This document shows, in pieces, positions 1 to 64,000 of a stretch of 64,000 nt of DNA. Positions within the stretch are counted from its first letter, which is position 1. Each line of letters opens with the position of its first letter. The position numbers and the translations under genes are program-made. The notes below the pieces were generated by a model. That model was not told where the DNA came from. It worked only from the letters and a program-made list of their open reading frames with translations, and ran no database searches. Source of the stretch: Octopus sinensis (lineage: Eukaryota); contig NC_043010.1 in assembly GCF_006345805.1 (NCBI RefSeq), positions 59,272,001 to 59,336,000 on the forward strand, written 5' to 3'.

Positions 1-51
1 GAAGGATAAATTCATGCAAAATATTATTAGATGGATGTACTAATAACATTG

Positions 52-237
52 AACATACAACTTCAGTGACACATGCAACCCTCTCCTAGCAGCAGACTCT
101 CTGCCTGACGTGCTACACTACTCCATCACCATAACAGCCATTCTCACACCATTACAGCAGCACTTACAATGGATCTTTCTACAACAATACATCTTTCTCT
201 TTCTCACTGAATAACCAATGATATAATTATTAAAAAG
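52..237 (+). other. Putative non-coding leader (5'UTR) exon of Pcdh gene 1
   Basis: 186-bp block AACATACAACTTCAG...TTATTAAAAAG repeated six times, once upstream of each Pcdh CDS; ends at donor AAG|GTAAGT (GT at 238); exact 5' end unknown. Confidence 0.75.
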
Positions 238-3200
238 GTAAGTTTCCATTTAATCTTTTTATAATCTCATTTGATAAAATAAATCTCACTGAATCCCTTT
301 AGCTATTGTTTTAACATATTTGATATTAACATGAGAACAAAGAGATTGAACAACATGAACAATATTTCCTACATATTCCTCAGTAATGTTATCTAAATTG
401 TTTTATCTCAAAATTAATTGAATGATATTATTTAAGATGTTTAATATTCAGACTTAATTCCATTGAAGCAGTATTATGTTTCTCTATAATATCTGGTACA
501 TGTATCGATAACTAACAATAGAGAACAGTTTACTTAATAAAGTGTTATAGATGTGTTTGTTTTACTGTAAGAAAGATGTAATCTTGATGGTATATGAGGG
601 CTATGTATTAAAGGATTTAATACAAAGCATGCAAAAACATGCTACAGTTCTTAAATATATCTGCTAACAGTATATAGATTGTAGTAGAAATGAGTCAGTG
701 GTATGTTAGACATTAGGCTGGACATAGAACCACTAGGAAGGAACAAAAATGGTGTCGTGTATTGCTAAAGTTCAGCAGTTTTAGAAATTGGTGAAATATA
801 TAGGATAGCATTGAAATATATATGTATTTTATGCATTTTCTCCCATGCTCAAGCATTTTAATTTATTTATAAGGACAATAAAAGTAAGCAAAATTTAAAG
901 GTAAATTTAATATTCAAGATACTCCAACAAAATATTTATCTTTATTATTATCATTATTCAGTTTTATGAAATATTAAAAGATTTAATATTACAAGAACAT
1001 TATTTTCGTTTCATTGGAATACTGTGTATACCTACTCTAAAACTGTGCATTCATTGTCATCGTTGTCATCATCACCATCATCATCAATGTCTTCTTCACC
1101 ATGATCCATGTTTTGAGATAACGAATATTATTTCTATCATAGGCTATTGTATTGTAAGTGAAAGATGTTGCATAGCATTGAAATATAGAAATATAATTTA
1201 TTTCAAAATTATATTTTCATTTTCCCTTTTTGCATAATTTTTTTTAATGGGTTCTACTCTTTACAGGAAGATAATCTGTGTATGTGTCAGTAAATGATAG
1301 GATGTGTGTGTGTGTGTGTGTTGTGTTGAACAGTAATACAAGGTGTTACTCATAGACAAAACATTGACGTAATAGCAAATGTACTTCCAACCAATGTTCA
1401 TCTATTGTTAGAGCCCCACAATTGAGTTTGGATTTGGACTCTTACTGTACTATTACATCTCGAACTAGTATTCTATTATATTGACCTCAGTACTTGACTG
1501 GTATTTTATTTTATCGACCCCAAAAGGATGGAAGGTACAGTTGGCTTTGAACTCAATGTAAAGAGCCACAACAAATACCACATGGCACACACCAATGAAT
1601 CTGCCAATCCACCATGCTACCCTGAATGTTACTTTAATAGCTTCAAATTCTATTTACATTTATCTTTCTGTAATATTCTTAATGTTCCTATCATTGTCCC
1701 TACTAAGCTTTTAAATGTTCCAATTTTAGAATATGTACTGCCGAAGTTAGTACACTAAGCTTTTAAATGGACAATAGAATAATTGTAGGCTCCATGAAAA
1801 AAACACAAAAAAACTTCAAATCCATAAGAGATACAGCAATAAAGGCTCACGAAAGCCTATGTGTTCGACTGTAACATTATTCAATACAAATTCAATTTAT
1901 ATGGTACTTTTTAAGATCAATAAGACCACTAGCATAGCTGGTGGGGATGGGGGTGATCCGCACCAGGTGGCACTTTTGGGTCTGCTTTAGGCAGTGTGTT
2001 TTTTGTGGGGTCCGGGGAGGCAGCAAATGGAAGGGCTGTCCCGCATGGCACACACTCTAGCTGTGCTTGTGAGTAAGACCCTTCTAAAGCACCACCACAT
2101 TGGGTCCAATTTTGTTTCTATATTTGCTTCCTTTTCACACTGTTTTGGATTAAAAGGAATTGATACAAAGGCAGACAATCAAGTTAATGATAGAATATTT
2201 TTTAAATTGTACCAAAATAATAAGTTATTGTTATACAGAGAATTTTGTTGAATTTATATGAGTTTCATATTGTTTCTTGAGACTAGAAATATGATCGATC
2301 TCTGCCAAAAGTTAGACAAATAAAACATTCTACATTTTTGAGAAATGCAATTAATTTGCAGCTTCAGGGAGTTAATTTATAATAATAATAATAATGAAAT
2401 TATTGTATACAGTGCTCAGATGCACCACAACTTGTCAAAAGTGCATATAAAGCATATGCAGTAATGTACAAATGTCTGGGAAGTGAACAGTGTATGAGTC
2501 AGATACATGCTTGCCATGTATATGGGGAGGGGGAGAAAATCAGGTGTAGTGTTGGCAAATCTCAGGAAGCATGGAAGTTTTGAAGGATGCAGTGCTCCGA
2601 CAACTAACAACTGATGCCAGCAGTTTGTTCCATGCTTCAGCAACTCTTAGCGTGAAAAAATGTTTCCGAAAGTTATGGGAGCTATGCTGTTTTCTGACTT
2701 TGTAAACATGTCCACGGGTGTTAGACGGGTGGAGTTTGAAAAGGTGCTCAGAGTTATTGTTTGTAAGATGGTTAATAATTTAACTCTTAACAACTGCAAA
2801 AATCTTGTTACATTTTTTTTCTTGAAAACTTGATTGTTTCCATCATAATCCTATTAAAGGAAGAATTTCATTAGTTTTAAGAACTCTCATCAAATGAAGA
2901 TGTTTGCAGTGGCAGGAGAAATTGAAGCATTCGGTTGTGACCCCAGTGAACTTAAAATGAATATAGAAAAATGATTTAGTGGTATTTTGAAACCATGACT
3001 TTATGGTGAATGCTTCTTCTGGAAATTCTGCTGAGGCTGGTGTGACATGTCAAGAAGCATTAAAACTGAGATATGTTAAATCAAGATATCTCTTACCTTT
3101 TACTTGTTTCAGCCGTTAGACTGTGGTCATGCTGGAGCACAGCCTTGAATTTTTAGTCAAATAAATTGACCTCAGTCCTTATGTTTTTAAATCTGGTACT

Positions 3201-3512
3201 TATTCTGTCTCTTTTTGCTGAACCATCTGTCAAGCAGGACTAGAACCTGTACCCCTCTGTCACCAGCTGAGTGCTCTAACTATTAAGTTAAACGGCCCAC
3301 TGACAACAATGTCCATCAAATTAAACACTAAATATCATAGCTTTTGGAAGCATTGAATGTGTTTCATATTTTACAGACAAGAAAGTAATAATTCATTGAA
3401 TTTTAATTTTGGTTGCTACCAAAACACTATTAAGATGCTAAAAAAAGTGACTACATTATACTAAAATTGTGAAAAGAAGTGTTTAATAACGGCTACCTTT
3501 GCCCACGCCCCT

Positions 3513-3757
3513 GGAGGCACGTGGCTTAGTGGTTAGAGTGTTGAACTCATGATCGTAAGGTTGTGGTTTCGATTCCTGGACCGGGCGATGCATTATGTTC
3601 TTGAGCAAAACACTTCATTTCACATTGCTCCAGTCCACTCAGCTAGCAAAAATGAGTAATCTTGCGACGGACTGGCGTCCCATCCAGCTGGGGAATTTCT
3701 CTGCCACTGAAACCGGGAAACCGGCCCTTATGAGCCTGGCATGGCTCAAGAAGGAAC
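3513..3757 (+). mobile_element. tRNA-derived SINE
   Basis: Pol III A box TGGCTTAGTGG and B box GGTTTCGATTCC followed by a non-tRNA body; no cloverleaf 3' end. Confidence 0.7.
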
Positions 3758-4712
3758 ATTCATTTATTTATTTATTTTGCCCACCCCCATATCTAGTTGA
3801 TTTAGGCTTCAGGGCTGTAGATTATATTGTCACCAAAAGTTGTCTGAAAATTGTTGAAAGAACAGGCATTTATTTCTTAAAAAATTCAAACCAAGCCCTC
3901 TTAAAATTTAGTTTCTTAGCATTAGGCTCTAGGAAATCCTTAAATACCAGTTAATTTCAATCAATTTTATTGTTTAATACAGGCTAAGTGTGTTTGAGTT
4001 TTTTTTTAATTTCTTCAGTTTAAATATTAGTGGGCTACATGTAAATTTTATCCTCCCAAAATTTAGAAATGGTGTTGCTAAGCATAAAAAGATTGAAGAA
4101 TACTGCTGTAATCCTTTCTTCAAACTACCCTGCATGTATAGCTTCCAATTTAGTAGTGCACATTACTTAACCTTCAACAAAGAGGTTTCAGGCTTAAGCA
4201 ATATACACACTTCATGCAAGCTATGCACTCTCCATTTATAAACTCCTTAAAAATGTTTGTCTCTTACTACACAAACACTGTAGACCTCCATCTAAAATTG
4301 TCCACCCAACAACTGACAATAATTCATTCACAAATACACTACAGCTGCTCGCTTTTTTGTCCTCAATCCTTAACAAGGCTCTGGATCTTTTAAGAATATC
4401 ATTTCCTGCAAATCATAGTAAATTCATCAAACCTCTCCTCTCACTGTTCTGTTGTATGCCACCTCTAGAGGAACAAAAGAAGCACATAACCAAGGGTTTA
4501 TTAGAATTTTCTTTCCAGATCTTAAAACTGTGCTGTAAGTATATTTAATTTCTTCCCATGCACTTGCTTCCAAAATAAATTGACCAGAAAATGTTATCAA
4601 AACTATTCCTCATAATGACAAAGTTTTTAAAAAAATCATATATCCTTCTGTTTTAGGTTCATTCCTGAGCATATCTGAAAATCTTCAACAAATACCAACA
4701 TACAGTAGCAAC

Positions 4713-7088
4713 ATGTTACTGCCATTGACCTTTGTATTGTCAATGGTCCACTGTGTACTGACCATAGACCTTACCTACCATGTGGAAGAAGAGAGAAGTC
4801 CAGGAACATATGTAGCAGACATTGCTGCCGATTCTAAACTTTTAGACAATGTTAAACCATCTGACCAACATTTGATAACATTCAGTCAATTCAAACGAAA
4901 GGTGGCACAGTTATTTAATATCACCAAAACAGGTAAACTGTACACTGCTCAGACACTGGATGCAGAAGATCTCTGCACATTCAACAAAGAATGTTCCAGA
5001 ACTGTGAAAGTTATTATAAAGAAAGTGGAAACTTTCACAAAAATATTAAAAGTCAAAATTGTAATACAAGACATCAATGATCACAACCCTGAGTTTCTTA
5101 AGAATAATGTCAATATACTGTTTAGTGAAAATGATCGTAAAGGTGCAAAACAATCAATACCAAATGCCATGGACAAAGATGTTGGATTTCAAAATTCCTT
5201 AATTCAATATAAATTAAAATCAAAGAATGGAGAACCATTCTCTCTGTCAGTGTCTAAAAGAGCTGACGGTATTTCTTCTCTTAAAATAGTTTTAAAAGAA
5301 ACATTGGACAGAGAAATCAAAGATACATATTTATTACAGGTCATAGCTAAAGATGGGGGTTCACCAGCAAAACAAGGGATTTTGAATATAAATATTTCTG
5401 TAATAGATGTGAATGACAACCCACCAGAGTTTTCAAAACCTCTCTATAATATATCTATACAAAGTACACATCATAAATCCAAACCCATCATTGTTTTGTC
5501 TGTAACAGATGCTGATTCTGGTGAAAATGGTAAAATTACTTTCCATTTCAGCCGAAAGACATCAGATGTAACAAAAAGCTATTTTCAGTTAAATGAAACA
5601 AGTGGAAACATTTTATTAAGCAAATTCTCAAGTTTGGGGAAAAAGAATACCTATGAATTATTTGTAGAGGCCAGAGATGGAGGCAGCCCCCCACTCAGTT
5701 CCATAGCAACTGTTCTAGTAAATGTCATCAACCAACACAATAATCCTCCATCTATGGATATAGATTATGTTTCTGCACTCAATTATAACACAGGAACCAT
5801 TTCTGAAAACATCAAAGTTGGTAGTTTCCTTGCTTATGTGATGGTCACTGACAATGATGTGGGACAAAATGGAGAGGTCAGCTGTGATATCAAACATGAT
5901 ACATTCAAACTACAGTCAATGGGATCTAAAGAATATAAAATCATTCTAAACAAACCAGTGGACAGAGAAACACAAGGACACTATAACATTCCTGTCTCCT
6001 GTCAAGATAAAGGATTACCTCCTCTTAAAAGTGTTAAAAGCCTCTCTATCCAAGTGACTGACATCAACGATGTACAACCACAGTTTACCAAAGATACATT
6101 CCAATTCCTCACCTACGAAAACAAAGATAAAGACTTCCCTATTGGTTTTGTCAATGCCACTGACCCTGATCTTGGATCTGCTGGACAACTCACATATTCT
6201 CTGCTGCGTAAAGAAAAATCCAATCTCCCATTTCTCATCACCAGTTATGGCTTCATTTCAGCGACCATGTCATTGGACAGAGAGAAACAAGATGTGTATA
6301 AGTTTGAGGTTTTTGTCAAAGATAATGGAAGCCCATCTCTGAATGACACAGCGAATGTTGTTGTTGAGATTCTAGATCAAAATGACAATGCTCCGTATTT
6401 TACATATCCTAGTAGTGACCCTTACACGCTAAATGTGCAGTACCATCCGCAGAGTAAGAGTGACATCACAGTTTTGAGAGCCTCTGATGGGGACAGTGGA
6501 AACAATGCTTTCCTCAGATATGCAATCATACAAGGAAATGATAAACAGTTGTTTAGTATGAACTCACACAGTGGTGCTTTATCCTTCTCCAGACAAGTTT
6601 ATCTAAATGATGCTGGAAGTTATGAGCTGGTGTTTGTTGTGAAGGACAGTGGTAGTCCAGTTCAGTCGTCAACAACTAGTGTCACTTTAGTATTGGCTGT
6701 TAGTAACGAGACATCACCAATGTCGAAGAGTGGACCTTTACAATCTTCAGGTCGGGTCCATATGACATGGGTTATTATCATTGTATCATCAGCAGTAATA
6801 ATATCAGTGGCGATTGTTGTTTCTATAACGCTGTGTATTATGAAATGTATTAAACACAGAGATAACACAGCTGCTGCCACAAAGAATACAGCCTACCAAG
6901 GTAGAGCAGAGATGAAACAATTGTTGTACCAGACTAACACTTCTGTTGCTATGTCGAGGAATGCAGAAGAGATGGTGAAGCGGAATATCTATTCTGAGAG
7001 ATCCAAGAGTGAATGTTATGCAGAAGGTCAGCTACAGAACAAATATGAATCTTCGGTTCAATCAAGAACTTTACCAAAACCTACCCCA
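4713..7088 (+). CDS. Pcdh: Protocadherin gene 1, main coding exon (signal peptide, EC1-EC6, TM, proximal tail; 792 codons)
   Basis: Six cadherin repeats (DxE, DxNDxxP, DxD, DGGxP motifs), C-X5-C in EC1, hydrophobic TM WVIIIVSSAVIISVAIVVSITLCIM; acceptor TTTTAG|G at 4656/4657; donor CCA|GTAAGT at 7088/7089 (the ORF track reads into the intron to 7133). Confidence 0.93.
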
Positions 7089-7259
7089 GTAAGTGGAAAC
7101 ATTACATTTTCTCTCTGTGAAAGTGAACAATGAAATCTCTTTGAATATGTTTTAACTTCAATAATACATTCCAATATTAAATTGTTCTCTTTCCATGTTG
7201 ATTGTAACTTCCATTGTTTGGTGTCTTCTCACATTTCTTTATCGTTTGTTTGTCAACAG

Positions 7260-7413
7260 AAATACTGTCAACCTGTTGTGGTGACATCAAGTGATGATGC
7301 TGTGGAAGATAATGCTACTATGGTTTGTAACTATACATCAGATACAATGTCATCCAAGAGAAGTGGTAGACAAGGAGACTTGAAACATTATGAAGAAATA
7401 CCAGGAGTATCGG
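7260..7413 (+). CDS. Pcdh: Pcdh gene 1 second coding exon (KYCQPVV...KHYEEIPGVS)
   Basis: Acceptor TTTGTCAACAG|AAA, phase 0, in frame with the upstream exon; donor G|GTTAGT; conserved in genes 1-5. Confidence 0.85.
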
Positions 7414-8026
7414 GTTAGTAACTACGTTGACAATATTTCACTTTGATCCCTTCTTAAATGTGAACTTTTCCATTTTAATAAATTTGTAGTTTATTTTGAG
7501 TAACATATTTACGATTATTAAACTAGGAGATGCTTATTTTATTTTTATTTTTCTGCCAATTAAACACCTGCGCTACTTATTCGATCTTCACTCATGTTTT
7601 TATTTGTGTTACTTTTAGTTTCTATGTCTGTCAAAGTTCTTTGAAATAAGCAGGACAATAGGAGACACACGAGAGAGATTGTCACTGATGGAATTTTGAC
7701 TGATGTATAAATTCAAAATGAAATGAATAAAAACTAGTGAAGATTGAATAGACAGTGTGTGTGTTTAGTTGGCAAAGAAAAGTGACCATCCCCAAGTATA
7801 ACAATATCCTTTTCAACCAAGAATCTTGCAAAACAAATATATAAATATAATATATTTACTATTTTATTCATTTTTATTTTCTTCTCAAAGCTTGAGAATA
7901 TTTTAAGTTTTCAATTTTATTTGTTCTAAGATTTTATATATTTTTTTATATATTTTGTTTGTGAATTTACAAAATTATGATACGAAAATCTTTTGTAAAT
8001 CTTTATATTTTGTATCTAAATTCCAG

Positions 8027-8103
8027 ATCAAAATATTTATAAAAATAACGATTCATCAACATCAAAAGACTGTAGTGAAGAAACACCTGTGAAACACGTG
8101 TAA
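8027..8103 (+). CDS. Pcdh: Pcdh gene 1 terminal coding exon (D-QNIYKNNDSSTSKDCSEETPVKHV*)
   Basis: Acceptor TTCCAG|AT completes a phase-1 codon; 24 codons then TAA; homologous 77-nt exon present in five units. Confidence 0.85.
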
Positions 8104-8260
8104 TTAATTATATTAGTGAAGTGACATAACTGCTCTTCTCTATATGAACATAAGTGGCAGAGAGTGTTTAGTACATAACCAACATTATAACATACACAAA
8201 GACACACACATGCACACATTCATATATAAAATGCCTTTGCTATGTATACTGTATAGCTGC

Positions 8261-8278
8261 AATATATATATGTGTATG

Positions 8279-8329
<51 letters not shown>

Positions 8330-8410
8330 ATGTGTGTGTGTGTATGTATTTATGTATGCATATATTTGTGTGTATATATATATATGTATATGTGTATGTG
8401 TGTGTGTATA
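8261..8410. repeat. (TA)n/(TG)n microsatellite in the putative 3'UTR of gene 1
   Basis: Direct reading; a similar (TA)/(CA) tract lies at 19949-20025 after gene 2. Confidence 0.9.
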
Positions 8411-8679
8411 AAAGCAGCAATACTAATGAAATAACAAAAGGTGTTTGATCTTAGAGTAATGGAGATATATCCTTATTGAAAAATGAACAAATATAAATTT
8501 TACTGAAATTTTTACTCGAATATTTTATTTCTAAGGAAAATTTTCATAAAAGTAAATAATTATCAATATTTTGTTTCTGTGAGAAAGGCATGAATATCAC
8601 TCAACTTCTTTTTATCTGCAATAAATATGCTAACTTCTAATTAGTCTAAAGAAATCAATATTAAAGAAAAAAAATTATC

Positions 8680-8710
8680 ATTGGTCTTCTGTTTAGGTCA
8701 TGCAGCCAAT
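8680..8710 (+). promoter_or_regulatory. Inverted CCAAT pair (ATTGG-N21-CCAAT), putative promoter of gene 2
   Basis: Same motif pair about 190-205 bp upstream of leader copies 2-6; TATA-like TATATAAATA near 8807. Confidence 0.6.
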
Positions 8711-8909
8711 CAGATTCCTGTAGAAGGAATTCACTAACAATGAAATTTACTCACACTATCGATGTTATTAAACCAAACAATTATGCTAAGTATACAGTAT
8801 TGTAGATATATAAATACATATCTCTATATATGTAATTAGTAATCATCTCTAAAAGTATATATATACACACACACACACAAAGTATCATCAGATGGACGTA
8901 CTCCCACAA

Positions 8910-9095
8910 AACATACAACTTCAGTGAGACATGCAACCCTCTCCTAGCAGCAGACTCTCTGCCTGACGTGCTACACTACTCCATCACCATAACAGCCATT
9001 GTCACACCATTACAGCAGCACTTACAATGGATCTTTCTACAACAATACATCTTTCTCTTTCTCACTGAATAACCAATGATATAATTATTAAAAAG
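8910..9095 (+). other. Putative non-coding leader exon of Pcdh gene 2
   Basis: 186-bp conserved block, donor AAG|GTAAGT at 9096. Confidence 0.75.
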
Positions 9096-12000
9096 GTAAG
9101 TTTCTATTTAATCTCCTTTATAATCTCATTTTAATTTATTATCACTTACCAAATCTGTAAGATAATGTTTTGATACATTTAATATTAACAAAAGAACAAA
9201 GAGATTGAACAATAATCACCCACATTTTTCAATAATGTAGTCCATATCTATTTAAAATTAATTGGATGGTGTTGCATATATTTAATATTTAAACTTTATT
9301 CAGTTATAACAATATTATCTGTGTCTGTATGATATTTGTTACATATATCAATAAGTAACAATAGGAAATAGCCTATGCAATGTTTTAGTGTGTGTTTGGT
9401 TTTCTTTTTTTGTGACTAAGATGTAATATTGTATTTTCAGAGCAGATTGTGTATGAAAGGTTATGTTAGATATTGTATGCAAAATATACAGAATTCTACT
9501 ACAATGCCTTTAAATTTGATTATGAGAGGTAAAATTGTTAGCGAAGATGGGACAGTAGTCTGGTTTAGGCTGGAACTAAGAATAGTTGCAGACATATTAG
9601 TATTTGCAGCTGTGAGGAAGTGAATACAAATGATAATATGTTGTATATAAGAATTATTTATTTCTATACAGTTATATACTTGCTATTTTCAAGTTGATGA
9701 AATATCTAGAAAATATTTTGATCCTCCATCAGAATGAAAAATATTTGTTCATTTTAGAACATATATGAAACGGTTTTCAGGTAGATTTAATTGTGTATCT
9801 GAAATGAATCATATTGTTATTGTTGATGCAACATCGAAAATTGTATGAAATTTTCTTCCTAGATTACTATTGTATATAATAGCATTCATTGAACAGTAAT
9901 ATATTGTGAATGAATAATGAGAGTTATTAGAAGATAATTGTGAAATATATGAAACCTCTTCATTCTTTTATATGGAGCAGAGTGATGTCTATGGTTTTAC
10001 GTATTTATGTATGCATATGTCTTTTAGTCTTATAATATATGCCACAAGCATAAAATCAACGAATGATTTCCAAATTGTTTCTACCTTAAAATAAAGTGAC
10101 AAATTGGCTGAGTTCAAGTATCAGACATAATTCCTTATGGGTTTTGCTCCAGTTCTAGGTTCAAATCTCACTGTGGTCAACTTTCCCTTACATCCTTCTG
10201 GGGTTGATCAATCAGCCAAGTCCTCTCAGAAACAGTTGCGCTGTGCTGTGAGAAGATCTGTAGGAAACCATTCAGAGTCTCTTTCCTCAGAAATGGAGAT
10301 GGATTGAGTAAGCTAGCATCCTCTTCTCATAGAAAAATTAATATGAAGCTGGAACCTTCCAGATGCACAGTACTGTACAGAATGGAAATAAAGAAATTAA
10401 ATAAATAAATAAAAAGCCTTGAAATAATGTTTCTTAAAGTAGAATAAGTATCTCTATTTTAGTACAGGTTATGTAGAGAAACTTTACCTGAAGTTAGTGA
10501 AAACCGTGTGTATTCATCATTAAATGTTTAAAGATGTGCAACTGCTTCTTGCATAATTTAATAAATATTAAAATGTAAATAGGTTGTTTGTTTGTTTTTT
10601 TAATAGAATAGAATATTTTGTAATTGGATAATTACAGTCAATTTGATAAGATCCATTGCATATAGGTAGCTGTTCACTTCACATCATTTTTCAATCTGAT
10701 GTAAAACCGAGCACATTCTGTCATCTTACATGTGAATTTATGGTAATGCCATGTGCCTGTCAGGGTAGTTTGTATCCATACTATGGATGGCAGGCTGAAC
10801 AATAACCAATATAGAGGCAGATGTAAAATATTTAGTTAGTGATGGTTAGCTGCAATTTTTTTTAGATTCATTGTAGATTCTAGAATGCTTGCCTAGACAT
10901 TGCACTAAAGCACCTTTTATAGTGTGTCTGTGTAGATGGTTTGTAGTTGTAGTGTCGGGTGACAGCAGGAGAAAACATTTGATAATGTCCAAGATTGCTG
11001 CTAGCGTTCAGTTATGTTGTAGATTGCTGGACGTCTGGACAAAATTGTAGGGACCCAATGTATAATTTTGTTCTTATGTCACCCCAATTATCTGTTACAA
11101 AATAGAATATGGCTATCAAGGGTGCATGGGGAATTAACAGTTCAACATGTATCATATGATTTTTTTAGAACTTTATTCCAGTTTATTGCATTTATTTTGT
11201 CAATCTTTTTAAGCCAAAAAAGTAAGATTCCATCTAAAATCTATAAGCACATTAGGCAACCTGCAAACGGTATGTGGGTTATTAGGTTGTTTCTTCATGT
11301 TACATAATTCTCTCTTAGCTCTTAGATTTTCCAGTGCTGTCAGCACAATGGGCATTGAGCCCTCTCCAAACAAAACCCGATTGCTTACTTTCCTCTTAAC
11401 CCTACTCAGGCTGACTCCCATTGCTATCATGTTGTCCTGGGACCATGTCTTCTTTGATCGTCCACTCAGTCTTCTTCCTCCTTCTGGCATGGTAGTCTGT
11501 TACTTCTGTAATAACTGAAGCACATGGCCAGTAAACCATATCTGCTACTCAGTCACCATTTGCTGCAAACTTCCCATGCCAGTTCTTCTCATCGCCTCTT
11601 GATTTCTCACTCTGTCCCTGTAACAAATGCACAGGATTGAATGTAGGTAACATCAATGAAACATGTCCGGCACTTGAGAGATCTTTGCTGTCTCCTTCCC
11701 GGTTTCACAGACATAGATACTTCTAATGTAACAATATATGAATATAGCTGCAGCTTTATCTTCTTATTGATGGTCTTTAATCTCTATATTGCACAAAGCC
11801 ATTGGAATACTGATGTTGCTTTATCTGTCCTGGTCTTGATTTCACTTCATTGACCAGGTGCATTCCATAGATATTTTACTCCAAAAGTACCAAACCTTCT
11901 CAAAGCTGAAGACTACACTGAATATTCTGACATGCAGTAACTAATTCTAAATGATGCAATACAACAGTTTGTTCTGTTTTTCTTTGTATGCCTTTGGACA

Positions 12001-13113
12001 ATGACAATATAGACTTCTGCTTCACCTGCTAAAAGTAACAGCTTCACCAACATCTTAAATATGGCTGAATATCCTGGATAATCAGCCAAGTTCTGGATAT
12101 AGATAATATACCTGAAAAAAAGAGAAGAGATGGTCGTAATTGGAACTCTTGTCAAACAATGAAAGCTCTAGTAGTACACTATTGCTCATTAGTGGTCTAA
12201 GTTCATTATGTTGTTTTACTGCTGCAGGTCTTTGCATTCTCTTGTGTTGGCTATGCGAAGGATAGAAGCTCAAAAAATGCTACTAAAAATTGTTAAAATT
12301 GTATGTAAAAGAAAGAGGAATATATTTGTGATAGTCATCATACATGTATATAAATGTGATTCGTGGTAGCAGCAAAGGATTAAATGTGGTTTGTGATGAC
12401 AGTAAAAGAGTGAATATGAGTGATGCTGTACAAAGTTTGCTTTAATTATCAACTCTAGTTTAGTTTGTTATTTATGATACAACTTCAAATTTGTCATCAA
12501 CTAAATTTGCATTTCTGAAATGAGAAGAACCAAAAGTTATTTTAGAAATAGAACTACTGAAAATAAGGGTTGTAGATAACATAATAATGGAGTAGACATC
12601 CTTGATATTGCTCAAAAGATTATCAGACATCTTCATCTTCATATTATCTGAAGAGTGTTTGAAAGGATTTGGGCTTGAAGCAAAGCTTTCAACAAACATT
12701 GCCTAACAATTTTTCATATTCATATCCTATTAAAAGAAATCAAGTAGGGAAAAGAAGGTCAACAATTGTAGAGTTCACTCTTTTAGTAACAACTAGAGTT
12801 TGAGATACAAAGCTGAAAAAATTTGTATTTTGCAAGGAAAATGTAACTAGGTTGTGTGAAGACTTCACTGGGAAGCTTCTTTTTATAAATTGAAAGCCTT
12901 CTTACAATCCATAGTACATTTTATTACATTCTATAATATTGTATCAGTAATTATGTCTCAACAATAATACCTTTTTTTGATGTTTCTAAATCTGTCTGAT
13001 GCCTAATGTCTCAAACTTCTTATATCTTTTCATTTGATTATCTACAAACTTATTTTTCGGTTTTAGGTTTAGTCCTCATCATATCTGAACAATAACCATT
13101 ATTATACAACAAT

Positions 13114-15487
13114 ATGTTCCTATCGTTGTCTATTGTATTGTCACTGGTCCACTGTGTTTTGACCATAGACCTTACCTACCATGTGGAAGAAGAGAGAAGT
13201 CCAGGAACGTATGTAGCAGACATTGCTGCCGATTCTAAACTTTTGGACAATGTTAAACCATCTGACCAACATTTGATAACATTCAGTCAATTCAAACGAA
13301 AGGTGGCACAGTTATTTAATATCACCAAAACAGGTAAACTGTACACTGCTCAGACACTGGATGCAGAAGATCTCTGCACATTCAACAAAGAATGTTCCAG
13401 AACTGTGAAAGTTATTATAAAGAAAGTGGATAGTTTCACAAAAATATTAAAAGTCAAAATAGTAATAGAAGATATTAATGACCATGAACCTAAATTTCCT
13501 ATAAAGAATGTCAACATAGAGTTTGGAGAAGATGCCCGCATCAGTTCAAAAAGATCACTACCGAATGCCATAGACAAAGATGTTGGATTTCAAAATTCCT
13601 TAATTCAATATAAATTAAAATCAAAGAATGGAGAACCATTCTCTCTGTCAGTGTCTAAAAGAGCTGATGGTATTTCTTCACTTAATATAGTTTTAAAAGA
13701 AACATTAGACAGAGAAATGAAAGATACGTATTTATTACAGGTCATAGCTAAAGATGGAGGGTCACCAGCAAAACAAGGTATTCTAAATATAAATATTTCC
13801 ATAACAGATTTGAATGACAACCCACCAGAGTTTTCTAAACCTCTCTATAATATATCCATACAAAGTGCACATCACAAAGCTAAGCCCATCATTGTTTTGT
13901 CTGTGACTGATGCTGATTCTGGTGAAAATGGTAAAATTACTTTCCACTTCAGTCCAAAGACATCAGATCTAGCAAAAAGCTATTTCCTGTTAAATGAAAC
14001 CAGTGGAAATATTTTCTTAAGTAAATATTCGAGTCTAGGTAAAAAGAAAACTTATGAATTGTTTATTGAAGCCAGAGATGGGGGCACCCCACCCTTTAGT
14101 TCTATAGCAACAGTTCTAGTGAATGTTATCAACCAACACAATAATCCTCCATCTATGAATATAGATTATGTCTCTGCACTCAATTATAACACAGGTACCA
14201 TCTCTGAAAACATCAAAGTTGGTAGTTTCATTGCTTATGTGATGGTCACTGACAATGATGTGGGACAAAATGGAGAGGTCAGCTGTGATATCAAACATGA
14301 TACATTCAAACTACAGTCAATGGGATCTAAAGAATATAAAATCATTCTAAACAAACCAGTGGACAGAGAAACACAAGGACACTATAACATTCCTGTCTCC
14401 TGTCAAGATAAAGGATTACCTCCTCTGAAAAGTGTTAAAAGCCTCTCTATCCAAGTGACTGACATCAACGATGTACAACCACAGTTTACCAAAGATACAT
14501 TCCAATTCCTCACCTACGAAAACAAAGATAAAGACTTCCCTATGGTTTTGTCAATGCCACTGACCCTGATCTTGGATCTGCTGGACAACTCACATATTCT
14601 CTGCTGCGTAAAGAAAAATCCAATCTCCCATTTCTCATCACCAGTTATGGCTTCATTTCAGCGACCATGTCATTGGACAGAGAGAAACAAGATGTGTATA
14701 AGTTTGAGGTTTTTGTCAAAGATAATGGAAGCCCATCTCTGAATGACACAGCGAATGTTGTTGTTGAGATTCTAGATCAAAATGACAATGCTCCGTATTT
14801 TACGTATCCTAGTAGTGACCCTTACACGCTAAATGTGCAGTACCATCCGCAGAGTAAGAGTGACATCACAGTTTTGAGAGCGTCTGATGGGGACAGTGGA
14901 AACAATGCTTTCCTCAGATATGCAATCATACAAGGAAATGATAAACAGTTGTTTAGTATGAACTCACACAGTGGTGCTTTATCCTTCTCCAGACAAGTTT
15001 ATCTAAATGATGCTGGAAGTTATGAGCTGGTGTTTGTTGTGAAGGACAGTGGTAGTCCAGTTCAGTCGTCAACAACTAGTGTCACTTTGGTATTGGCTGT
15101 TAGTAACGAGACATCACCAATGTCGAAGAGTGGACCTTTACAATCTTCAGGTCGGGTCCATATGACATGGGTTATTATCATTGTATCATCAGCAGTAATA
15201 ATATCAGTGGCTATTGTTGTTTCTATAACGCTGTGTATTATGAAATGTATTAACACAGAGATAACACAGCTGCTGCCACAAAGAATACAGCCTACCAAGG
15301 TAGAGCAGAGATGAAACAATTGTTGTACCAGACTAACACTTCTGTTGCTATGTCGAGGAATGCAGAAGAGATGGTGAAGCGGAATATCTATTCTGAGAGA
15401 TCCAAGAGTGAATGTTATGCAGAAGGTCAGCTACAGAACAAATATGAATCTTCAGTTCAGTCGAGAACTTTACCAAAACCTACCCCA
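13114..15487 (+). pseudogene. Pcdh: Protocadherin gene 2 main exon with two 1-bp deletions (pseudogene or assembly errors)
   Basis: Acceptor at 13066/13067 and donor at 15487/15488; exon is 2374 nt versus 2376 in paralogs; missing T near 14543 (CCTATGG vs CCTATTGG) and missing A near 15253 (TTAACAC vs TTAAACAC); split into three ORFs in the track. Confidence 0.75.
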
Positions 15488-15658
15488 GTAAGTGGAAACT
15501 TTACATTTTCTCTCTGTAAAAGTGAACAATGAAATCTTTTTGAATATGTTTTAACTTCAATAATACATTCCAATATTAAACTGTTCTCTTTCCGTGTTGA
15601 TTGTAACTTCCATTGTTTGGTGTCTTCTCACATTTCTTTATCGTTTGTTTGTCAACAG

Positions 15659-15812
15659 AAATACTGTCAACCTGTTGTGGTGACATCAAGTGATGATGCT
15701 GTGGAAGATAATGCTACTATGGTTTGTAACTATACATCAGATACAATGTCATCCAAGAGAAGTGGTAGACAAGGAGACTTGAAACATTATGAAGAAATAC
15801 CAGGAGTATCAG
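15659..15812 (+). CDS. Pcdh: Pcdh gene 2 second coding exon
   Basis: Near-identical to 7260-7413; donor G|GTTAGC. Confidence 0.8.
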
Positions 15813-16010
15813 GTTAGCAACTACATTGAGAACATCTTAAATGTAATAATTTAGAAATACATGACCTGTTGTTTTAGGAATGGAGTAAATATCATTCTGT
15901 TCCCTGCAGCTATAGTTTTATGTTCAAAACAGAAAGGCATAAAAGTTACTTTTAATGGAAATAAAGTACATAACACTTTTTAGCTATGTATATATCTTTA
16001 AACAACTTCA

Positions 16011-16440
16011 TATCATCATCATCATCATCATTGAATGCCTGTTGTCTATGCTGGCATGGGTTGGACCCATTTAGCAGGGTTGGCAAACTGGAAGGCCGCA
16101 CCAGACTCCATTCTGGTTTGGCATGGTTTCTACAGTTGGATGCCCTTCCTAATGCCATCCACTCCGAGAGTGTAATGGATGCTTTTACGTGCCACCAGCA
16201 CAGCTGCCACAACAGTGATTTAACTGTTCAAGTATGACATAATGCCAAAGGTCTCAATCATTCATCGTTGCCTCCATGAAGCCCAACACTCGAAAGGAGC
16301 TTTCCACATGCCACCAGCATCAGCCACTTTACCTCCATGAGGCCCAATGCTTGAAAGGTGCTTTTTACATGCCACTGGCATAGGGGCCAGTTATGTGACA
16401 CCAGCATCAGCCACAACTATTTATGGTTCCATACTTTGCT
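16011..16440 (-). mobile_element. 3' end fragment of RTE-associated repeat
   Basis: (CAT)n tail and GGATGCCCTTCCTAATGCC motif matching the 3' region of the element at 32430-33367. Confidence 0.6.
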
Positions 16441-19110
16441 CAAATATACTATCACAACATCATATTCACATCTTTTATCAGTTATCTTTCACTTGTTTCA
16501 GTTTGACCGCATGTGTACCGTTGGCGATTTTTTTTCCTCTGTCTTTCCTTCTCCTATGTTTCCAACGAAGAGCTCTGCTCGAAACGTTAAACCCTCCTTC
16601 TTTCTTTCTTTCCTGAGCGTCCAATAATACTATATTTGTTCCACGTCCTCGCGTTGTTGTTTTTTTGTGCTTTCTTGTTTGGATTAACTATATATATATA
16701 GGTGAATGAATTATCCTATGTTTATCGTCAGCATGGAAAATTCGTTGAACCGATACCAGGGTAGCAAATTCGCGTCAGAAACACGGTTGAAGCGACCTGT
16801 CCAAGGGTAGAAACTCCGGGTTCATTTGCAGAAATTTGTGTGTTATGTATGAATAAATGAAAGAATGGAGTCGAACGAAAATTTTAACAAAATTCCTTTA
16901 CTCTCGACATATGTTTCGAAGACCACATGGTTTCATTCCAAAGGAATAAAGGGTGTATGATGCAATCTTCTCATCAGGAAAGAAAGGGAGCCTCTCTCGG
17001 CAACAAGACAAACAAATATATATATATAGCAAGCTACCATACAATTTCTGTCTACCAAATTCACTTAAAAGCATCGATAGTAGAAGACACTTGCCCAATA
17101 TGTACAGGAATCATATATTTTCCCCTACAAAATCACTTTAAAATATCTTTCAATAAGTGGATGACGAAACAGTCAATTTGATTTTTCTTCAAAATATTCT
17201 TGTAAATTAAGGATGTGTTTTATGCAAGCAGGTACAGGCTAATGCTCCTCCTAAGCCAAGGAAGATGTAGCCAAGAAAACTGTATCCTCTTCATGAATAC
17301 ATCACATCTTAGGTATTTCAATCTGCTGCTTGAGCCCTTCCCTCTTCAGGGCTCACCACAACCACTTTGTTGCAGAGCAAGGAAGTGTGAAATGGAAAGT
17401 ATCAGCTGGTACTTTATCAGCCCTGAATGGAGGAAAAGTGAAGGTGGTGGGGTTTGAACCTAGAGGCAGACTGCTGGAATAATTAAACAATATTTACTAA
17501 CTTTCTATTGACTCAGCAAATTCTCTCTCTCTATCTCTCTATCTATCTATCTATCTATCTCTACCTATCTATCTATCTCCCCCTCTCTCTCTCTATCTAT
17601 GCCCCTCTCTCTCTCTATGTATCTCTCCACTTCTCTCTCTCTCTCTCACACACAGTAAGAGAGAGAGAGTGAAAGAGAGGGTGTAGAGAGAAAGACAAAC
17701 AGAATACTATGTCCGTGGAGAGAATGTTAAAAGCATCAAAGCCAGATATTTGTGTGTGATAATCTTGCAGACCTCCTTAGAAGAGATTATCAACTATTTC
17801 TAAGAAATATATAAAATTGTCTGCAAGTAAAATTTCACCTAAATATGTTTATATTTTAGATTATTAGAAATATAAGAACTGAATATTTAATTTCCTCTTC
17901 ATATTACACTGTTTTTATGAAGAAATAATTACTTCTACAATTTTATAAATATTAATATGCTATATTGAAGAAGCTGATCAATATCTTTGAGAGTGTAGAG
18001 TTTATTTTGTTGCCGCTCAAGTTAGTTAGGAAAGAAGGCCCCAAATTCAAAACAGTATATTCTCACTCAATTACTGATTACTAAATTTCTTGCTACTGTA
18101 ATTACATGTGAGCAGAATGCATACCTCACCAGCTATTCCCTGATACTGTTTATTTTTCTCACGACCCAAAACCATTTCCCTTAATATCCATCCTTCACTG
18201 TTAATACTGTCCACTCCACCCACATTTCACATTGATTACCCTTTTGTGCCTCCAAATTATCTCCCCTTCTCCATCACCATACATCTCATTCTCCCCATGC
18301 ACTTCACATTACTCTCTACCCCCTACATTCTTGCAACCTACTCAATCACATGTCATTTCTCTCTCTCTCTCTCTTTCTAACCATCTCTTATGCTTCCCCT
18401 GTCTTCAGTATCTTTACTACTATTCTGCTGCTCTTCACCCCTCTTTGCACTCAGTCACCTCCTACTCTCCCCAACTCATATATCACTGTTCACCCCCACC
18501 CCACCACTTATCCACCTCTCAACCCCATTCAATCTCTGCAGTCAGCACCTGTTCCTTCGTACCTTCCTATATACTTACCATTCCTCAGTGCTTGTTCATC
18601 ATTCATTGTATTCCCCCCTCACCCATGTATCACCTCTAAACCATCTCTCACTTTCCCCGTACACCTTTCCATACACTCTTTGTTCTTCTGTCCTCACTCA
18701 TTTCTACTCACTTTATACCTTGAGGGTCCACCCTGAAGGCGCATCATCACGTTTGTTATCCCTTTTCAGTTTCACCTCAGTTACTCCTTCATCCTCTTGT
18801 CTATATGAATCAAGTATCCAAGTAGCTCCTCTGTAACAGTTCTGTTCTGGCCCCTTCTCTCATACTTTTACCTCCCATCCCCTCTACTGTAGCTCCATAC
18901 AGTTGAAAGGGGTCTTTGTTTTGCAAAACACACGGCAACTTCACTAGTGCTGGTGTCATGATAAAAGCACCCAATACACATTAAAGTATTTTTACAGTAA
19001 AACTTTTGTATGAAAGCATTTTTATTTAAAAACATAATTTTGTATCTTTATATTTATACATAAATACAATGGAAACATTTACCTCCTATGTTTATAAACA
19101 AACTTTTTTA

Positions 19111-19144
<34 letters not shown>

Positions 19145-19234
19145 TATGTTGGTGCAAACAGGGGAAATAGAACTCAAAATGTGAATATATGTGTATTTTT
19201 ATTAATATTTAACAGAAGCAACAGAGTGACTCAA

Positions 19235-19276
<42 letters not shown>

Positions 19277-19366
19277 AATAAAAAAGGTTGTTTTTGTAAC
19301 ATAGGAGGTGAATATTTCCATTGTATTTCTATATGTATAAATATAAAGATACAATATATATTTATA

Positions 19367-19700
19367 TATCATCATCTTTTAACATCTGTTGTCCATACTG
19401 GTCAGACAGTTTGGCCAGAGCTGGCAAGCTGGGGAGGCTGCCACCAGACTCGTCTGATATGCCATGGTTTCTATACTTGAATGCCCTTCCTAACACCAAC
19501 CACTTTACAGAGTGTGCAGGGTGCTTTTATGTGTCGTCACAAGGGCACTTTTATGTGGCCTTGCACGGGTGCTTTTACATAACACTGCTACAAGTGCTTC
19601 ACATCACCAGCAAGATTTCTACTGTGGGTACGGGTCTTCTTCACTATGGCCAGGCGCCAGGTGTCTTGGTCTTTTGTCATCTCGCACCTTTTCAAATTAT
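19367..19700 (-). mobile_element. 3' end fragment of RTE-associated repeat
   Basis: Same family motif (ATGCCCTTCCTAACACCAACCAC) and CAT tail. Confidence 0.55.
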
Positions 19701-19769
19701 TTTCCCCATAATATTTAATGAAATGATACATTATAATTTTGGTAAAACTATTTTATTTCTAAATTCCAG

Positions 19770-19846
19770 ATCAAAATATATATAAAAACAATGGCACCTC
19801 TACATCAAAAGATTCCAGTGAAGAGACACCAGTGAAACATGTGTAA
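19770..19846 (+). CDS. Pcdh: Pcdh gene 2 terminal coding exon (D-QNIYKNNGTSTSKDSSEETPVKHV*)
   Basis: TTCCAG|AT acceptor, intact 77-nt exon. Confidence 0.8.
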
Positions 19847-19948
19847 TTATATAGCTGAAGTTATATAGCTATCTTTCCCTATGTGAATATAAACTATAGA
19901 CTATTCAGTACACATACAGCATCAACATACATTCTTTATTAATTTCAC

Positions 19949-20025
<77 letters not shown>

Positions 20026-20428
20026 TACTCTAAGACATGGTGTCCATACATAAACAGAAAAAAATGTTTTAATTGCTAAAAATTACATTGTAGAGATAAA
20101 TTATTATTATATAAATATATTCAATTTGGAACATCTTAAATATTCATTAAAGTTAGTTTAATATTTATTACAAATTGAATGAATAAGAAGGGGGAGTGAA
20201 GGCCACAAAATAATTTTTTGTAAATCTTAGAATATTTTAATGCCATGTTGTCATTAAAAATAACATTTTCTGATATGTAAACAAAAATGGACTCGAAATT
20301 GAATCTAGTTATCAATATTAGTAAGGCTCGTAATTAAAGCATTAATGTCCCTTCATCTAACTTGTCCCCTATTATAAACATGAGGTACCTATTTCATCAA
20401 AACTAATCAATATTAATGAAACATCTTT

Positions 20429-20458
20429 ATTGGTCTCCTGTTTGGGTATTCAACCAAT
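20429..20458 (+). promoter_or_regulatory. Inverted CCAAT pair, putative promoter of gene 3
   Basis: ATTGG-N20-CCAAT about 192 bp upstream of leader copy 3. Confidence 0.6.
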
Positions 20459-20649
20459 CAGATCCTCACTAAAACCCAGAAAGAAACCACTCACAAAGAT
20501 ATTCACATTACTGATGTTTAACTATAGAAAATTGCAGTCATTCAAACATACACCTAAATGTATTTAAATGATCGTTGGCCATGATAAAGAAACATTATCT
20601 TTAAGGATAAATACATACAGAATATTATTAGATGGACGTACTCCCACAA

Positions 20650-20835
20650 AACATACAACTTCAGTGACACATGCAACCCTCTCCTAGCAGCAGACTCTCT
20701 GCCTGACGTGCTACACTACTCCATCACCATAACAGCCATTGTCACACCATTACAGCAGCACTTACAATGGATCTTTCTACAACAATACATCTTTCTCTTT
20801 CTCACTGAATAACCAATGATATAATTATTAAAAAG
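20650..20835 (+). other. Putative non-coding leader exon of Pcdh gene 3
   Basis: 186-bp conserved block, donor at 20836. Confidence 0.75.
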
Positions 20836-22853
20836 GTAAGTTTCTATTTAATCTTTTATAATCTCATTTGATATAATAAATCTCACTGAACTTGAAATAA
20901 TATTGTTCTAACATATTTAGTATTAATAAGAGAACAAAGAGATTGAACAATAATTCACCCATATTTTTCTATAATGTTTTTCATATTGTTTTGTCTCAAA
21001 ATTAATTGGATAATATTATTTGAAATGTTTGATATTTAGACTTTATTCCATTAAATTATTATTACGTGTCTCTGTACTATCTGGTACAAATATTGATGAG
21101 TAACAATAGAAGACAATCTATAGAGTGTAGTGTCATGTGTGTGTGTGTGCACGTGTGTGTGTGTGTAGAATATGGCATATGAAAGATTTAATGATGTTTG
21201 TTATGAAATATGAAGAAATACCCTACCATGTACTTCAGTCCCATTATCATGTGTAGCTTGTTCTCTTGGCTTATATAGTGCTGTGTCATACCTCTTGGTT
21301 TAGACTAATGGCAGATTGACAGATTCACAGCCGTTGAGAAGTGAACAGTAGTTTGTTTCATAAGATATGTAAATAATCTATTGAGAAGGGTCAAGTCTAC
21401 TCGTTATTAAATACATGGAAACCAGAGTTAAATATTTATATATTAAATTTTGGAATATGTTTGTGTCTATACATCTTAATATTTCATAAATAAATGGTGA
21501 GTGAGGATTGTCAAAGATGAAATTTATTTTAATTTCTTTTAAAATTTTAATTTTTTTCGTAAAATTTCCTATAAACATTTTGTATAAGAGTTTTGTTTTG
21601 TCTATTTTGAAGTCCTCTGTTCTAAATAACTGATTTTTCCTCCTTGTAACAAGAACTAAATTAGAGACTTTGCTTTTAATACAGTTGCCATTATGAGATA
21701 ATACATTATGCTTTTTGTTTTCAAAATTATTTACCAGATCTTCAAAATATGAACCATGATCATGGCACATGTGTTCAATAAATATCTAATGAATGTCATC
21801 ATAATTATATTGATATCAAATAAAATTTCAACTCCTTAAAATTTAATCTAGCAGACATTTCTCACAAAATTGCTATAAAAGTAAGCTAGCAGAAGTAAAA
21901 CATCATTTTTATACTGAAGATGAAAATATTGGAAAGGGTGGTATGGTGATATTTTCCAAATGCCTCTACAATCTACTTATCAGCTACCTGTCATATATTC
22001 CTGTGCAGGATGCATGCCATGGCTTGATGCATCCTCATTCTTATTTCATTTCAGCTAAAATGATAAAGCACAATGTTTCCTAGCAGTTCATGCTATTTGC
22101 TAATTTGAATTCTTAATTGACTATATTTTGAAAAGTTAAAGAGATAGGAATTCAATCTAAAATGCTTAGATTGAATTCCTATCTCTTCAACTTTTCAAAA
22201 TATTCTCCACATTTTAGAAAGAGCATCCAAATCACCCTCAAATGACATCTTACCATAATAAATAAAGAATACGTGAAACCCCTGATATCCAAAAGAAGAT
22301 GAGATGGTCACAGTTGAAATATCTTCAACTATAGACCTATGAGATCAGAGCTGGCCTGAGCCTAAACTATTACAGCTTAGCTAATAACCTCAGTGTATAA
22401 GGGAATTAATTCATAACTTCATATCAAAATAACAAATTACATGCCTAAGATGATGGAAACGCTTATCTTCTGAACTAAAGATGTTGGATAAAAAAGTTGT
22501 TTGCTCTCAGATAAAATGTTATCAATCTAATGATAGAATGGTGGAGTGTGACACTGGAGGTTGCAGGGATTTTAGATCTGAGATGACTTTATGTTGTATC
22601 CATGTAAAAATGTAAAATGCCTTGTCACATACTAATCATGTTTATTTAAAATGTTTATATCTCAATAAAAACTGTAAACAAACACCTTAAAAACAAGGTT
22701 AATTAGTCTGAAAAATTATAATCTTAATACTAACAAATCATAGGAGGCATTTTCGTATTTATCCTCCTTGAACTACATTGGCTTATTATAATCATTGCTT
22801 GTCACAAGTTTAATCACATTGAAAGAAGAGATAAAAATGCTTTTGAATATGAT

Positions 22854-23280
22854 CAGGGCTGGATTAAGACCCATTGAGGCCCTAAGCACTTAAAAGATTT
22901 TGGTGCCCCCATAAAAGATTATGTAATTCAAAATATAAATAATAACAAACCATGAAATAATTTTTTATTTTTTAAAACGAAACAAAACAGTAAGAGGGAA
23001 AATAACATTTATTTTTGTCTCCTTCTATTTTATTTAGATTTGAAAAGTTTCCTCCTACTTTTTTTGAATTGCAAAGTCTTGGATCAGATCCTCAAAATTA
23101 ATCTTAGGCAACACATCTGCATCTATTCTTAATAGAGATAAAGGCATCCCAAATATTATTTTAGCAAGTTTAAAGGGATTTCTTTTGTGCTGTAAACCAT
23201 TTACCATTTCTGTGGTGCCCCTTCCGTTCCTTGATGCCCTAAGCATGTGCATATTCTGCTTAATGGTTAATCCAGCACTG
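22854..23280. mobile_element. hAT-type MITE (427 bp)
   Basis: TIRs CAGGGCTGGATTAA / TTAATCCAGCACTG; perfect 8-bp TSD AATATGAT at 22846-22853 and 23281-23288. Confidence 0.85.
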
Positions 23281-23763
23281 AATATGATACCAATTTATGA
23301 CCAGTTTTAAAGATCTAATAACATTTGCTGACAGCTTGATTAAAAGTGATGAAGATGTACATAGACATATCCTACTTTGATTTAAAACCAAAGTTTCTGG
23401 GTTAATTCTGAGTGCAAAAGGTAATGTGAAGATGTACATAGGTTTAAGTATCCGAGATAGATTACAATTCTGAAATTGATAGACTCCTCTTAAAACAGGT
23501 TTCTTATGGAATATACAAATTTTATCATCAAAGAAAATGCTCAAAAACTAATGGGATTCCTTTGTGGCTGAGGAAGCTATCCACCTGATGATGGATGCTA
23601 TATGCATCATGTGCTTAATGTAGTTGTACACTAGCTTTCATATACAACTTGTAATCAGAGCCAGGGTTAATATCTCGTGGCATGGATGATCTCTAATCTG
23701 AGACTAAATAGAAGATGATCTAGCTTGTATTACAGACAGCCATGTGAACTGAGCTAATATAGA

Positions 23764-23991
23764 TTAACCCTTTAGCATTTAGATTATTCTTCCAAATGTA
23801 TTGGTTATCTATTTACATTGTTTTGAATTAATCATGCAATATCTAATAGCTTTCAGATCTCGATGATGTAATTCAATATTTTTAGAATGACATTGTAGGG
23901 TAAGTGTGAGAGATGAGATCTGGCTGATTTGAGTGTAAGACAGGTGGAATATTTCAGCCAGGTATGGCTGGTTTAAATGCTAAACGGTTAA
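23764..23991. mobile_element. piggyBac-type MITE
   Basis: TTAA-CCCTTTAGCATTTA ... TAAATGCTAAACGG-TTAA. Confidence 0.7.
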
Positions 23992-24265
23992 AGTGTCCTG
24001 TCAAGAACTAAATAATAAAACCAACAATATATCTAATGTCATAACATGTCAGTATATCCAGATTTTATTTACTTGACTTTCTTCTATGAAACACTACTAA
24101 TATCATTTATTTGAAAACATCATGATGATTATATTGTAATATCAATATTCTTATAATTTATGACTGATTAAATAAATAATTAATTAATTCAATCACATTT
24201 CTATTTAAGGTTCAATCTTCACCATACTTGGACGACTTTACCTAGTAGCAACACACAGCTTCAAA

Positions 24266-26635
24266 ATGTTCCTGTCATTGTCTGTTGTATTGTCAATGGT
24301 CCACTGTGTCTTGACCATAGACCTTACTTACCATGTGGAAGAAGAGAGAAGTCCAGGAACATATGTAGCAGACATTGCTGCCGATTCTAAACTCTTAGAC
24401 AATGTTAAACCATCTGACCAACATTTGATAACATTCAGTCAATTCAAACGAAAGGTGGCACAGTTATTTAATATCACCAAAACAGGTAAACTATACACTG
24501 CTCAGACACTGGATGCAGAAGATCTCTGCACATTCAACAAAGAATGTTCCAGAACTATGAAAGTTATTATAAAGAAAGTGGATAGTTTCACAAAAATATT
24601 AAAAGTCAAAATAGTAATAGAAGACATTAATGACCATGAACCGGAGTTTCCTGAAAAACAAATAATTTTAAAGTTTGGTGAAGGAGATCGTGAAGGTATG
24701 AAAAAGTCAATTCCAAATGCCATAGACAAAGATGTGAGTTATCAAAATTCTTTCATTGAATATAAACTTAAAAAGTCTAATTCATTTTCTTTGTCAGTTT
24801 CTAAAAGAGCTGATGGTATTTCATCATTAAAGATTGTTTTAAAGGATAAATTAGACCGAGAGTTAAAAGATAAGTACAATTTAGAAGTTATTGCTAAAGA
24901 TGGAGGTTCTCCATCTAAACAGAATGTGTTAAATGTTGTGATTGTTGTTGACGATCAGAATGATAATCCACCTGTATTTTCAAAACCCCTTTATAATATT
25001 TCCATTAGAACCACACACGACAAAACAAAACCCATTCTTACTTTGTCAGTGACAGACAAAGATATTGGATCCAACAGTAAAATTACTTTCCATTTCAGCC
25101 CCAAAACTTCTGATTTGGCAAAGAAATATTTCGAATTGGATGAAAAAGCTGGCAAAGTATTTTTATCTAGAATTTCTAGTTTAAATGAAAAAACATCTTT
25201 TGAATTATTTATAGAAGCCAGAGATGGAGGTAACCCACCACTCAGTTCCATAGCAACTGTTTTGGTAAATGTTATCAACCAACACAATAATCCTCCATCT
25301 ATTGATATTGATTATGTCTCTGCAATCAGTGACAACACAGGTACCATCTCTGAAAAGATCAAAGTCGGTAGTTTCATTGCATATGTGATGGTCACTGACA
25401 ATGATGTGGGACAAAATGGAGAGGTCAGCTGTGATATCAAACATGATACATTCAAACTACAGTCAATGGGATCTAAAGAATATAAAATCATTCTAAACAA
25501 ACCAGTGGACAGAGAAACACAAGGACACTATAACATTCCTGTCTCCTGTCAAGATAAAGGATTACCTCCTCTTAAAAGTGTTAAAAGCCTCTCTATCCAA
25601 GTGACTGACATCAACGATGTACAACCACAGTTTACCAAAGATACATTCCAATTCCTCACCTACGAAAACAAAGATAAAGACTTCCCTATTGGTTTTGTCA
25701 ATGCCACTGACCCTGATCTTGGATCTGCTGGACAACTCACATATTCTCTGCTGCGTAAAGAAAAATCCAATCTCCCATTTCTCATCACCAGTTATGGCTT
25801 CATTTCAGCGACCATGTCATTGGACAGAGAGAAACAAGATGTGTATAAGTTTGAGGTTTTTGTCAAAGACAATGGAAGCCCATCTCTGAATGACACAGCG
25901 AATGTTGTTGTTGAGATTCTAGATCAAAATGACAATGCTCCGTATTTTACATATCCTAGTAGTGACCCTTACACGCTAAATGTGCAGTACCATCCGCAGA
26001 GTAAGAGTGACATCACAGTTTTGAGAGCCTCTGATGGGGACAGTGGAAACAATGCTTTCCTCAGATATGCAATCATACAAGGAAATGCTAAACAGTTGTT
26101 TAGTATGAACTCACACAGTGGTGCTTTATCCTTCTCCAGACAAGTTTATCTAAATGATGCCGGAAGTTATGAGCTGGTGTTTGTTGTGAAGGACAGTGGT
26201 AGTCCAGTTCAGTCGTCAACAACTAGTGTCACTTTGGTATTGGCTGTTAGTAACGAGACATCACCAATGTCGAAGAGTGGACCTTTACAATCTTCAGGTC
26301 GGGTCCATATGACATGGGTTATTATCATTGTATCATCAGCAGTAATAATATCAGTGGCTATTGTTGTTTCTATAACGCTGTGTATTATGAAATGTATTAA
26401 ACACAGAGATAACACAGCTGCTGCCACAAAGAATACAGCCTACCAAGGTAGAGCAGAGATGAAACAATTGTTGTACCAGACTAACACTTCTGTTGCTATG
26501 TCGAGGAATGCAGAAGAGATGGTGAAGCGGAATATCTATTCTGAGAGATCCAAGAGTGAATGTTATGCAGAAGGTCAGCTACAGAACAAATATGAATCTT
26601 CAGTTCAGTCGAGAACTTTACCAAAACCTACCCCA
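24266..26635 (+). CDS. Pcdh: Protocadherin gene 3 main coding exon (790 codons; 2-aa deletion in EC2)
   Basis: Intact ORF with six EC repeats and TM; acceptor at 24209/24210; donor CCA|GTAAGT. Confidence 0.93.
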
Positions 26636-26806
26636 GTAAGTGGAAACATTACATTTTCTCTCTGTAAAAGTGAACAATGAAATCTCTTTGAATATGTTTT
26701 AACTTCAATAATACATTCCAATATTAAATTGTTCTCTTTCCATGTTGATTGTAACTTCCATTGTTTGGTGTCTTCTCACATTTCTTTATCGTTTGTTTGT
26801 CAACAG

Positions 26807-26960
26807 AAATACTGTCAACCTGTTGTGGTGACATCAAGTGATGATGCTGTGGAAGATAATGCTACTATGGTTTGTAACTATACATCAGATACAATGTCAT
26901 CCAAGAGAAGTGGTAGACAAGGAGACTTGAAACATTATGAAGAAGTACCAGGAGTATCAG
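26807..26960 (+). CDS. Pcdh: Pcdh gene 3 second coding exon
   Basis: Near-identical 154-nt exon (YEEVP variant); canonical splice sites. Confidence 0.85.
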
Positions 26961-27160
26961 GTTAGTAACTACGTCTATATGTTACTTTTTCATTATCCTA
27001 AGTGTGGACATTTACTAATCTTAACTTTATACCATTCAATAGATGATGATTACATTTGTATTTATGCTTGTTGGAGATTATTCTCTTAATATTTTTTCTT
27101 TCATTGCTTCTACAATGCTGATTTGCTGTTTGTTTTGTTTTCATACTGGTTGTTAACATT

Positions 27161-27389
27161 TTAACCCTTTCATTACCATATTTCTGTTGAGATGCTCTGT
27201 GTTTCTTTCAATTAATTTTAAATATAACAAAGAATTTAGTAAAATAACTTAGTTATCATTAAGCTAGTGTTAGGAACATAAATTGTGACTAAGGTTTGGT
27301 GGAAGATTTTAATTTAGAACTTATGAAAACAAGACATTTGTACTCAGAGCCAGAGCCAGTTTCAGCCGGGTTGGTAACAAAAGGGCTAA
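27161..27389. mobile_element. piggyBac-type MITE
   Basis: TTAA-CCCTTTCATTACCA ... TGGTAACAAAAGGG-CTAA. Confidence 0.65.
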
Positions 27390-28334
27390 ATATATTTTTG
27401 TTTGCTTTCATCCTGCATTATATATTTTGTGACATGTAGTTTTCTTTATCTGACTTATTCCTCCTTAATCTAATTACAGACACTTAAAGCTAATTTATGC
27501 CACTTTTTCCTGAGGCCTATATTACATGTCAATTCTACTTTGGTTGTATCTTTAGTCACATAATTCCAAATCACTTCTTTGTTTATATTTAACAAGAGCA
27601 CGGTTAATATATTATATTTAACTTAGTACATTTTTTCATAGCTGTACAGCTTCCCTTTTAATGAACACATCTGGTATAGTTCTTCTTTATCAGAGATTAT
27701 TGTTTCAAAAATGTTTTACAGAAATTATTGATCACACTATCATTTTTGTAACATCCAGTACTGTGTGTGTCAAACATTTTGTACAATTAATGATATATTT
27801 TGAGAGACAATTTATTAAGTCTGTAGAACTTCAGTACAAGAATGTGAATATTCCTAGTTATACCAATATGATTGATATTTTATTTCTGTTGTATTATCAG
27901 AGATTTCATTATAACTTTTATGTATCAATACTGAAATTCCAGCTTACTTCATTTTTCTATACTATTTCTTGATAAAGTTTGATCTTCTCTTGACCCTAAG
28001 AAGTATTTTAAATTTATCCATTACTTAGAAAAATTGTTTTACTCAAAAATCGCTTTTCCTATCACGACTCTTTCTGTCTTTATGTTCTAAGTTCAAATTC
28101 CGCTAAGGTTGACTTTGCCTTTCATCCTTTCATGTTCAATAAATTAAGTACCAGTTGCATACTAGGGTCCATCTAATCGACTGTCACCTCCTCAAAAATT
28201 TCAGGCCTTGTGCCAAGAGTAGAAAAGAATACTTTCTGCAGTTCTTCACCATCAATAAATGCTTGTAAAATACATTTTTCTATTCTCACTTGTGTTGAAT
28301 TAATATCAAAATCTATTTTGTTTCTAAATTCCAG

Positions 28335-28411
28335 ATCAAAATATTTACAAAAATAACGATACATCTACTTCAAAAGATTCCAGTGAAGAAACACCTGTGA
28401 AACATGTATGA
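28335..28411 (+). CDS. Pcdh: Pcdh gene 3 terminal coding exon (D-QNIYKNNDTSTSKDSSEETPVKHV*)
   Basis: TTCCAG|AT acceptor, TGA stop. Confidence 0.85.
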
Positions 28412-28918
28412 TAATATTGAAGTAGCATAACTACACTTGTTCCATACACACAATCAACATTACACATTCCTTCGTATCTCTAATATATAGCATTAGTTAT
28501 TCCCCAAAGATAGCAGTTTCTGAAAAGCTTTAATTCTCTCTACTGACACAGATTCAACCAATTTCAAATGAGTTTTCCTACTGCAATATTTTTAAGTTAC
28601 TACAATTGAAAAAACTGAAATATGATCAACACTTAATAAAAAGAAACCTACTTTAGCTCTGACATGTAATGGTCTAAATTTATATAATGGAGTTGCACAA
28701 AGAATATTGTCCTAGGATATCTAAATTATAAATCTAAAAAGGAATTTTAATGAAAATATTTATTATCACCATTTTCTTTATAATTTCCAAAAAAATACTT
28801 ATGAAAGTAAGACTAGATATTGATATTGTCACTGTTCTTGAAAAACACTGACAATCATTTACTATAAATGTAAAATATACAGCTGAGTGAAAAGAAATTA
28901 GGACTAAAGACAATTCTC

Positions 28919-28949
28919 ATTGGTCCTTTATTGAAGTCATTCAACCAAT
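28919..28949 (+). promoter_or_regulatory. Inverted CCAAT pair, putative promoter of gene 4
   Basis: ATTGG-N21-CCAAT about 204 bp upstream of leader copy 4. Confidence 0.6.
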
Positions 28950-29152
28950 CAGATTCTCACTAAAACATAGAATGAAGTCACTTAGAAAGCTAAGCATTTA
29001 CATTATTGATGTTATTAAACCAAACAGTTATGTTTAACTATAAAATATTGCTGCTATTTAAATATAACTCTGTATATATCTAAATATTCACTAATAATCT
29101 TCTTTAAGGATAAATACATACAAAATAATATCAGACAGATGTACTCTCACAA

Positions 29153-29337
29153 AACATACAACTTCAGTGACACATGCAACCCTCTCCTAGCAGCAGACTC
29201 TCTGCCTGACGTGCTACACTACTCCATCACCATAACAGCCATTGTCACACCATTACAGCAGCACTTACAGTGGATCTTTCTACAACAATACATCTTTCTC
29301 TTTCTCACTGAATAACCAATGATATAATTATAAAAAG
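29153..29337 (+). other. Putative non-coding leader exon of Pcdh gene 4
   Basis: 185-bp copy (1-bp deletion, one A>G), donor at 29338. Confidence 0.75.
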
Positions 29338-30690
29338 GTAAGTTTCTATTTAATCTTTTTATAATCTCATTTGATATAATAAGTCTCACTTAATCTGTAA
29401 TATATTGTTTTTAATATATTTAATAGTAATAAGGGAACAAAGACACTGAAGAATAATTCGCCCTTATTTTTCACTAATATTTTTCATATTGTTTTAATTA
29501 AAATTAATTGGATTATGTTGATTAAAGAGCTTAATATTTAGACTGTACCCATTAAAACAAGACTAGTCGTATCAATTCGTTATGCATATTGATCAGTAAT
29601 CAGAGACAACACTCTCCACAATATAGTGTTATTGTGTCTGTTTGTTTTTGATTTAACTAAGATCTAATATCGTACCACAATAGCAGATGGCATGTGAAAG
29701 ATATCTTCACATGTTTGTATTCAATTTATGAAAGAAGATTTTGTCTAAATCCTTTTGTAATGTGAAGAGTTTTAGCAGTAATGAAGTAATGGTGTGTTTT
29801 ATATTTTGCTTAGAGTTACTAGCAGCAGACATATTAGAATCCCTTCTTAACTGTCAAGAATGGAGATGGTAGCATATATTGTTATGGTCCAGCTCTAATT
29901 TAAATTGATGAAACTCTAAATATACATATTTTATCTTACTCCTGCTATGATAATAAATCAAATAGGAGTTCATTGAAAATCTCATCTCAAAAAAAATCTA
30001 AATCATATTGTTTTATTTAAAGTTAATTGGATTATGTTGGTAAAAATGTTTAATATTTAAACTTTATCCATTAAAACAATATTATTAAAACAGAACCCAA
30101 ATTATAAATCTTGCCTGCTTTTTTTTCCCGTTATTTCCTTAGCGATAAAATTTCCATCGGTTAATTTTATTTCAAACTTCTTTTAACATTTATTATTAAT
30201 TATCATGAGAATATTTAATACTTCTTCCATCAAAGATTACTTATTTCAGGAGGAATATATTGTGTATCATCTAGGATATGTTTTAGAATTCTTCTCAACT
30301 ATTTTTTAGAATTCTTCTGGACTAGTTTTTAACTTATTTCTTTCATCATAAATCTTTGCTTACGTTATGCACTGCATTTTATGGTAATGTTCCTGTCATA
30401 TTTCCAACTTCAGTAAAAAAAAATAATAATAATCCTGTCCCCCACAGCAGAAGTGTTAAGGCTGGCTGCTTTCCCTGGTGAAAAAGATTGGTTTGCTAGA
30501 GTCAAGGGCTGGTGCCATATAAAAACACTCAAGCTAGCTTCACATAAAAGCATTTGTGCTGGTGCCACATTAAAAGCACCCAGCACACACGCATCAAGCC
30601 ATAAAAACCAAGCTCAATCAGACTGGAACCTTCAGCTTGCCAGCAAACTGTTCCACCCATGTCAGTATGGAAGATGGATGTTAAATCATG

Positions 30691-30724
<34 letters not shown>

Positions 30725-31542
30725 ACTCCAACCACCACCACCACCACGGTCACTACTACTACGACCAACAGTCACTGCTACTATTACTATTTCGGCCGCT
30801 GCTCATTTTCACAATTACGGCCAATGAATCTAGTCAATGCACAAGGCAGCCATTATGCTCCCTTCCACAAAATACCACCACGTGGACTCTGTTGAGACTA
30901 GTAAGAAACAATTATGAACTTTTTTATTACACTTAAATTTTTTAAATATTTTTGATAAGGTTCGTTTTTTTCAAGAAGAACCGAAACATGTAAAATCTCT
31001 AAGAAAATTAACATTTATCTTATATAGTGGCGTTTTCAAACTTCTTTTTTATAAATATATATAAACAACTTATAAATAAGGAGGTAATGCTGGCCACTGA
31101 TAAAATTTTTTGAAAATTTTATCCTATATTCAAACTATTCGGCATTATCGGCCTCTCAGCAGCTCCTTGCCTGATGAACAACACTGCAGTAGTGACTTGG
31201 TGATTGTCCACTGTAGTAGTGGCAGTTCACTCTCAGCTGTCATCATTGCTGTTGATGTGGCTGTCATCCACATCCAAAACAATATCAAGGTAATTCTTTC
31301 AATGATTTAAGAAAAAAAAAGAAAAAACCTTGGAAACTCTAGAATCAATTTTTTTTTAATGTTTTTGTTTTGTTAGGGTTGATCTACGGTCAAAAACACT
31401 CCAACCATGACCAGCCCATCTATCACTCAGTCATAATGTATTAAGAAATACATTAATCTGTTGGTTTTCAATAACTTTCTCTTTATGATACATTGGACAA
31501 TGAAATATATAATTACTGGTACTACAACATTTATCATTTCTA

Positions 31543-32160
31543 AGACTAATGTAATCAATAACCAGTCATTAAAATAGATTTAAATATCGCATATTTTGTG
31601 TAAGTAGTATTACTGGCCTTGTGGATAAGGGGTGCTGGTTACAAACAGGACAGTGGGGTAGATGGAGGTTTCAGTCTCAGGTAGGGATTGAGATATGATC
31701 TCATTTAGTTTTATTTTTTTCTGTAAATGGAGAAAGGGGGAAAAAAATACTGAATACTTAGGCCAGGATTGATCCTTTGTTAAAGAGGTTTGTGTGTTGC
31801 TGTGTCCATAGCTTTACACACAAGACCATTGAGACAACAGCAATAACTAGTATGAAAATGATGTATTTAAACCTATCGGACTAATGTAATCAACAACCAA
31901 TCATTAAAATAGATTTAAATATCTCAAATTTTGTATAAGTAGTATTACTTGCTTTGTGGCCTAGTGGATAAGGGGTGTTTGGTGACAGACAAGACAGTGG
32001 GGTAGATGGAGGTTTCAGTCTCAGGTAGTGATATGATCTCATTTTTATTTTTTCTCTAGAGATGTGTTAAAAGGGGGAAGAAAAATAAAACACAATCAGT
32101 ATGGGCCAAGATTGATCCTTTCTCCAAGGGGTATAATTTGAAAATGATATATTTAAATCT
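31543..32160 (+). repeat. Diverged tandem duplication, two units of about 300-335 bp
   Basis: GACTAATGTAATCAA...GGGGTAGATGGAGGTTTCAGTCTCAGGTAG...GATTGATCCTTT occurs twice in tandem. Confidence 0.75.
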
Positions 32161-32429
32161 TATATAGCTATTTGATGTGGTGGTGTTCATGGTTTTCTGT
32201 GACTTTAGTAATATGAGGGGAGAATGTGAAATGCTCCAGATCACAACATGCTACTTGGTTCAGGAATTGATCTCACAGCCTTAATGATTATAAGCTGAAC
32301 ACCCTAACCACAAGACCATGCACTTTCATGGCAAAGTCAGTAGCATGATGGGTTGATTTCCATTTATATCCTGGGTTCAAGTCCAGCTTAGCTTTTCATT
32401 CTTCTGGGGTCAATAAAATAAAATATGGG

Positions 32430-33367
32430 CCGTGACTGCTGAGGACATGCATAAGCTCGCAAGGAATGAATCCAGTATGATCCGATGGATGTGTAATGTC
32501 AGCGTGCATACTCGACAGAGTGTGAGTACCTTGAGAGAAAAGTTGGACCTAAGAAGCATCAGATGTAGTGTGCAAGAGAGACGACTGCGCTGGTATGGTC
32601 ATGTGACAAGAATGGATGAGGATAGCTGTGTGAAAAAGTGCCACACCTTGGTTGAGGGAACCTGTGGAAGAGGTAGATCCAGGAAGACATGGGATGAAGT
32701 GGTGAAGCATGACCTTTGAACATTAGGCTTCACTGAGGCAATGACTAGTGACCGAGACTTTTGGAAATATGCTGTGCTTGAGAAGACCCGGCAAGCCAAA
32801 TGAGACCATAACCTCATGGCCTATGCCAGGAGTGTAACCAGCCCGCTTATGCATACCTTTTCCTTCTTTGGACACTAAAACTCTGCTTGCAAAGACCTGT
32901 TGAGGCAAGTGAAGTCAAATTCGATGACTGGCATCCGTGCTAGTGGAGTGTGAAGAGCACCATCCAAGCATGATTGTTGCCAGAGCAGCTGACTGGCTTC
33001 CGTGCTGGTGGCACGTAAAAGGCACCATTTGAGCGTGATCATTACCAGCATCGCCTTGGTGGCACGTGAAAAAACATTCGAGCGAGCTTGTTGCCAGTGC
33101 TGCTGGACTGGCTCCTGTGCAGGTAGCATGTAAAAAGCACCATTTGAGCGTGGCCATTGCCAGTACCACCTGACTGGCCCCCGTGCCGGCGGCACATAAA
33201 AGCACCCACTACACTCTCAGAGTGGTTGGCATTAGGAAGGGCATCCAGCTGTAGAAACTCTGCCAGATCAAGTTTGGAGTCTGGTGCAGCCATCTGGTTT
33301 GCCAGTCCTCAATCAAATCATCCAACCCATGCTAGCATGGAAAGTGGACGTTAAACGATGATGATGA
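32430..33367 (+). mobile_element. 5'-truncated RTE-clade LINE (ORF2 C-terminus, 3'UTR, (GAT)n tail)
   Basis: RRLRWYGHVTRM...GRGRSRKTWDEVV is typical of the RTE ORF2 end; microsatellite tail. Confidence 0.8.
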
Positions 33368-34139
33368 ATTGAATACAAATTCAACTTCTATTAGAATTGC
33401 TTAATTCTTTTCTGTCAGTTTTTCTATCATTCACAAATGAACTAATACACTCGTTATTTCTATTTACCTCAATAATTCAGTGGCTACTTCAAGCTGTCAG
33501 TTTTGCCTGCTTGACATGTCACCTTTATCCAAGAAAATTACATATTTTATTATTGGAAAAGGTTTGTTTCCAATTAAACTGAAGTAGATTTCACTCAGAT
33601 ATATTTGATATAAAACATTATTAATTATTCCTATGAAGATTATTTGTTTTAGTGGTGTTGTTCATTTAGGTTTCATAGAAAAGTAGAGCTCTTTGTTTTT
33701 GTTGACTTACGTCAGCCATGATTGATAAATGAATACACGGTTAAGTTTTTTAGACAATTGTTTATATTCATAAAGAAAGTTTAAGTAAGTTTAACTGGAT
33801 ATTATAAGATACATGCATTCATTATATTTCGTGTGCATATCAACTGAGAAACAAATCTAGTTCTATGATGATCATCTCTTAAGAAGATGATATACAAAGT
33901 CTGGGAGAATAAGTAGCTTATGAGATAAATTATCACAAGAGAGGATCATGTAGTTTACAACCTACAATTGAGATTGTTGAGATGTGGAGGTGGATAGACT
34001 CTTACTAAGGTTGTTGAATGAAGACATCCCTAAAATTAATGTTTTATATTAAAATATTTTTTTACCAATCAAATAAAACGAAACAATAGTTTCTGGAAAT
34101 TATAAATCTTCTAGTTTAGTATCAGTTATTGGAGTGACC

Positions 34140-35085
34140 GATTTCAATTAGAACCAAAGAGAATTTGAACCGAAATGGAAGGTGGTTTGGGAGAACCAGA
34201 ACCACTGTCAGGAACTGTGATGTTTCACTCAGATTACTGGAAGAATCTCTCCTATCAACCACAGTTTTTCAATTCTCACCTGTATTGCCATCAAACATCT
34301 ATTTCTGTCTTTATCCTACTACCTGCGCTTACACCTCTTGGATACTCCCCAGCCCTTCTTTCTCTCACTGCTCTCAACCACTTCTCCTCCACCTCTTTCT
34401 CTCATTGTCCTAGCTCTACAGTATCCCCACCTGTGATGCTTTCCCTTTTCCCCCTCTTTGTTCTCACTGCACTCACCCACAGCTCTCCCATCCTCACATC
34501 TCTCACTTCCTCCCTCCCTCCCTCACACACACACATTCACACCGACCGTCCACAACTTCTTCAGTGATTCTTTCCAGACATCTTGTCGTTCTCGTCTACT
34601 TCTTCCTTTCTTATCCTCTCTCCTGCACACATCCCTTCCATACTTGCCCTTCTAATTGTAAAATTGTTCTTGAATCTCCTCTACACACCCTACATTATCA
34701 CCTTTCCACTCTGTCTCTCGCTTTGTCACTGACCCCTGACACTAATCCTATCTGTTCTCCCTTTCCCATTCCACACTTCCTCTCCTTGCAGTTTCTACTT
34801 TGTTACCCCTTTCATTACCTTCTGCTCTCAACTAGGAATCTAGTTCTCTTATCATCTTGCCTACACATCACTCTCTTTGAGTTATAGGGACCTGTTTAAG
34901 ACCTTATTTCTTGCCAGTGCTAGACCCACATAAAAGGGCACTCTGTACATACTGTTTTGTGATTAGCATTAGGAAGGGCATCCAGCCATAGAAACCATTC
35001 CCAATGAAGCATGATGCAATCCTCCAACACATCGGATCCTGTTGAACCATCCCACGTGGTGGAAGATGGGCATTAAATGATGTGT
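34140..35085 (+). repeat. CT-rich repeat with RTE-family 3' motif (similar to 18190-18990)
   Basis: Pyrimidine-rich body ending in GCATTAGGAAGGGCATCCAGC. Confidence 0.45.
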
Positions 35086-36132
35086 TGTACACCAGCTTTT
35101 CCTACCAAACAAAATATATACACAAGTATTTCTCTGACAGAGCTTCATGGCTATTGCCACCCTACATCAGCCACTTGTTTTTACATACAGCTTGCAATGC
35201 AGAGAACTCCTTTCATTGACTATCAACTGAAGATTGCAATGATGTCAGCATGTTCTGACAGAATTGCTCTCTCGAGTGGTGCTAAGTACCACTTATACAA
35301 CCAGTTATGTGCAGGTTCTTTTTTGTCTACACTTTTGTACATTTTATCCCATTGTCATCCATGCAGCCATCACTTCAAACTAGGAACTGCCATAACCATT
35401 CTAACCATACAGCAACCATTCTGTTTTACCACTTACTGAAGATTTTCATCACTCACAGCCTCAATCTTTCTCTCACATGTGTCTAGCATACCCATGAGGA
35501 AGCATTTTCTACTTTGCCTTTCAGCTTATGACTCATTGTTTTGAAGTCCTTCAAAGTGCAGTGCCAACCCAGTAGTACATAATAGGTCCAGTTAGAACAA
35601 AAATAGGTAGATTGTACTTTTTTCCCAAACTACCATCTCCCTTCTAACAGTGACATCAAATAACATCACAGACTATACTCAAAAGACTAAAATATGAGGA
35701 ATTACATTTATGAAAGTGAAAGAACACTCACAGCCACCATGTGTGACTACTACAAAGAAACAATAAGAATAGCATACAAAGGATATGTTCGATTTATCAT
35801 CGATTATGCATTTTCTGTATCAATACCCTTATTCTCTCCACAACAAATTATGGCAAGTAACACATGGATATGAAGTGGCATGGTATGATGTCACACAAAG
35901 TTCCATCTCTTACAGGATCTCTCACAGCTTAGAATAATGACAGGGAAAAGTAATGAACATTTCCATTCATTCTCTGCTAAATTTACACACAAAAATTATG
36001 TACTGATCTCTTTGTTGCATGAATCAATGTGTAATATATAAAAATTGAAATTGAGGAAATTGTATTTCTATTTCAGGTTCAATCTTCATCATTCCTGAAC
36101 AGATTCAACCAATTCCAACGCTCAAAATCAAC

Positions 36133-38508
36133 ATGTTACTGTCGTTGTGTATTGTATTGTCACTGGTCCACTGTGTCCTGACCATAGACCTTACTTACCA
36201 TGTGGAAGAAGAGAGAAGTCCAGGAACATATGTAGCAGACATTGCTGCCGATTCTAAACTTTTAGACAATGTTAAACCATCTGACCAACATCTGATAACA
36301 TTCAGTCAATTCAAACGAAAGGTGGCACAGTTATTTAACATCACCAAAACAGGTAAACTGTACACTGCTCAGACACTGGATGCAGAAGATCTCTGCACAT
36401 TCAACAAAGAATGTTCCAGAACTGTGAAAGTTATTATAAAGAAAATGGAATCATTCACAAAAATATTAAAAGTCAAAATTGTAATAGAAGATATCAATGA
36501 CCATGAACCAGAGTTTCCTTTAAGGAACGTAAATATACAATTTGATGAAAATGACCGTAAAGGTTCTCAAGTATCACTACCGAATGCCATAGACAAAGAT
36601 GTTGGATTTCAAAATTCCTTAATACAATATAAATTAAAATCAAAGAATGGAGAACCATTCTCTCTGTCAGTGTCTAAAAGAGCTGATGGTATTTCTTCTC
36701 TGAAAATAGTTTTAAAAGAATCATTGGACAGAGAAGTCAAAGATACGTATTTATTACAGGTCATAGCTAAAGATGGTGGGTCACCAGCAAAACAAGGTAT
36801 TTTGAATATAAATATCTCTATAACAGATGCAAATGACAACCCACCAGAGTTTTCTAAACCTCTATACAATATATCCATACAAAGTGCACATCACAAATCT
36901 AAACCCATCATTATTTTGTCTGTAACTGATGCTGATTCAGGTGAAAATGGTAAAATTACTTTCCATTTCAGCCCCAAAACATCAGATTTGGCAAAAAGCT
37001 ATTTTCAGTTAAATGTAACCAATGGAAACATTTTCTTGAGTAAATACTCCAAGTTGGAAAAAAAGAAAACCTATGAATTATTTGTAGAGGCCAGGGATGG
37101 AGGCAGTCCTCCACTCAATTCCATTGCAACTGTTCTGGTAAATGTCATCAACCAACACAATAATCCTCCATCTATGGATATAGATTATGTCTCTGCACTC
37201 AATTATAACACAGGTACCATCTCTGAAAACATCAAAGTCGGTAGTTTCATTGCTTATGTGATGGTCACTGACAATGATGTGGGACAAAATGGAGAGGTCA
37301 GCTGTGATATCAAACATGATACATTCAAACTACAGTCAATGGGATCTAAAGAATATAAAATCATTCTAAACAAACCAGTGGACAGAGAAACACAAGGACA
37401 CTATAACATTCCTGTCTCCTGTCAAGATAAAGGATTACCTCCTCTCAAAAGTGTTAAAAGCCTCTCTATCCAAGTGACTGACATCAACGATGTACAACCA
37501 CAGTTTACCAAAGATACATTCCAATTCCTCACCTACGAAAACAAAGATAAAGACTTCCCTATTGGTTTTGTCAATGCCACTGACCCTGATCTTGGATCTG
37601 CTGGACAACTCACATATTCTCTGCTGCGTAAAGAAAAATCCAATCTCCCATTTCTCATCACCAGTTATGGCTTCATTTCAGCGACCATGTCATTGGACAG
37701 AGAGAAACAAGATGTGTATAAGTTTGAGGTTTTTGTCAAAGACAATGGAAGCCCATCTCTGAATGACACAGCGAATGTTGTTGTGGAGATTCTAGATCAA
37801 AATGACAATGCTCCGTATTTTACATATCCTAGTAGTGACCCTTACACGCTAAATGTGCAGTACCATCCGCAGAGTAAGAGTGACATCACAGTTTTGAGAG
37901 CCTCTGATGGGGACAGTGGAAACAATGCTTTCCTCAGATATGCAATCATACAAGGAAATGATAAACAGTTGTTTAGTATGAACTCACACAGTGGTGCTTT
38001 ATCCTTCTCCAGACAAGTTTATCTAAATGATGCTGGAAGTTATGAGCTGGTGTTTGTTGTGAAGGACAGTGGTAGTCCAGTTCAGTCGTCAACAACTAGT
38101 GTCACTTTGGTGTTGGCTGTTAGTAACGAGACATCACCAATGTCGAAAAGTGGACCTTTACAATCTTCAGGTCGGGTCCATATGACATGGGTTATTATCA
38201 TTGTATCATCAGCAGTAATAATATCAGTGGCTATTGTTGTTTCTATAACGCTGTGTATTATGAAATGTATTAAACACAGAGATAACACAGCTGCTGCCAC
38301 AAAGAATACAGCCTACCAAGGTAGAGCAGAGATGAAACAATTGTTGTACCAGACTAACACTTCTGTTGCTATGTCGAGGAATGCAGAAGAGATGGTGAAG
38401 CGGAATATCTATTCTGAGAGATCCAAGAGTGAATGTTATGCAGAAGGTCAGCTACAGAACAAATATGAATCTTCAGTTCAGTCGAGAACTTTACCAAAAC
38501 CTACCCCA
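36133..38508 (+). CDS. Pcdh: Protocadherin gene 4 main coding exon (792 codons)
   Basis: Intact ORF with six EC repeats and TM; acceptor TTTCAG|G at 36076/36077; donor CCA|GTAAGT. Confidence 0.93.
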
Positions 38509-38679
38509 GTAAGTGGAAACATTACATTTTCTCTCTGTAAAAGTGAACAATGAAATCTCTTTGAATATGTTTTAACTTCAATAATACATTCCAATATTAA
38601 ATTGTTCTCTTTCCATGTTGATTGTAACTTCCATTGTTTGGTGTCTTCTCACATTTCTTTATCGTTTGTTTGTCAACAG

Positions 38680-38833
38680 AAATACTGTCAACCTGTTGTG
38701 GTGACATCAAGTGATGATGCTGTGGAAGATAATGCTACTATGGTTTGTAACTATACATCAGATACAATGTCATCCAAGAGAAGTGGTAGACACGGAGACT
38801 TGAAACATTACGAAGAAATACCAGGAGTATCAG
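38680..38833 (+). CDS. Pcdh: Pcdh gene 4 second coding exon
   Basis: Near-identical 154-nt exon. Confidence 0.85.
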
Positions 38834-39174
38834 GTTAGTAAATGTAATTGCTATATTTCCTTTAATATCTCTTCGATGTAACAGACATTTATATCAAACA
38901 GAGAGACGTTAAATTTTCATTTACATATTGATGGCCTGTTTTCTGCTATTCTTAAATTTAAATATGTGTGTTTGCATTGTAATGAATATTTTTAATGTAA
39001 AAATTGAATGAAGCTCCAATCTTATGAGTCCTGGACTTCATGACAGACCTAAGTATGAGTATTGATTTGTAGTAAATGCATTTCTACAACATTTGAACTG
39101 TAACACTCCATTATTTACATTTGAAAATATTTGTCCTCATCTTGTTTGTTGTTTCGGCTGATATACCCTCCAGC

Positions 39175-39447
39175 CCGCGGGGATATGGCATAGTGGTTAA
39201 GAGCGTGGGGCTACTAACCCCAAGATTCCAAGTTCAATTCCAGACAGTGACCTGAATAATAATAATAGTAATAACATTGAAAAATACCTTAGGAATGAGA
39301 ACCCAGGTTCGAAATTTCCCCAAGACACCTGATGAAGGCTGGAGGGTATAGCAGCTGAAATGTTGTGCTAACAACAAACAAGACGAGGACAAATATCTGT
39401 CAAATGTAGATAATGTACATAATTCCTCATCTCTTAAATATAGAACT
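39175..39447 (+). mobile_element. tRNA-headed SINE-like repeat containing a hammerhead-like motif
   Basis: A box TGGCATAGTGG, B-box-like AGTTCAATTCC; CTGATGA...GAAA core at 39329-39360. Confidence 0.6.
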
Positions 39448-42001
39448 GTAAGACTCAAATAAAAGAATTTGTTATATGTACAATTGTAGTATTAGCACAA
39501 TCATTCCAATGTAGACTGGGCCTAAAGAGGCATGAATTCATTGGAGTTGACACATGCAAGAAGTAAGAAATCTGTGATTACATGATACACTGGTACATAA
39601 GGTAATGGGAACGGATGGATATTAATTTAAATGATGTGAATATTTGAACTCAGTAGATAATCTGGATTTTCTGTTTTATTTTGTTTATTCTTATGGAATT
39701 GCTTTCATCTACTCAAGAACCACTGAGAAAGTCTTGGAATAAATGAATCTAGTTTTTCTTCTTGATTTAAAGTACAGGAATCACTAGTAGTCGTGTTAGT
39801 TGGAGTAATAAATGTTTCATCAGTTTTAGATACAATTTACAGATTTCCTGATGCAAGCTGCTTTGAAAAATTGTGCAATTTACAATAAAGAAGCATTTCA
39901 TTTTGAATATTTGAAGTTTTTAGTTTGACTTGAAATTTTATCTGATCACTATGATGAAGATGACAGGATTTATCACTGGTTTCTTGTATCTCGGTCATGT
40001 TCGTTGCTTTAAGTTTCAGAATAATGTCACAGCTAAGATCATTATCATTTACAAGGAAGGATAAGTACTTCTGTCGGCTACTTCTCTTCAATAAATCTAG
40101 AAGATTCTCCTTCATGGTTGAATATTATGAGTTGGCTTATCAATTGTATAAATAACCGTAGTGTATTGGTGAGCAACTGCACCAGGTTATTTGCCACAAA
40201 AGAAGACAATTGAATATTTGAATATTTCCTGAGAAATAGATAATGCAGAAGATTATACCGAAATAATCTGGACAGCATTGTTGATAGTGGTTAATGAATT
40301 GGATTTTGGGAAAGACATTCTGTAGAATGTTTTTTAAGATGTATATGGAATTATGATTAATTCAATGTACAATTTCCTCTAGCTTCTCTGTAGCAACTAC
40401 TTTGAAGCATGTGCCAATTCAGTGTTGTATGGAAACCACCACAGACTCCCAGAATAATGCTCCCTTTTTGAAGATCATGACAATAGCAGTCATTCATTTC
40501 AAAGATTCAATAGGTGTTAGGATTTCTTGCTATACTAAGTGATTGAATTACACTTGACAGACTCCTGTAATGTTTGGTTTTTGCAAAAGATCGACCAGCT
40601 GTAACTACAAGTTTAGGAATATACATCCTACTTTTATATAGGAATATACTTTATATAGGAATATATTTTAGGAATATACATCCCACCTTTTTTCAGAACT
40701 GCAAATTGTTATGAGATCAGTGACTAGCTCTGATTACGAGCATACCTTAAAACTAAGAAGTAAGGACATGTTTGAAACTCTTAAAGACACAAAATTGATA
40801 ATCCATTTTGAGTGACTTAAAATGTTCCAAAAGCTAATTTTCAATCAGAATTTAATTTAAAAATGAAGAAAGAGATAGACAGACCAATCAAAAGAAGTCA
40901 GTGACCTGTGACATGTTGGTGTCTATAATGACATGTGAGATTGTTGCATGTATGATGAATTATGCAACACTAAAGATAATAATAAATGACAATTACTGTT
41001 GTTGAATTACTTGAATATATAGAACGACAAGCCTTGGCAATGTGACCCGTTTTTGACACTTGTGATAAACAACATTTCTGAACTTAGTTTGTTCAGTTAT
41101 ATCCACTCAGGAGTTACCAAGATCCAAACCTTAATCATGTCCATGAAGTTTTCTTCAATGGAACTGTTTTCAATGACCCACAGTGTTGATAAAACACTGG
41201 TTGGCTCAGAAATTTGTGAGTTCATTGTTCAGTGAAGATCTTTATATCAATTGCAATATTTCACAACTAGGAATGTTTTTTGCTCTAAAATGAAGAATTT
41301 CCCACAAAAGTCAGAACTTGGAAATTCTTTGAGTTTCATAACTGAATAAACTTCTTTATTGACATATGAAAAATATGTCACATTTGCCGTATCAGGCTTT
41401 GAATCACAAAGGATTTAAAACTCTCAGAATAGTTCAAAGCATCCTCCTCTAAATTATTCATACATAATGATTCAAAACTGTCGACTGTCTTGTCTTTGTC
41501 ACTAATGTCGTTATGACAATTATTAATGATTGAATTCATAGTTAATTTCATTCTATTATGTTCCTCTCTAAAGCTCAAATGCAAACAGAAGTCACACTAG
41601 AATGACAGGATCTGTAAACACGCATACAATTGCAATGTAAGCACACGTATTCAAAGATCAGTCTCAGCTTGTTGATATGTATGTTTATGTGTGGTTATAT
41701 GGGGAAACAGTGAGAAGCATGAGGTTATGTAAAATGGTGATAGAGATAAATTCATGCAAACAGATGGAGACTAGTCCAAGTGATACAGATAAGTAAGCAA
41801 AAGAAACAGTCACTATGTCATGCATACACACACACACACACACTTGTGTGTATGTTTGTATGTATATGTATACATGTGTGTGTGTACGTATGTATGCTAA
41901 CAAACTCTCAAATTTGTGAATATATTGCTTTTCATATTGTTTACTTCATCGATAATAAAAGGATCACCATCATAATTTTGTATTTTGTTTCTAAATTCCA
42001 G

Positions 42002-42078
42002 ACCAAAATATTTATAAAAACAATGGGACGTCTGCATCAAAAGATTCTAGTGAAGAAACACCAGTGAAACAAGTGTAA
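42002..42078 (+). CDS. Pcdh: Pcdh gene 4 terminal coding exon (D-QNIYKNNGTSASKDSSEETPVKQV*)
   Basis: TTCCAG|AC acceptor, TAA stop. Confidence 0.85.
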
Positions 42079-42622
42079 TTCTGTTATTGCAGGACCATAA
42101 CTGACTTCCTCTATGTGAATACACTATGATACAATGTAGAACATAGAAGAGACAAACAACTTCACAAGACACTTCCACACTTTCCTTGTTAAGTATATTA
42201 TATAGCAGTGTAGATTTTAGAGAAACAAAGTGTCTAAGGATAAGAATTGTGTACATCACATGCAATACATATATACATACATACACACAAATAATAAATT
42301 ATAATGTAGCGATATTCAATGTTGAACACTTCAGACGTTTATATATATATATATATATATATATTTGCTATGTATCTTCCAGTTACACTCAAACTGTGTG
42401 AGTTAGGCACAAAGTAGAAGCTTCAAAATAATTTGTCTTATTGAAATATAAAGATAGAAAAATTTTAGTGGAAAATATTAATGCTAATGTTTTTTGTAAA
42501 ATTTAAGGAGAAATGTACTCAAAACTAAATCAAGTTATACTAAGGCTTGTGATCAAATATAGAATGTCACAACCCTCCCTTGTACCCTACTTAATGCAAA
42601 TCAATATTAAAAGGACATCATC

Positions 42623-42652
42623 ATTGGTCTGTTGTTTAAGTCATCAACCAAT
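42623..42652 (+). promoter_or_regulatory. Inverted CCAAT pair, putative promoter of gene 5
   Basis: ATTGG-N20-CCAAT about 201 bp upstream of leader copy 5. Confidence 0.6.
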
Positions 42653-42852
42653 CAAATTCTCTCTAAAACATAGAAAGTAATCACTAACAAAGCTAAGCAT
42701 TTACACTACTAGTATTATTAAACAAAACAATTATGTTTAACTATAGAATATTGCAACTATATTATAAGTATATATCTTCATATATGTAAATAGTTATTGA
42801 CAACAGCTCAGCTACATGCAGAATGTTATTATTAGGTGGATGTACTCTTACA

Positions 42853-43038
42853 AACATACAACTTCAGTGACACATGCAACCCTCTCCTAGCAGCAGACTC
42901 TCTGCCTGACGTGCTACACTACTCCATCACCATAACAGCCATTGTCACACCATTACAGCAGCACTTACAATGGATCTTTCTACAACAATACATCTTTCTC
43001 TTTCTCACTGAATAACCAATGATATAATTATTAAAAAG
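42853..43038 (+). other. Putative non-coding leader exon of Pcdh gene 5
   Basis: 186-bp conserved block, donor at 43039. Confidence 0.75.
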
Positions 43039-44751
43039 GTAAGTTTCTATTTAATCTCATTTTATGTTATAAATCTCACTTAATCTGTAATATATTGTTT
43101 TTAATATATTTAATAGTAATAAGGGAACAAAGACACTGAAGAATAATTCGCCCTTATTTTTCACTAATATTTTTCATATTGTTTTAATTAAAATTAATTG
43201 GATTATGTTGATTAAAGAGCTTAATATTTAGACTGTACCCATTAAAACAAGACTAGTCGTATCAATTCGTTATGCATATTGATCAGTAATCAGAGACAAC
43301 ACATTCCACAATATAGTGTTATTGTGTCTATTTGTTTTTGATTTAACTAAGATCTAATATCGTACCACAATAGCAGATGGCATGTGAAAGATATCTTTAC
43401 ATGTTTGTATTCAATATATGAAAGAAGATTGTGTCTAAATCCTTTTGTAATGTGAAGATTTGTAGCAGTAATGAAGTAATGGTGTGTTTTATATTTTGCT
43501 TAGAGTTACTAGCAGCACGCTTATTAGAATCCCTTCTTAACTGTCAAGAATGGAGGTGCCTTTTATATATGATTTTACCATGATGTATTTCTTTACAAAT
43601 TATACTAATATATGTTTATATTTTAATAAGTCATTTTTCTCTTACTATGCACTAAATCAAATAGCATTTCCTTGAAAATTTCATCTTAACTGCCTCATTT
43701 TCTGTTATTTCCTGAGCAGTATTATTTCCATTAGTTAATTTTATTTAAAAATTCCTATAACATGTAATATCATGAGAATATTGAATACTTCTTCTGTCAA
43801 AGATTACTTATTTCAGGAAGAATAATGTTATATATTATTTATCAAATATCAGTACAGGATATGTTTTAGAATCCTACTTGACTAGTTTTTAATTTAATGT
43901 ATTTATTTCATGTAATTATTTTCTTTTCCTATGCTCTACATTCTATGCCAATGTTCCCATCATATTTCCAACTTCATTACAAAAGAGAAATAAAAATGCA
44001 AATTCAATTTCTATTATAAATTGTATAGCTCTATATTCTAATGTTTCATCATTTTCTGTCAGTTGTGTCATTCACAAATAAGCTGGGTCACTAGTTATTT
44101 CTATTCACTTCAATAATTCACTAACCGTTCCAGGCTGTCACTTTTGCCTATCTGACATGTTGCCTTTATCCAAGAATTTACACATTTGATTTTTGGAAAA
44201 GATATATTTTTATTTAAACTGAAGTAGATTTCACTAAAATATATTTAAAATACAAACATCATTAATTATTCCTATGAAGATTATTTGTTTTATTTGAGTG
44301 TTTGATGGAAGACTGATTGAAGAATATGTCGTTATGTTTTGTTTTAGCCTAATATCAGGCCTCATTGATTAAAGAATACCATTTTATGTTTTTTTAAATA
44401 ATTCTTTTTGAAATTACATAAATCATTTATTTTTCTCAATATGTGTGTAGTAATGTGAAAGTTATTCCACAATGCCAACTATGGTATATTAGGTAATATG
44501 AAGTTAGATGCGTTGTTGCACATTAATGAAATGAAAAAAAAATGGTTACATATAAGAGTTCTGGAAGATCCTAATGCTAAAGAATACAGAGTATTTGTCA
44601 GTTTGCTAACAATATCATAAACATTATTCATTACAAATGTCCAATCATTTTAAGCTGTATTAAAGAAATCAGAAAGATGAGAAACTAATCAGATAATTCA
44701 AAATAATTTTTGTAAAAATGAAGACTAAAATTTGTAAACGACAATATAAGT

Positions 44752-45020
44752 AGTAAAGATTGTTTGCCAACATAACATGGCAGTCCTGGTTTAGGACAAA
44801 TGTTGCTGTAATTTTATCCCCAGGAGATATCATCTCCAGCTGGCAATACAACAGATATTGTTTTGAGCTGAGTGGTGGTGCTAGATTCCCTTCTTCGAAA
44901 ATATAAGGACATAGATCATGTTGTATAGTCAGCTGGAGACGATGTCTCCTGGGGCTAAAATTACAGCAACATTCATCCTAAACCAGGACTGCCATGTTAT
45001 GTTGGCAAACAATCTTTACT
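44752..45020. mobile_element. Foldback MITE-like element with about 100-bp inverted arms
   Basis: AGTAAAGATTGTTTGCCAACATAACATGGCAGTCCTGG... and its reverse complement with a few mismatches. Confidence 0.7.
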
Positions 45021-45139
45021 CCAAAGTACTGTTGCTGAATATCTCTCATTATGAGATTTAAAAATAGTAATTTTCTAAGACAGTATATGTATTTAATGAG
45101 TTAGATTTCCATGTGTTATGGTAAAATTAGTTTATATAT

Positions 45140-45437
45140 AAATCAAGAATGGTATCAAAAATGTCCTGGACTAGTTCTGTAGTACACCAACAGATGGCAG
45201 CACACAGCTGCATGTGCAGTGAGAGTGACCTTCATGAGGCAGTGTGCTGAGTGACACCGCTGTGTTTACTTTGCAAGTTGTGAAATTTGTGTTTTTGTGA
45301 TCGCATGTATGTTGTAGTCTGTGATTTTGTCATGGACAGGAAGAATCAATGAGAAATTTTGTGTTAAACTTAGGAAGTGTGCTGCAGAGACGTTGAGCCT
45401 GCTTCGGCGAGCTTACGGCAATGGGTTGTGTGCAATG

Positions 45438-45440
<3 letters not shown>
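45140..45440 (+). mobile_element. Mariner transposon 5' relic
   Basis: INEKFCVKLRKCAAETLSLLRRAYG resembles the mariner transposase N-terminal HTH; TIR-like ATCAAAAATGTCCTGGACT upstream. Confidence 0.65.
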
Positions 45441-45491
<51 letters not shown>

Positions 45492-48400
45492 ATATCCAAC
45501 ATGATGTGGATGCTTTTGCTAAAACACTGGAAACCACACCACTCTCCTTGAGAGGGCCTCTCACTTAGACGCATGGCTCGCAAAAACATAGATATTTATA
45601 TTATTGGTAGATGAGAATCAGGCACTGATGTTGCAAATGGCCAAGAAGCTTATTAAAAAATAATTAATAGTGACAGAAATTTCTATATATCAGGGATCTG
45701 GCTGGGATGCAGCTAGCAGGCATCTGCCACTGAGTAGACAAGATACATCGAAATCACTTGATCTGGCAGTTCCAGCACCCGTAGCAGACATTACTTGTCT
45801 GCCAATCATATAAATATGTGTGATCCTATGCACCGTGCATCCATATGAGAGGCCCTCTCAAGGCAAATAAGGCAGCATTCACCATTCCAACAAACTATCC
45901 ACATTGAGTTGGATACAAAGATTGCCTTTTGGTATTGATACTGGATTTGTCTAAAAGATGTATTTAAAATCTTTAAAATTATATAGATCATTTGAGTGAT
46001 TTTCAGCAAACAGTTTTTTTTTTTCTAACAAAATTACATAATATGATGTGCAAATTATATTAAATATCATACTATTGGGTAAGATAGAAAAGATGTATTT
46101 TTAGCATTTGATAGTCTTTTTATATCATTCCAAAACACTTATTTTCATGAGTTATCAATAAATAGTTTAACTTTATATTAACTTAGTAGAACTTTCCAGA
46201 TTGTTCTTGATGCTCATTGTTCATACTTCTACATAAATATTCATTGCCAAACACTCAAACATCTACACTACCAATATAACTATTTGATCACTCAACTTAT
46301 TAGAAATAAATTTGAATTATGCAATAGGAGTACCTCTATAATAAAAAACATTATCAATGTATCATACTAAATGCATGTGTTGTTTAAATGTGCAACTGCA
46401 GCTTTTTTTTTTTTTTTTGTCTGGGAAAAATCACTTTAAAGGCATATATTAAAAGATACAATATAGTTCTGAGCTGGGATAAACAAGATCACACCAGACC
46501 TGACCACAAAAACATCAGATGCATGTTTGCTATAGCTGCAGCTTATCAATATTGCACACGTGTGTCACATCAGAAACAAAATCCAATCCACCAGTCTGAA
46601 ATTTATACATTTAGTGTATAAACTGTTTGCTGCTTTTCAGTGGACAGCAGAAGCAGAATAAATTTGAATTTCATAATAGAATCAGCTATATAATAAAAAG
46701 AAACATTATGAAGACGTCATATTTATACTTGTCGTTTAAACACCAGAAGCTGTAGTTTTTTTTGTCCAAACCACTGCTTATGGCAACAAACATATGTTAA
46801 GTATGTTGTATTGATAATGTTTTTATTAGAAATAGAAGCCAGATCATCCTATTGTATAGTTTCCTTGTAAAAGCTAGAAAATACTTCAGTTTTATTGATT
46901 GCTGGTCCTCTAGCAAGCTCAGATGTTACCTTCATTGCAGTACAACTGACATATCCAAACTGAAATCATTCAATAGATTTGCCAAGCCATTGTCACACAC
47001 CTGTACTGTCCCTCCAACCACGACTACAACGACCTTTGTTCCCCTGAACCCAGATCAACATGACCTGCCCTTCTCTCTTATTCTCCCTCATATCTCACCA
47101 TACTTTGCCCAATGGTTCCTATCTGAACGTCAACCTTTCAGAATGTTCTGCCTGTCTACATATAACTGCAGACATAAACCTTCAGTTATTCAAACTGAGC
47201 ACCACTTGAATTCAACTCACCCTTATGAAAGTAGCCATTATCCTATTCTGATGAACTCGTAGAAACAAAATAACTTGGACGTCCAACTGACTCCACCTTG
47301 TCCACCACCTTGTGGAATAGACAAACAAAATAGTGGGAAGATTGCTATCTGTGTAGGCTGTCACACTGTATGCCACATGATAAAACATTGATCCTCGATT
47401 AGCAAACAGTAAAGTGTGTTGGAGTATGTCTAGAGCCATGTTTCTCATGTTTTTTTCTCCCATGCTCCACTTCAGTTTTCCATAAGTGGAAAAAGTTGGG
47501 ATATAGTATATCATCAGCAGCAGCAGCATCTTCGTCATCAATTTAACATCCACTTTTCTATGGTTGCATAGTTCAAAAAGGGATAATTAAAGCAGATTTT
47601 TAATTGATTTTAAAGAGATAATTGAAGCAGAGTTGGATTCGTTGTCACCAACCCTCATCTGTTTCCTAGTAAAGCAATATTTCCCCATTGCCAGACATGT
47701 TCTCACAATATTGGAAATGAATGACACTGCTTCTATGACAATGACACTCATTTACAGCTATCACATGATGTCAAGACAAAAAGACACACATAAACACACA
47801 CACACACACACACATATATATATGTGTGTGTGTGTGTGTGATATATGTATATGTATGTATATGACAGGCTTTATATATATAAAAGGTATTTTAATTAAAA
47901 TTTTATTGATGTTTTATTCACTTGTTGCTTACTTTTGCTCCATTCTGTCTTGAAAAGCACTGGCTTTAAGCACGTGATCTGTGGCTCACTCCTAGTAGAC
48001 CGTGGGTGAGTTTGATCAGAGCTGACCAGGACTACATATCAGCTTGAGTTAGCCAAAGCAGATCTGTTGAAACCTTTTGTAACACACAAATGATGTCTTG
48101 AGAACCACAGTGAAAACAATATTCACTTTGACATTATCAAGCATGTCTAACATAGTTACCTTCTGGAGTACTAACCTACTTGAATCACAACCAACCTGTT
48201 AGATTACACAGCATTGACCCTCATTATCCATTAACAACATATGATCAAAGCTATAACTTTCTGTTAAGAAACATACCAGCCTGAAACTTTGCTTCTCAAC
48301 ACCAGATACATTTTTGTCTCACTGTTACAGTCAAAATACAGAGATGACAAAGACCTCCTTACCTCTCTCTCCACACACATTCACTCACCCCCACCATCAC

Positions 48401-48853
48401 CAGCACCGCATCAAAATTACCAACCAACACATAACTATGATTAGACTACTTTCTCATTATGTATATTCAATCAACTCTACTTTGCTGCTCTGACTATTGG
48501 GACCACCCAGCAAAACCCAGGCAATCTTATCATTACTCTCTTTTCATGCTTGGAACAGATTTAACATATCATACAAAGTTTACTCCACATTGTTACATCT
48601 CTTTACAATCTACTAGCATTCTATTCCAAATAAATTTCTCACAAACACTGAACACTAGCCATATTAACTTTACTCACTAATCATTACTCTAGGTTATAAG
48701 ATGGAGGGAGTGTTCACTACACCTCATTCGCAATATTTTATTCAGTTATGGGTATTAAACAATAATTGTAATTGAGGAAATTGTTGTTCTGTTTTAGGTT
48801 CATTCCTGAGCATATCTGAAGATCTTTAACAAATACCAACATCCAGCAGCAAC

Positions 48854-51229
48854 ATGTTACTGCCATTGACCTTTGTATTCTCACTGGTCCAGTGTGTCCT
48901 GACCATAGACCTTACCTACCATGTGGAAGAAGAGAGAAGTCCAGGAACATATGTAGCAGACATTGCTGCCGATTCTAAACTCTTAGACAATGTTAAACCA
49001 TCTGACCAACATTTGATAACATTCAGTCAATTCAAACGAAAGGTGGCACAGTTATTTAACATCACCATAACAGGTAAACTGTACACTGCTCAGACACTGG
49101 ATGCAGAAGATCTCTGCACATTCAACAAAGAATGTTCTAGAACTGTCAAAGTTATTATAAAGAAAGTGGATAGCTTCACAAAAATATTAAAAGTCAAAAT
49201 TGTAATAGAAGACATCAATGACCACGAACCAGAGTTTCCTATAAAGAATGTGAATATACAATTTGATGAAGACATTGGTAAAGGTGCAAAAAGATCAATA
49301 CCAAATGCCATAGATGATGACATAGGTTTTCAAAATTCATTAATACAATATAAATTAAAATCAAAGAATGGAGAACCATTCTCTCTATCAGTTTCTAAAA
49401 GAGCTGATGGTATTTCTTCTCTTAAAATAGTTTTGAAAGAATCATTAGACAGAGAAATCAAAGATACATATTTATTACAAGTCATAGCTAAAGATGGAGG
49501 TTCGCCAGCAAAACAAGGTGTTTTAAATATAAATATTTCTATAACAGATGTGAATGACAACCCACCTGTATTTTCTAAACCTTTCTATAATATATCCATA
49601 CAAAGTACACATCACAAATCCAAACCCATCATTGTTTTATCTGTAACAGATGCTGATTCAGGTGAAAATGGTAAAATTACTTTCCATTTCAGTCCAAAGA
49701 CATCAGATTTAGCCAAAAGCTATTTTCTTTTAAATGAAACCAGTGGAAGCATTTTCTTGAGTAAATACTCCAAGTTGGAAAAAAAGAAAACCTATGAACT
49801 GTTCATAGAGGCCAGGGACGGAGGCAGCCCTCCACTCAATTCCATTGCAACTGTTCTGGTAAATGTCATCAACCAACACAATAATCCTCCATCTATGGAT
49901 ATAGATTATGTTAATGCACTCAATTATAACACAGGTACCATCTCTGAAAACATCAAAGTCGGTAGTTTCATTGCTTATGTGATGGTCACTGACAATGATG
50001 TGGGACAAAATGGAGAGGTCAGCTGTGGTATCAAACATGATACATTCAAACTACAGTCAATGGGATCTAAAGAATATAAAATCATTCTCAACAAACCAGT
50101 GGACAGAGAAACACAAGGACACTATAACATTCCTGTCTCCTGTCAAGATAAAGGATTACCTCCTCTGAAAAGTGTTAAAAGCCTCTCTATCCAAGTGACT
50201 GACATCAACGATGTACAACCACAGTTTACCAAAGATACATTCCAATTCCTCACCTACGAAAACAAAGATAAAGACTTCCCTATTGGTTTTGTCAATGCCA
50301 CTGACCCTGATCTTGGATCTGCTGGACAACTCACATATTCTCTGCTGCGTAAAGAAAAATCCAATCTCCCATTTCTCATCACCAGTTATGGCTTCATTTC
50401 AGCGACCATGTCATTGGACAGAGAGAAACAAGATGTGTATAAGTTTGAGGTTTTTGTCAAAGACAATGGAAGCCCATCTCTGAATGACACAGCGAATGTT
50501 GTTGTTGAGATTCTAGATCAAAATGACAATGCTCCGTATTTTACATATCCTAGTAGTGACCCTTACACGCTAAATGTGCAGTACCATCCGCAGAGTAAGA
50601 GTGACATCACAGTTTTGAGAGCGTCTGATGGGGACAGTGGAAACAATGCTTTCCTCAGATATGCAATCATACAAGGAAATGATAAACAGTTGTTTAGTAT
50701 GAACTCACACAGTGGTGCTTTATCCTTCTCCAGACAAGTTTATCTAAATGATGCTGGAAGTTATGAGCTGGTGTTTGTTGTGAAGGACAGTGGTAGTCCA
50801 GTTCAGTCGTCAACAACTAGTGTCACTTTGGTATTGGCTGTTAGTAACGAGACATCACCAATGTCGAAGAGTGGACCTTTACAATCTTCAGGTCGGGTCC
50901 ATATGACATGGGTTATTATCATTGTATCATCAGCAGTAATAATATCAGTGGCTATTGTTGTTTCTATAACGCTGTGTATTATGAAATGTATTAAACACAG
51001 AGATAACACAGCTGCTGCCACAAAGAATACAGCCTACCAAGGTAGAGCAGAGATGAAACAATTGTTGTACCAGACTAACACTTCTGTTGCTATGTCGAGG
51101 AATGCAGAAGAGATGGTGAAGCGGAATATCTATTCTGAGAGATCCAAGAGTGAATGTTATGCAGAAGGTCAGCTACAGAACAAATATGAATCTTCAGTTC
51201 AGTCGAGAACTTTACCAAAACCTACCCCA
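48854..51229 (+). CDS. Pcdh: Protocadherin gene 5 main coding exon (792 codons)
   Basis: Intact ORF with six EC repeats and TM; acceptor at 48797/48798; donor CCA|GTAAGT. Confidence 0.93.
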
Positions 51230-51400
51230 GTAAGTGGAAACATTACATTTTCTCTCTGTAAAAGTGAACAATGAAATCTCTTTGAATATGTTTTAACTTC
51301 AATAATACATTCCAATATTAAATTGTTCTCTTTCCATGTTGATTGTAACTTCCATTGTTTGGTGTCTTGTCATATTTCTTTATCGTTTGTTTGTCAACAG

Positions 51401-51554
51401 AAATACTGTCAACCTGTTGTGGTGACATCAAGTGATGATGCTGTGGAAGATAATGCTACTATGGTTTGTAACTATACATCAGATACAATGTCATCCAAGA
51501 GAAGTGGTAGACAAGGAGACTTGAAACATTATGAAGAAATACCAGGAGTATCAG
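51401..51554 (+). CDS. Pcdh: Pcdh gene 5 second coding exon
   Basis: Near-identical 154-nt exon; donor G|GTTAGC. Confidence 0.85.
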
Positions 51555-51764
51555 GTTAGCAAGTACATTGATCATATTTCAGTTTGTCATTTTAAATGAC
51601 AACATCATTATTTCTAACACCATTATCAGCATTGTTTGAAGAAGCTGTACCTTTTGATTTGTTCCTACTCTGAATTCCAATATAAACCTCTGCTCAAATA
51701 TATATACATATACAAACACACACACAGAGATATGTATGCATACATTCATACATCATCATCATGA

Positions 51765-52960
51765 TCATCATTATTTAATGTCTGTTGTCCATACTGGTAT
51801 GTGTTGGACAGTTTGAGAAGGGCTGGTAGGCTGAGGGGCTACACCAAACCATAGTTTGACTTGGCGTGGTTTCTGCGGTTGGATGACCTTCCTAACACCA
51901 ACCACTCCAAGAGTGTAATGGGAGCTTTTACATGCCACTGGCATAAGTGCCATTTGCAAGACACCAGTATCCTCTAAGCTATTGTTGATTTGGCTAGCTG
52001 ATTCCTCTGTTGGGTCAACATTTGGCAGGTTCTCCTTCTCCCATTTATTCTCCACATTTAGCAGCCTTTCATAATAGCATTTCTAAGCCTCTTTCTTTGC
52101 AGAATCATTAAATGTAACTACACCATCATCCATGTGGATACATTTCTCTCCTATGACATCACGATTTTCTCTAACACACTGTCTTGCAATCTGAAATATT
52201 TCAAGTTTTTGGTCCTCACATCACTGAACACAGGCAAACTTCTTTTCTGTTTTTTCCCTGGCCAGATATACCTGTCTCTTAGCTTCCTTTCTGGGTATAT
52301 GATACAGTTACCTGCTACCTCCACTCTTCCAGGCATTTCTTTGCTCTAATGGCTTTGTCTACAGCATCATTCCACCACCTCATCACACTAAGTTTCGATG
52401 GGATTTTGCACCAGCTGAAGATTTGGTCTTTGGCACTCAGCAAGCTGTCCTGCAGGAATTCCCAGTTGCCCACTCTGTTACAAGTCTGTAGTTCCTCCTC
52501 CCTCTCATCAAATTTCTCAATTAGAGTGTCCCTAAATCTCTGACCATATAAAGGGTCCTCAAGTTTCCAAATCCTTCTTTTCCATATTGGTCTGCTTCCT
52601 GGTTTCCTTCTAGCCTGAAATCTCAAGTCACTAATGACTATTCTATGATGTTGGGTACATTCTTCACCAGGAAAGGTCTTTGCATTTATGAGCAACCATG
52701 CATCCCACTGTCTGATGAGAATGTAATCAATCTGGCTAGCATAGCCACCTGATTGATAGGTTATCAGGTGGTTGGCTAGCTTCTTGATGTTGTTGTTGCA
52801 GATCAATAGGTTATTTGCATCACAGAACTCCAGTAGCCTTGTCCTCTCTTCATTTCAGGAACCAATTCCATAGCCCTTATGTACACAATGGAAGATACCA
52901 GGTTGCTGCCTGACATACCCATTGATATCCCTAGCTTGCAGACGAATATCATAAAAGCAG
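51765..52960 (-). mobile_element. RTE LINE fragment (endonuclease C-terminal part joined to a 3' region)
   Basis: TYQSGGYASQIDYIL...KTFPGEEC..HHRIVISD resembles the APE endonuclease of RTE elements. Confidence 0.75.
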
Positions 52961-53679
52961 TCCTTTTGTTCATTTGGTAGACCCACTTGGCAGGGTGTAG
53001 GCAGAGACAATTGTCACTGTGCATACCTATTTCTTTACTACCCACAAGGGGCTAAACACAGAGGGGACAAACAAGGACAGACAAACGGATTAAGTTGATT
53101 ACATCAACCCCAGTGTGTAACGGGTACTTATTTAATCGACCCCGAAAGGATGAAAGGCAAAGTCAACCTTGGCGGAATTTGAACTCAGAACGGTCACTGT
53201 GCATACTTATCAATGCTTTGTATGCCATAAGGTCAATTAAATAAGTACCAATTATGCATTGGGGTTGATGTAATCGACTTAATCCGTTTGTCTGTCCTTG
53301 TTTGTCCCCTCTGTGTTTAGCCCCTTGTGGGTAGTAAAGAAATAGGTATGCACAGTACAGTCTCTGCATAAGGAGCAGACTCTACCCTAAGTGTATCGAA
53401 TTTCTTTTTTGCTGTGTTAGTATGAATCAGTTTCAATTAACAGAAGTAGATTTTCCTAAGGCCAGCTGCTCTACCTGTCAACAAATATCTAGATTCACTG
53501 TTTCCAAGAAGTAGTATCTCTCCTAGTCTTTTGAACATGAACATCACAGTGACTGGATAGGTTTTCACGTGTAGCAAATGAACACCACCACTCCTATGAC
53601 AGTAACATTTGTTTACAACTATCATGTGATACCAATACAAACGAGACACAAACATGTTCACGCACGCACACATGTATTT

Positions 53680-53717
<38 letters not shown>

Positions 53718-53744
53718 TTCTTATACACACACACACACACACAC

Positions 53745-54960
53745 ACATCATCATCATCATCCATCTCTTTCTTCATGCTGGAATGGGTTGGATGGTTTGA
53801 CAGGAGCTGGCAACCAAGAGGGCTGCACCAGGCCCCAGTTGTCTGTTTTAGCATGATTCCTGTCTTGATGCCCTTCCTAATGCCAACCACTTTACAGAGG
53901 GTACTGGGTGCATTTACATGATGCTGGTATGGGTGCTTTTTACATTGTGCCACTACCCATGGGTGGGGTCACCAAGTGGTTTCAAAGACAAAGACATCTC
54001 TGCTAAGAGAGAGAGAGGAACTGAAAGAAGTGGTGTATGCCAGATGGGAGACTGAAGTATGATAGGGGATCAGGGATAGCTGTCTTACTGCAGGGGAGAT
54101 ATTTGTCTCCCCCAGTAGAACTAGAAAGTAGAGGGGGTGAGAGAGAGAGAGAGACAGAGAAAGATAGGGACAGTCAGAGAGAGAGAGAGCCTCCTCACAG
54201 GAAACATAAGTAGTGTACAGGGAGTATAAGTAGCATAGAAGGGATAAAGGAGATTTTAGAAATAACATGTGATGTTGAGAAGAAACTGGAGAGGCCTGCA
54301 GTGAGGATTGTGGGGGGATGGTTGTTGATGAGTTTTGCCAGAGGATAGAGTTATGTGTGTGTGTGTGTGTATGGATTTACTAAGCTTGATGTGTCTTCTC
54401 AAGCACAGCAAATTGCCAAACATGTCACTCACTTCTCATTGAGGTTCAATATCTGAAGATCCTTTCTCACCATTTCATTTCAGGTCTCCCTGGGTTAACC
54501 CCTTCCATAAGTTCCCTCCACAATTACAGTTCGGCACTTCTTTAGGCAACTGTCCTCGTTCATCTGCATCACATGACCATACCAGCACAGTCCTCCCTCT
54601 TGCACACTACTTCAGATATCCCTTATACCCAGTTTTTCTCTTAAATCCTTAAACACTCTGTCATGCATGCACACTGACGTAACCCATCCAGTGGAGCATG
54701 CTGGCTTCATTTCTTAGAACCCTTTGCATGTCCTCTGTAGTCACAGCCCATGTTCCACTGCCATGCAGCATAGCTGTTCATACACAGTTGTTATATTGTT
54801 TACCTTTCACTCTGAGGGAAAAGCCCTTTGTTAGCAACAAAGGTAGCAACTCCCTGAACTTTGCCCAGCCCATTGTCATTCTAGTAACTTCACTTTCAGA
54901 GCTTCCTCCTCCACTGATAATTTGGTCACCTAGGTAACAGAAACTATCTACTGTTTCTAA
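53745..54960 (-). mobile_element. Degenerate RTE LINE (RT C-terminus and 3' end)
   Basis: Reverse complement matches 32430-32720 (CTGGTATGGTCATGTGA) and the family 3' motif. Confidence 0.65.
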
Positions 54961-55444
54961 GGATATCGCCCAGAAATTTGAGAGAATTTTTATTTTCTAA
55001 ATAATCCTAATGTTTATTGTCCCTGCACATCTGCCATACACAATGACTACGTTCTCTGTTAACCTTCCTTTGATACAGCTGCACTTCTTATGGGCCCAGT
55101 CTCATAGCTTACACTGGGCACATTGTATGGAGTTTCTACCAGCACCTTTTCTATGTATTGGGTAGGGCCATCTCCCTGAAGGGACCAGTGATTTATCTGT
55201 ATTCCTATTTACTACATGTGTGTGTATCAGGCTTCTTACAGTTTCTCTCATCCAAATCCACTCACTAGGCTTTCTTTGGCCTAGGGATATAGCAGAAGAC
55301 ATGTGCCCAAGGTGCTGGCTGTGGAATCAATCCCACAACCATGTGGTTGAAAAGCAAACTTCTTAAGTATATAAACTGTCAGGGTGTAAGAATTAGATTT
55401 TGTTTATATTCTAGATTCTTAAAAATGTAAGAACTGAATAAGGC

Positions 55445-55856
55445 GACGCGTTACCAGCATCACCTTACTGGCACTTGTGCCTGTGCTAGTAGGGTGCCAA
55501 GAGCACCATTCGAGCATGATCGTTGCTAGAGCGACCAACTGGCCTCCGTGCCGGTGGCACATAAAAGGGCACCATTTAAGCGTGATCGTTACCAGTGTCG
55601 CCTTACTGGCACCTGTGCCAGTGGCATGTGTAAAAAGATTCGAGCAAGGTCATTGTCAGTACTGCCTGACTGGCACGTAAAAAGCACCCACTACACTCTC
55701 GGAGTGGTTGGCATTAGGAAAGGCATCCAGCTGTAGAAACTCTGCCAGATCAAGATTGGAACCTGGTGCAGCCATCTGGTTCGCCAGCCCTCAGTCAAAC
55801 CATCCAATCCATGCCAGCATGGAAAGTGAACGTTAAACGATGATGATGATGATGAT
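55445..55856 (+). mobile_element. RTE-associated 3' fragment with (GAT)n tail
   Basis: Closely matches about 32930-33367. Confidence 0.65.
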
Positions 55857-56208
55857 TTAGTCTTATCCCTGTCATGTTCAAGCAAATTTTACAAAGAAAT
55901 TATTATTTTCAATTACTTCGTGAATTTTTTTTTTTGTAGCTAAATAGTAGAGAAGAAAATACATGTATATTTAGTAAAGTTGGGTCTTTCCTTCATTGCC
56001 ACGCTGAATACCAATGACAGGTTCAGCTTCAGATTAATATATAAACCGTATCCTAAATATTGAGATCTTTTTTGACCCATTTGTCCATCATTTTATTGGA
56101 AAAACCTTTGCTCTACATTGTGGAGTGCATTTCTTTTTAATATCGCTTAGCAAAATGGTCATCAACATCATAATTTTGTAAAACGTGTATTTTGTTTCTA
56201 AATTTCAG

Positions 56209-56285
56209 ATCAAAGTATTTATAAAAACAATGACACATCTACATCAAAAGATTCTAGTGAAGAAACACCAGTGAAACATGTCTAA
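56209..56285 (+). CDS. Pcdh: Pcdh gene 5 terminal coding exon (D-QSIYKNNDTSTSKDSSEETPVKHV*)
   Basis: TTTCAG|AT acceptor, TAA stop. Confidence 0.85.
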
Positions 56286-56782
56286 TTAAACTGCCATTGA
56301 AGTGTCACAACTACTTTTCTCAATAAAAATATACAATATCACTATACAATACACAAACAGCATTAACATACACTTTGTTTATTAATTCCGCTATATCAGT
56401 ATATTCTGCAGAAACAAGTCTATAAATAAGCCATAATGTTAATTTAATTACTAAAGATTACATTGTGTTGATTAATGAATTATTATTAAATATATTCAGT
56501 TGGTGAACTTTTCAAATATTTTGTATATGTTCATCATTAACATTCCAATTACTTTAAAATTTACTCCACAATGTATAGATAATTAATGCAAGGAGTAGAG
56601 AACCAAAAATAAATTCTCATGATTGAAAAAAAAAGCATTTTAGTGAAAATTACGGCAGTATTTTCTGAGATTTAAAAAGAAATGTATTTAAAATTTTACC
56701 TAGCTATCAATATTACCAAGACCTGATTAAGGGATGAATGTCTCACCTTCTCCCAACAAATCAGTAGTAAAGGAGCAACATC

Positions 56783-56813
56783 ATTGGTCTTCTGTTTAGG
56801 TCATTCAACCAAT
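56783..56813 (+). promoter_or_regulatory. Inverted CCAAT pair, putative promoter of gene 6
   Basis: ATTGG-N21-CCAAT about 191 bp upstream of leader copy 6; TATATAAATA near 56915. Confidence 0.6.
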
Positions 56814-57003
56814 CAGATTCTCTCTAAAACATGCAAAGAAACCACTAAGAAAGCTAAGCATTCGCATTACTGGTGTTATTAAACCAGTTATGTTTAAATG
56901 TAGAATATTCTAGCTATATAAATACACATCTATATATCTATATATATGTAGACTGTCATAAGTAACAATAGACAAACATCATCTTTAAGGACAAATGCTT
57001 ACA

Positions 57004-57189
57004 AACATACAACTTCAGTGACACATGCAACCCTCTCCTAGCAGCAGACTCTCTGCCTGACGTGCTACACTACTCCATCACCATAACAGCCATTGTCACA
57101 CCATTACAGCAGCACTTACAATGGATCTTTCTACAACAATACATCTTTCTCTTTCTCACTGAATAACCAATGATATAATTATCAAAAAG
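57004..57189 (+). other. Putative non-coding leader exon of Pcdh gene 6
   Basis: 186-bp conserved block, donor AAG|GTAAGT at 57190. Confidence 0.75.
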
Positions 57190-60169
57190 GTAAGTTTCCA
57201 TTTAATCTCTTATAATCTCATTTTAATTTATTATCACTCACTGAATCTGTAAATGATTGAATAATTATTCACATATTTTTCACTAAAATTGTCTGTATTG
57301 ACAGTTCTTTTTGTCTTTTGTTTTTTTGTCCTCTTCTCCCTTCACAATTGGATGATGTTGCATGAAACATTTAATATTTAGAGTTAAAATTGTTTCAGGA
57401 AAACAATTTGAAAATAAAGGAGATAAAAATAGTAGTAAAATGAAACAAAACATTATAAAGATTTTTTCTTTATATTTTTAATTTGAAGTAGAAAGTAAGG
57501 GTGTAAATCATTGTTTTACTATGCTTCTCTCTGTCTACTCTGATTTCTGATTTTCATTCCATTGGCTTTACGAACAATCTTTATCTCACGGTACTTTCAT
57601 TTAAGCCTTTCTCCTACTCAGCTGACGATGCTCTGGTTAATTCAGCTGGAAATGAATACCAGCAGAAGCTGTGGGTTAATCTTGCATGAGATTAGCTTCT
57701 GTTCAGGAATCATGTACTCTCAGTTACTTAAACAATGCAATAATCTCCAACCTAATTACTCTGTAGACCTGAGAGAGGGAGAGAGATTTAATTTAACTTT
57801 AACTCTAATATTTATATTTTTTTCAATTGAATCCAAACTATGTTTCTATAATATTTGTTACACGTATGTCGGCTATTGTTACTTATCCCAATATAAGTGT
57901 TGCTTTTGATGTATGGAAAATGTAATATTTTGTCGGTATCATTAGATTGCATTTGAAAGATATGTTAGGGATAAAATATGAAGAAATATACCAGAAGTTT
58001 AATAATAGTGTGTTGGTTGTTGGTAGTGATGAGGCACTGGTGTGTTAGAGTTCTGGGTTGAAGATAATGGTGGACACCACTGTCAGGAAGTGAATAGTAA
58101 TGAGAAAGTCTTTAACAGATTGAATATAAAGTGAAGAATCTGTCCTGTTGGATTAAATTTGTAATGTATCTTTTTATTATTGTTCAGGATAGATTATAAA
58201 TGAATTAATTCAGAGAGAATTTCAACAGTAATTTCTATAATTATTTGAACAGTTTGATGTCATTTTATTCATGATGGAATTGCATTCATCATATTAACTG
58301 GGAAACAATGAATACATCATTGCAATGTTACAATCATATGTGTGAACTTTTAAAATGTATGGGTATATGCTTAACATGCACTTCAGTCTTTTCATGAAAA
58401 AAACGGTTAGCATGTCTTTAGAAATTACCCAAATACTTGGTTAATGTTACAGAAATTTCTGATTACTTCTTTTTGAGAATCTAAAATCAAGTTTTTGGGA
58501 AAGCAGAAGATCTGAAATCCGTATTATTGGTAACGATTTCAAAATGCTTTAACAGATTTTAAACATCCATTTTTTTCTATTCCCAGTATCAAAAATATGG
58601 CTGGTTACAATAAGTTTGTACAAATATTATATTTTTATTTTCGTCACTGCCATAATGGCTTCAAAAAAATGAGTGACTGGTAAAAGTGAAAGGTACTATA
58701 TGTTATTTCTTTTCAAAATTAACCATTTAATTAACAAACTTGATTTCATTTTTGGATTTGGTTTGCAAGATTCTTTATGTGAGTTTGTGTGTTGAAGCAT
58801 CTTTTGTTGTGTCTGAAGAGAGTCATTCTCTTTTGGTGCCTTATAATTTAACACTCACCAGTAAAATTTCCACTCATTTCCTTCTTTATTTTTCTAAAAT
58901 CTTTGTTGTGTCTTGCAACCTTTTCAAAACTATTGAAAAGGTTGCAAGACACAATGAAGATTTTAGAAAAATTGCTGCAATAAAATCCTCTTCTGTTTCT
59001 AACTCTCATTTGTAATACGAAGTCATATTTCATTTCATCTCACTAACTTTTAGATACTAACTACTTTTATTAACCACTTTTTTCTCTATATAATAAATAC
59101 TGGCTAGTTCTTCTTTCTTTTTCTTTTCAAATATCAAGTTGATGCTTCCATTTTTGTTCCTCAAGAAAAGTTGTAACATTTCTAGACTACCAGAGTTACA
59201 AATAATACCACCTTCTTTCATGCTTCAAAGAATTGGTTGAAAATATTTCATTTGTAAGAATATTTGGGAGATTCCATGCAGTTGCTCAACTTACTCAGAG
59301 TAGCAGCCAAATCCATTTCAAATCTCACCCTACCATTGAAAAAGAAACACACATAAGATAATGTGGTCATGGTTTGAATGCTTCTAAATCATAGCTCCAT
59401 CTGGGTTGACAACAACAACAACATGCAATTATAGACTAAAATGAGGCCCCTAATTTTTGCATAAAATTGAATGTAAAAGATTATAATTAACTGTAGTGTG
59501 GAAATCATTTTTTTTTTTTTTTAGTCGGAAACTGATTACAGCTTTGGTTTTTACTACATTGGTGCTGATAAAAGATATACCTGTAAAATACCAAGGGTGA
59601 TTTATTTGATTCAGAGGTTAAAAAAGGATTTAGAACTAAAAAAGAAATCTTTGTGTACCAATACCAATTATATTTTTATTAATTAATTATATATTTTTTC
59701 CTGTTACCATTTATTCACTCCTAGAAGTTCACACAAGACTTCCATCAATTTATTGTCATTGTTTCCATGAAGACACTGCAGCAGTTCTGCTTTTACTAAT
59801 GATGTACTTTGTACAAGACAAATTATTTTCCTTTTATTATTAACTCAAGTAATGATATTATCAACACAATTTAAAGTGAGGTAAATTATATTGCACACTC
59901 TTTCAAAATATAGCTTTATTAACAGACATATTCTGTGGATTTTTCTCCATTGTTGTCTTGTGTGAATAGACAAAATGTTGATGTAATATTGTATGTCAGC
60001 ATATGATGATTTCACATGTTAATAATAATAATAATAATAATAAATTCCTAACATGATGTTACCTTGTTATAACATACATATTAAATCTAATCTGATGTAA
60101 TTATATCTCTTTTTAGGTTCCATGCACCACATAACTACACGCACAGAACCAAGACCAACATAAAACAAC

Positions 60170-62545
60170 ATGTTCCTGTCATTTTCTATTGTATTGTCAA
60201 TGGTCCACTGTGTCTTGACCATAGACCTTACCTACCATGTGGAAGAAGAGAGAAGTCCAGGAACATATGTAGCAGACATTGCTGCCGATTCTAAACTTTT
60301 AGACAATGTTAAACCATCTGACCAACATTTGATAACATTCAGTCAATTCAAACGAAAGGTGGCACAGTTATTTAACATCACCAAAACAGGTAAACTGTAC
60401 ACTGCTCAGACACTGGATGCAGAAGATCTCTGCACATTCAACAAAGAATGTTCCAGAACTCTTAAAGTTGTTGTCAATAAAGGGACCAGTGTTTCAAAAA
60501 TATTAAAAATCAAGATAGTAATAGAAGATATCAATGACCATCACCCTGAGTTTCCCAAAAACCAAATTTCATTAAAGTTCTCAGAAACAGATGGAAAAGG
60601 CACAAAACGATCAATACCTAATGCTATGGACAAAGATGTAGGATTTCAAAATTCCTTAATACAATATAAATTAAAATCAAAGAATGGAGAACCATTCTCT
60701 CTGTCAGTGTCTAAAAGAGCTGATGGTATTTCTTCTCTTAAAATAGTTTTAAAAGAATCATTAGACAGAGAAGTCAAAGATACGTATTTATTACAGGTCA
60801 TAGCTAAAGATGGAGGTTCACCAGCAAAACAAGGTATTCTGAACATAAACATCTCTGTGACAGATGAGAATGACAACCCACCTGTATTTTCTAAACCTCT
60901 ATACAATATATCCATACAAAGTACACATCATAAGTCTAAACCCATCATTGTTTTATCTGTAACTGATGCTGATGCTGGTGAAAATGGTAAAATTACTTTC
61001 CATTTCAGTCCAAAAACATCAGATATTGTAAAAAGCTATTTTCAGTTAAATGAAACCAGTGGAAGCATTTTGTTAAGGGAATATTCAAATCTGAGTAAAA
61101 AGAAAACCTATGAACTTTTTATAGAGGCCAGAGATGGGGGCAACCCTCCTCTCAGTTCTATAGCAACAGTTTTAGTGAATGTTATCAACCAACACAACAA
61201 TCCTCCATCTATTGATATTGATTATGTTAATGCAATCAATGACAACACAGCTACCATTTCTGAAAACATCAAAGTTGGTAGTTTCATTGCTTATGTGATG
61301 GTCACTGACAATGATGTGGGACAAAATGGAGAGGTCAGCTGTGATATCAAACATGATACATTCAAACTACAGTCAATGGGATCTAAAGAATATAAAATCA
61401 TTCTAAACAAACCAGTGGACAGAGAAACACAAGGACACTATAACATTCCTGTCTCCTGTCAAGATAAAGGATTACCTCCTCTTAAAAGTGTTAAAAGCCT
61501 CTCTATCCAAGTGACTGACATCAACGATGTACAACCACAGTTTACCAAAGATACATTCCAATTCCTCACCTACGAAAACAAAGATAAAGACTTCCCTATT
61601 GGTTTTGTCAATGCCACTGACCCTGATCTTGGATCTGCTGGACAACTCACATATTCTCTGCTGCGTAAAGAAAAATCCAATCTCCCATTTCTCATCACCA
61701 GTTATGGCTTCATTTCAGCGACCATGTCATTGGACAGAGAGAAACAAGATGTGTATAAGTTTGAGGTTTTTGTCAAAGACAATGGAAGCCCATCTCTGAA
61801 TGACACAGCGAATGTTGTTGTTGAGATTCTAGATCAAAATGACAATGCTCCGTATTTTACATATCCTAGTAGTGACCCTTACACGCTAAATGTGCAGTAC
61901 CATCCGCAGAGTAAGAGTGACATCACAGTTTTGAGAGCCTCTGATGGGGACAGTGGAAACAATGCTTTCCTCAGATATGCAATCATACAAGGAAATGATA
62001 AACAGTTGTTTAGTATGAACTCACACAGTGGTGCTTTATCCTTCTCCAGACAAGTTTATCTAAATGATGCTGGAAGTTATGAGCTGGTGTTTGTTGTGAA
62101 GGACAGTGGTAGTCCAGTTCAGTCGTCAACAACTAGTGTCACTTTGGTATTGGCTGTTAGTAACGAGACATCACCAATGTCGAAAAGTGGACCTTTACAA
62201 TCTTCAGGTCGGGTCCATATGACATGGGTTATTATCATTGTATCATCAGCAGTAATAATATCAGTGGCTATTGTTGTTTCTATAACGCTGTGTATTATGA
62301 AATGTATTAAACACAGAGATAACACAGCTGCTGCCACAAAGAATACAGCCTACCAAGGTAGAGCAGAGATGAAACAATTGTTGTACCAGACTAACACTTC
62401 TGTTGCTATGTCGAGGAATGCAGAAGAGATGGTGAAGCGGAATATCTATTCTGAGAGATCCAAGAGTGAATGTTATGCAGAAGGTCAGCTACAGAACAAA
62501 TATGAATCTTCAGTTCAAAGCAGAACCCTTCCTAAACCATCTTCA
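60170..62545 (+). CDS. Pcdh: Protocadherin gene 6 main coding exon (792 codons)
   Basis: Intact ORF; acceptor at 60116/60117; donor TCA|GTAAGA at the position homologous to the other copies. Confidence 0.92.
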
Positions 62546-62597
62546 GTAAGATTTCAATTGTTAATAATCTCTTATCCTTTTACTCTTTTACTTGTTT

Positions 62598-62782
62598 TAG
62601 TCATGTGACTGTGGCCATGCTGGAGCACCGCCTTTAGTCCAGGAAATCAATCCCAGGACTTATTCTTTGTAAGCCTAGTACTTATTCTATTGGTCTCTTT
62701 TGCTGAACTGCTAAATTACAGGGACATAAATACACCAGCATCAGTTGTCAAATGATGTTGGGGGACAAACACAGACATAGAA

Positions 62783-62817
<35 letters not shown>

Positions 62818-62981
62818 CGACAGGCTTCTTTCAGTTTCCATTTACCAAATGCACTTACAAGGCTTTGATCAGTCCAAGGCTATAGTAGAAGACACTTGCC
62901 CAAGGTGCCACGCAGTGGGACTGAATCCAGAACCATGTGGTTCATAAGCAAGCTACTTACCACACAGCCACTCCTATGCCT
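62598..62981 (-). mobile_element. tRNA-derived SINE inside the second intron of gene 6
   Basis: Minus strand reads GCATAGGAGTGGCTGTGTGGTAAG...GGATTCAGTCCC...CCTTGGGCAAGTGTC; fragments of the same family near 3095, 17090 and 55230. Confidence 0.7.
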
Positions 62982-63166
62982 ATAATCATTAAATTTATTT
63001 AAATATTACTCCTTTCAAATTCCTTTTTGCCCTCGTGCAATTCATATTCATTATTTTAATGCCATGTAAGGAATTAGCAGATGTTCTCTGTTTTACCAAA
63101 AATTTAATTTTTCTTTAATTTTGATTGTGTTAAAACTAATTTTTCTTTTTTTTTTTTTGTGAACAG

Positions 63167-63311
63167 AAATACAGCGAACCAGTTGTGGCAACATCGAATG
63201 ATGATGCTGTGGAAGATACATCTGTTGTTTCGAACTATCCAACTAACACCTTGTCGAGTCAGACTAGCAGTCGTACTAAACATTATGAAGAGATACCAGT
63301 AACCTCCTCAG
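63167..63311 (+). CDS. Pcdh: Pcdh gene 6 second coding exon, divergent (KYSEPVVATSNDDAVED...KHYEEIPVTSS); terminal exon outside window
   Basis: Poly-T tract plus AACAG|AAA acceptor; donor G|GTAGGA, phase 1; clear protein homology to the exon in genes 1-5. Confidence 0.85.
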
Positions 63312-63429
63312 GTAGGAAAGAAATCCCCAGATTTGAAATTGAATTTAAACAATTAAGCAAAATAAACATGTATTAATGTATAGCTGTTCATAATTCATCA
63401 TAAAAATGATGTCTTCTAAATGAAAACAC

Positions 63430-63680
63430 AAAGCATCTTATTCAACTTCTGTTGGATTACCTTTTTGAGCTCCATGTGTTTAACACACGTGGACATGTCT
63501 GCAAAGTCAGAAAACAGCACAGCTCCCATGACATTCAGAAACATTTTTTCACACTCAGAATTGCTGAAGCATGGAACAAACTACCTGCTTTAGCTGTTAG
63601 TTGTCGAGACATTCTATCCTTTAAAACCTCCATGCTTCCTGAAATTCACCAGCACTACACCTGATATCCCCCCTCCATAC
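63430..63680 (+). mobile_element. CR1-clade LINE 3' relic
   Basis: NTRGHVCK...KHFFTLRIAEAWNKLP resembles the CR1 ORF2 C-terminus. Confidence 0.7.
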
Positions 63681-64000
63681 ACATATATATCATGACTCAT
63701 ACACTGTTCACTTACTTTGACATTTATACATAATTCTATGTACTGTATATACACCTTTGATAAGTTGTAGTACACCTGAGCACTATACACAATAATTTCC
63801 TTTTTAATCATTATTATTATTATCATTATTGAGTGAGAGAGCAGTGCATGCCATCAAAGTGACACTGGGGTACAAATATAAGAAGCCCAATATACTCATC
63901 ATGACTACCCATCTGATAAGGGTACACTAGGCACAACCATATGTGCACGACATGATGATCTCATATCAAGATAAACAGCGCATGACCTTGCAGGTGGGGC

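Follow-up and report, generated by a model that had tools for sequence, protein, structure and literature searches.

A near-identical 186-nt leader in a tandem array of octopus protocadherin genes: a putative first exon with signs of concerted evolution

The window, that is, the whole 64,000-nt stretch of Octopus sinensis DNA analysed here, is a tandem array of protocadherin (Pcdh) genes with four exons each (Table 1). Dispersed repeats and retroelement fragments are also present in it. A 186-nt block, the leader, was identified in six copies, all on the + strand, by alignment and by nhmmer. Both methods agree with a sequence-only reading of the window, which had placed six copies at these coordinates, each within 2 nt of the consensus. 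Mean pairwise identity among the copies is ∼99.1–99.2%, and a 32-mer out of the block occurs 6 times in the window (0 expected from shuffles). With gaps scored as mismatches, mean pairwise identity drops from 99.1% inside the block to 52% over the 100 nt preceding it and 73% over the 100 nt that follow, which bears out the reported loss of identity at the edges. The longer flank said to be common to units 4 and 5 was also recovered (91% over 953 nt). The homogenised leader tract extends from near the presumed start site to ∼18 nt past the donor. The leader has stops in 3/3 frames, a strand-asymmetric composition (C 30%, G 10%), one CpG and no CGCT box. Neither an Rfam match nor tRNA similarity to the leader was found, and the RNA-structure check that had been proposed for it revealed no structure.

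Table 1. Coordinates of leaders, exons, promoter motifs and example homogenised tracts, as positions in the window.
Feature	Position	Strand	Remarks
Unit 1 leader (putative non-coding exon 1)	52..237	+	1 difference from consensus; donor 237/238; core 87-173
Unit 2 leader	8910..9095	+	1 difference; donor 9095/9096; core 8945-9031
Unit 3 leader	20650..20835	+	Identical to consensus; donor 20835/20836; core 20685-20771
Unit 4 leader	29153..29337	+	2 differences (1 substitution, 1-nt deletion); core 29188-29274
Unit 5 leader	42853..43038	+	Identical to consensus; core 42888-42974
Unit 6 leader	57004..57189	+	1 difference; core 57039-57125
Unit 1 exon 2	4657..7088	+	56-nt 5'UTR part; ATG 4713; donor CCA/GTAAGT
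Unit 2 exon 2	13067..15487	+	ATG 13114; 1-nt deletions at 14542 and 15251
Unit 3 exon 2	24210..26635	+	ATG 24266
Unit 4 exon 2	36077..38508	+	ATG 36133
Unit 5 exon 2	48798..51229	+	ATG 48854
Unit 6 exon 2	60117..62545	+	ATG 60170; end set by homology
Unit 1 exon 3	7260..7413	+	tblastn; splice sites
Unit 2 exon 3	15659..15812	+	tblastn; splice sites
Unit 3 exon 3	26807..26960	+	tblastn; splice sites
Unit 4 exon 3	38680..38833	+	tblastn; splice sites
Unit 5 exon 3	51401..51554	+	tblastn; splice sites
Unit 6 exon 3	63167..63311	+	Approximate
Unit 1 exon 4, coding part with stop	8027..8103	+	Next leader 806 nt on
Unit 2 exon 4, coding part	19770..19846	+	Next leader 803 nt on
Unit 3 exon 4, coding part	28335..28411	+	Next leader 741 nt on
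Unit 4 exon 4, coding part	42002..42078	+	Next leader 774 nt on
Unit 5 exon 4, coding part	56209..56285	+	Next leader 718 nt on
CCAAT box CCAATCAG	8706..8713	+	-204 from unit 2 leader
CCAAT box	20454..20461	+	-196 from unit 3 leader
CCAAT box	28945..28952	+	-208 from unit 4 leader
CCAAT box	56809..56816	+	-195 from unit 6 leader
TATA-like ATAAATA	20607..20613	+	-43 from unit 3 leader
TATA-like ATAAATA	29110..29116	+	-43 from unit 4 leader
Homogenised EC1 tract, unit 1 example	∼4731..5030	+	97-99% identity
Long homogenised tract, EC4 to exon 3, unit 1 example	∼5830..7420	+	98-100% identity, units 1-5

The splice signals were as first described. All six leaders end in AAG/GTAAGT, and exon 2 begins at an AG/GTT acceptor, preceded by a pyrimidine tract, 47–56 nt 5' of the ATG in 6/6 genes. 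These acceptors are those of the RefSeq model XP_036365284.1, which matches units 3–5 at 100%; RefSeq annotates the region with a fused model of 5410 aa. No splice acceptor was seen at the 5' edge of the leader. Two Logan RNA contigs from other species have 5'UTRs without homology to it. In unit 1, exon 2 encodes EC1–EC6, the TM and part of the cytoplasmic tail. Each gene would comprise four exons, namely the leader, a main exon of 2.4 kb and a pair of small ones for the C-terminus, with the leader starting ∼720–810 nt past the stop codon of the previous gene. Splicing from the leader donor to the exon 2 acceptor, over an intron of 2.9–6.7 kb, would give a 5'UTR of ∼240 nt.

Putative promoter motifs were found upstream of the leaders. 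The CCAAT-box 8-mer CCAATCAG has just four + strand occurrences in the window, each 195–208 nt before a leader, and is kept in 6/6 Argonauta promoters. Of 13 promoters, 7 have a TATA-like box between −35 and −43, and ATAAATA also stands at this distance in O. vulgaris and in five promoters of Argonauta; the start site that the box would imply is 10–15 nt upstream of the identity block. Each leader would therefore be driven by a promoter of its own, with its CCAAT box at about −200 and its TATA-like box at about −43. Because CCAAT and TATA matches were absent from the promoters of subfamilies B–D, this model is shown for subfamily A only. The reading that suits the 186-nt block best is that of a non-coding exon 1 preceded by a CCAAT/TATA-like promoter. 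The comparative anatomy of donor, acceptor and promoter motifs, together with the lack of a 5' acceptor, gives good support to the shared first exon that had been suggested.

Leaders with a conserved donor were also identified in Argonauta hians (L002, L010), O. vulgaris (L001, L011, L012) and O. bimaculoides (L005). They belong to four subfamilies; protein identity is 66% for B, 59% for C and 52% for D. In the 272 kb examined from four species, every homologous leader lies upstream of a Pcdh gene and on its strand, with no copies elsewhere or inverted. A GTAAGT donor and matching acceptor are kept in three genomes and four subfamilies; the donor after the block is GTAAGT(T) in subfamilies A, C and D and in all Argonauta copies, and GTATTT in B. 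Octopus and Argonauta leaders are 80% identical, and orthologous leaders are 80–83% identical vs 54–64% for their flanks. Three O. vulgaris leaders from an independent assembly are 98.9–100% identical to the O. sinensis consensus. The four Argonauta leaders in L010, from paralogues of the same subfamily, are only 46–63% identical among themselves. The leader of the O. vulgaris gene P0004 contains a microsatellite and is ∼54% identical to the homogenised type, despite which the gene carries the homogenised 3' coding tract.

The leader is not the only part of these genes that is nearly invariant. The block had been described as far more conserved than the coding sequence. It does surpass EC2-3 and the terminal coding exon in this respect, but the description fails for EC1 and the EC4-to-exon-3 tract and so for most of the coding sequence. 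The latter includes non-coding intron 2 (7089–7259 in unit 1), itself 98–99% identical. Between units, EC2-3 differs at 12–32% of nucleotides, the exon 2 5'UTR segment plus first codons is just ∼65% identical, and intron 1 and intergenic DNA are mostly unalignable. The 150-nt leader flanks are 60–71% identical within the window vs 59–64% between Octopus and Argonauta. Trees of the two coding regions differ. With EC4-to-cytoplasmic sequence, Octopus and Argonauta were each monophyletic in 100/100 bootstraps, whereas EC2-3 gave genus monophyly in 0/100; there unit 3 clustered with Argonauta P0009–11 while units 1, 4, 5 and 6 formed an Octopus-only clade. The EC2-3 trees show that the paralogue lineages are older than the Octopus/Argonauta split. 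Unit 2 is frameshifted and still has an intact leader.

As judged from these sequence comparisons, the near-identity of the six leaders points to concerted evolution, mainly by gene conversion. Conversion between paralogues would homogenise the leader, the EC1 tract and the EC4-to-exon-3 tract alike. It is probably limited to the exon in the leader region because slower evolution than in the indel-rich flanks leaves the exon as the sole usable homology. A 186-nt island of homology is about the lower limit for efficient conversion known in other animals. The sharp match of the conversion tract ends to the exon ends is accounted for by inference alone.

Part of the leader appears to be maintained in another way. 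Five motif blocks, TAGCAGCAG, CTGcCTGA, CCATCAaCAT, CATTGTCACA and GCAGCA, are common to the leaders of all four octopod subfamilies and retained in ≥80% of 10 independent lineages, with variable spacing. Composite motifs gave 14 and 12 matches in the 272 kb, all on the + strand and within leaders only. The CRE-like TGACGT and E-box CACATG pointed out earlier are present in the block, but they are not conserved (TGACAT and CACACA in Argonauta). Purifying selection would act on a subset of the exon, namely about five motif blocks at positions ∼36–122 plus the donor. Since orthologous leaders differ by 17–20% and non-homogenised paralogous ones by 37–54%, conversion is assigned to the identity of the whole exon and selection to the core only; the original alternative of selection or conversion thus resolves into conversion for the exon and selection for the core. 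This core also turns up in distant octopod protocadherin genes and is a candidate for a regulatory element common to them, acting as factor-binding sites just past the start site or as a single-stranded 5'UTR element. We give the whole explanation, a first exon under concerted evolution with a selected motif core as shared cis-regulatory module, a probability of roughly 0.7.

Other explanations were weighed against this one. It is unlikely that the block is purely a DNA-level element, such as a promoter-downstream element or enhancer with an incidental terminal GTAAGT. Such an element would suit the motif-like conservation, whose variable spacing recalls clustered factor-binding sites, and the negative result for RNA structure. 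Against it, GTAAGT(T) persists outside subfamily B (GTATTT) despite 40–55% block divergence, all copies lie on the strand of the gene, composition is strand-asymmetric and a conserved acceptor lies upstream of each ATG. Strong purifying selection on every nucleotide, as in an ultraconserved promoter or 5'UTR element that, for example, makes promoters equivalent for stochastic choice, is rather less probable. It fits the abrupt step from 99% to 52–73% exactly at the block edges and the conservation of the leader above its flanks between species. It does not fit the 17–20% difference between genera, the divergent Argonauta L010 paralogues, the neighboring O. vulgaris P0004 leader, the loss of an upstream ATG (uATG2) through the one substitution in unit 4, the intact leader of frameshifted unit 2, or the equally homogeneous intron 2.

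Very young whole-unit duplicates, with too little time to diverge and no need of conversion, deserve about the same low credence. The Octopus-only EC2-3 clade, the 953-nt similarity around the leaders of units 4 and 5, and the lineage-specific Pcdh duplication proposed for cephalopods (PMC9068888) speak for them, but intron 1 and intergenic DNA are largely unalignable, leader flanks diverge as much between units as between genera, EC2-3 differs by 12–32%, and unit 3 has the consensus leader although its EC2-3 lineage is shared with Argonauta genes. That the block is a dispersed repeat or transposon fragment, upstream by chance, is very improbable; the window does hold such repeats, but the block is found once per gene on the gene's strand and nowhere else in the 272 kb, follows the previous stop codon of the array at a regular 720–810 nt, and lacks tRNA/Rfam similarity. 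Just as little weight is given to an assembly or polishing artefact that collapsed paralogue reads together. The two single-base deletions in unit 2 could be assembly errors and the fused RefSeq model is of the same region, but flanks are clearly distinct copy by copy and the pattern recurs in Argonauta with a sequence of its own; the three near-consensus O. vulgaris leaders, being independently assembled, also argue against it. Homogenisation through spliced RNA or cDNA was the least credible candidate. It would explain tract ends that coincide with exon ends, as in the leader tract, but is contradicted by the homogenised intron 2 and by the ∼65% identity of the exon 2 5' part, which belongs to the same mRNA.

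Parts of the arrangement resemble known systems. Spliced-leader trans-splicing occurs in nematodes, flatworms, tunicates and others, and here too many mRNAs would share one leader ending at a GT donor. It was rejected, as the octopus leader is encoded in cis, one copy per gene and each behind its own promoter; neither a separate SL RNA gene nor an Sm site or structure came to light. Mammalian olfactory receptor genes have upstream non-coding exons and a coding sequence largely in one large exon. Like the octopus genes they form tandem families in which a long first intron separates a short non-coding exon from the large coding exon, whose acceptor lies just before the ATG; we know of no near-identity among neighboring leaders and no family-wide motif core in them. 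The CSE of vertebrate clustered Pcdh promoters is ∼22 bp long, contains a CGCT box, lies upstream of each variable exon and is bound by CTCF. The analogy that had been drawn with it holds loosely: both are short signatures that many divergent clustered Pcdh genes carry in a single copy at their 5' ends. However, the CSE is in the untranscribed promoter beside the coding exon while the octopus element would be part of a transcribed and spliced non-coding exon that precedes the ATG by kilobases, and there is no sequence similarity, the octopus element having no CGCT box and a single CpG. The CSE is reviewed in PMC7811963. Constant exons are absent from octopus Pcdhs (PMC9068888).

Gene conversion is an ordinary process in such gene arrays. 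It has been described for vertebrate clustered protocadherins (Noonan et al. 2004, Genome Res 14:354, as cited in PMC6339937) and proposed for cephalopod Pcdh arrays (PMC9068888, PMC6339937). The octopus literature suggests it in general terms only, and no mention of an octopus Pcdh leader exon was found in the literature that could be searched. In vertebrates as in octopus, the membrane-proximal ectodomains and cytoplasmic region are homogenised within species, the specificity-determining EC2-3 stays diverse, and the variable region forms trans-species lineages while the homogenised part groups by species. Unlike the vertebrate clusters, the octopus array also homogenises an intron and a separate 186-nt non-coding tract 3–7 kb from the coding exon.

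The sequence-only reading had placed one leader, a non-coding block of ~186 nt, in front of each of the six protocadherin (Pcdh) genes (units 1–6). Alignment and a profile search recovered all six copies at these positions, each on the + strand. Units 3 and 5 match the consensus exactly, units 1, 2 and 6 have one mismatch each, and unit 4 has one substitution plus a 1-nt deletion. A 32-mer from the leader occurred 6 times in the window and 0 times in 100 shuffles. Mean pairwise identity, calculated for units 2–6 only and with gaps scored as mismatches, was 99.1% inside the block and fell to 52% over the 100 nt on its 5' side and to 73% over the 100 nt on its 3' side, which confirms the sharp drop at the block edges. 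The longer flank common to units 4 and 5 was also recovered (91% over 953 nt). Indels cluster at both leader edges. The leader is C-rich and G-poor (30% C, 10% G) with a single CpG. As described before, AAG/GTAAGT stands at the 3' end of 6/6 copies, and a pyrimidine tract plus AG/GTT is found 47–56 nt 5' of the ATG in every coding exon.

The six long ORFs of the window are protocadherins with five Cadherin domains plus Cadherin_2 (Pfam), and the nearest proteins are 'protocadherin beta-like' entries of ~868 aa from Octopus vulgaris and O. sinensis. A four-exon gene was obtained by mapping the 868-aa proteins back onto the window, the leader being the first exon. Each leader has a ~100-nt repeat 900 nt to its 5' side, which is the terminal coding exon of the gene before, and the distance from the preceding stop codon to the next leader is 718–806 nt. 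The RefSeq O. sinensis model XP_036365284.1 (P0135), a fused 5410-aa 'uncharacterized protein', is a 100% match to units 3, 4 and 5, which places the window on O. sinensis chromosome CM016872.1 or a sequence identical to it. At least six neighbouring genes (units 2–6 and beyond) are fused in it, exon 3/4 donors being joined to the exon-2 acceptor of the next gene, and the model reads through 5'UTR segments. This fusion is an annotation artefact of the homogenised array.

Positions of features in the window, in leader loci of other octopods and within the leader (a slash marks a splice site)
Feature	Positions	Strand	Remarks
Leader, units 1–6	52-237, 8910-9095, 20650-20835, 29153-29337, 42853-43038, 57004-57189	+	
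Exon 2 starts	4657, 13067, 24210, 36077, 48798, 60117	+	acceptor AG/GTT
Exon 2			5'UTR remainder, ATG, EC1-6, TM segment, part of tail; ends CCA/GTAAGT
Exon 3			codes ~51 aa
Exon 4			codes ~25 aa + stop
Gene-specific 5' segment, exon 2	4657-4730, 13067-13131, 24210-24283, 36077-36150, 48798-48871, 60117-60187		
ORF, 163 aa	52315-52806	-	by eye, non-LTR retrotransposon protein fragment; between units 5 and 6, where G+C is higher
Dispersed ~180-nt repeat	16009-16195, 19368-19529, 33183-33367, 51751-51938, 53746-53917, 55671-55856	both	introns and intergenic DNA
Dinucleotide microsatellites	8262-8410, 19239-19275, 19949-20026, 45441-45490, 53680-53747		
Argonauta hians leaders, locus L010 (BAAFZT010000037.1)	587-771, 8241-8425, 14802-14986, 22987-23171		
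O. vulgaris leader of the P0004 gene, locus L011 (OX597827.1)	~5888-6073		CA/CG-rich microsatellite inside exon
Core block TAGCAGCAG	leader 36-44		
Core block CTG..TGA	leader 50-57		
Core block CTA.T.CATCA.CAT	leader 67-81		
Core block CATTGTCACA	leader 88-97		
Core block A.TA..GCAGCA.TTA.A.TG.A	leader 100-122		
Weaker conserved block	leader 157-170		donor conserved as well

Two units depart from the common pattern. Exon 2 of unit 2 (13114-15487) has two 1-nt deletions relative to unit 1, at 14542 and 15251, which break the frame; the leader and splice sites of the unit are undamaged. These frameshifts mark a pseudogene or else an error of the assembly. Unit 6 (62450-63313) drops out of the homogenised tract sooner than units 1–5, near the end of exon 2, and it has a diverged exon 3 (58% protein identity) and a longer intron 2.

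Leaders homologous to those of the window were identified in other octopods. In Argonauta hians (two copies at locus L002, four at L010) and in O. vulgaris (loci L001, L011 and L012), related genes are preceded by leaders of the window type (subfamily A). Subfamily B is represented by O. bimaculoides P0014 and by P0015, the Argonauta orthologue; the proteins are 66% identical to those of the window, and the leaders are located 8.2–8.6 kb upstream. Leaders of subfamily C (locus L007, 59% protein identity) and subfamily D (locus L009, 52%) come from O. sinensis. Restriction of the block to Pcdh 5' ends, which had been put forward as a check, holds for 22/22 copies within 272 kb. All of them are on the strand of the gene and upstream of it, one per Pcdh gene, and none was found elsewhere. 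A transposable element or dispersed repeat was rejected, as these 272 kb contain no inverted or Pcdh-unlinked copies. The leader of the O. vulgaris P0004 gene, an array neighbour, shares ~54% identity with the homogenised type but has kept the core motifs and the AAG/GTAAG donor.

No leader was found in the small O. bimaculoides contig L004, or within 10 kb upstream of the O. vulgaris P0001 gene (L001, 1-10000). Homology of P0001 to the window genes begins just 7 nt 5' of its ATG. This gene has either a differently structured 5' end or a first intron of >10 kb.

We consider the block very probably to be exon 1. The earlier proposal of a shared first exon is thus probably right, and the case for it is built on comparison of donors, acceptors, homologues and promoter motifs. 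The GTAAG donor is retained in O. vulgaris, in 6/6 Argonauta copies and in the leaders of subfamilies C and D, whereas those of subfamily B have GTATTT. Conservation in Argonauta extends to the exon-2 acceptor, and the RefSeq model XP_036365284.1 also splices there. The CCAAT box CCAATCAG has only four + strand occurrences in the window, each at −195 to −208 from a leader, and was found in 6/6 Argonauta promoters. A TATA-like ATAAATA is present at −35 to −43 in 7/13 promoters. The CCAAT box near −200 and the TATA-like element near −43 are features of subfamily A only, as subfamilies B–D have neither. Transcription is predicted to start at the identity block or ~10–15 nt 5' of its start.

Other readings of the block were weighed against a first exon. 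An internal exon, or a 3' exon of the upstream gene, was rejected on the 5' edge of the leader, where a conserved AG plus pyrimidine tract was looked for and none was seen. A trans-spliced leader was rejected because each gene has one copy in cis. Stop codons occur in all three leader frames and there is no long open reading frame; the uORFs comprise only 2–13 codons and are unconserved. Control by uORFs was rejected since conservation of the three upstream ATGs is lacking, one being lost in unit 4 and others missing in Argonauta and subfamilies B–D. The longer RefSeq models were discarded as leader evidence. P0135 is a fusion of neighbouring genes, and the false 135-aa N-terminal extension of P0025 derives from an ORF that resembles a transposon, within intron 1 of the subfamily C genes (L007, 306-725 and 8762-9133; Helitron/PIF-like by eye only). 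Two Pcdh transcripts among the Logan RNA contigs (L003 and L008, exact-protein look-up) come from other species and have 5'UTRs that are not homologous to the leader. With the N-terminal 150 aa as query, a protein search recovered no closely related fragments.

The near-identity of the leaders points to concerted evolution by gene conversion rather than to nucleotide-level constraint or an ultraconserved element. The block had been described as far more conserved than the terminal coding exons or EC2-3, but it does not exceed most of the gene: EC1 (~4731-5030 in unit 1) is 97–99% identical, and the region ~5830-7420 is 98–100% identical among units 1–5. Non-coding intron 2 (7089-7259) is 98–99% identical among the same units, and the homogenising process is therefore blind to function. 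In a neighbour-joining tree of EC2-3, monophyly of Octopus or Argonauta was recovered in 0/100 bootstraps. The nearest neighbour of 9/10 Argonauta genes was an Octopus gene, and unit 3 clustered with Argonauta P0009-11, apart from units 1, 4, 5 and 6. In the tree of EC4 to the cytoplasmic part, both genera were monophyletic in 100/100 replicates, with distances of 0.005–0.008 within a genus and 0.105 between genera. The contrast between the two trees implies that some paralogue lineages predate the genus split, yet parts of the same genes are species-specific.

The leaders themselves follow the homogenised pattern. They are 99.2% identical within the window and 100% identical in the L002 pair, versus 80% between Octopus and Argonauta; orthologous subfamily B leaders are 83% identical. 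The 150-nt leader flanks are 60–71% identical between window units versus 59–64% between genera, with an unrelated baseline of 48%. Flanks are thus equally diverged within the window and between genera, so leaders would be expected to be ~80% identical without conversion. The identity is dispensable, judging from the unconverted homologues at L010 and in P0004. The Argonauta L010 leaders, all of one subfamily, have a mutual identity of 46–63%, and the L010 genes and P0004 share the homogenised 3' coding tract despite their divergent leaders. As the L010 leaders diverged while EC4 to the cytoplasmic part was homogenised, leader and coding tracts are homogenised independently. Upkeep by 'selection or conversion' had been left as a choice; comparison favours conversion for the whole-block identity and selection for a subset of motifs only, and it argues against constraint at all positions.

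An assembly artefact is argued against by three O. vulgaris leaders from an independent assembly, which are 98.9–100% identical to the O. sinensis consensus. Conversion through cDNA was ruled out by the homogenised intron and by the exon-2 5'UTR and first codons. This segment is ~65% identical between units, flanked by the identical leader and the 97–99% identical EC1, and it is the sole gene-specific tag at the mRNA 5' end. Conversion tracts may end at the exon edges if the slower-evolving exon is left as the only homology sufficient for heteroduplex formation. The leader would be the last usable homology because its edges are crowded with indels and its flanks diverge faster than the exon does.

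Between genera, leaders are 80–83% identical versus 54–64% for the flanks. Core blocks were defined as positions retained in ≥80% of ten independent lineages. The core motifs (TAGCAGCAG, CTGcCTGA, CCATCAaCAT, CATTGTCACA and GCAGCA) are present in subfamilies A–D, once per gene, and inter-block spacing varies through small indels. Two composite patterns built from the core blocks, CATCAnYAY-n2-9-YATTKTYA and TAGCWGCWG-n4-9-CTR-n2-TGA, gave 14 and 12 matches in 272 kb, every one of them inside a leader and on the + strand. The CRE-like TGACGT and the E-box CACATG, singled out earlier as motifs of the block, did not hold up as shared elements: Argonauta has TGACAT and CACACA, and both are missing in subfamilies B–D. 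Conserved RNA structure, also proposed as a check, found no support, with 0 consensus pairs from RNAalifold over 8 leaders. The single-sequence MFE of the leader was non-significant (z = −1.5), an Rfam search of the window gave no match, and a tRNA search was negative as well. Because RNA structure is lacking and the uORFs, CRE and E-box are unconserved, the core looks like a row of short putative protein-binding sites, acting on DNA just 3' of the start or in an unstructured 5'UTR. The CATTGT in the core presumably resembles a Sox-type site.

The cephalopod protocadherin expansion, to hundreds of genes, was independent of that of vertebrates. The striking identity of the leaders is ordinary concerted evolution; what is new is the conserved leader architecture and motif core across octopod Pcdh subfamilies. 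For the array, which the reference annotation renders as a fused artefact of 5410 residues, the analysis provides a gene model with leader exon, promoter and four exons. The leader motif signature is short, specific and searchable genome-wide, and is a candidate shared regulatory element. The core might be an octopod-wide signature of clustered Pcdhs, evolved independently of the vertebrate conserved sequence element (CSE) and playing the same part, with a common DNA- or RNA-binding factor coordinating the family or choosing its members. We felt that this was unlikely, at roughly one chance in five. If true, local gene conversion would keep neighbouring promoters and 5'UTRs interchangeable, and, since the leaders are identical, a transcript would not reveal the promoter from which it came. 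Short-read CAGE or RNA-seq is unable to assign a leader to its gene because gene-specific sequence is limited to the first ~75 nt of exon 2.

In vertebrate clustered Pcdhs, conversion is established as homogenising the membrane-proximal and cytoplasmic parts while EC2-3 stays diverse (Noonan et al. 2004, as cited in PMC6339937). Gene conversion in cephalopod Pcdhs has been suggested in general terms (PMC9068888, PMC6339937). No description of a leader exon or shared 5' element of octopus Pcdh genes was found in the literature searched. The octopod arrays offer direct sequence evidence of mosaic concerted evolution parallel to that of vertebrates. Homogenisation affects the leader, EC1 and the tract from EC4 to exon 3, while EC2-3 and the signal-peptide/5'UTR tag remain diverse. 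Compared with vertebrate Pcdh conversion, the window is a clear case with a homogenised short non-coding tract in addition.

The vertebrate CSE is an element of ~22 bp with a CGCT box in the untranscribed promoter adjoining the coding exon; CTCF binds it, and promoter choice depends on it. The analogy to the CSE drawn by the sequence-only reading holds only loosely. It does not extend to the box or to the location, as the octopus leader contains neither CGCT nor AGCG and its core occupies +36 to +122 within a putative spliced exon, 3–8 kb from the ATG. By eye, the leader is also unlike a CTCF site. Membership in the CSE class fails, but the vertebrate CSE would be the nearest functional analogy for the octopus core, which like the CSE occurs once per gene across divergent members, here subfamilies A–D.

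What the first reader, a model, noticed from the sequence alone, without database searches (positions are those of the whole stretch)
4713..62545. Cephalopod protocadherin array with a constant chassis and a variable EC1-end/EC2/EC3 module, convergent with the vertebrate self-recognition code
Seen: across six paralogs, mature EC1 residues about 17-97 and everything from early EC4 to the TM and tail are almost identical at DNA level, including synonymous sites. By eye, genes 1 and 4 differ at only about 15 positions over about 1.6 kb. Residues about 98-155 and 230-360 vary strongly. EC2 start: g1 LKNNVNILFSENDRKGAKQS, g2 PIKNVNIEFGEDARISSKRS, g3 PEKQIILKFGEGDREGMKKS, g4 PLRNVNIQFDENDRKGSQVS, g5 PIKNVNIQFDEDIGKGAKRS, g6 PKNQISLKFSETDGKGTKRS, with many charge changes. 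Established: vertebrate clustered Pcdhs bind homophilically through an antiparallel EC1-EC4 interface whose specificity resides largely in EC2-EC3, and they show domain-restricted gene conversion; cephalopod Pcdhs expanded independently. Inference: gene conversion homogenises the structural and signalling chassis while a specificity module diversifies, an independently evolved neuronal barcode system built from complete genes.
Basis: partly seen in the sequence, partly recalled or inferred. Interest (0 to 1): 0.9.

Follow-up and report, generated by a model that had tools for sequence, protein, structure and literature searches.

The report
Octopus protocadherin array with block-wise gene conversion
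Six neighbouring octopus protocadherin genes keep most of their sequence almost identical by copying DNA between each other, while a 0.8 kb stretch encoding cadherin repeats 2-3 keeps very old gene-specific differences; vertebrate brain "barcode" protocadherins show the same layout, but here its function is untested.

Summary
The window is Octopus sinensis CM016872.1:59,272,001-59,336,000 and holds six same-strand protocadherin genes from an array of at least 13.

- **dS by block.** Among the six genes, synonymous divergence is 0.067 in codons 18-97 (EC1), 0.64 in codons 98-365 (end of EC1, EC2, EC3, start of EC4), and 0.03 from codon 366 to the end of the large exon.
- **DNA-level homogenisation.** Intron 1 (171 nt) and exon 2 are 98-99% identical among g1-g5, while the outer flanks cannot be aligned.
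- **Cross-species test.** Argonauta hians has the same block boundaries. The constant block is species-specific (protein distance 0.01 within species, 0.106 between). The variable block contains at least four paralogue lineages shared by both genera.

This is concerted evolution by short-tract gene conversion. It is not young duplication, an assembly artefact or synonymous-site constraint.

- **No positive selection detected.** dN/dS is about 0.2 in the variable block, and no site shows a nonsynonymous excess.
- **Corrections to the gene models.** Each gene has its own two small 3' exons and a splice acceptor 62 nt before the ATG. g2 carries two frameshifts.
- **Wider pattern.** Four other octopod sub-arrays show the same jump to near-identity at the start of EC4.

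Homophilic barcoding remains an inference.

The parts
4713..7088 (+). g1 large coding exon (792 codons: signal peptide, EC1-EC6, TM, proximal cytoplasmic part). The ORF continues to 7133 only by reading into intron 1.
   Evidence: donor GTAAGT at 7089
4764..5003 (+). g1 homogenised block 1 (codons 18-97, EC1 strands A-F). The equivalent block sits at the same offset in g2-g6.
   Evidence: 98.2% identity, dS 0.067, dN 0.002
5004..5807 (+). g1 variable block (codons 98-365: EC1 F-G, EC2, EC3, first strand of EC4). It has two deep cores at codons 121-160 and 291-340.
   Evidence: dS 0.64, dN 0.117; dS peaks of 1.1 and 0.9; every gene has a unique type in both cores
5808..7413 (+). g1 homogenised block 2: codon 366 to the end of the large exon, intron 1 (7089-7259) and exon 2 (7260-7413).
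   Evidence: 99.2% (exon), 98.4% (intron 1) and 99.0% (exon 2) identity among g1-g5; identity collapses within 40 nt of intron 2
8027..8103 (+). g1 terminal coding exon with stop codon; not homogenised.
13114..15487 (+). g2 large exon, with 1-nt deletions just before 14543 and 15252 (frameshifts). Variable block 13405-14208.
15659..15812 (+). g2 exon 2
19770..19846 (+). g2 terminal coding exon
24266..26635 (+). g3 large exon (790 codons; in-frame 6-nt deletion at 24773). Variable block 24557-25354 belongs to the 'PEKQ' lineage, which is shared with Argonauta.
26807..26960 (+). g3 exon 2
28335..28411 (+). g3 terminal coding exon
36133..38508 (+). g4 large exon; variable block 36424-37227
38680..38833 (+). 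g4 exon 2
42002..42078 (+). g4 terminal coding exon
48854..51229 (+). g5 large exon; variable block 49145-49948. Product is identical to XP_029645409.1.
51401..51554 (+). g5 exon 2
56209..56285 (+). g5 terminal coding exon
60170..62545 (+). g6 large exon; variable block 60461-61264. The homogenised tract stops about 10 nt before the exon end.
63167..63312 (+). g6 exon 2, of a different type that is shared with O. vulgaris P0136 and Argonauta P0007. g6's terminal exon lies beyond the window.
4637..4651 (+). Conserved polypyrimidine-AG (putative 3' splice acceptor) about 62 nt upstream of the g1 ATG. The same element lies near 13050, 24203, 36070, 48790 and 60107.
   Evidence: Conserved in all 22 Octopus and Argonauta genes examined, with unalignable sequence upstream; used as an acceptor in NCBI model XP_036365284.1
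8648..9459 (+). Non-homogenised conserved element (probably 3'UTR) starting 470-560 nt after the terminal exon of g1. Copies also at 2-586, 20401-21148, 28891-29990, 42598-43689 and 56755-57252.
   Evidence: 75-87% identity, one copy per unit, same orientation

Best explanation
The window is the distal part of a tandem array of at least 13 complete, same-strand protocadherin genes in Octopus sinensis. The paralogues are old: several lineages predate the Octopus-Argonauta split.

Two segments of every gene are continually overwritten by short-tract, non-reciprocal gene conversion between array members:
- about 240 nt encoding EC1 strands A-F;
- about 1.6 kb running from early EC4 through EC5, EC6, the TM and the cytoplasmic region, across intron 1 and exon 2, ending within about 40 nt of intron 2.

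The 0.8 kb between them (EC1 F-G hairpin, EC2, EC3, first strand of EC4) is not overwritten. Either conversions that replace its two cores (the EC2 A strand / A-B loop region and EC3 strands D-G) are selected against, or divergence there is already too great for heteroduplex formation, or both.

The result is a set of receptors with one shared body and tail and gene-specific EC2-EC3 surfaces.

What is shown: the conversion, its boundaries, their conservation across genera, and the antiquity of the variable lineages.

What is inferred by analogy with vertebrate clustered and delta protocadherins: the constant EC1 and EC4 would form the generic affinity contact of an antiparallel EC1-4 trans dimer, EC2-EC3 would set homophilic specificity, and the shared EC5-6/TM/tail would keep cis-assembly and signalling interchangeable.
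For: (1) dS contrast. dS is 0.03 (codons 366-792) and 0.067 (codons 18-97) against 0.64 (codons 98-365) among the six genes. Per domain in 12 O. sinensis genes: EC1 0.17, EC2 0.54, EC3 0.67, EC4 0.07, EC5 0.021, EC6 0.03.

(2) Non-coding homogenisation. Intron 1 is 98.4% identical among g1-g5. The 5' flank beyond -120, intron 2 beyond +40 and the intergenic DNA are unalignable, and the 3'UTR-like element is only 75-87% identical.

(3) Constant block is species-specific. Protein distance is 0.01 within Octopus and within Argonauta but 0.106 between them. The block is species-monophyletic at 98-100% bootstrap. At DNA level dS is 0.03-0.05 within species and 0.34 between.

(4) Variable block has trans-species clades. 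The PEKQ lineage has 98-99% support and P0004+P0013 has 84%. In codons 98-160, the g6 type plus P0005/P0007 has 80% and P0125/6 plus P0006 has 71%. g6's exon-2 type and its position near the array end are also shared with Argonauta.

(5) Same boundaries in Argonauta. Its dS profile changes at codons about 98 and about 365. A neighbouring single-copy orthologue pair has a flat dS of 0.45-0.85.

(6) Mosaic typing. The 14 Octopus genes show one type in each constant block, 14 types in each core, and incongruent shared types in between. Significant pairwise tracts occur inside the variable block.

(7) Core 1 is conserved within lineages across species (dN 0.075-0.125 at dS >= 0.74) but differs between paralogues (dN 0.24).

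(8) Fold. The AF2 model of EC1-4 (pLDDT 84.9) matches delta-2 and clustered Pcdh EC1-4 crystal structures at E about 1e-44 and TM 0.6-0.7.

(9) Vertebrate precedent: PMC4978886 and PMC5001838.
Against: - No positive selection was detected. dN/dS is 0.18-0.23 in the variable block and no site has a significant nonsynonymous excess. Escape from conversion could therefore be a passive consequence of pre-existing divergence.
- Between-species dS of the converted block (0.23-0.37) is about half that of the neighbouring single-copy gene (0.40-0.70). Neutral conversion does not predict this.
- In other octopod sub-arrays EC1 is as variable as EC2-3 while EC4 is constant. This weakens the idea of a matched constant EC1:EC4 pair.
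- There is no binding, expression or structural-interface evidence for octopus proteins. None was found in the searchable literature either.
- Raw reads were not available to verify the assembly directly.
Confidence: 0.85

Rival explanations
1. Conversion without selection. The constant blocks are homogenised, and the variable block escapes only because it was already too diverged in the common ancestor for heteroduplex formation. It would then carry no special recognition function.
For: dN/dS is about 0.2 with no site-level excess. The same boundaries in Octopus and Argonauta could simply be inherited. Conversion tracts do intrude where divergence is lower, at codons 98-120, 161-229 and 341-370.
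Against: The variable block's dN over the Octopus-Argonauta interval (0.10-0.12) is about 2.5 times that of the same block in the single-copy neighbour (0.045). Core 1 types are conserved within lineages yet differ between paralogues. The escape region coincides with the domains that set specificity in vertebrates (PMC5001838).
Confidence: 0.25
2. Young duplicates plus rapid positive selection. The genes duplicated recently, so most of the sequence is still identical, and EC2-3 diverged quickly under diversifying selection.
For: Near-identity of about 1.8 kb per gene.
Against: Synonymous divergence in the variable block is 0.3-1.2 with dN/dS 0.18. Intergenic DNA and intron 2 are unalignable and the 3'UTR element is 75-87% identical. 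Variable lineages are shared with Argonauta.
Confidence: 0.02
3. Assembly, collapse or polishing artefact that copied one consensus onto the conserved parts of all paralogues.
For: The O. sinensis assembly carries likely indel errors (the two 1-nt deletions in g2). O. bimaculoides has only a fragment of this sub-array on a 6.2 kb contig.
Against: The same block pattern appears in three independent assemblies: O. sinensis GCA_006345805.1, O. vulgaris GCA_951406725.2 and A. hians GCA_054771915.1. Every paralogue carries the same species-specific substitutions. Thirty real polymorphic sites remain in the constant block, including variants (I/K606, D/A610) that recur among paralogues of both Octopus species.
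Confidence: 0.03
4. Purifying selection on synonymous sites and the intron (for example RNA-editing structures, which are abundant in cephalopod protocadherin transcripts), without any conversion.
For: Between-species dS of the constant block is lower than in the neighbouring gene. Extensive RNA editing of cephalopod protocadherins is reported (cited in PMC6339937).
Against: Constraint cannot make paralogues that split before the species divergence differ by dS 0.03 when the species differ by dS 0.34 in the same block. It may contribute to the reduced between-species rate.
Confidence: 0.03
5. Unequal crossing-over within the coding region homogenises the 3' halves of the genes.
For: Tandem, same-orientation array with about 11.5 kb spacing.
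Against: Crossovers would also homogenise everything downstream (intron 2, terminal exon, 3'UTR, intergenic DNA), which is not observed. In addition, two separate blocks are homogenised with an unhomogenised block between them.
Confidence: 0.03

Closest known systems
Vertebrate clustered protocadherins (Pcdh alpha/beta/gamma): domain-restricted gene conversion (Noonan et al. 2004, cited in PMC4978886)
   Same: Tandem same-strand array of large single exons, each encoding six EC repeats, the TM and a proximal tail. dS is highest in EC2/EC3 and lowest in EC5/EC6. The predicted EC1-4 fold matches solved structures.
   Different: - Independent expansion: about 30% identity, and no closer to clustered than to delta-2 Pcdhs.
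- No shared constant exons; each gene has its own 3' exons.
- The contrast is much sharper: highest/lowest dS is about 30 here, against 2-5 in mouse and Xenopus.
- The tract includes EC4, most of EC1, an intron and a downstream exon.
- A splice acceptor, not a promoter, lies immediately upstream of each large exon.
Vertebrate Pcdh-beta cluster
   Same: Complete genes without constant exons, arranged in tandem.
   Different: Beta genes are single-exon; these octopus genes have at least four exons. Beta EC1 and EC4 are not homogenised to this degree.
Octopus/squid protocadherin expansions as described (Albertin 2015 via PMC6339937; Albertin 2022, PMC9068888)
   Same: Same gene family and the same chromosome-scale clusters. 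Those papers mention gene conversion as a possible reason for very similar sequences.
   Different: The papers I could read give no domain-resolved analysis, no tract boundaries, no cross-genus test and no variable/constant architecture.
Concerted evolution with selected escape regions (for example MHC peptide-binding exons, or KIR/opsin arrays; from general knowledge)
   Same: Conversion homogenises flanking parts, while old, trans-species sequence types persist at the functional recognition segment and local dS peaks there.
   Different: Here the units are paralogues in an array, not alleles. No excess of nonsynonymous change was detected.

Membership tests
Protocadherin (cadherin superfamily) | N-terminal Cadherin_2-type EC1 followed by five more EC repeats with DxNDxxP calcium-binding linkers | tested here: met
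   Pfam Cadherin (5 stretches, E = 5e-73) plus Cadherin_2 at residues 20-103. Linkers are visible at about 119-128, 231-240, 337-348, 448-458 and 555-565.
Protocadherin (cadherin superfamily) | Whole ectodomain and TM encoded by one large exon | tested here: met
   2376-nt exon from the ATG to the GTAAGT donor.
Protocadherin (cadherin superfamily) | EC1-4 fold like solved protocadherin EC1-4 structures | tested here: met
   AF2 model pLDDT 84.9. Foldseek top hits are Pcdh8.1, Pcdh17, Pcdh18, gammaC4 and gammaA1 at E about 1e-44, TM 0.6-0.7.
Vertebrate-type clustered Pcdh locus | Tandem array of variable large exons in one orientation | tested here: met
   Six in the window and six more directly upstream.
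Vertebrate-type clustered Pcdh locus | Variable exons spliced to shared constant exons (alpha and gamma clusters) | tested here: not met
   Each gene has its own exon 2 and terminal exon.
Vertebrate-type clustered Pcdh locus | Own promoter immediately upstream of each variable exon | tested here: inconclusive
   A conserved splice acceptor lies 62 nt before each ATG. No conserved leader exon or promoter block was found in the intergenic DNA.
Vertebrate-type clustered Pcdh locus | Gene conversion that spares EC2-EC3 | tested here: met
   Per-domain dS. Compare the table in PMC4978886.
Vertebrate-type clustered Pcdh locus | Isoform-specific homophilic trans binding through antiparallel EC1-4 | not testable with these tools
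   Only a monomer model without coordinates was available. No octopus binding data were found in the searchable literature.
Vertebrate-type clustered Pcdh locus | Stochastic, combinatorial expression in single neurons | not testable with these tools
Concerted evolution by gene conversion | Paralogues within a species more alike than orthologues between species in the converted segment | tested here: met
   Protein distance 0.01 versus 0.106; dS 0.03-0.05 versus 0.34; species monophyly at 98-100%.
Concerted evolution by gene conversion | The same genes show cross-species orthology in an unconverted segment | tested here: met
   Trans-species clades with 71-99% bootstrap.
Concerted evolution by gene conversion | Silent sites and non-coding DNA inside the tract homogenised, flanks not | tested here: met
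   Intron 1 is 98.4% identical; intron 2, the 5' flank and intergenic DNA are unalignable.
Diversifying (positive) selection on a recognition module | dN/dS above 1 in the region or at sites | tested here: not met
   dN/dS is 0.18-0.23 for the region and at most 0.45 in windows. No site has P < 0.15. The methods were crude (NG86 and parsimony counts); codeml was not available.

The most novel reading that the evidence does not exclude
Octopod protocadherin sub-arrays may have independently arrived at the vertebrate 'variable head / constant body' isoform design. They would achieve it by sharply bounded gene conversion instead of splicing to constant exons.

On this reading:
- the EC2 and EC3 cores are ancient recognition types, older than the Octopus-Argonauta split, that set strict homophilic specificity;
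- the homogenised EC4-EC6/TM/tail (and, in this sub-array, EC1) keep cis-assembly, generic trans affinity and signalling interchangeable.

That would make this a convergent neuronal self-recognition code.
Probability: 0.35. Interest if true: 0.85.

Novelty: new variant of a known kind. Interest (0 to 1): 0.66.

Why it matters
Cephalopods expanded protocadherins independently of vertebrates. Whether the expansion serves a comparable recognition function is an open question.

**Evolutionary signature.** The octopod arrays carry the same signature as vertebrate clustered protocadherins, in a sharper form, produced by conversion alone and stable across genera.

**Testable targets.** The analysis points to the 0.8 kb that should carry specificity. 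It names two cores, codons 121-160 and 291-340, to swap in binding assays.

**Practical consequences.**
- Whole-gene trees of cephalopod protocadherins are misleading. Only the EC2-3 block carries orthology signal.
- Short-read mapping, 5'/3' single-cell assignment and assembly of these genes must rely on the variable block or on the terminal exon and 3'UTR.

Tried and rejected
- **GENECONV-like run test.** It conditions on polymorphic sites, so it cannot see the constant blocks. It was useful only for tracts inside the variable block. The distribution of polymorphic sites was tested by chi-square instead.
- **Parsimony per-site S/N counts with segment-specific trees.** No positively selected sites were found. 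Power is low and recombination inflates both counts.
- **Nearest-neighbour distances.** These alone could reflect rate differences between species, so bootstrap trees were used as well.
- **DNA look-ups.** Two failed because only the longest isoform is indexed (P0125, P0132).
- **Search for a conserved leader exon or promoter block in the six intergenic regions.** It found only the 3'UTR-like element.
- **Pfam scan of ten intergenic ORFs and a tandem-repeat scan.** Nothing was found.
- **Mapping variable residues onto the trans interface.** This was not possible. The structure tool returns no coordinates, and the interface residue lists are in figures I could not read. Only qualitative correspondences could be made from the text of PMC5001838: the EC1 beta6-beta7 loop with the EC4 loop after beta1a, and the EC3 Phe-X10-Phe loop.
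- **Unavailable papers.** Noonan 2004 and Albertin 2015 are not held in the library. They are cited only through papers that quote them.


Full report
**What is in the window.**
- The window holds six long + strand ORFs spaced about 11.5 kb apart. All are protocadherins: Pfam finds Cadherin_2 plus five Cadherin stretches (E = 5e-73).
- g5 is identical to O. sinensis XP_029645409.1.
- Window bases 1-856 equal CM016872.1 locus L008 22308-23163 at 100%. The window is therefore O. sinensis CM016872.1:59,272,001-59,336,000.
- Six further members lie directly upstream, so the array has at least 13 genes.

**Gene structure.**
- Annotated homologues are about 60 residues longer than the ORFs. tblastn places those residues in a private 154-nt exon and a private terminal exon behind each gene.
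- The large exon ends at ...KPTP followed by GTAAGT. The last 14-20 ORF codons are intron read-through.
- There are no shared constant exons.
- g2 has two 1-nt deletions, in a TT run and an AAA run. It is either a recent pseudogene or carries assembly indels.
- A polypyrimidine-AG is conserved 62 nt before every ATG in 22 Octopus and Argonauta genes, and sequence upstream of it is unalignable. NCBI's fused 5410-residue model uses it as an acceptor. At least one 5' exon is therefore unlocated.

- Mean pairwise identity is about 98% for nt 60-300, 70-90% for nt 300-1080, and 99-100% for nt 1140-2340.
- 302 of 804 columns are polymorphic in codons 98-365, against 39 of 1521 in the two constant blocks (chi-square 512, p = 2e-113).
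- Nei-Gojobori dS is 0.067 (codons 18-97), 0.64 (codons 98-365; range 0.32-1.2) and 0.032 (codons 366-792).
- The quoted peptides are exact.

**The homogenisation acts on DNA, not on protein.**
- Intron 1 (171 nt) is 98.4% identical and exon 2 is 99.0% identical among g1-g5.
- Identity falls to 55% in the first 40 nt of intron 2 and to random levels beyond that. It is also random beyond about -120 nt upstream.
- The only other sequence shared by all units is a 0.5-1.1 kb element about 500 nt after each terminal exon. It is 75-87% identical and is probably 3'UTR. Its divergence matches that of the unconverted coding block.
- This pattern excludes recent whole-unit duplication. It also excludes unequal crossing-over, which would homogenise downstream flanks.

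**Cross-species test.** I compared the window genes with O. sinensis and O. vulgaris paralogues and with ten Argonauta hians paralogues.

| Block | Within Octopus | Within Argonauta | Between genera | Tree result |
|---|---|---|---|---|
| Codons 366-792, protein distance | 0.010 | 0.009 | 0.106 | Each genus monophyletic, 98-100% bootstrap |
| Codons 366-792, dS | 0.033 | 0.049 | 0.34 | n/a |

- In codons 98-365, every Argonauta gene is nearer to some Octopus gene than to any Argonauta gene.
- Trees of that block recover trans-species clades: the PEKQ lineage containing g3 (98-99%) and P0004+P0013 (84%).
- In codons 98-160, two further clades appear: the g6 type with P0005/P0007 (80%) and P0125/6 with P0006 (71%).
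- g6 also shares a distinct exon-2 type with Argonauta P0007, and both sit next to last at the array end.
- So paralogues older than the genus split nevertheless have near-identical, species-specific constant blocks. That is concerted evolution.

**Calibration.**
- A neighbouring single-copy orthologue pair (O. bimaculoides P0014 and A. hians P0015) has a flat dS of 0.45-0.85 across all domains.
- Variable-block dS for co-orthologues (g3 against the Argonauta PEKQ genes) is 0.75-0.81, which equals that yardstick.
- The constant blocks therefore coalesce at roughly 5-8% of the Octopus-Argonauta divergence.
- Per-domain dS in O. sinensis and in Argonauta:

| Domain | O. sinensis | Argonauta |
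|---|---|---|
| EC1 | 0.17 | 0.46 |
| EC2 | 0.54 | 1.30 |
| EC3 | 0.67 | 1.15 |
| EC4 | 0.07 | 0.10 |
| EC5 | 0.021 | 0.037 |
| EC6 | 0.03 | 0.047 |

- The block boundaries are the same in both genera.
- The highest/lowest dS ratio is about 30. It is 2-5 for mouse and Xenopus clustered Pcdhs (PMC4978886).

**Fine structure of the variable block.**
- dS has two peaks, at codons 121-150 (about 1.1) and 291-340 (about 0.9), with a trough at 161-210 (0.15-0.26).
This gives one type in each constant block and 14 different types in each core. Codons 98-120, 161-229 and 341-370 show shared but mutually incongruent types.
- One example is the two-state EC1 G-strand cassette (IIKKV.. or VVNKG..), which is found combined with the same EC2 type.
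- Significant pairwise tracts occur inside the block, for example g2-g3 at nt 294-355 and g4-g6 at nt 472-568.
- Conversion therefore also shuffles the edges and the middle of the block but does not enter the two cores.
- On the AF2 model (pLDDT 84.9), core 1 is the EC1-EC2 linker plus the EC2 A strand, A-B loop and B strand. Variability there alternates at positions 130/132/134/136/138/140.
- Core 2 is EC3 strands D-G and their loops.
- Hot spots at the block edges are the EC1 F-G loop (105-107) and the EC4 loop after the first strand (354-356). In vertebrate dimers these two elements contact each other, according to the text of PMC5001838.

**Selection.**
- dN/dS is 0.18 (pairwise) or 0.23 (tree counts) in the variable block and never exceeds 0.45 in 20-codon windows. 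No site has a significant nonsynonymous excess; the most variable sites evolve at about the neutral rate.
- Over the Octopus-Argonauta interval the block's dN (0.10-0.12) is about 2.5 times that of the same block in the single-copy neighbour (0.045).
- In core 1, same-type pairs across species have dN 0.075-0.125 at dS >= 0.74. Paralogues differ by dN 0.24. This is isoform-specific conservation, not ongoing diversification.
- Core 2 shows no such contrast.
- The data fit "old, conserved, protected from homogenisation" better than "rapidly diversifying". They cannot separate selection against core-replacing conversions from a passive divergence barrier.

**Generality.** Four other sub-arrays, two in O. 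sinensis and two in A. hians, show protein identity jumping to 0.97-1.00 from about residue 360-390 through to the C-terminus. In them EC1-EC3 identity is 0.5-0.9. EC1 in those sub-arrays is as variable as EC2-3, or exists as alternative types. The constant EC1 is therefore special to this sub-array, whereas the boundary at the start of EC4 is family-wide.

**Comparison with what is known.**
- The EC1-4 model and sequence match vertebrate delta-2 and clustered Pcdhs about equally, at about 30% identity.
- Vertebrate clusters show conversion that spares EC2-3 (PMC4978886). In them EC1/EC4 provide affinity and EC2/EC3 provide specificity (PMC5001838).
- The cephalopod papers I could read mention gene conversion only generically (PMC6339937, PMC9068888). 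Searches for concerted evolution, diversifying selection or binding assays in cephalopod Pcdhs found nothing.
- I rate this a new variant of a known kind.

**Rivals.**
- An assembly artefact is unlikely. Three independent assemblies show the pattern, with species-specific fixed differences and residual shared polymorphisms.
- Synonymous constraint, for example from RNA editing, cannot yield a within-species dS of 0.03 when the between-species dS is 0.34. It may explain why the between-species dS is only about half the yardstick. That discrepancy remains unexplained.

**Verdict.**
- The conversion and variable-module interpretation is supported and can be extended.
- Diversifying selection was not detected.
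- The neuronal barcode function is plausible but untested.

Noticed in passing
window 14543 and 15252 (g2): There are two 1-nt deletions relative to all paralogues, in a TT run and an AAA run, and each shifts the frame. g2's dN/dS is no higher than that of its neighbours, so this is either a very recent pseudogene or an assembly indel. NCBI's fused model skips g1 and g2.
   Followed up: partly
window ~4637-4651, ~13050, ~24203, ~36070, ~48790, ~60107; also L001-L004, L007-L009: A conserved polypyrimidine-AG lies 62 nt upstream of every ATG in both genera, with unalignable sequence upstream of it. It is probably a 3' splice acceptor, so an unlocated 5' exon and promoter must exist. NCBI model XP_036365284.1 (5410 aa) joins the exon 2 donor of one gene to this acceptor in the next gene.
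   Followed up: partly
window 2-586, 8648-9459, 20401-21148, 28891-29990, 42598-43689, 56755-57252: A 0.5-1.1 kb element occurs once per unit, always 470-560 nt after the terminal coding exon, at 75-87% identity. It is probably 3'UTR. It is not homogenised and could serve to tell paralogues apart in 3'-end RNA-seq.
   Followed up: partly
window 62535-63312 (g6): g6's homogenised tract stops about 10 nt before the end of the large exon. Its intron 1 and exon 2 are of a different type, which is shared with O. vulgaris P0136 and Argonauta P0007. This is a second, independent marker of an ancient paralogue lineage.
   Followed up: yes
codons 366-792 of all array genes (window, L001, L003, L004): Between-species synonymous divergence of the converted block (0.23-0.37) is only about half that of the neighbouring single-copy gene (0.40-0.70). 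Neutral concerted evolution does not predict this. It may reflect synonymous constraint (RNA editing?) or conversion bias.
   Followed up: no
proteins P0021-P0023, P0043, P0076; P0031, P0041, P0084, P0118; P0024-P0067 group; P0077-P0114 group: Four other octopod protocadherin sub-arrays show the same jump to 97-100% protein identity from early EC4 to the C-terminus. In them EC1-EC3 are variable, so the architecture is family-wide.
   Followed up: partly
window 5004-5072 and equivalents (codons 98-120): The EC1 F-G hairpin exists in two cassette forms (IIKKV[DE][ST]F..KV or VVNKG[TR]S[VI]..KI). Both forms are found combined with the same EC2 types, and both occur in Argonauta too. This is evidence of shuffling by conversion.
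   Followed up: partly
window 24773 (g3): An in-frame 6-nt deletion in EC2 (KSKNGEP becomes KKSNS) is shared by the PEKQ-lineage proteins.
   Followed up: no
window 18200-18900 and about 34000-36000: These are strongly C/T-rich, low-complexity stretches with GC skew about -0.33. The first lies in intron 2 of g2 and the second in the g3-g4 intergenic region. They have no ORF with a Pfam match and no tandem repeat.
   Followed up: partly
P0091 (O. bimaculoides, 467 aa, 6.2 kb contig): Among the top hits, O. bimaculoides is represented in this sub-array only by a fragment on a small contig, although its single-copy neighbour P0014 sits on a chromosome. The near-identical blocks may have broken or collapsed that assembly.
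   Followed up: no
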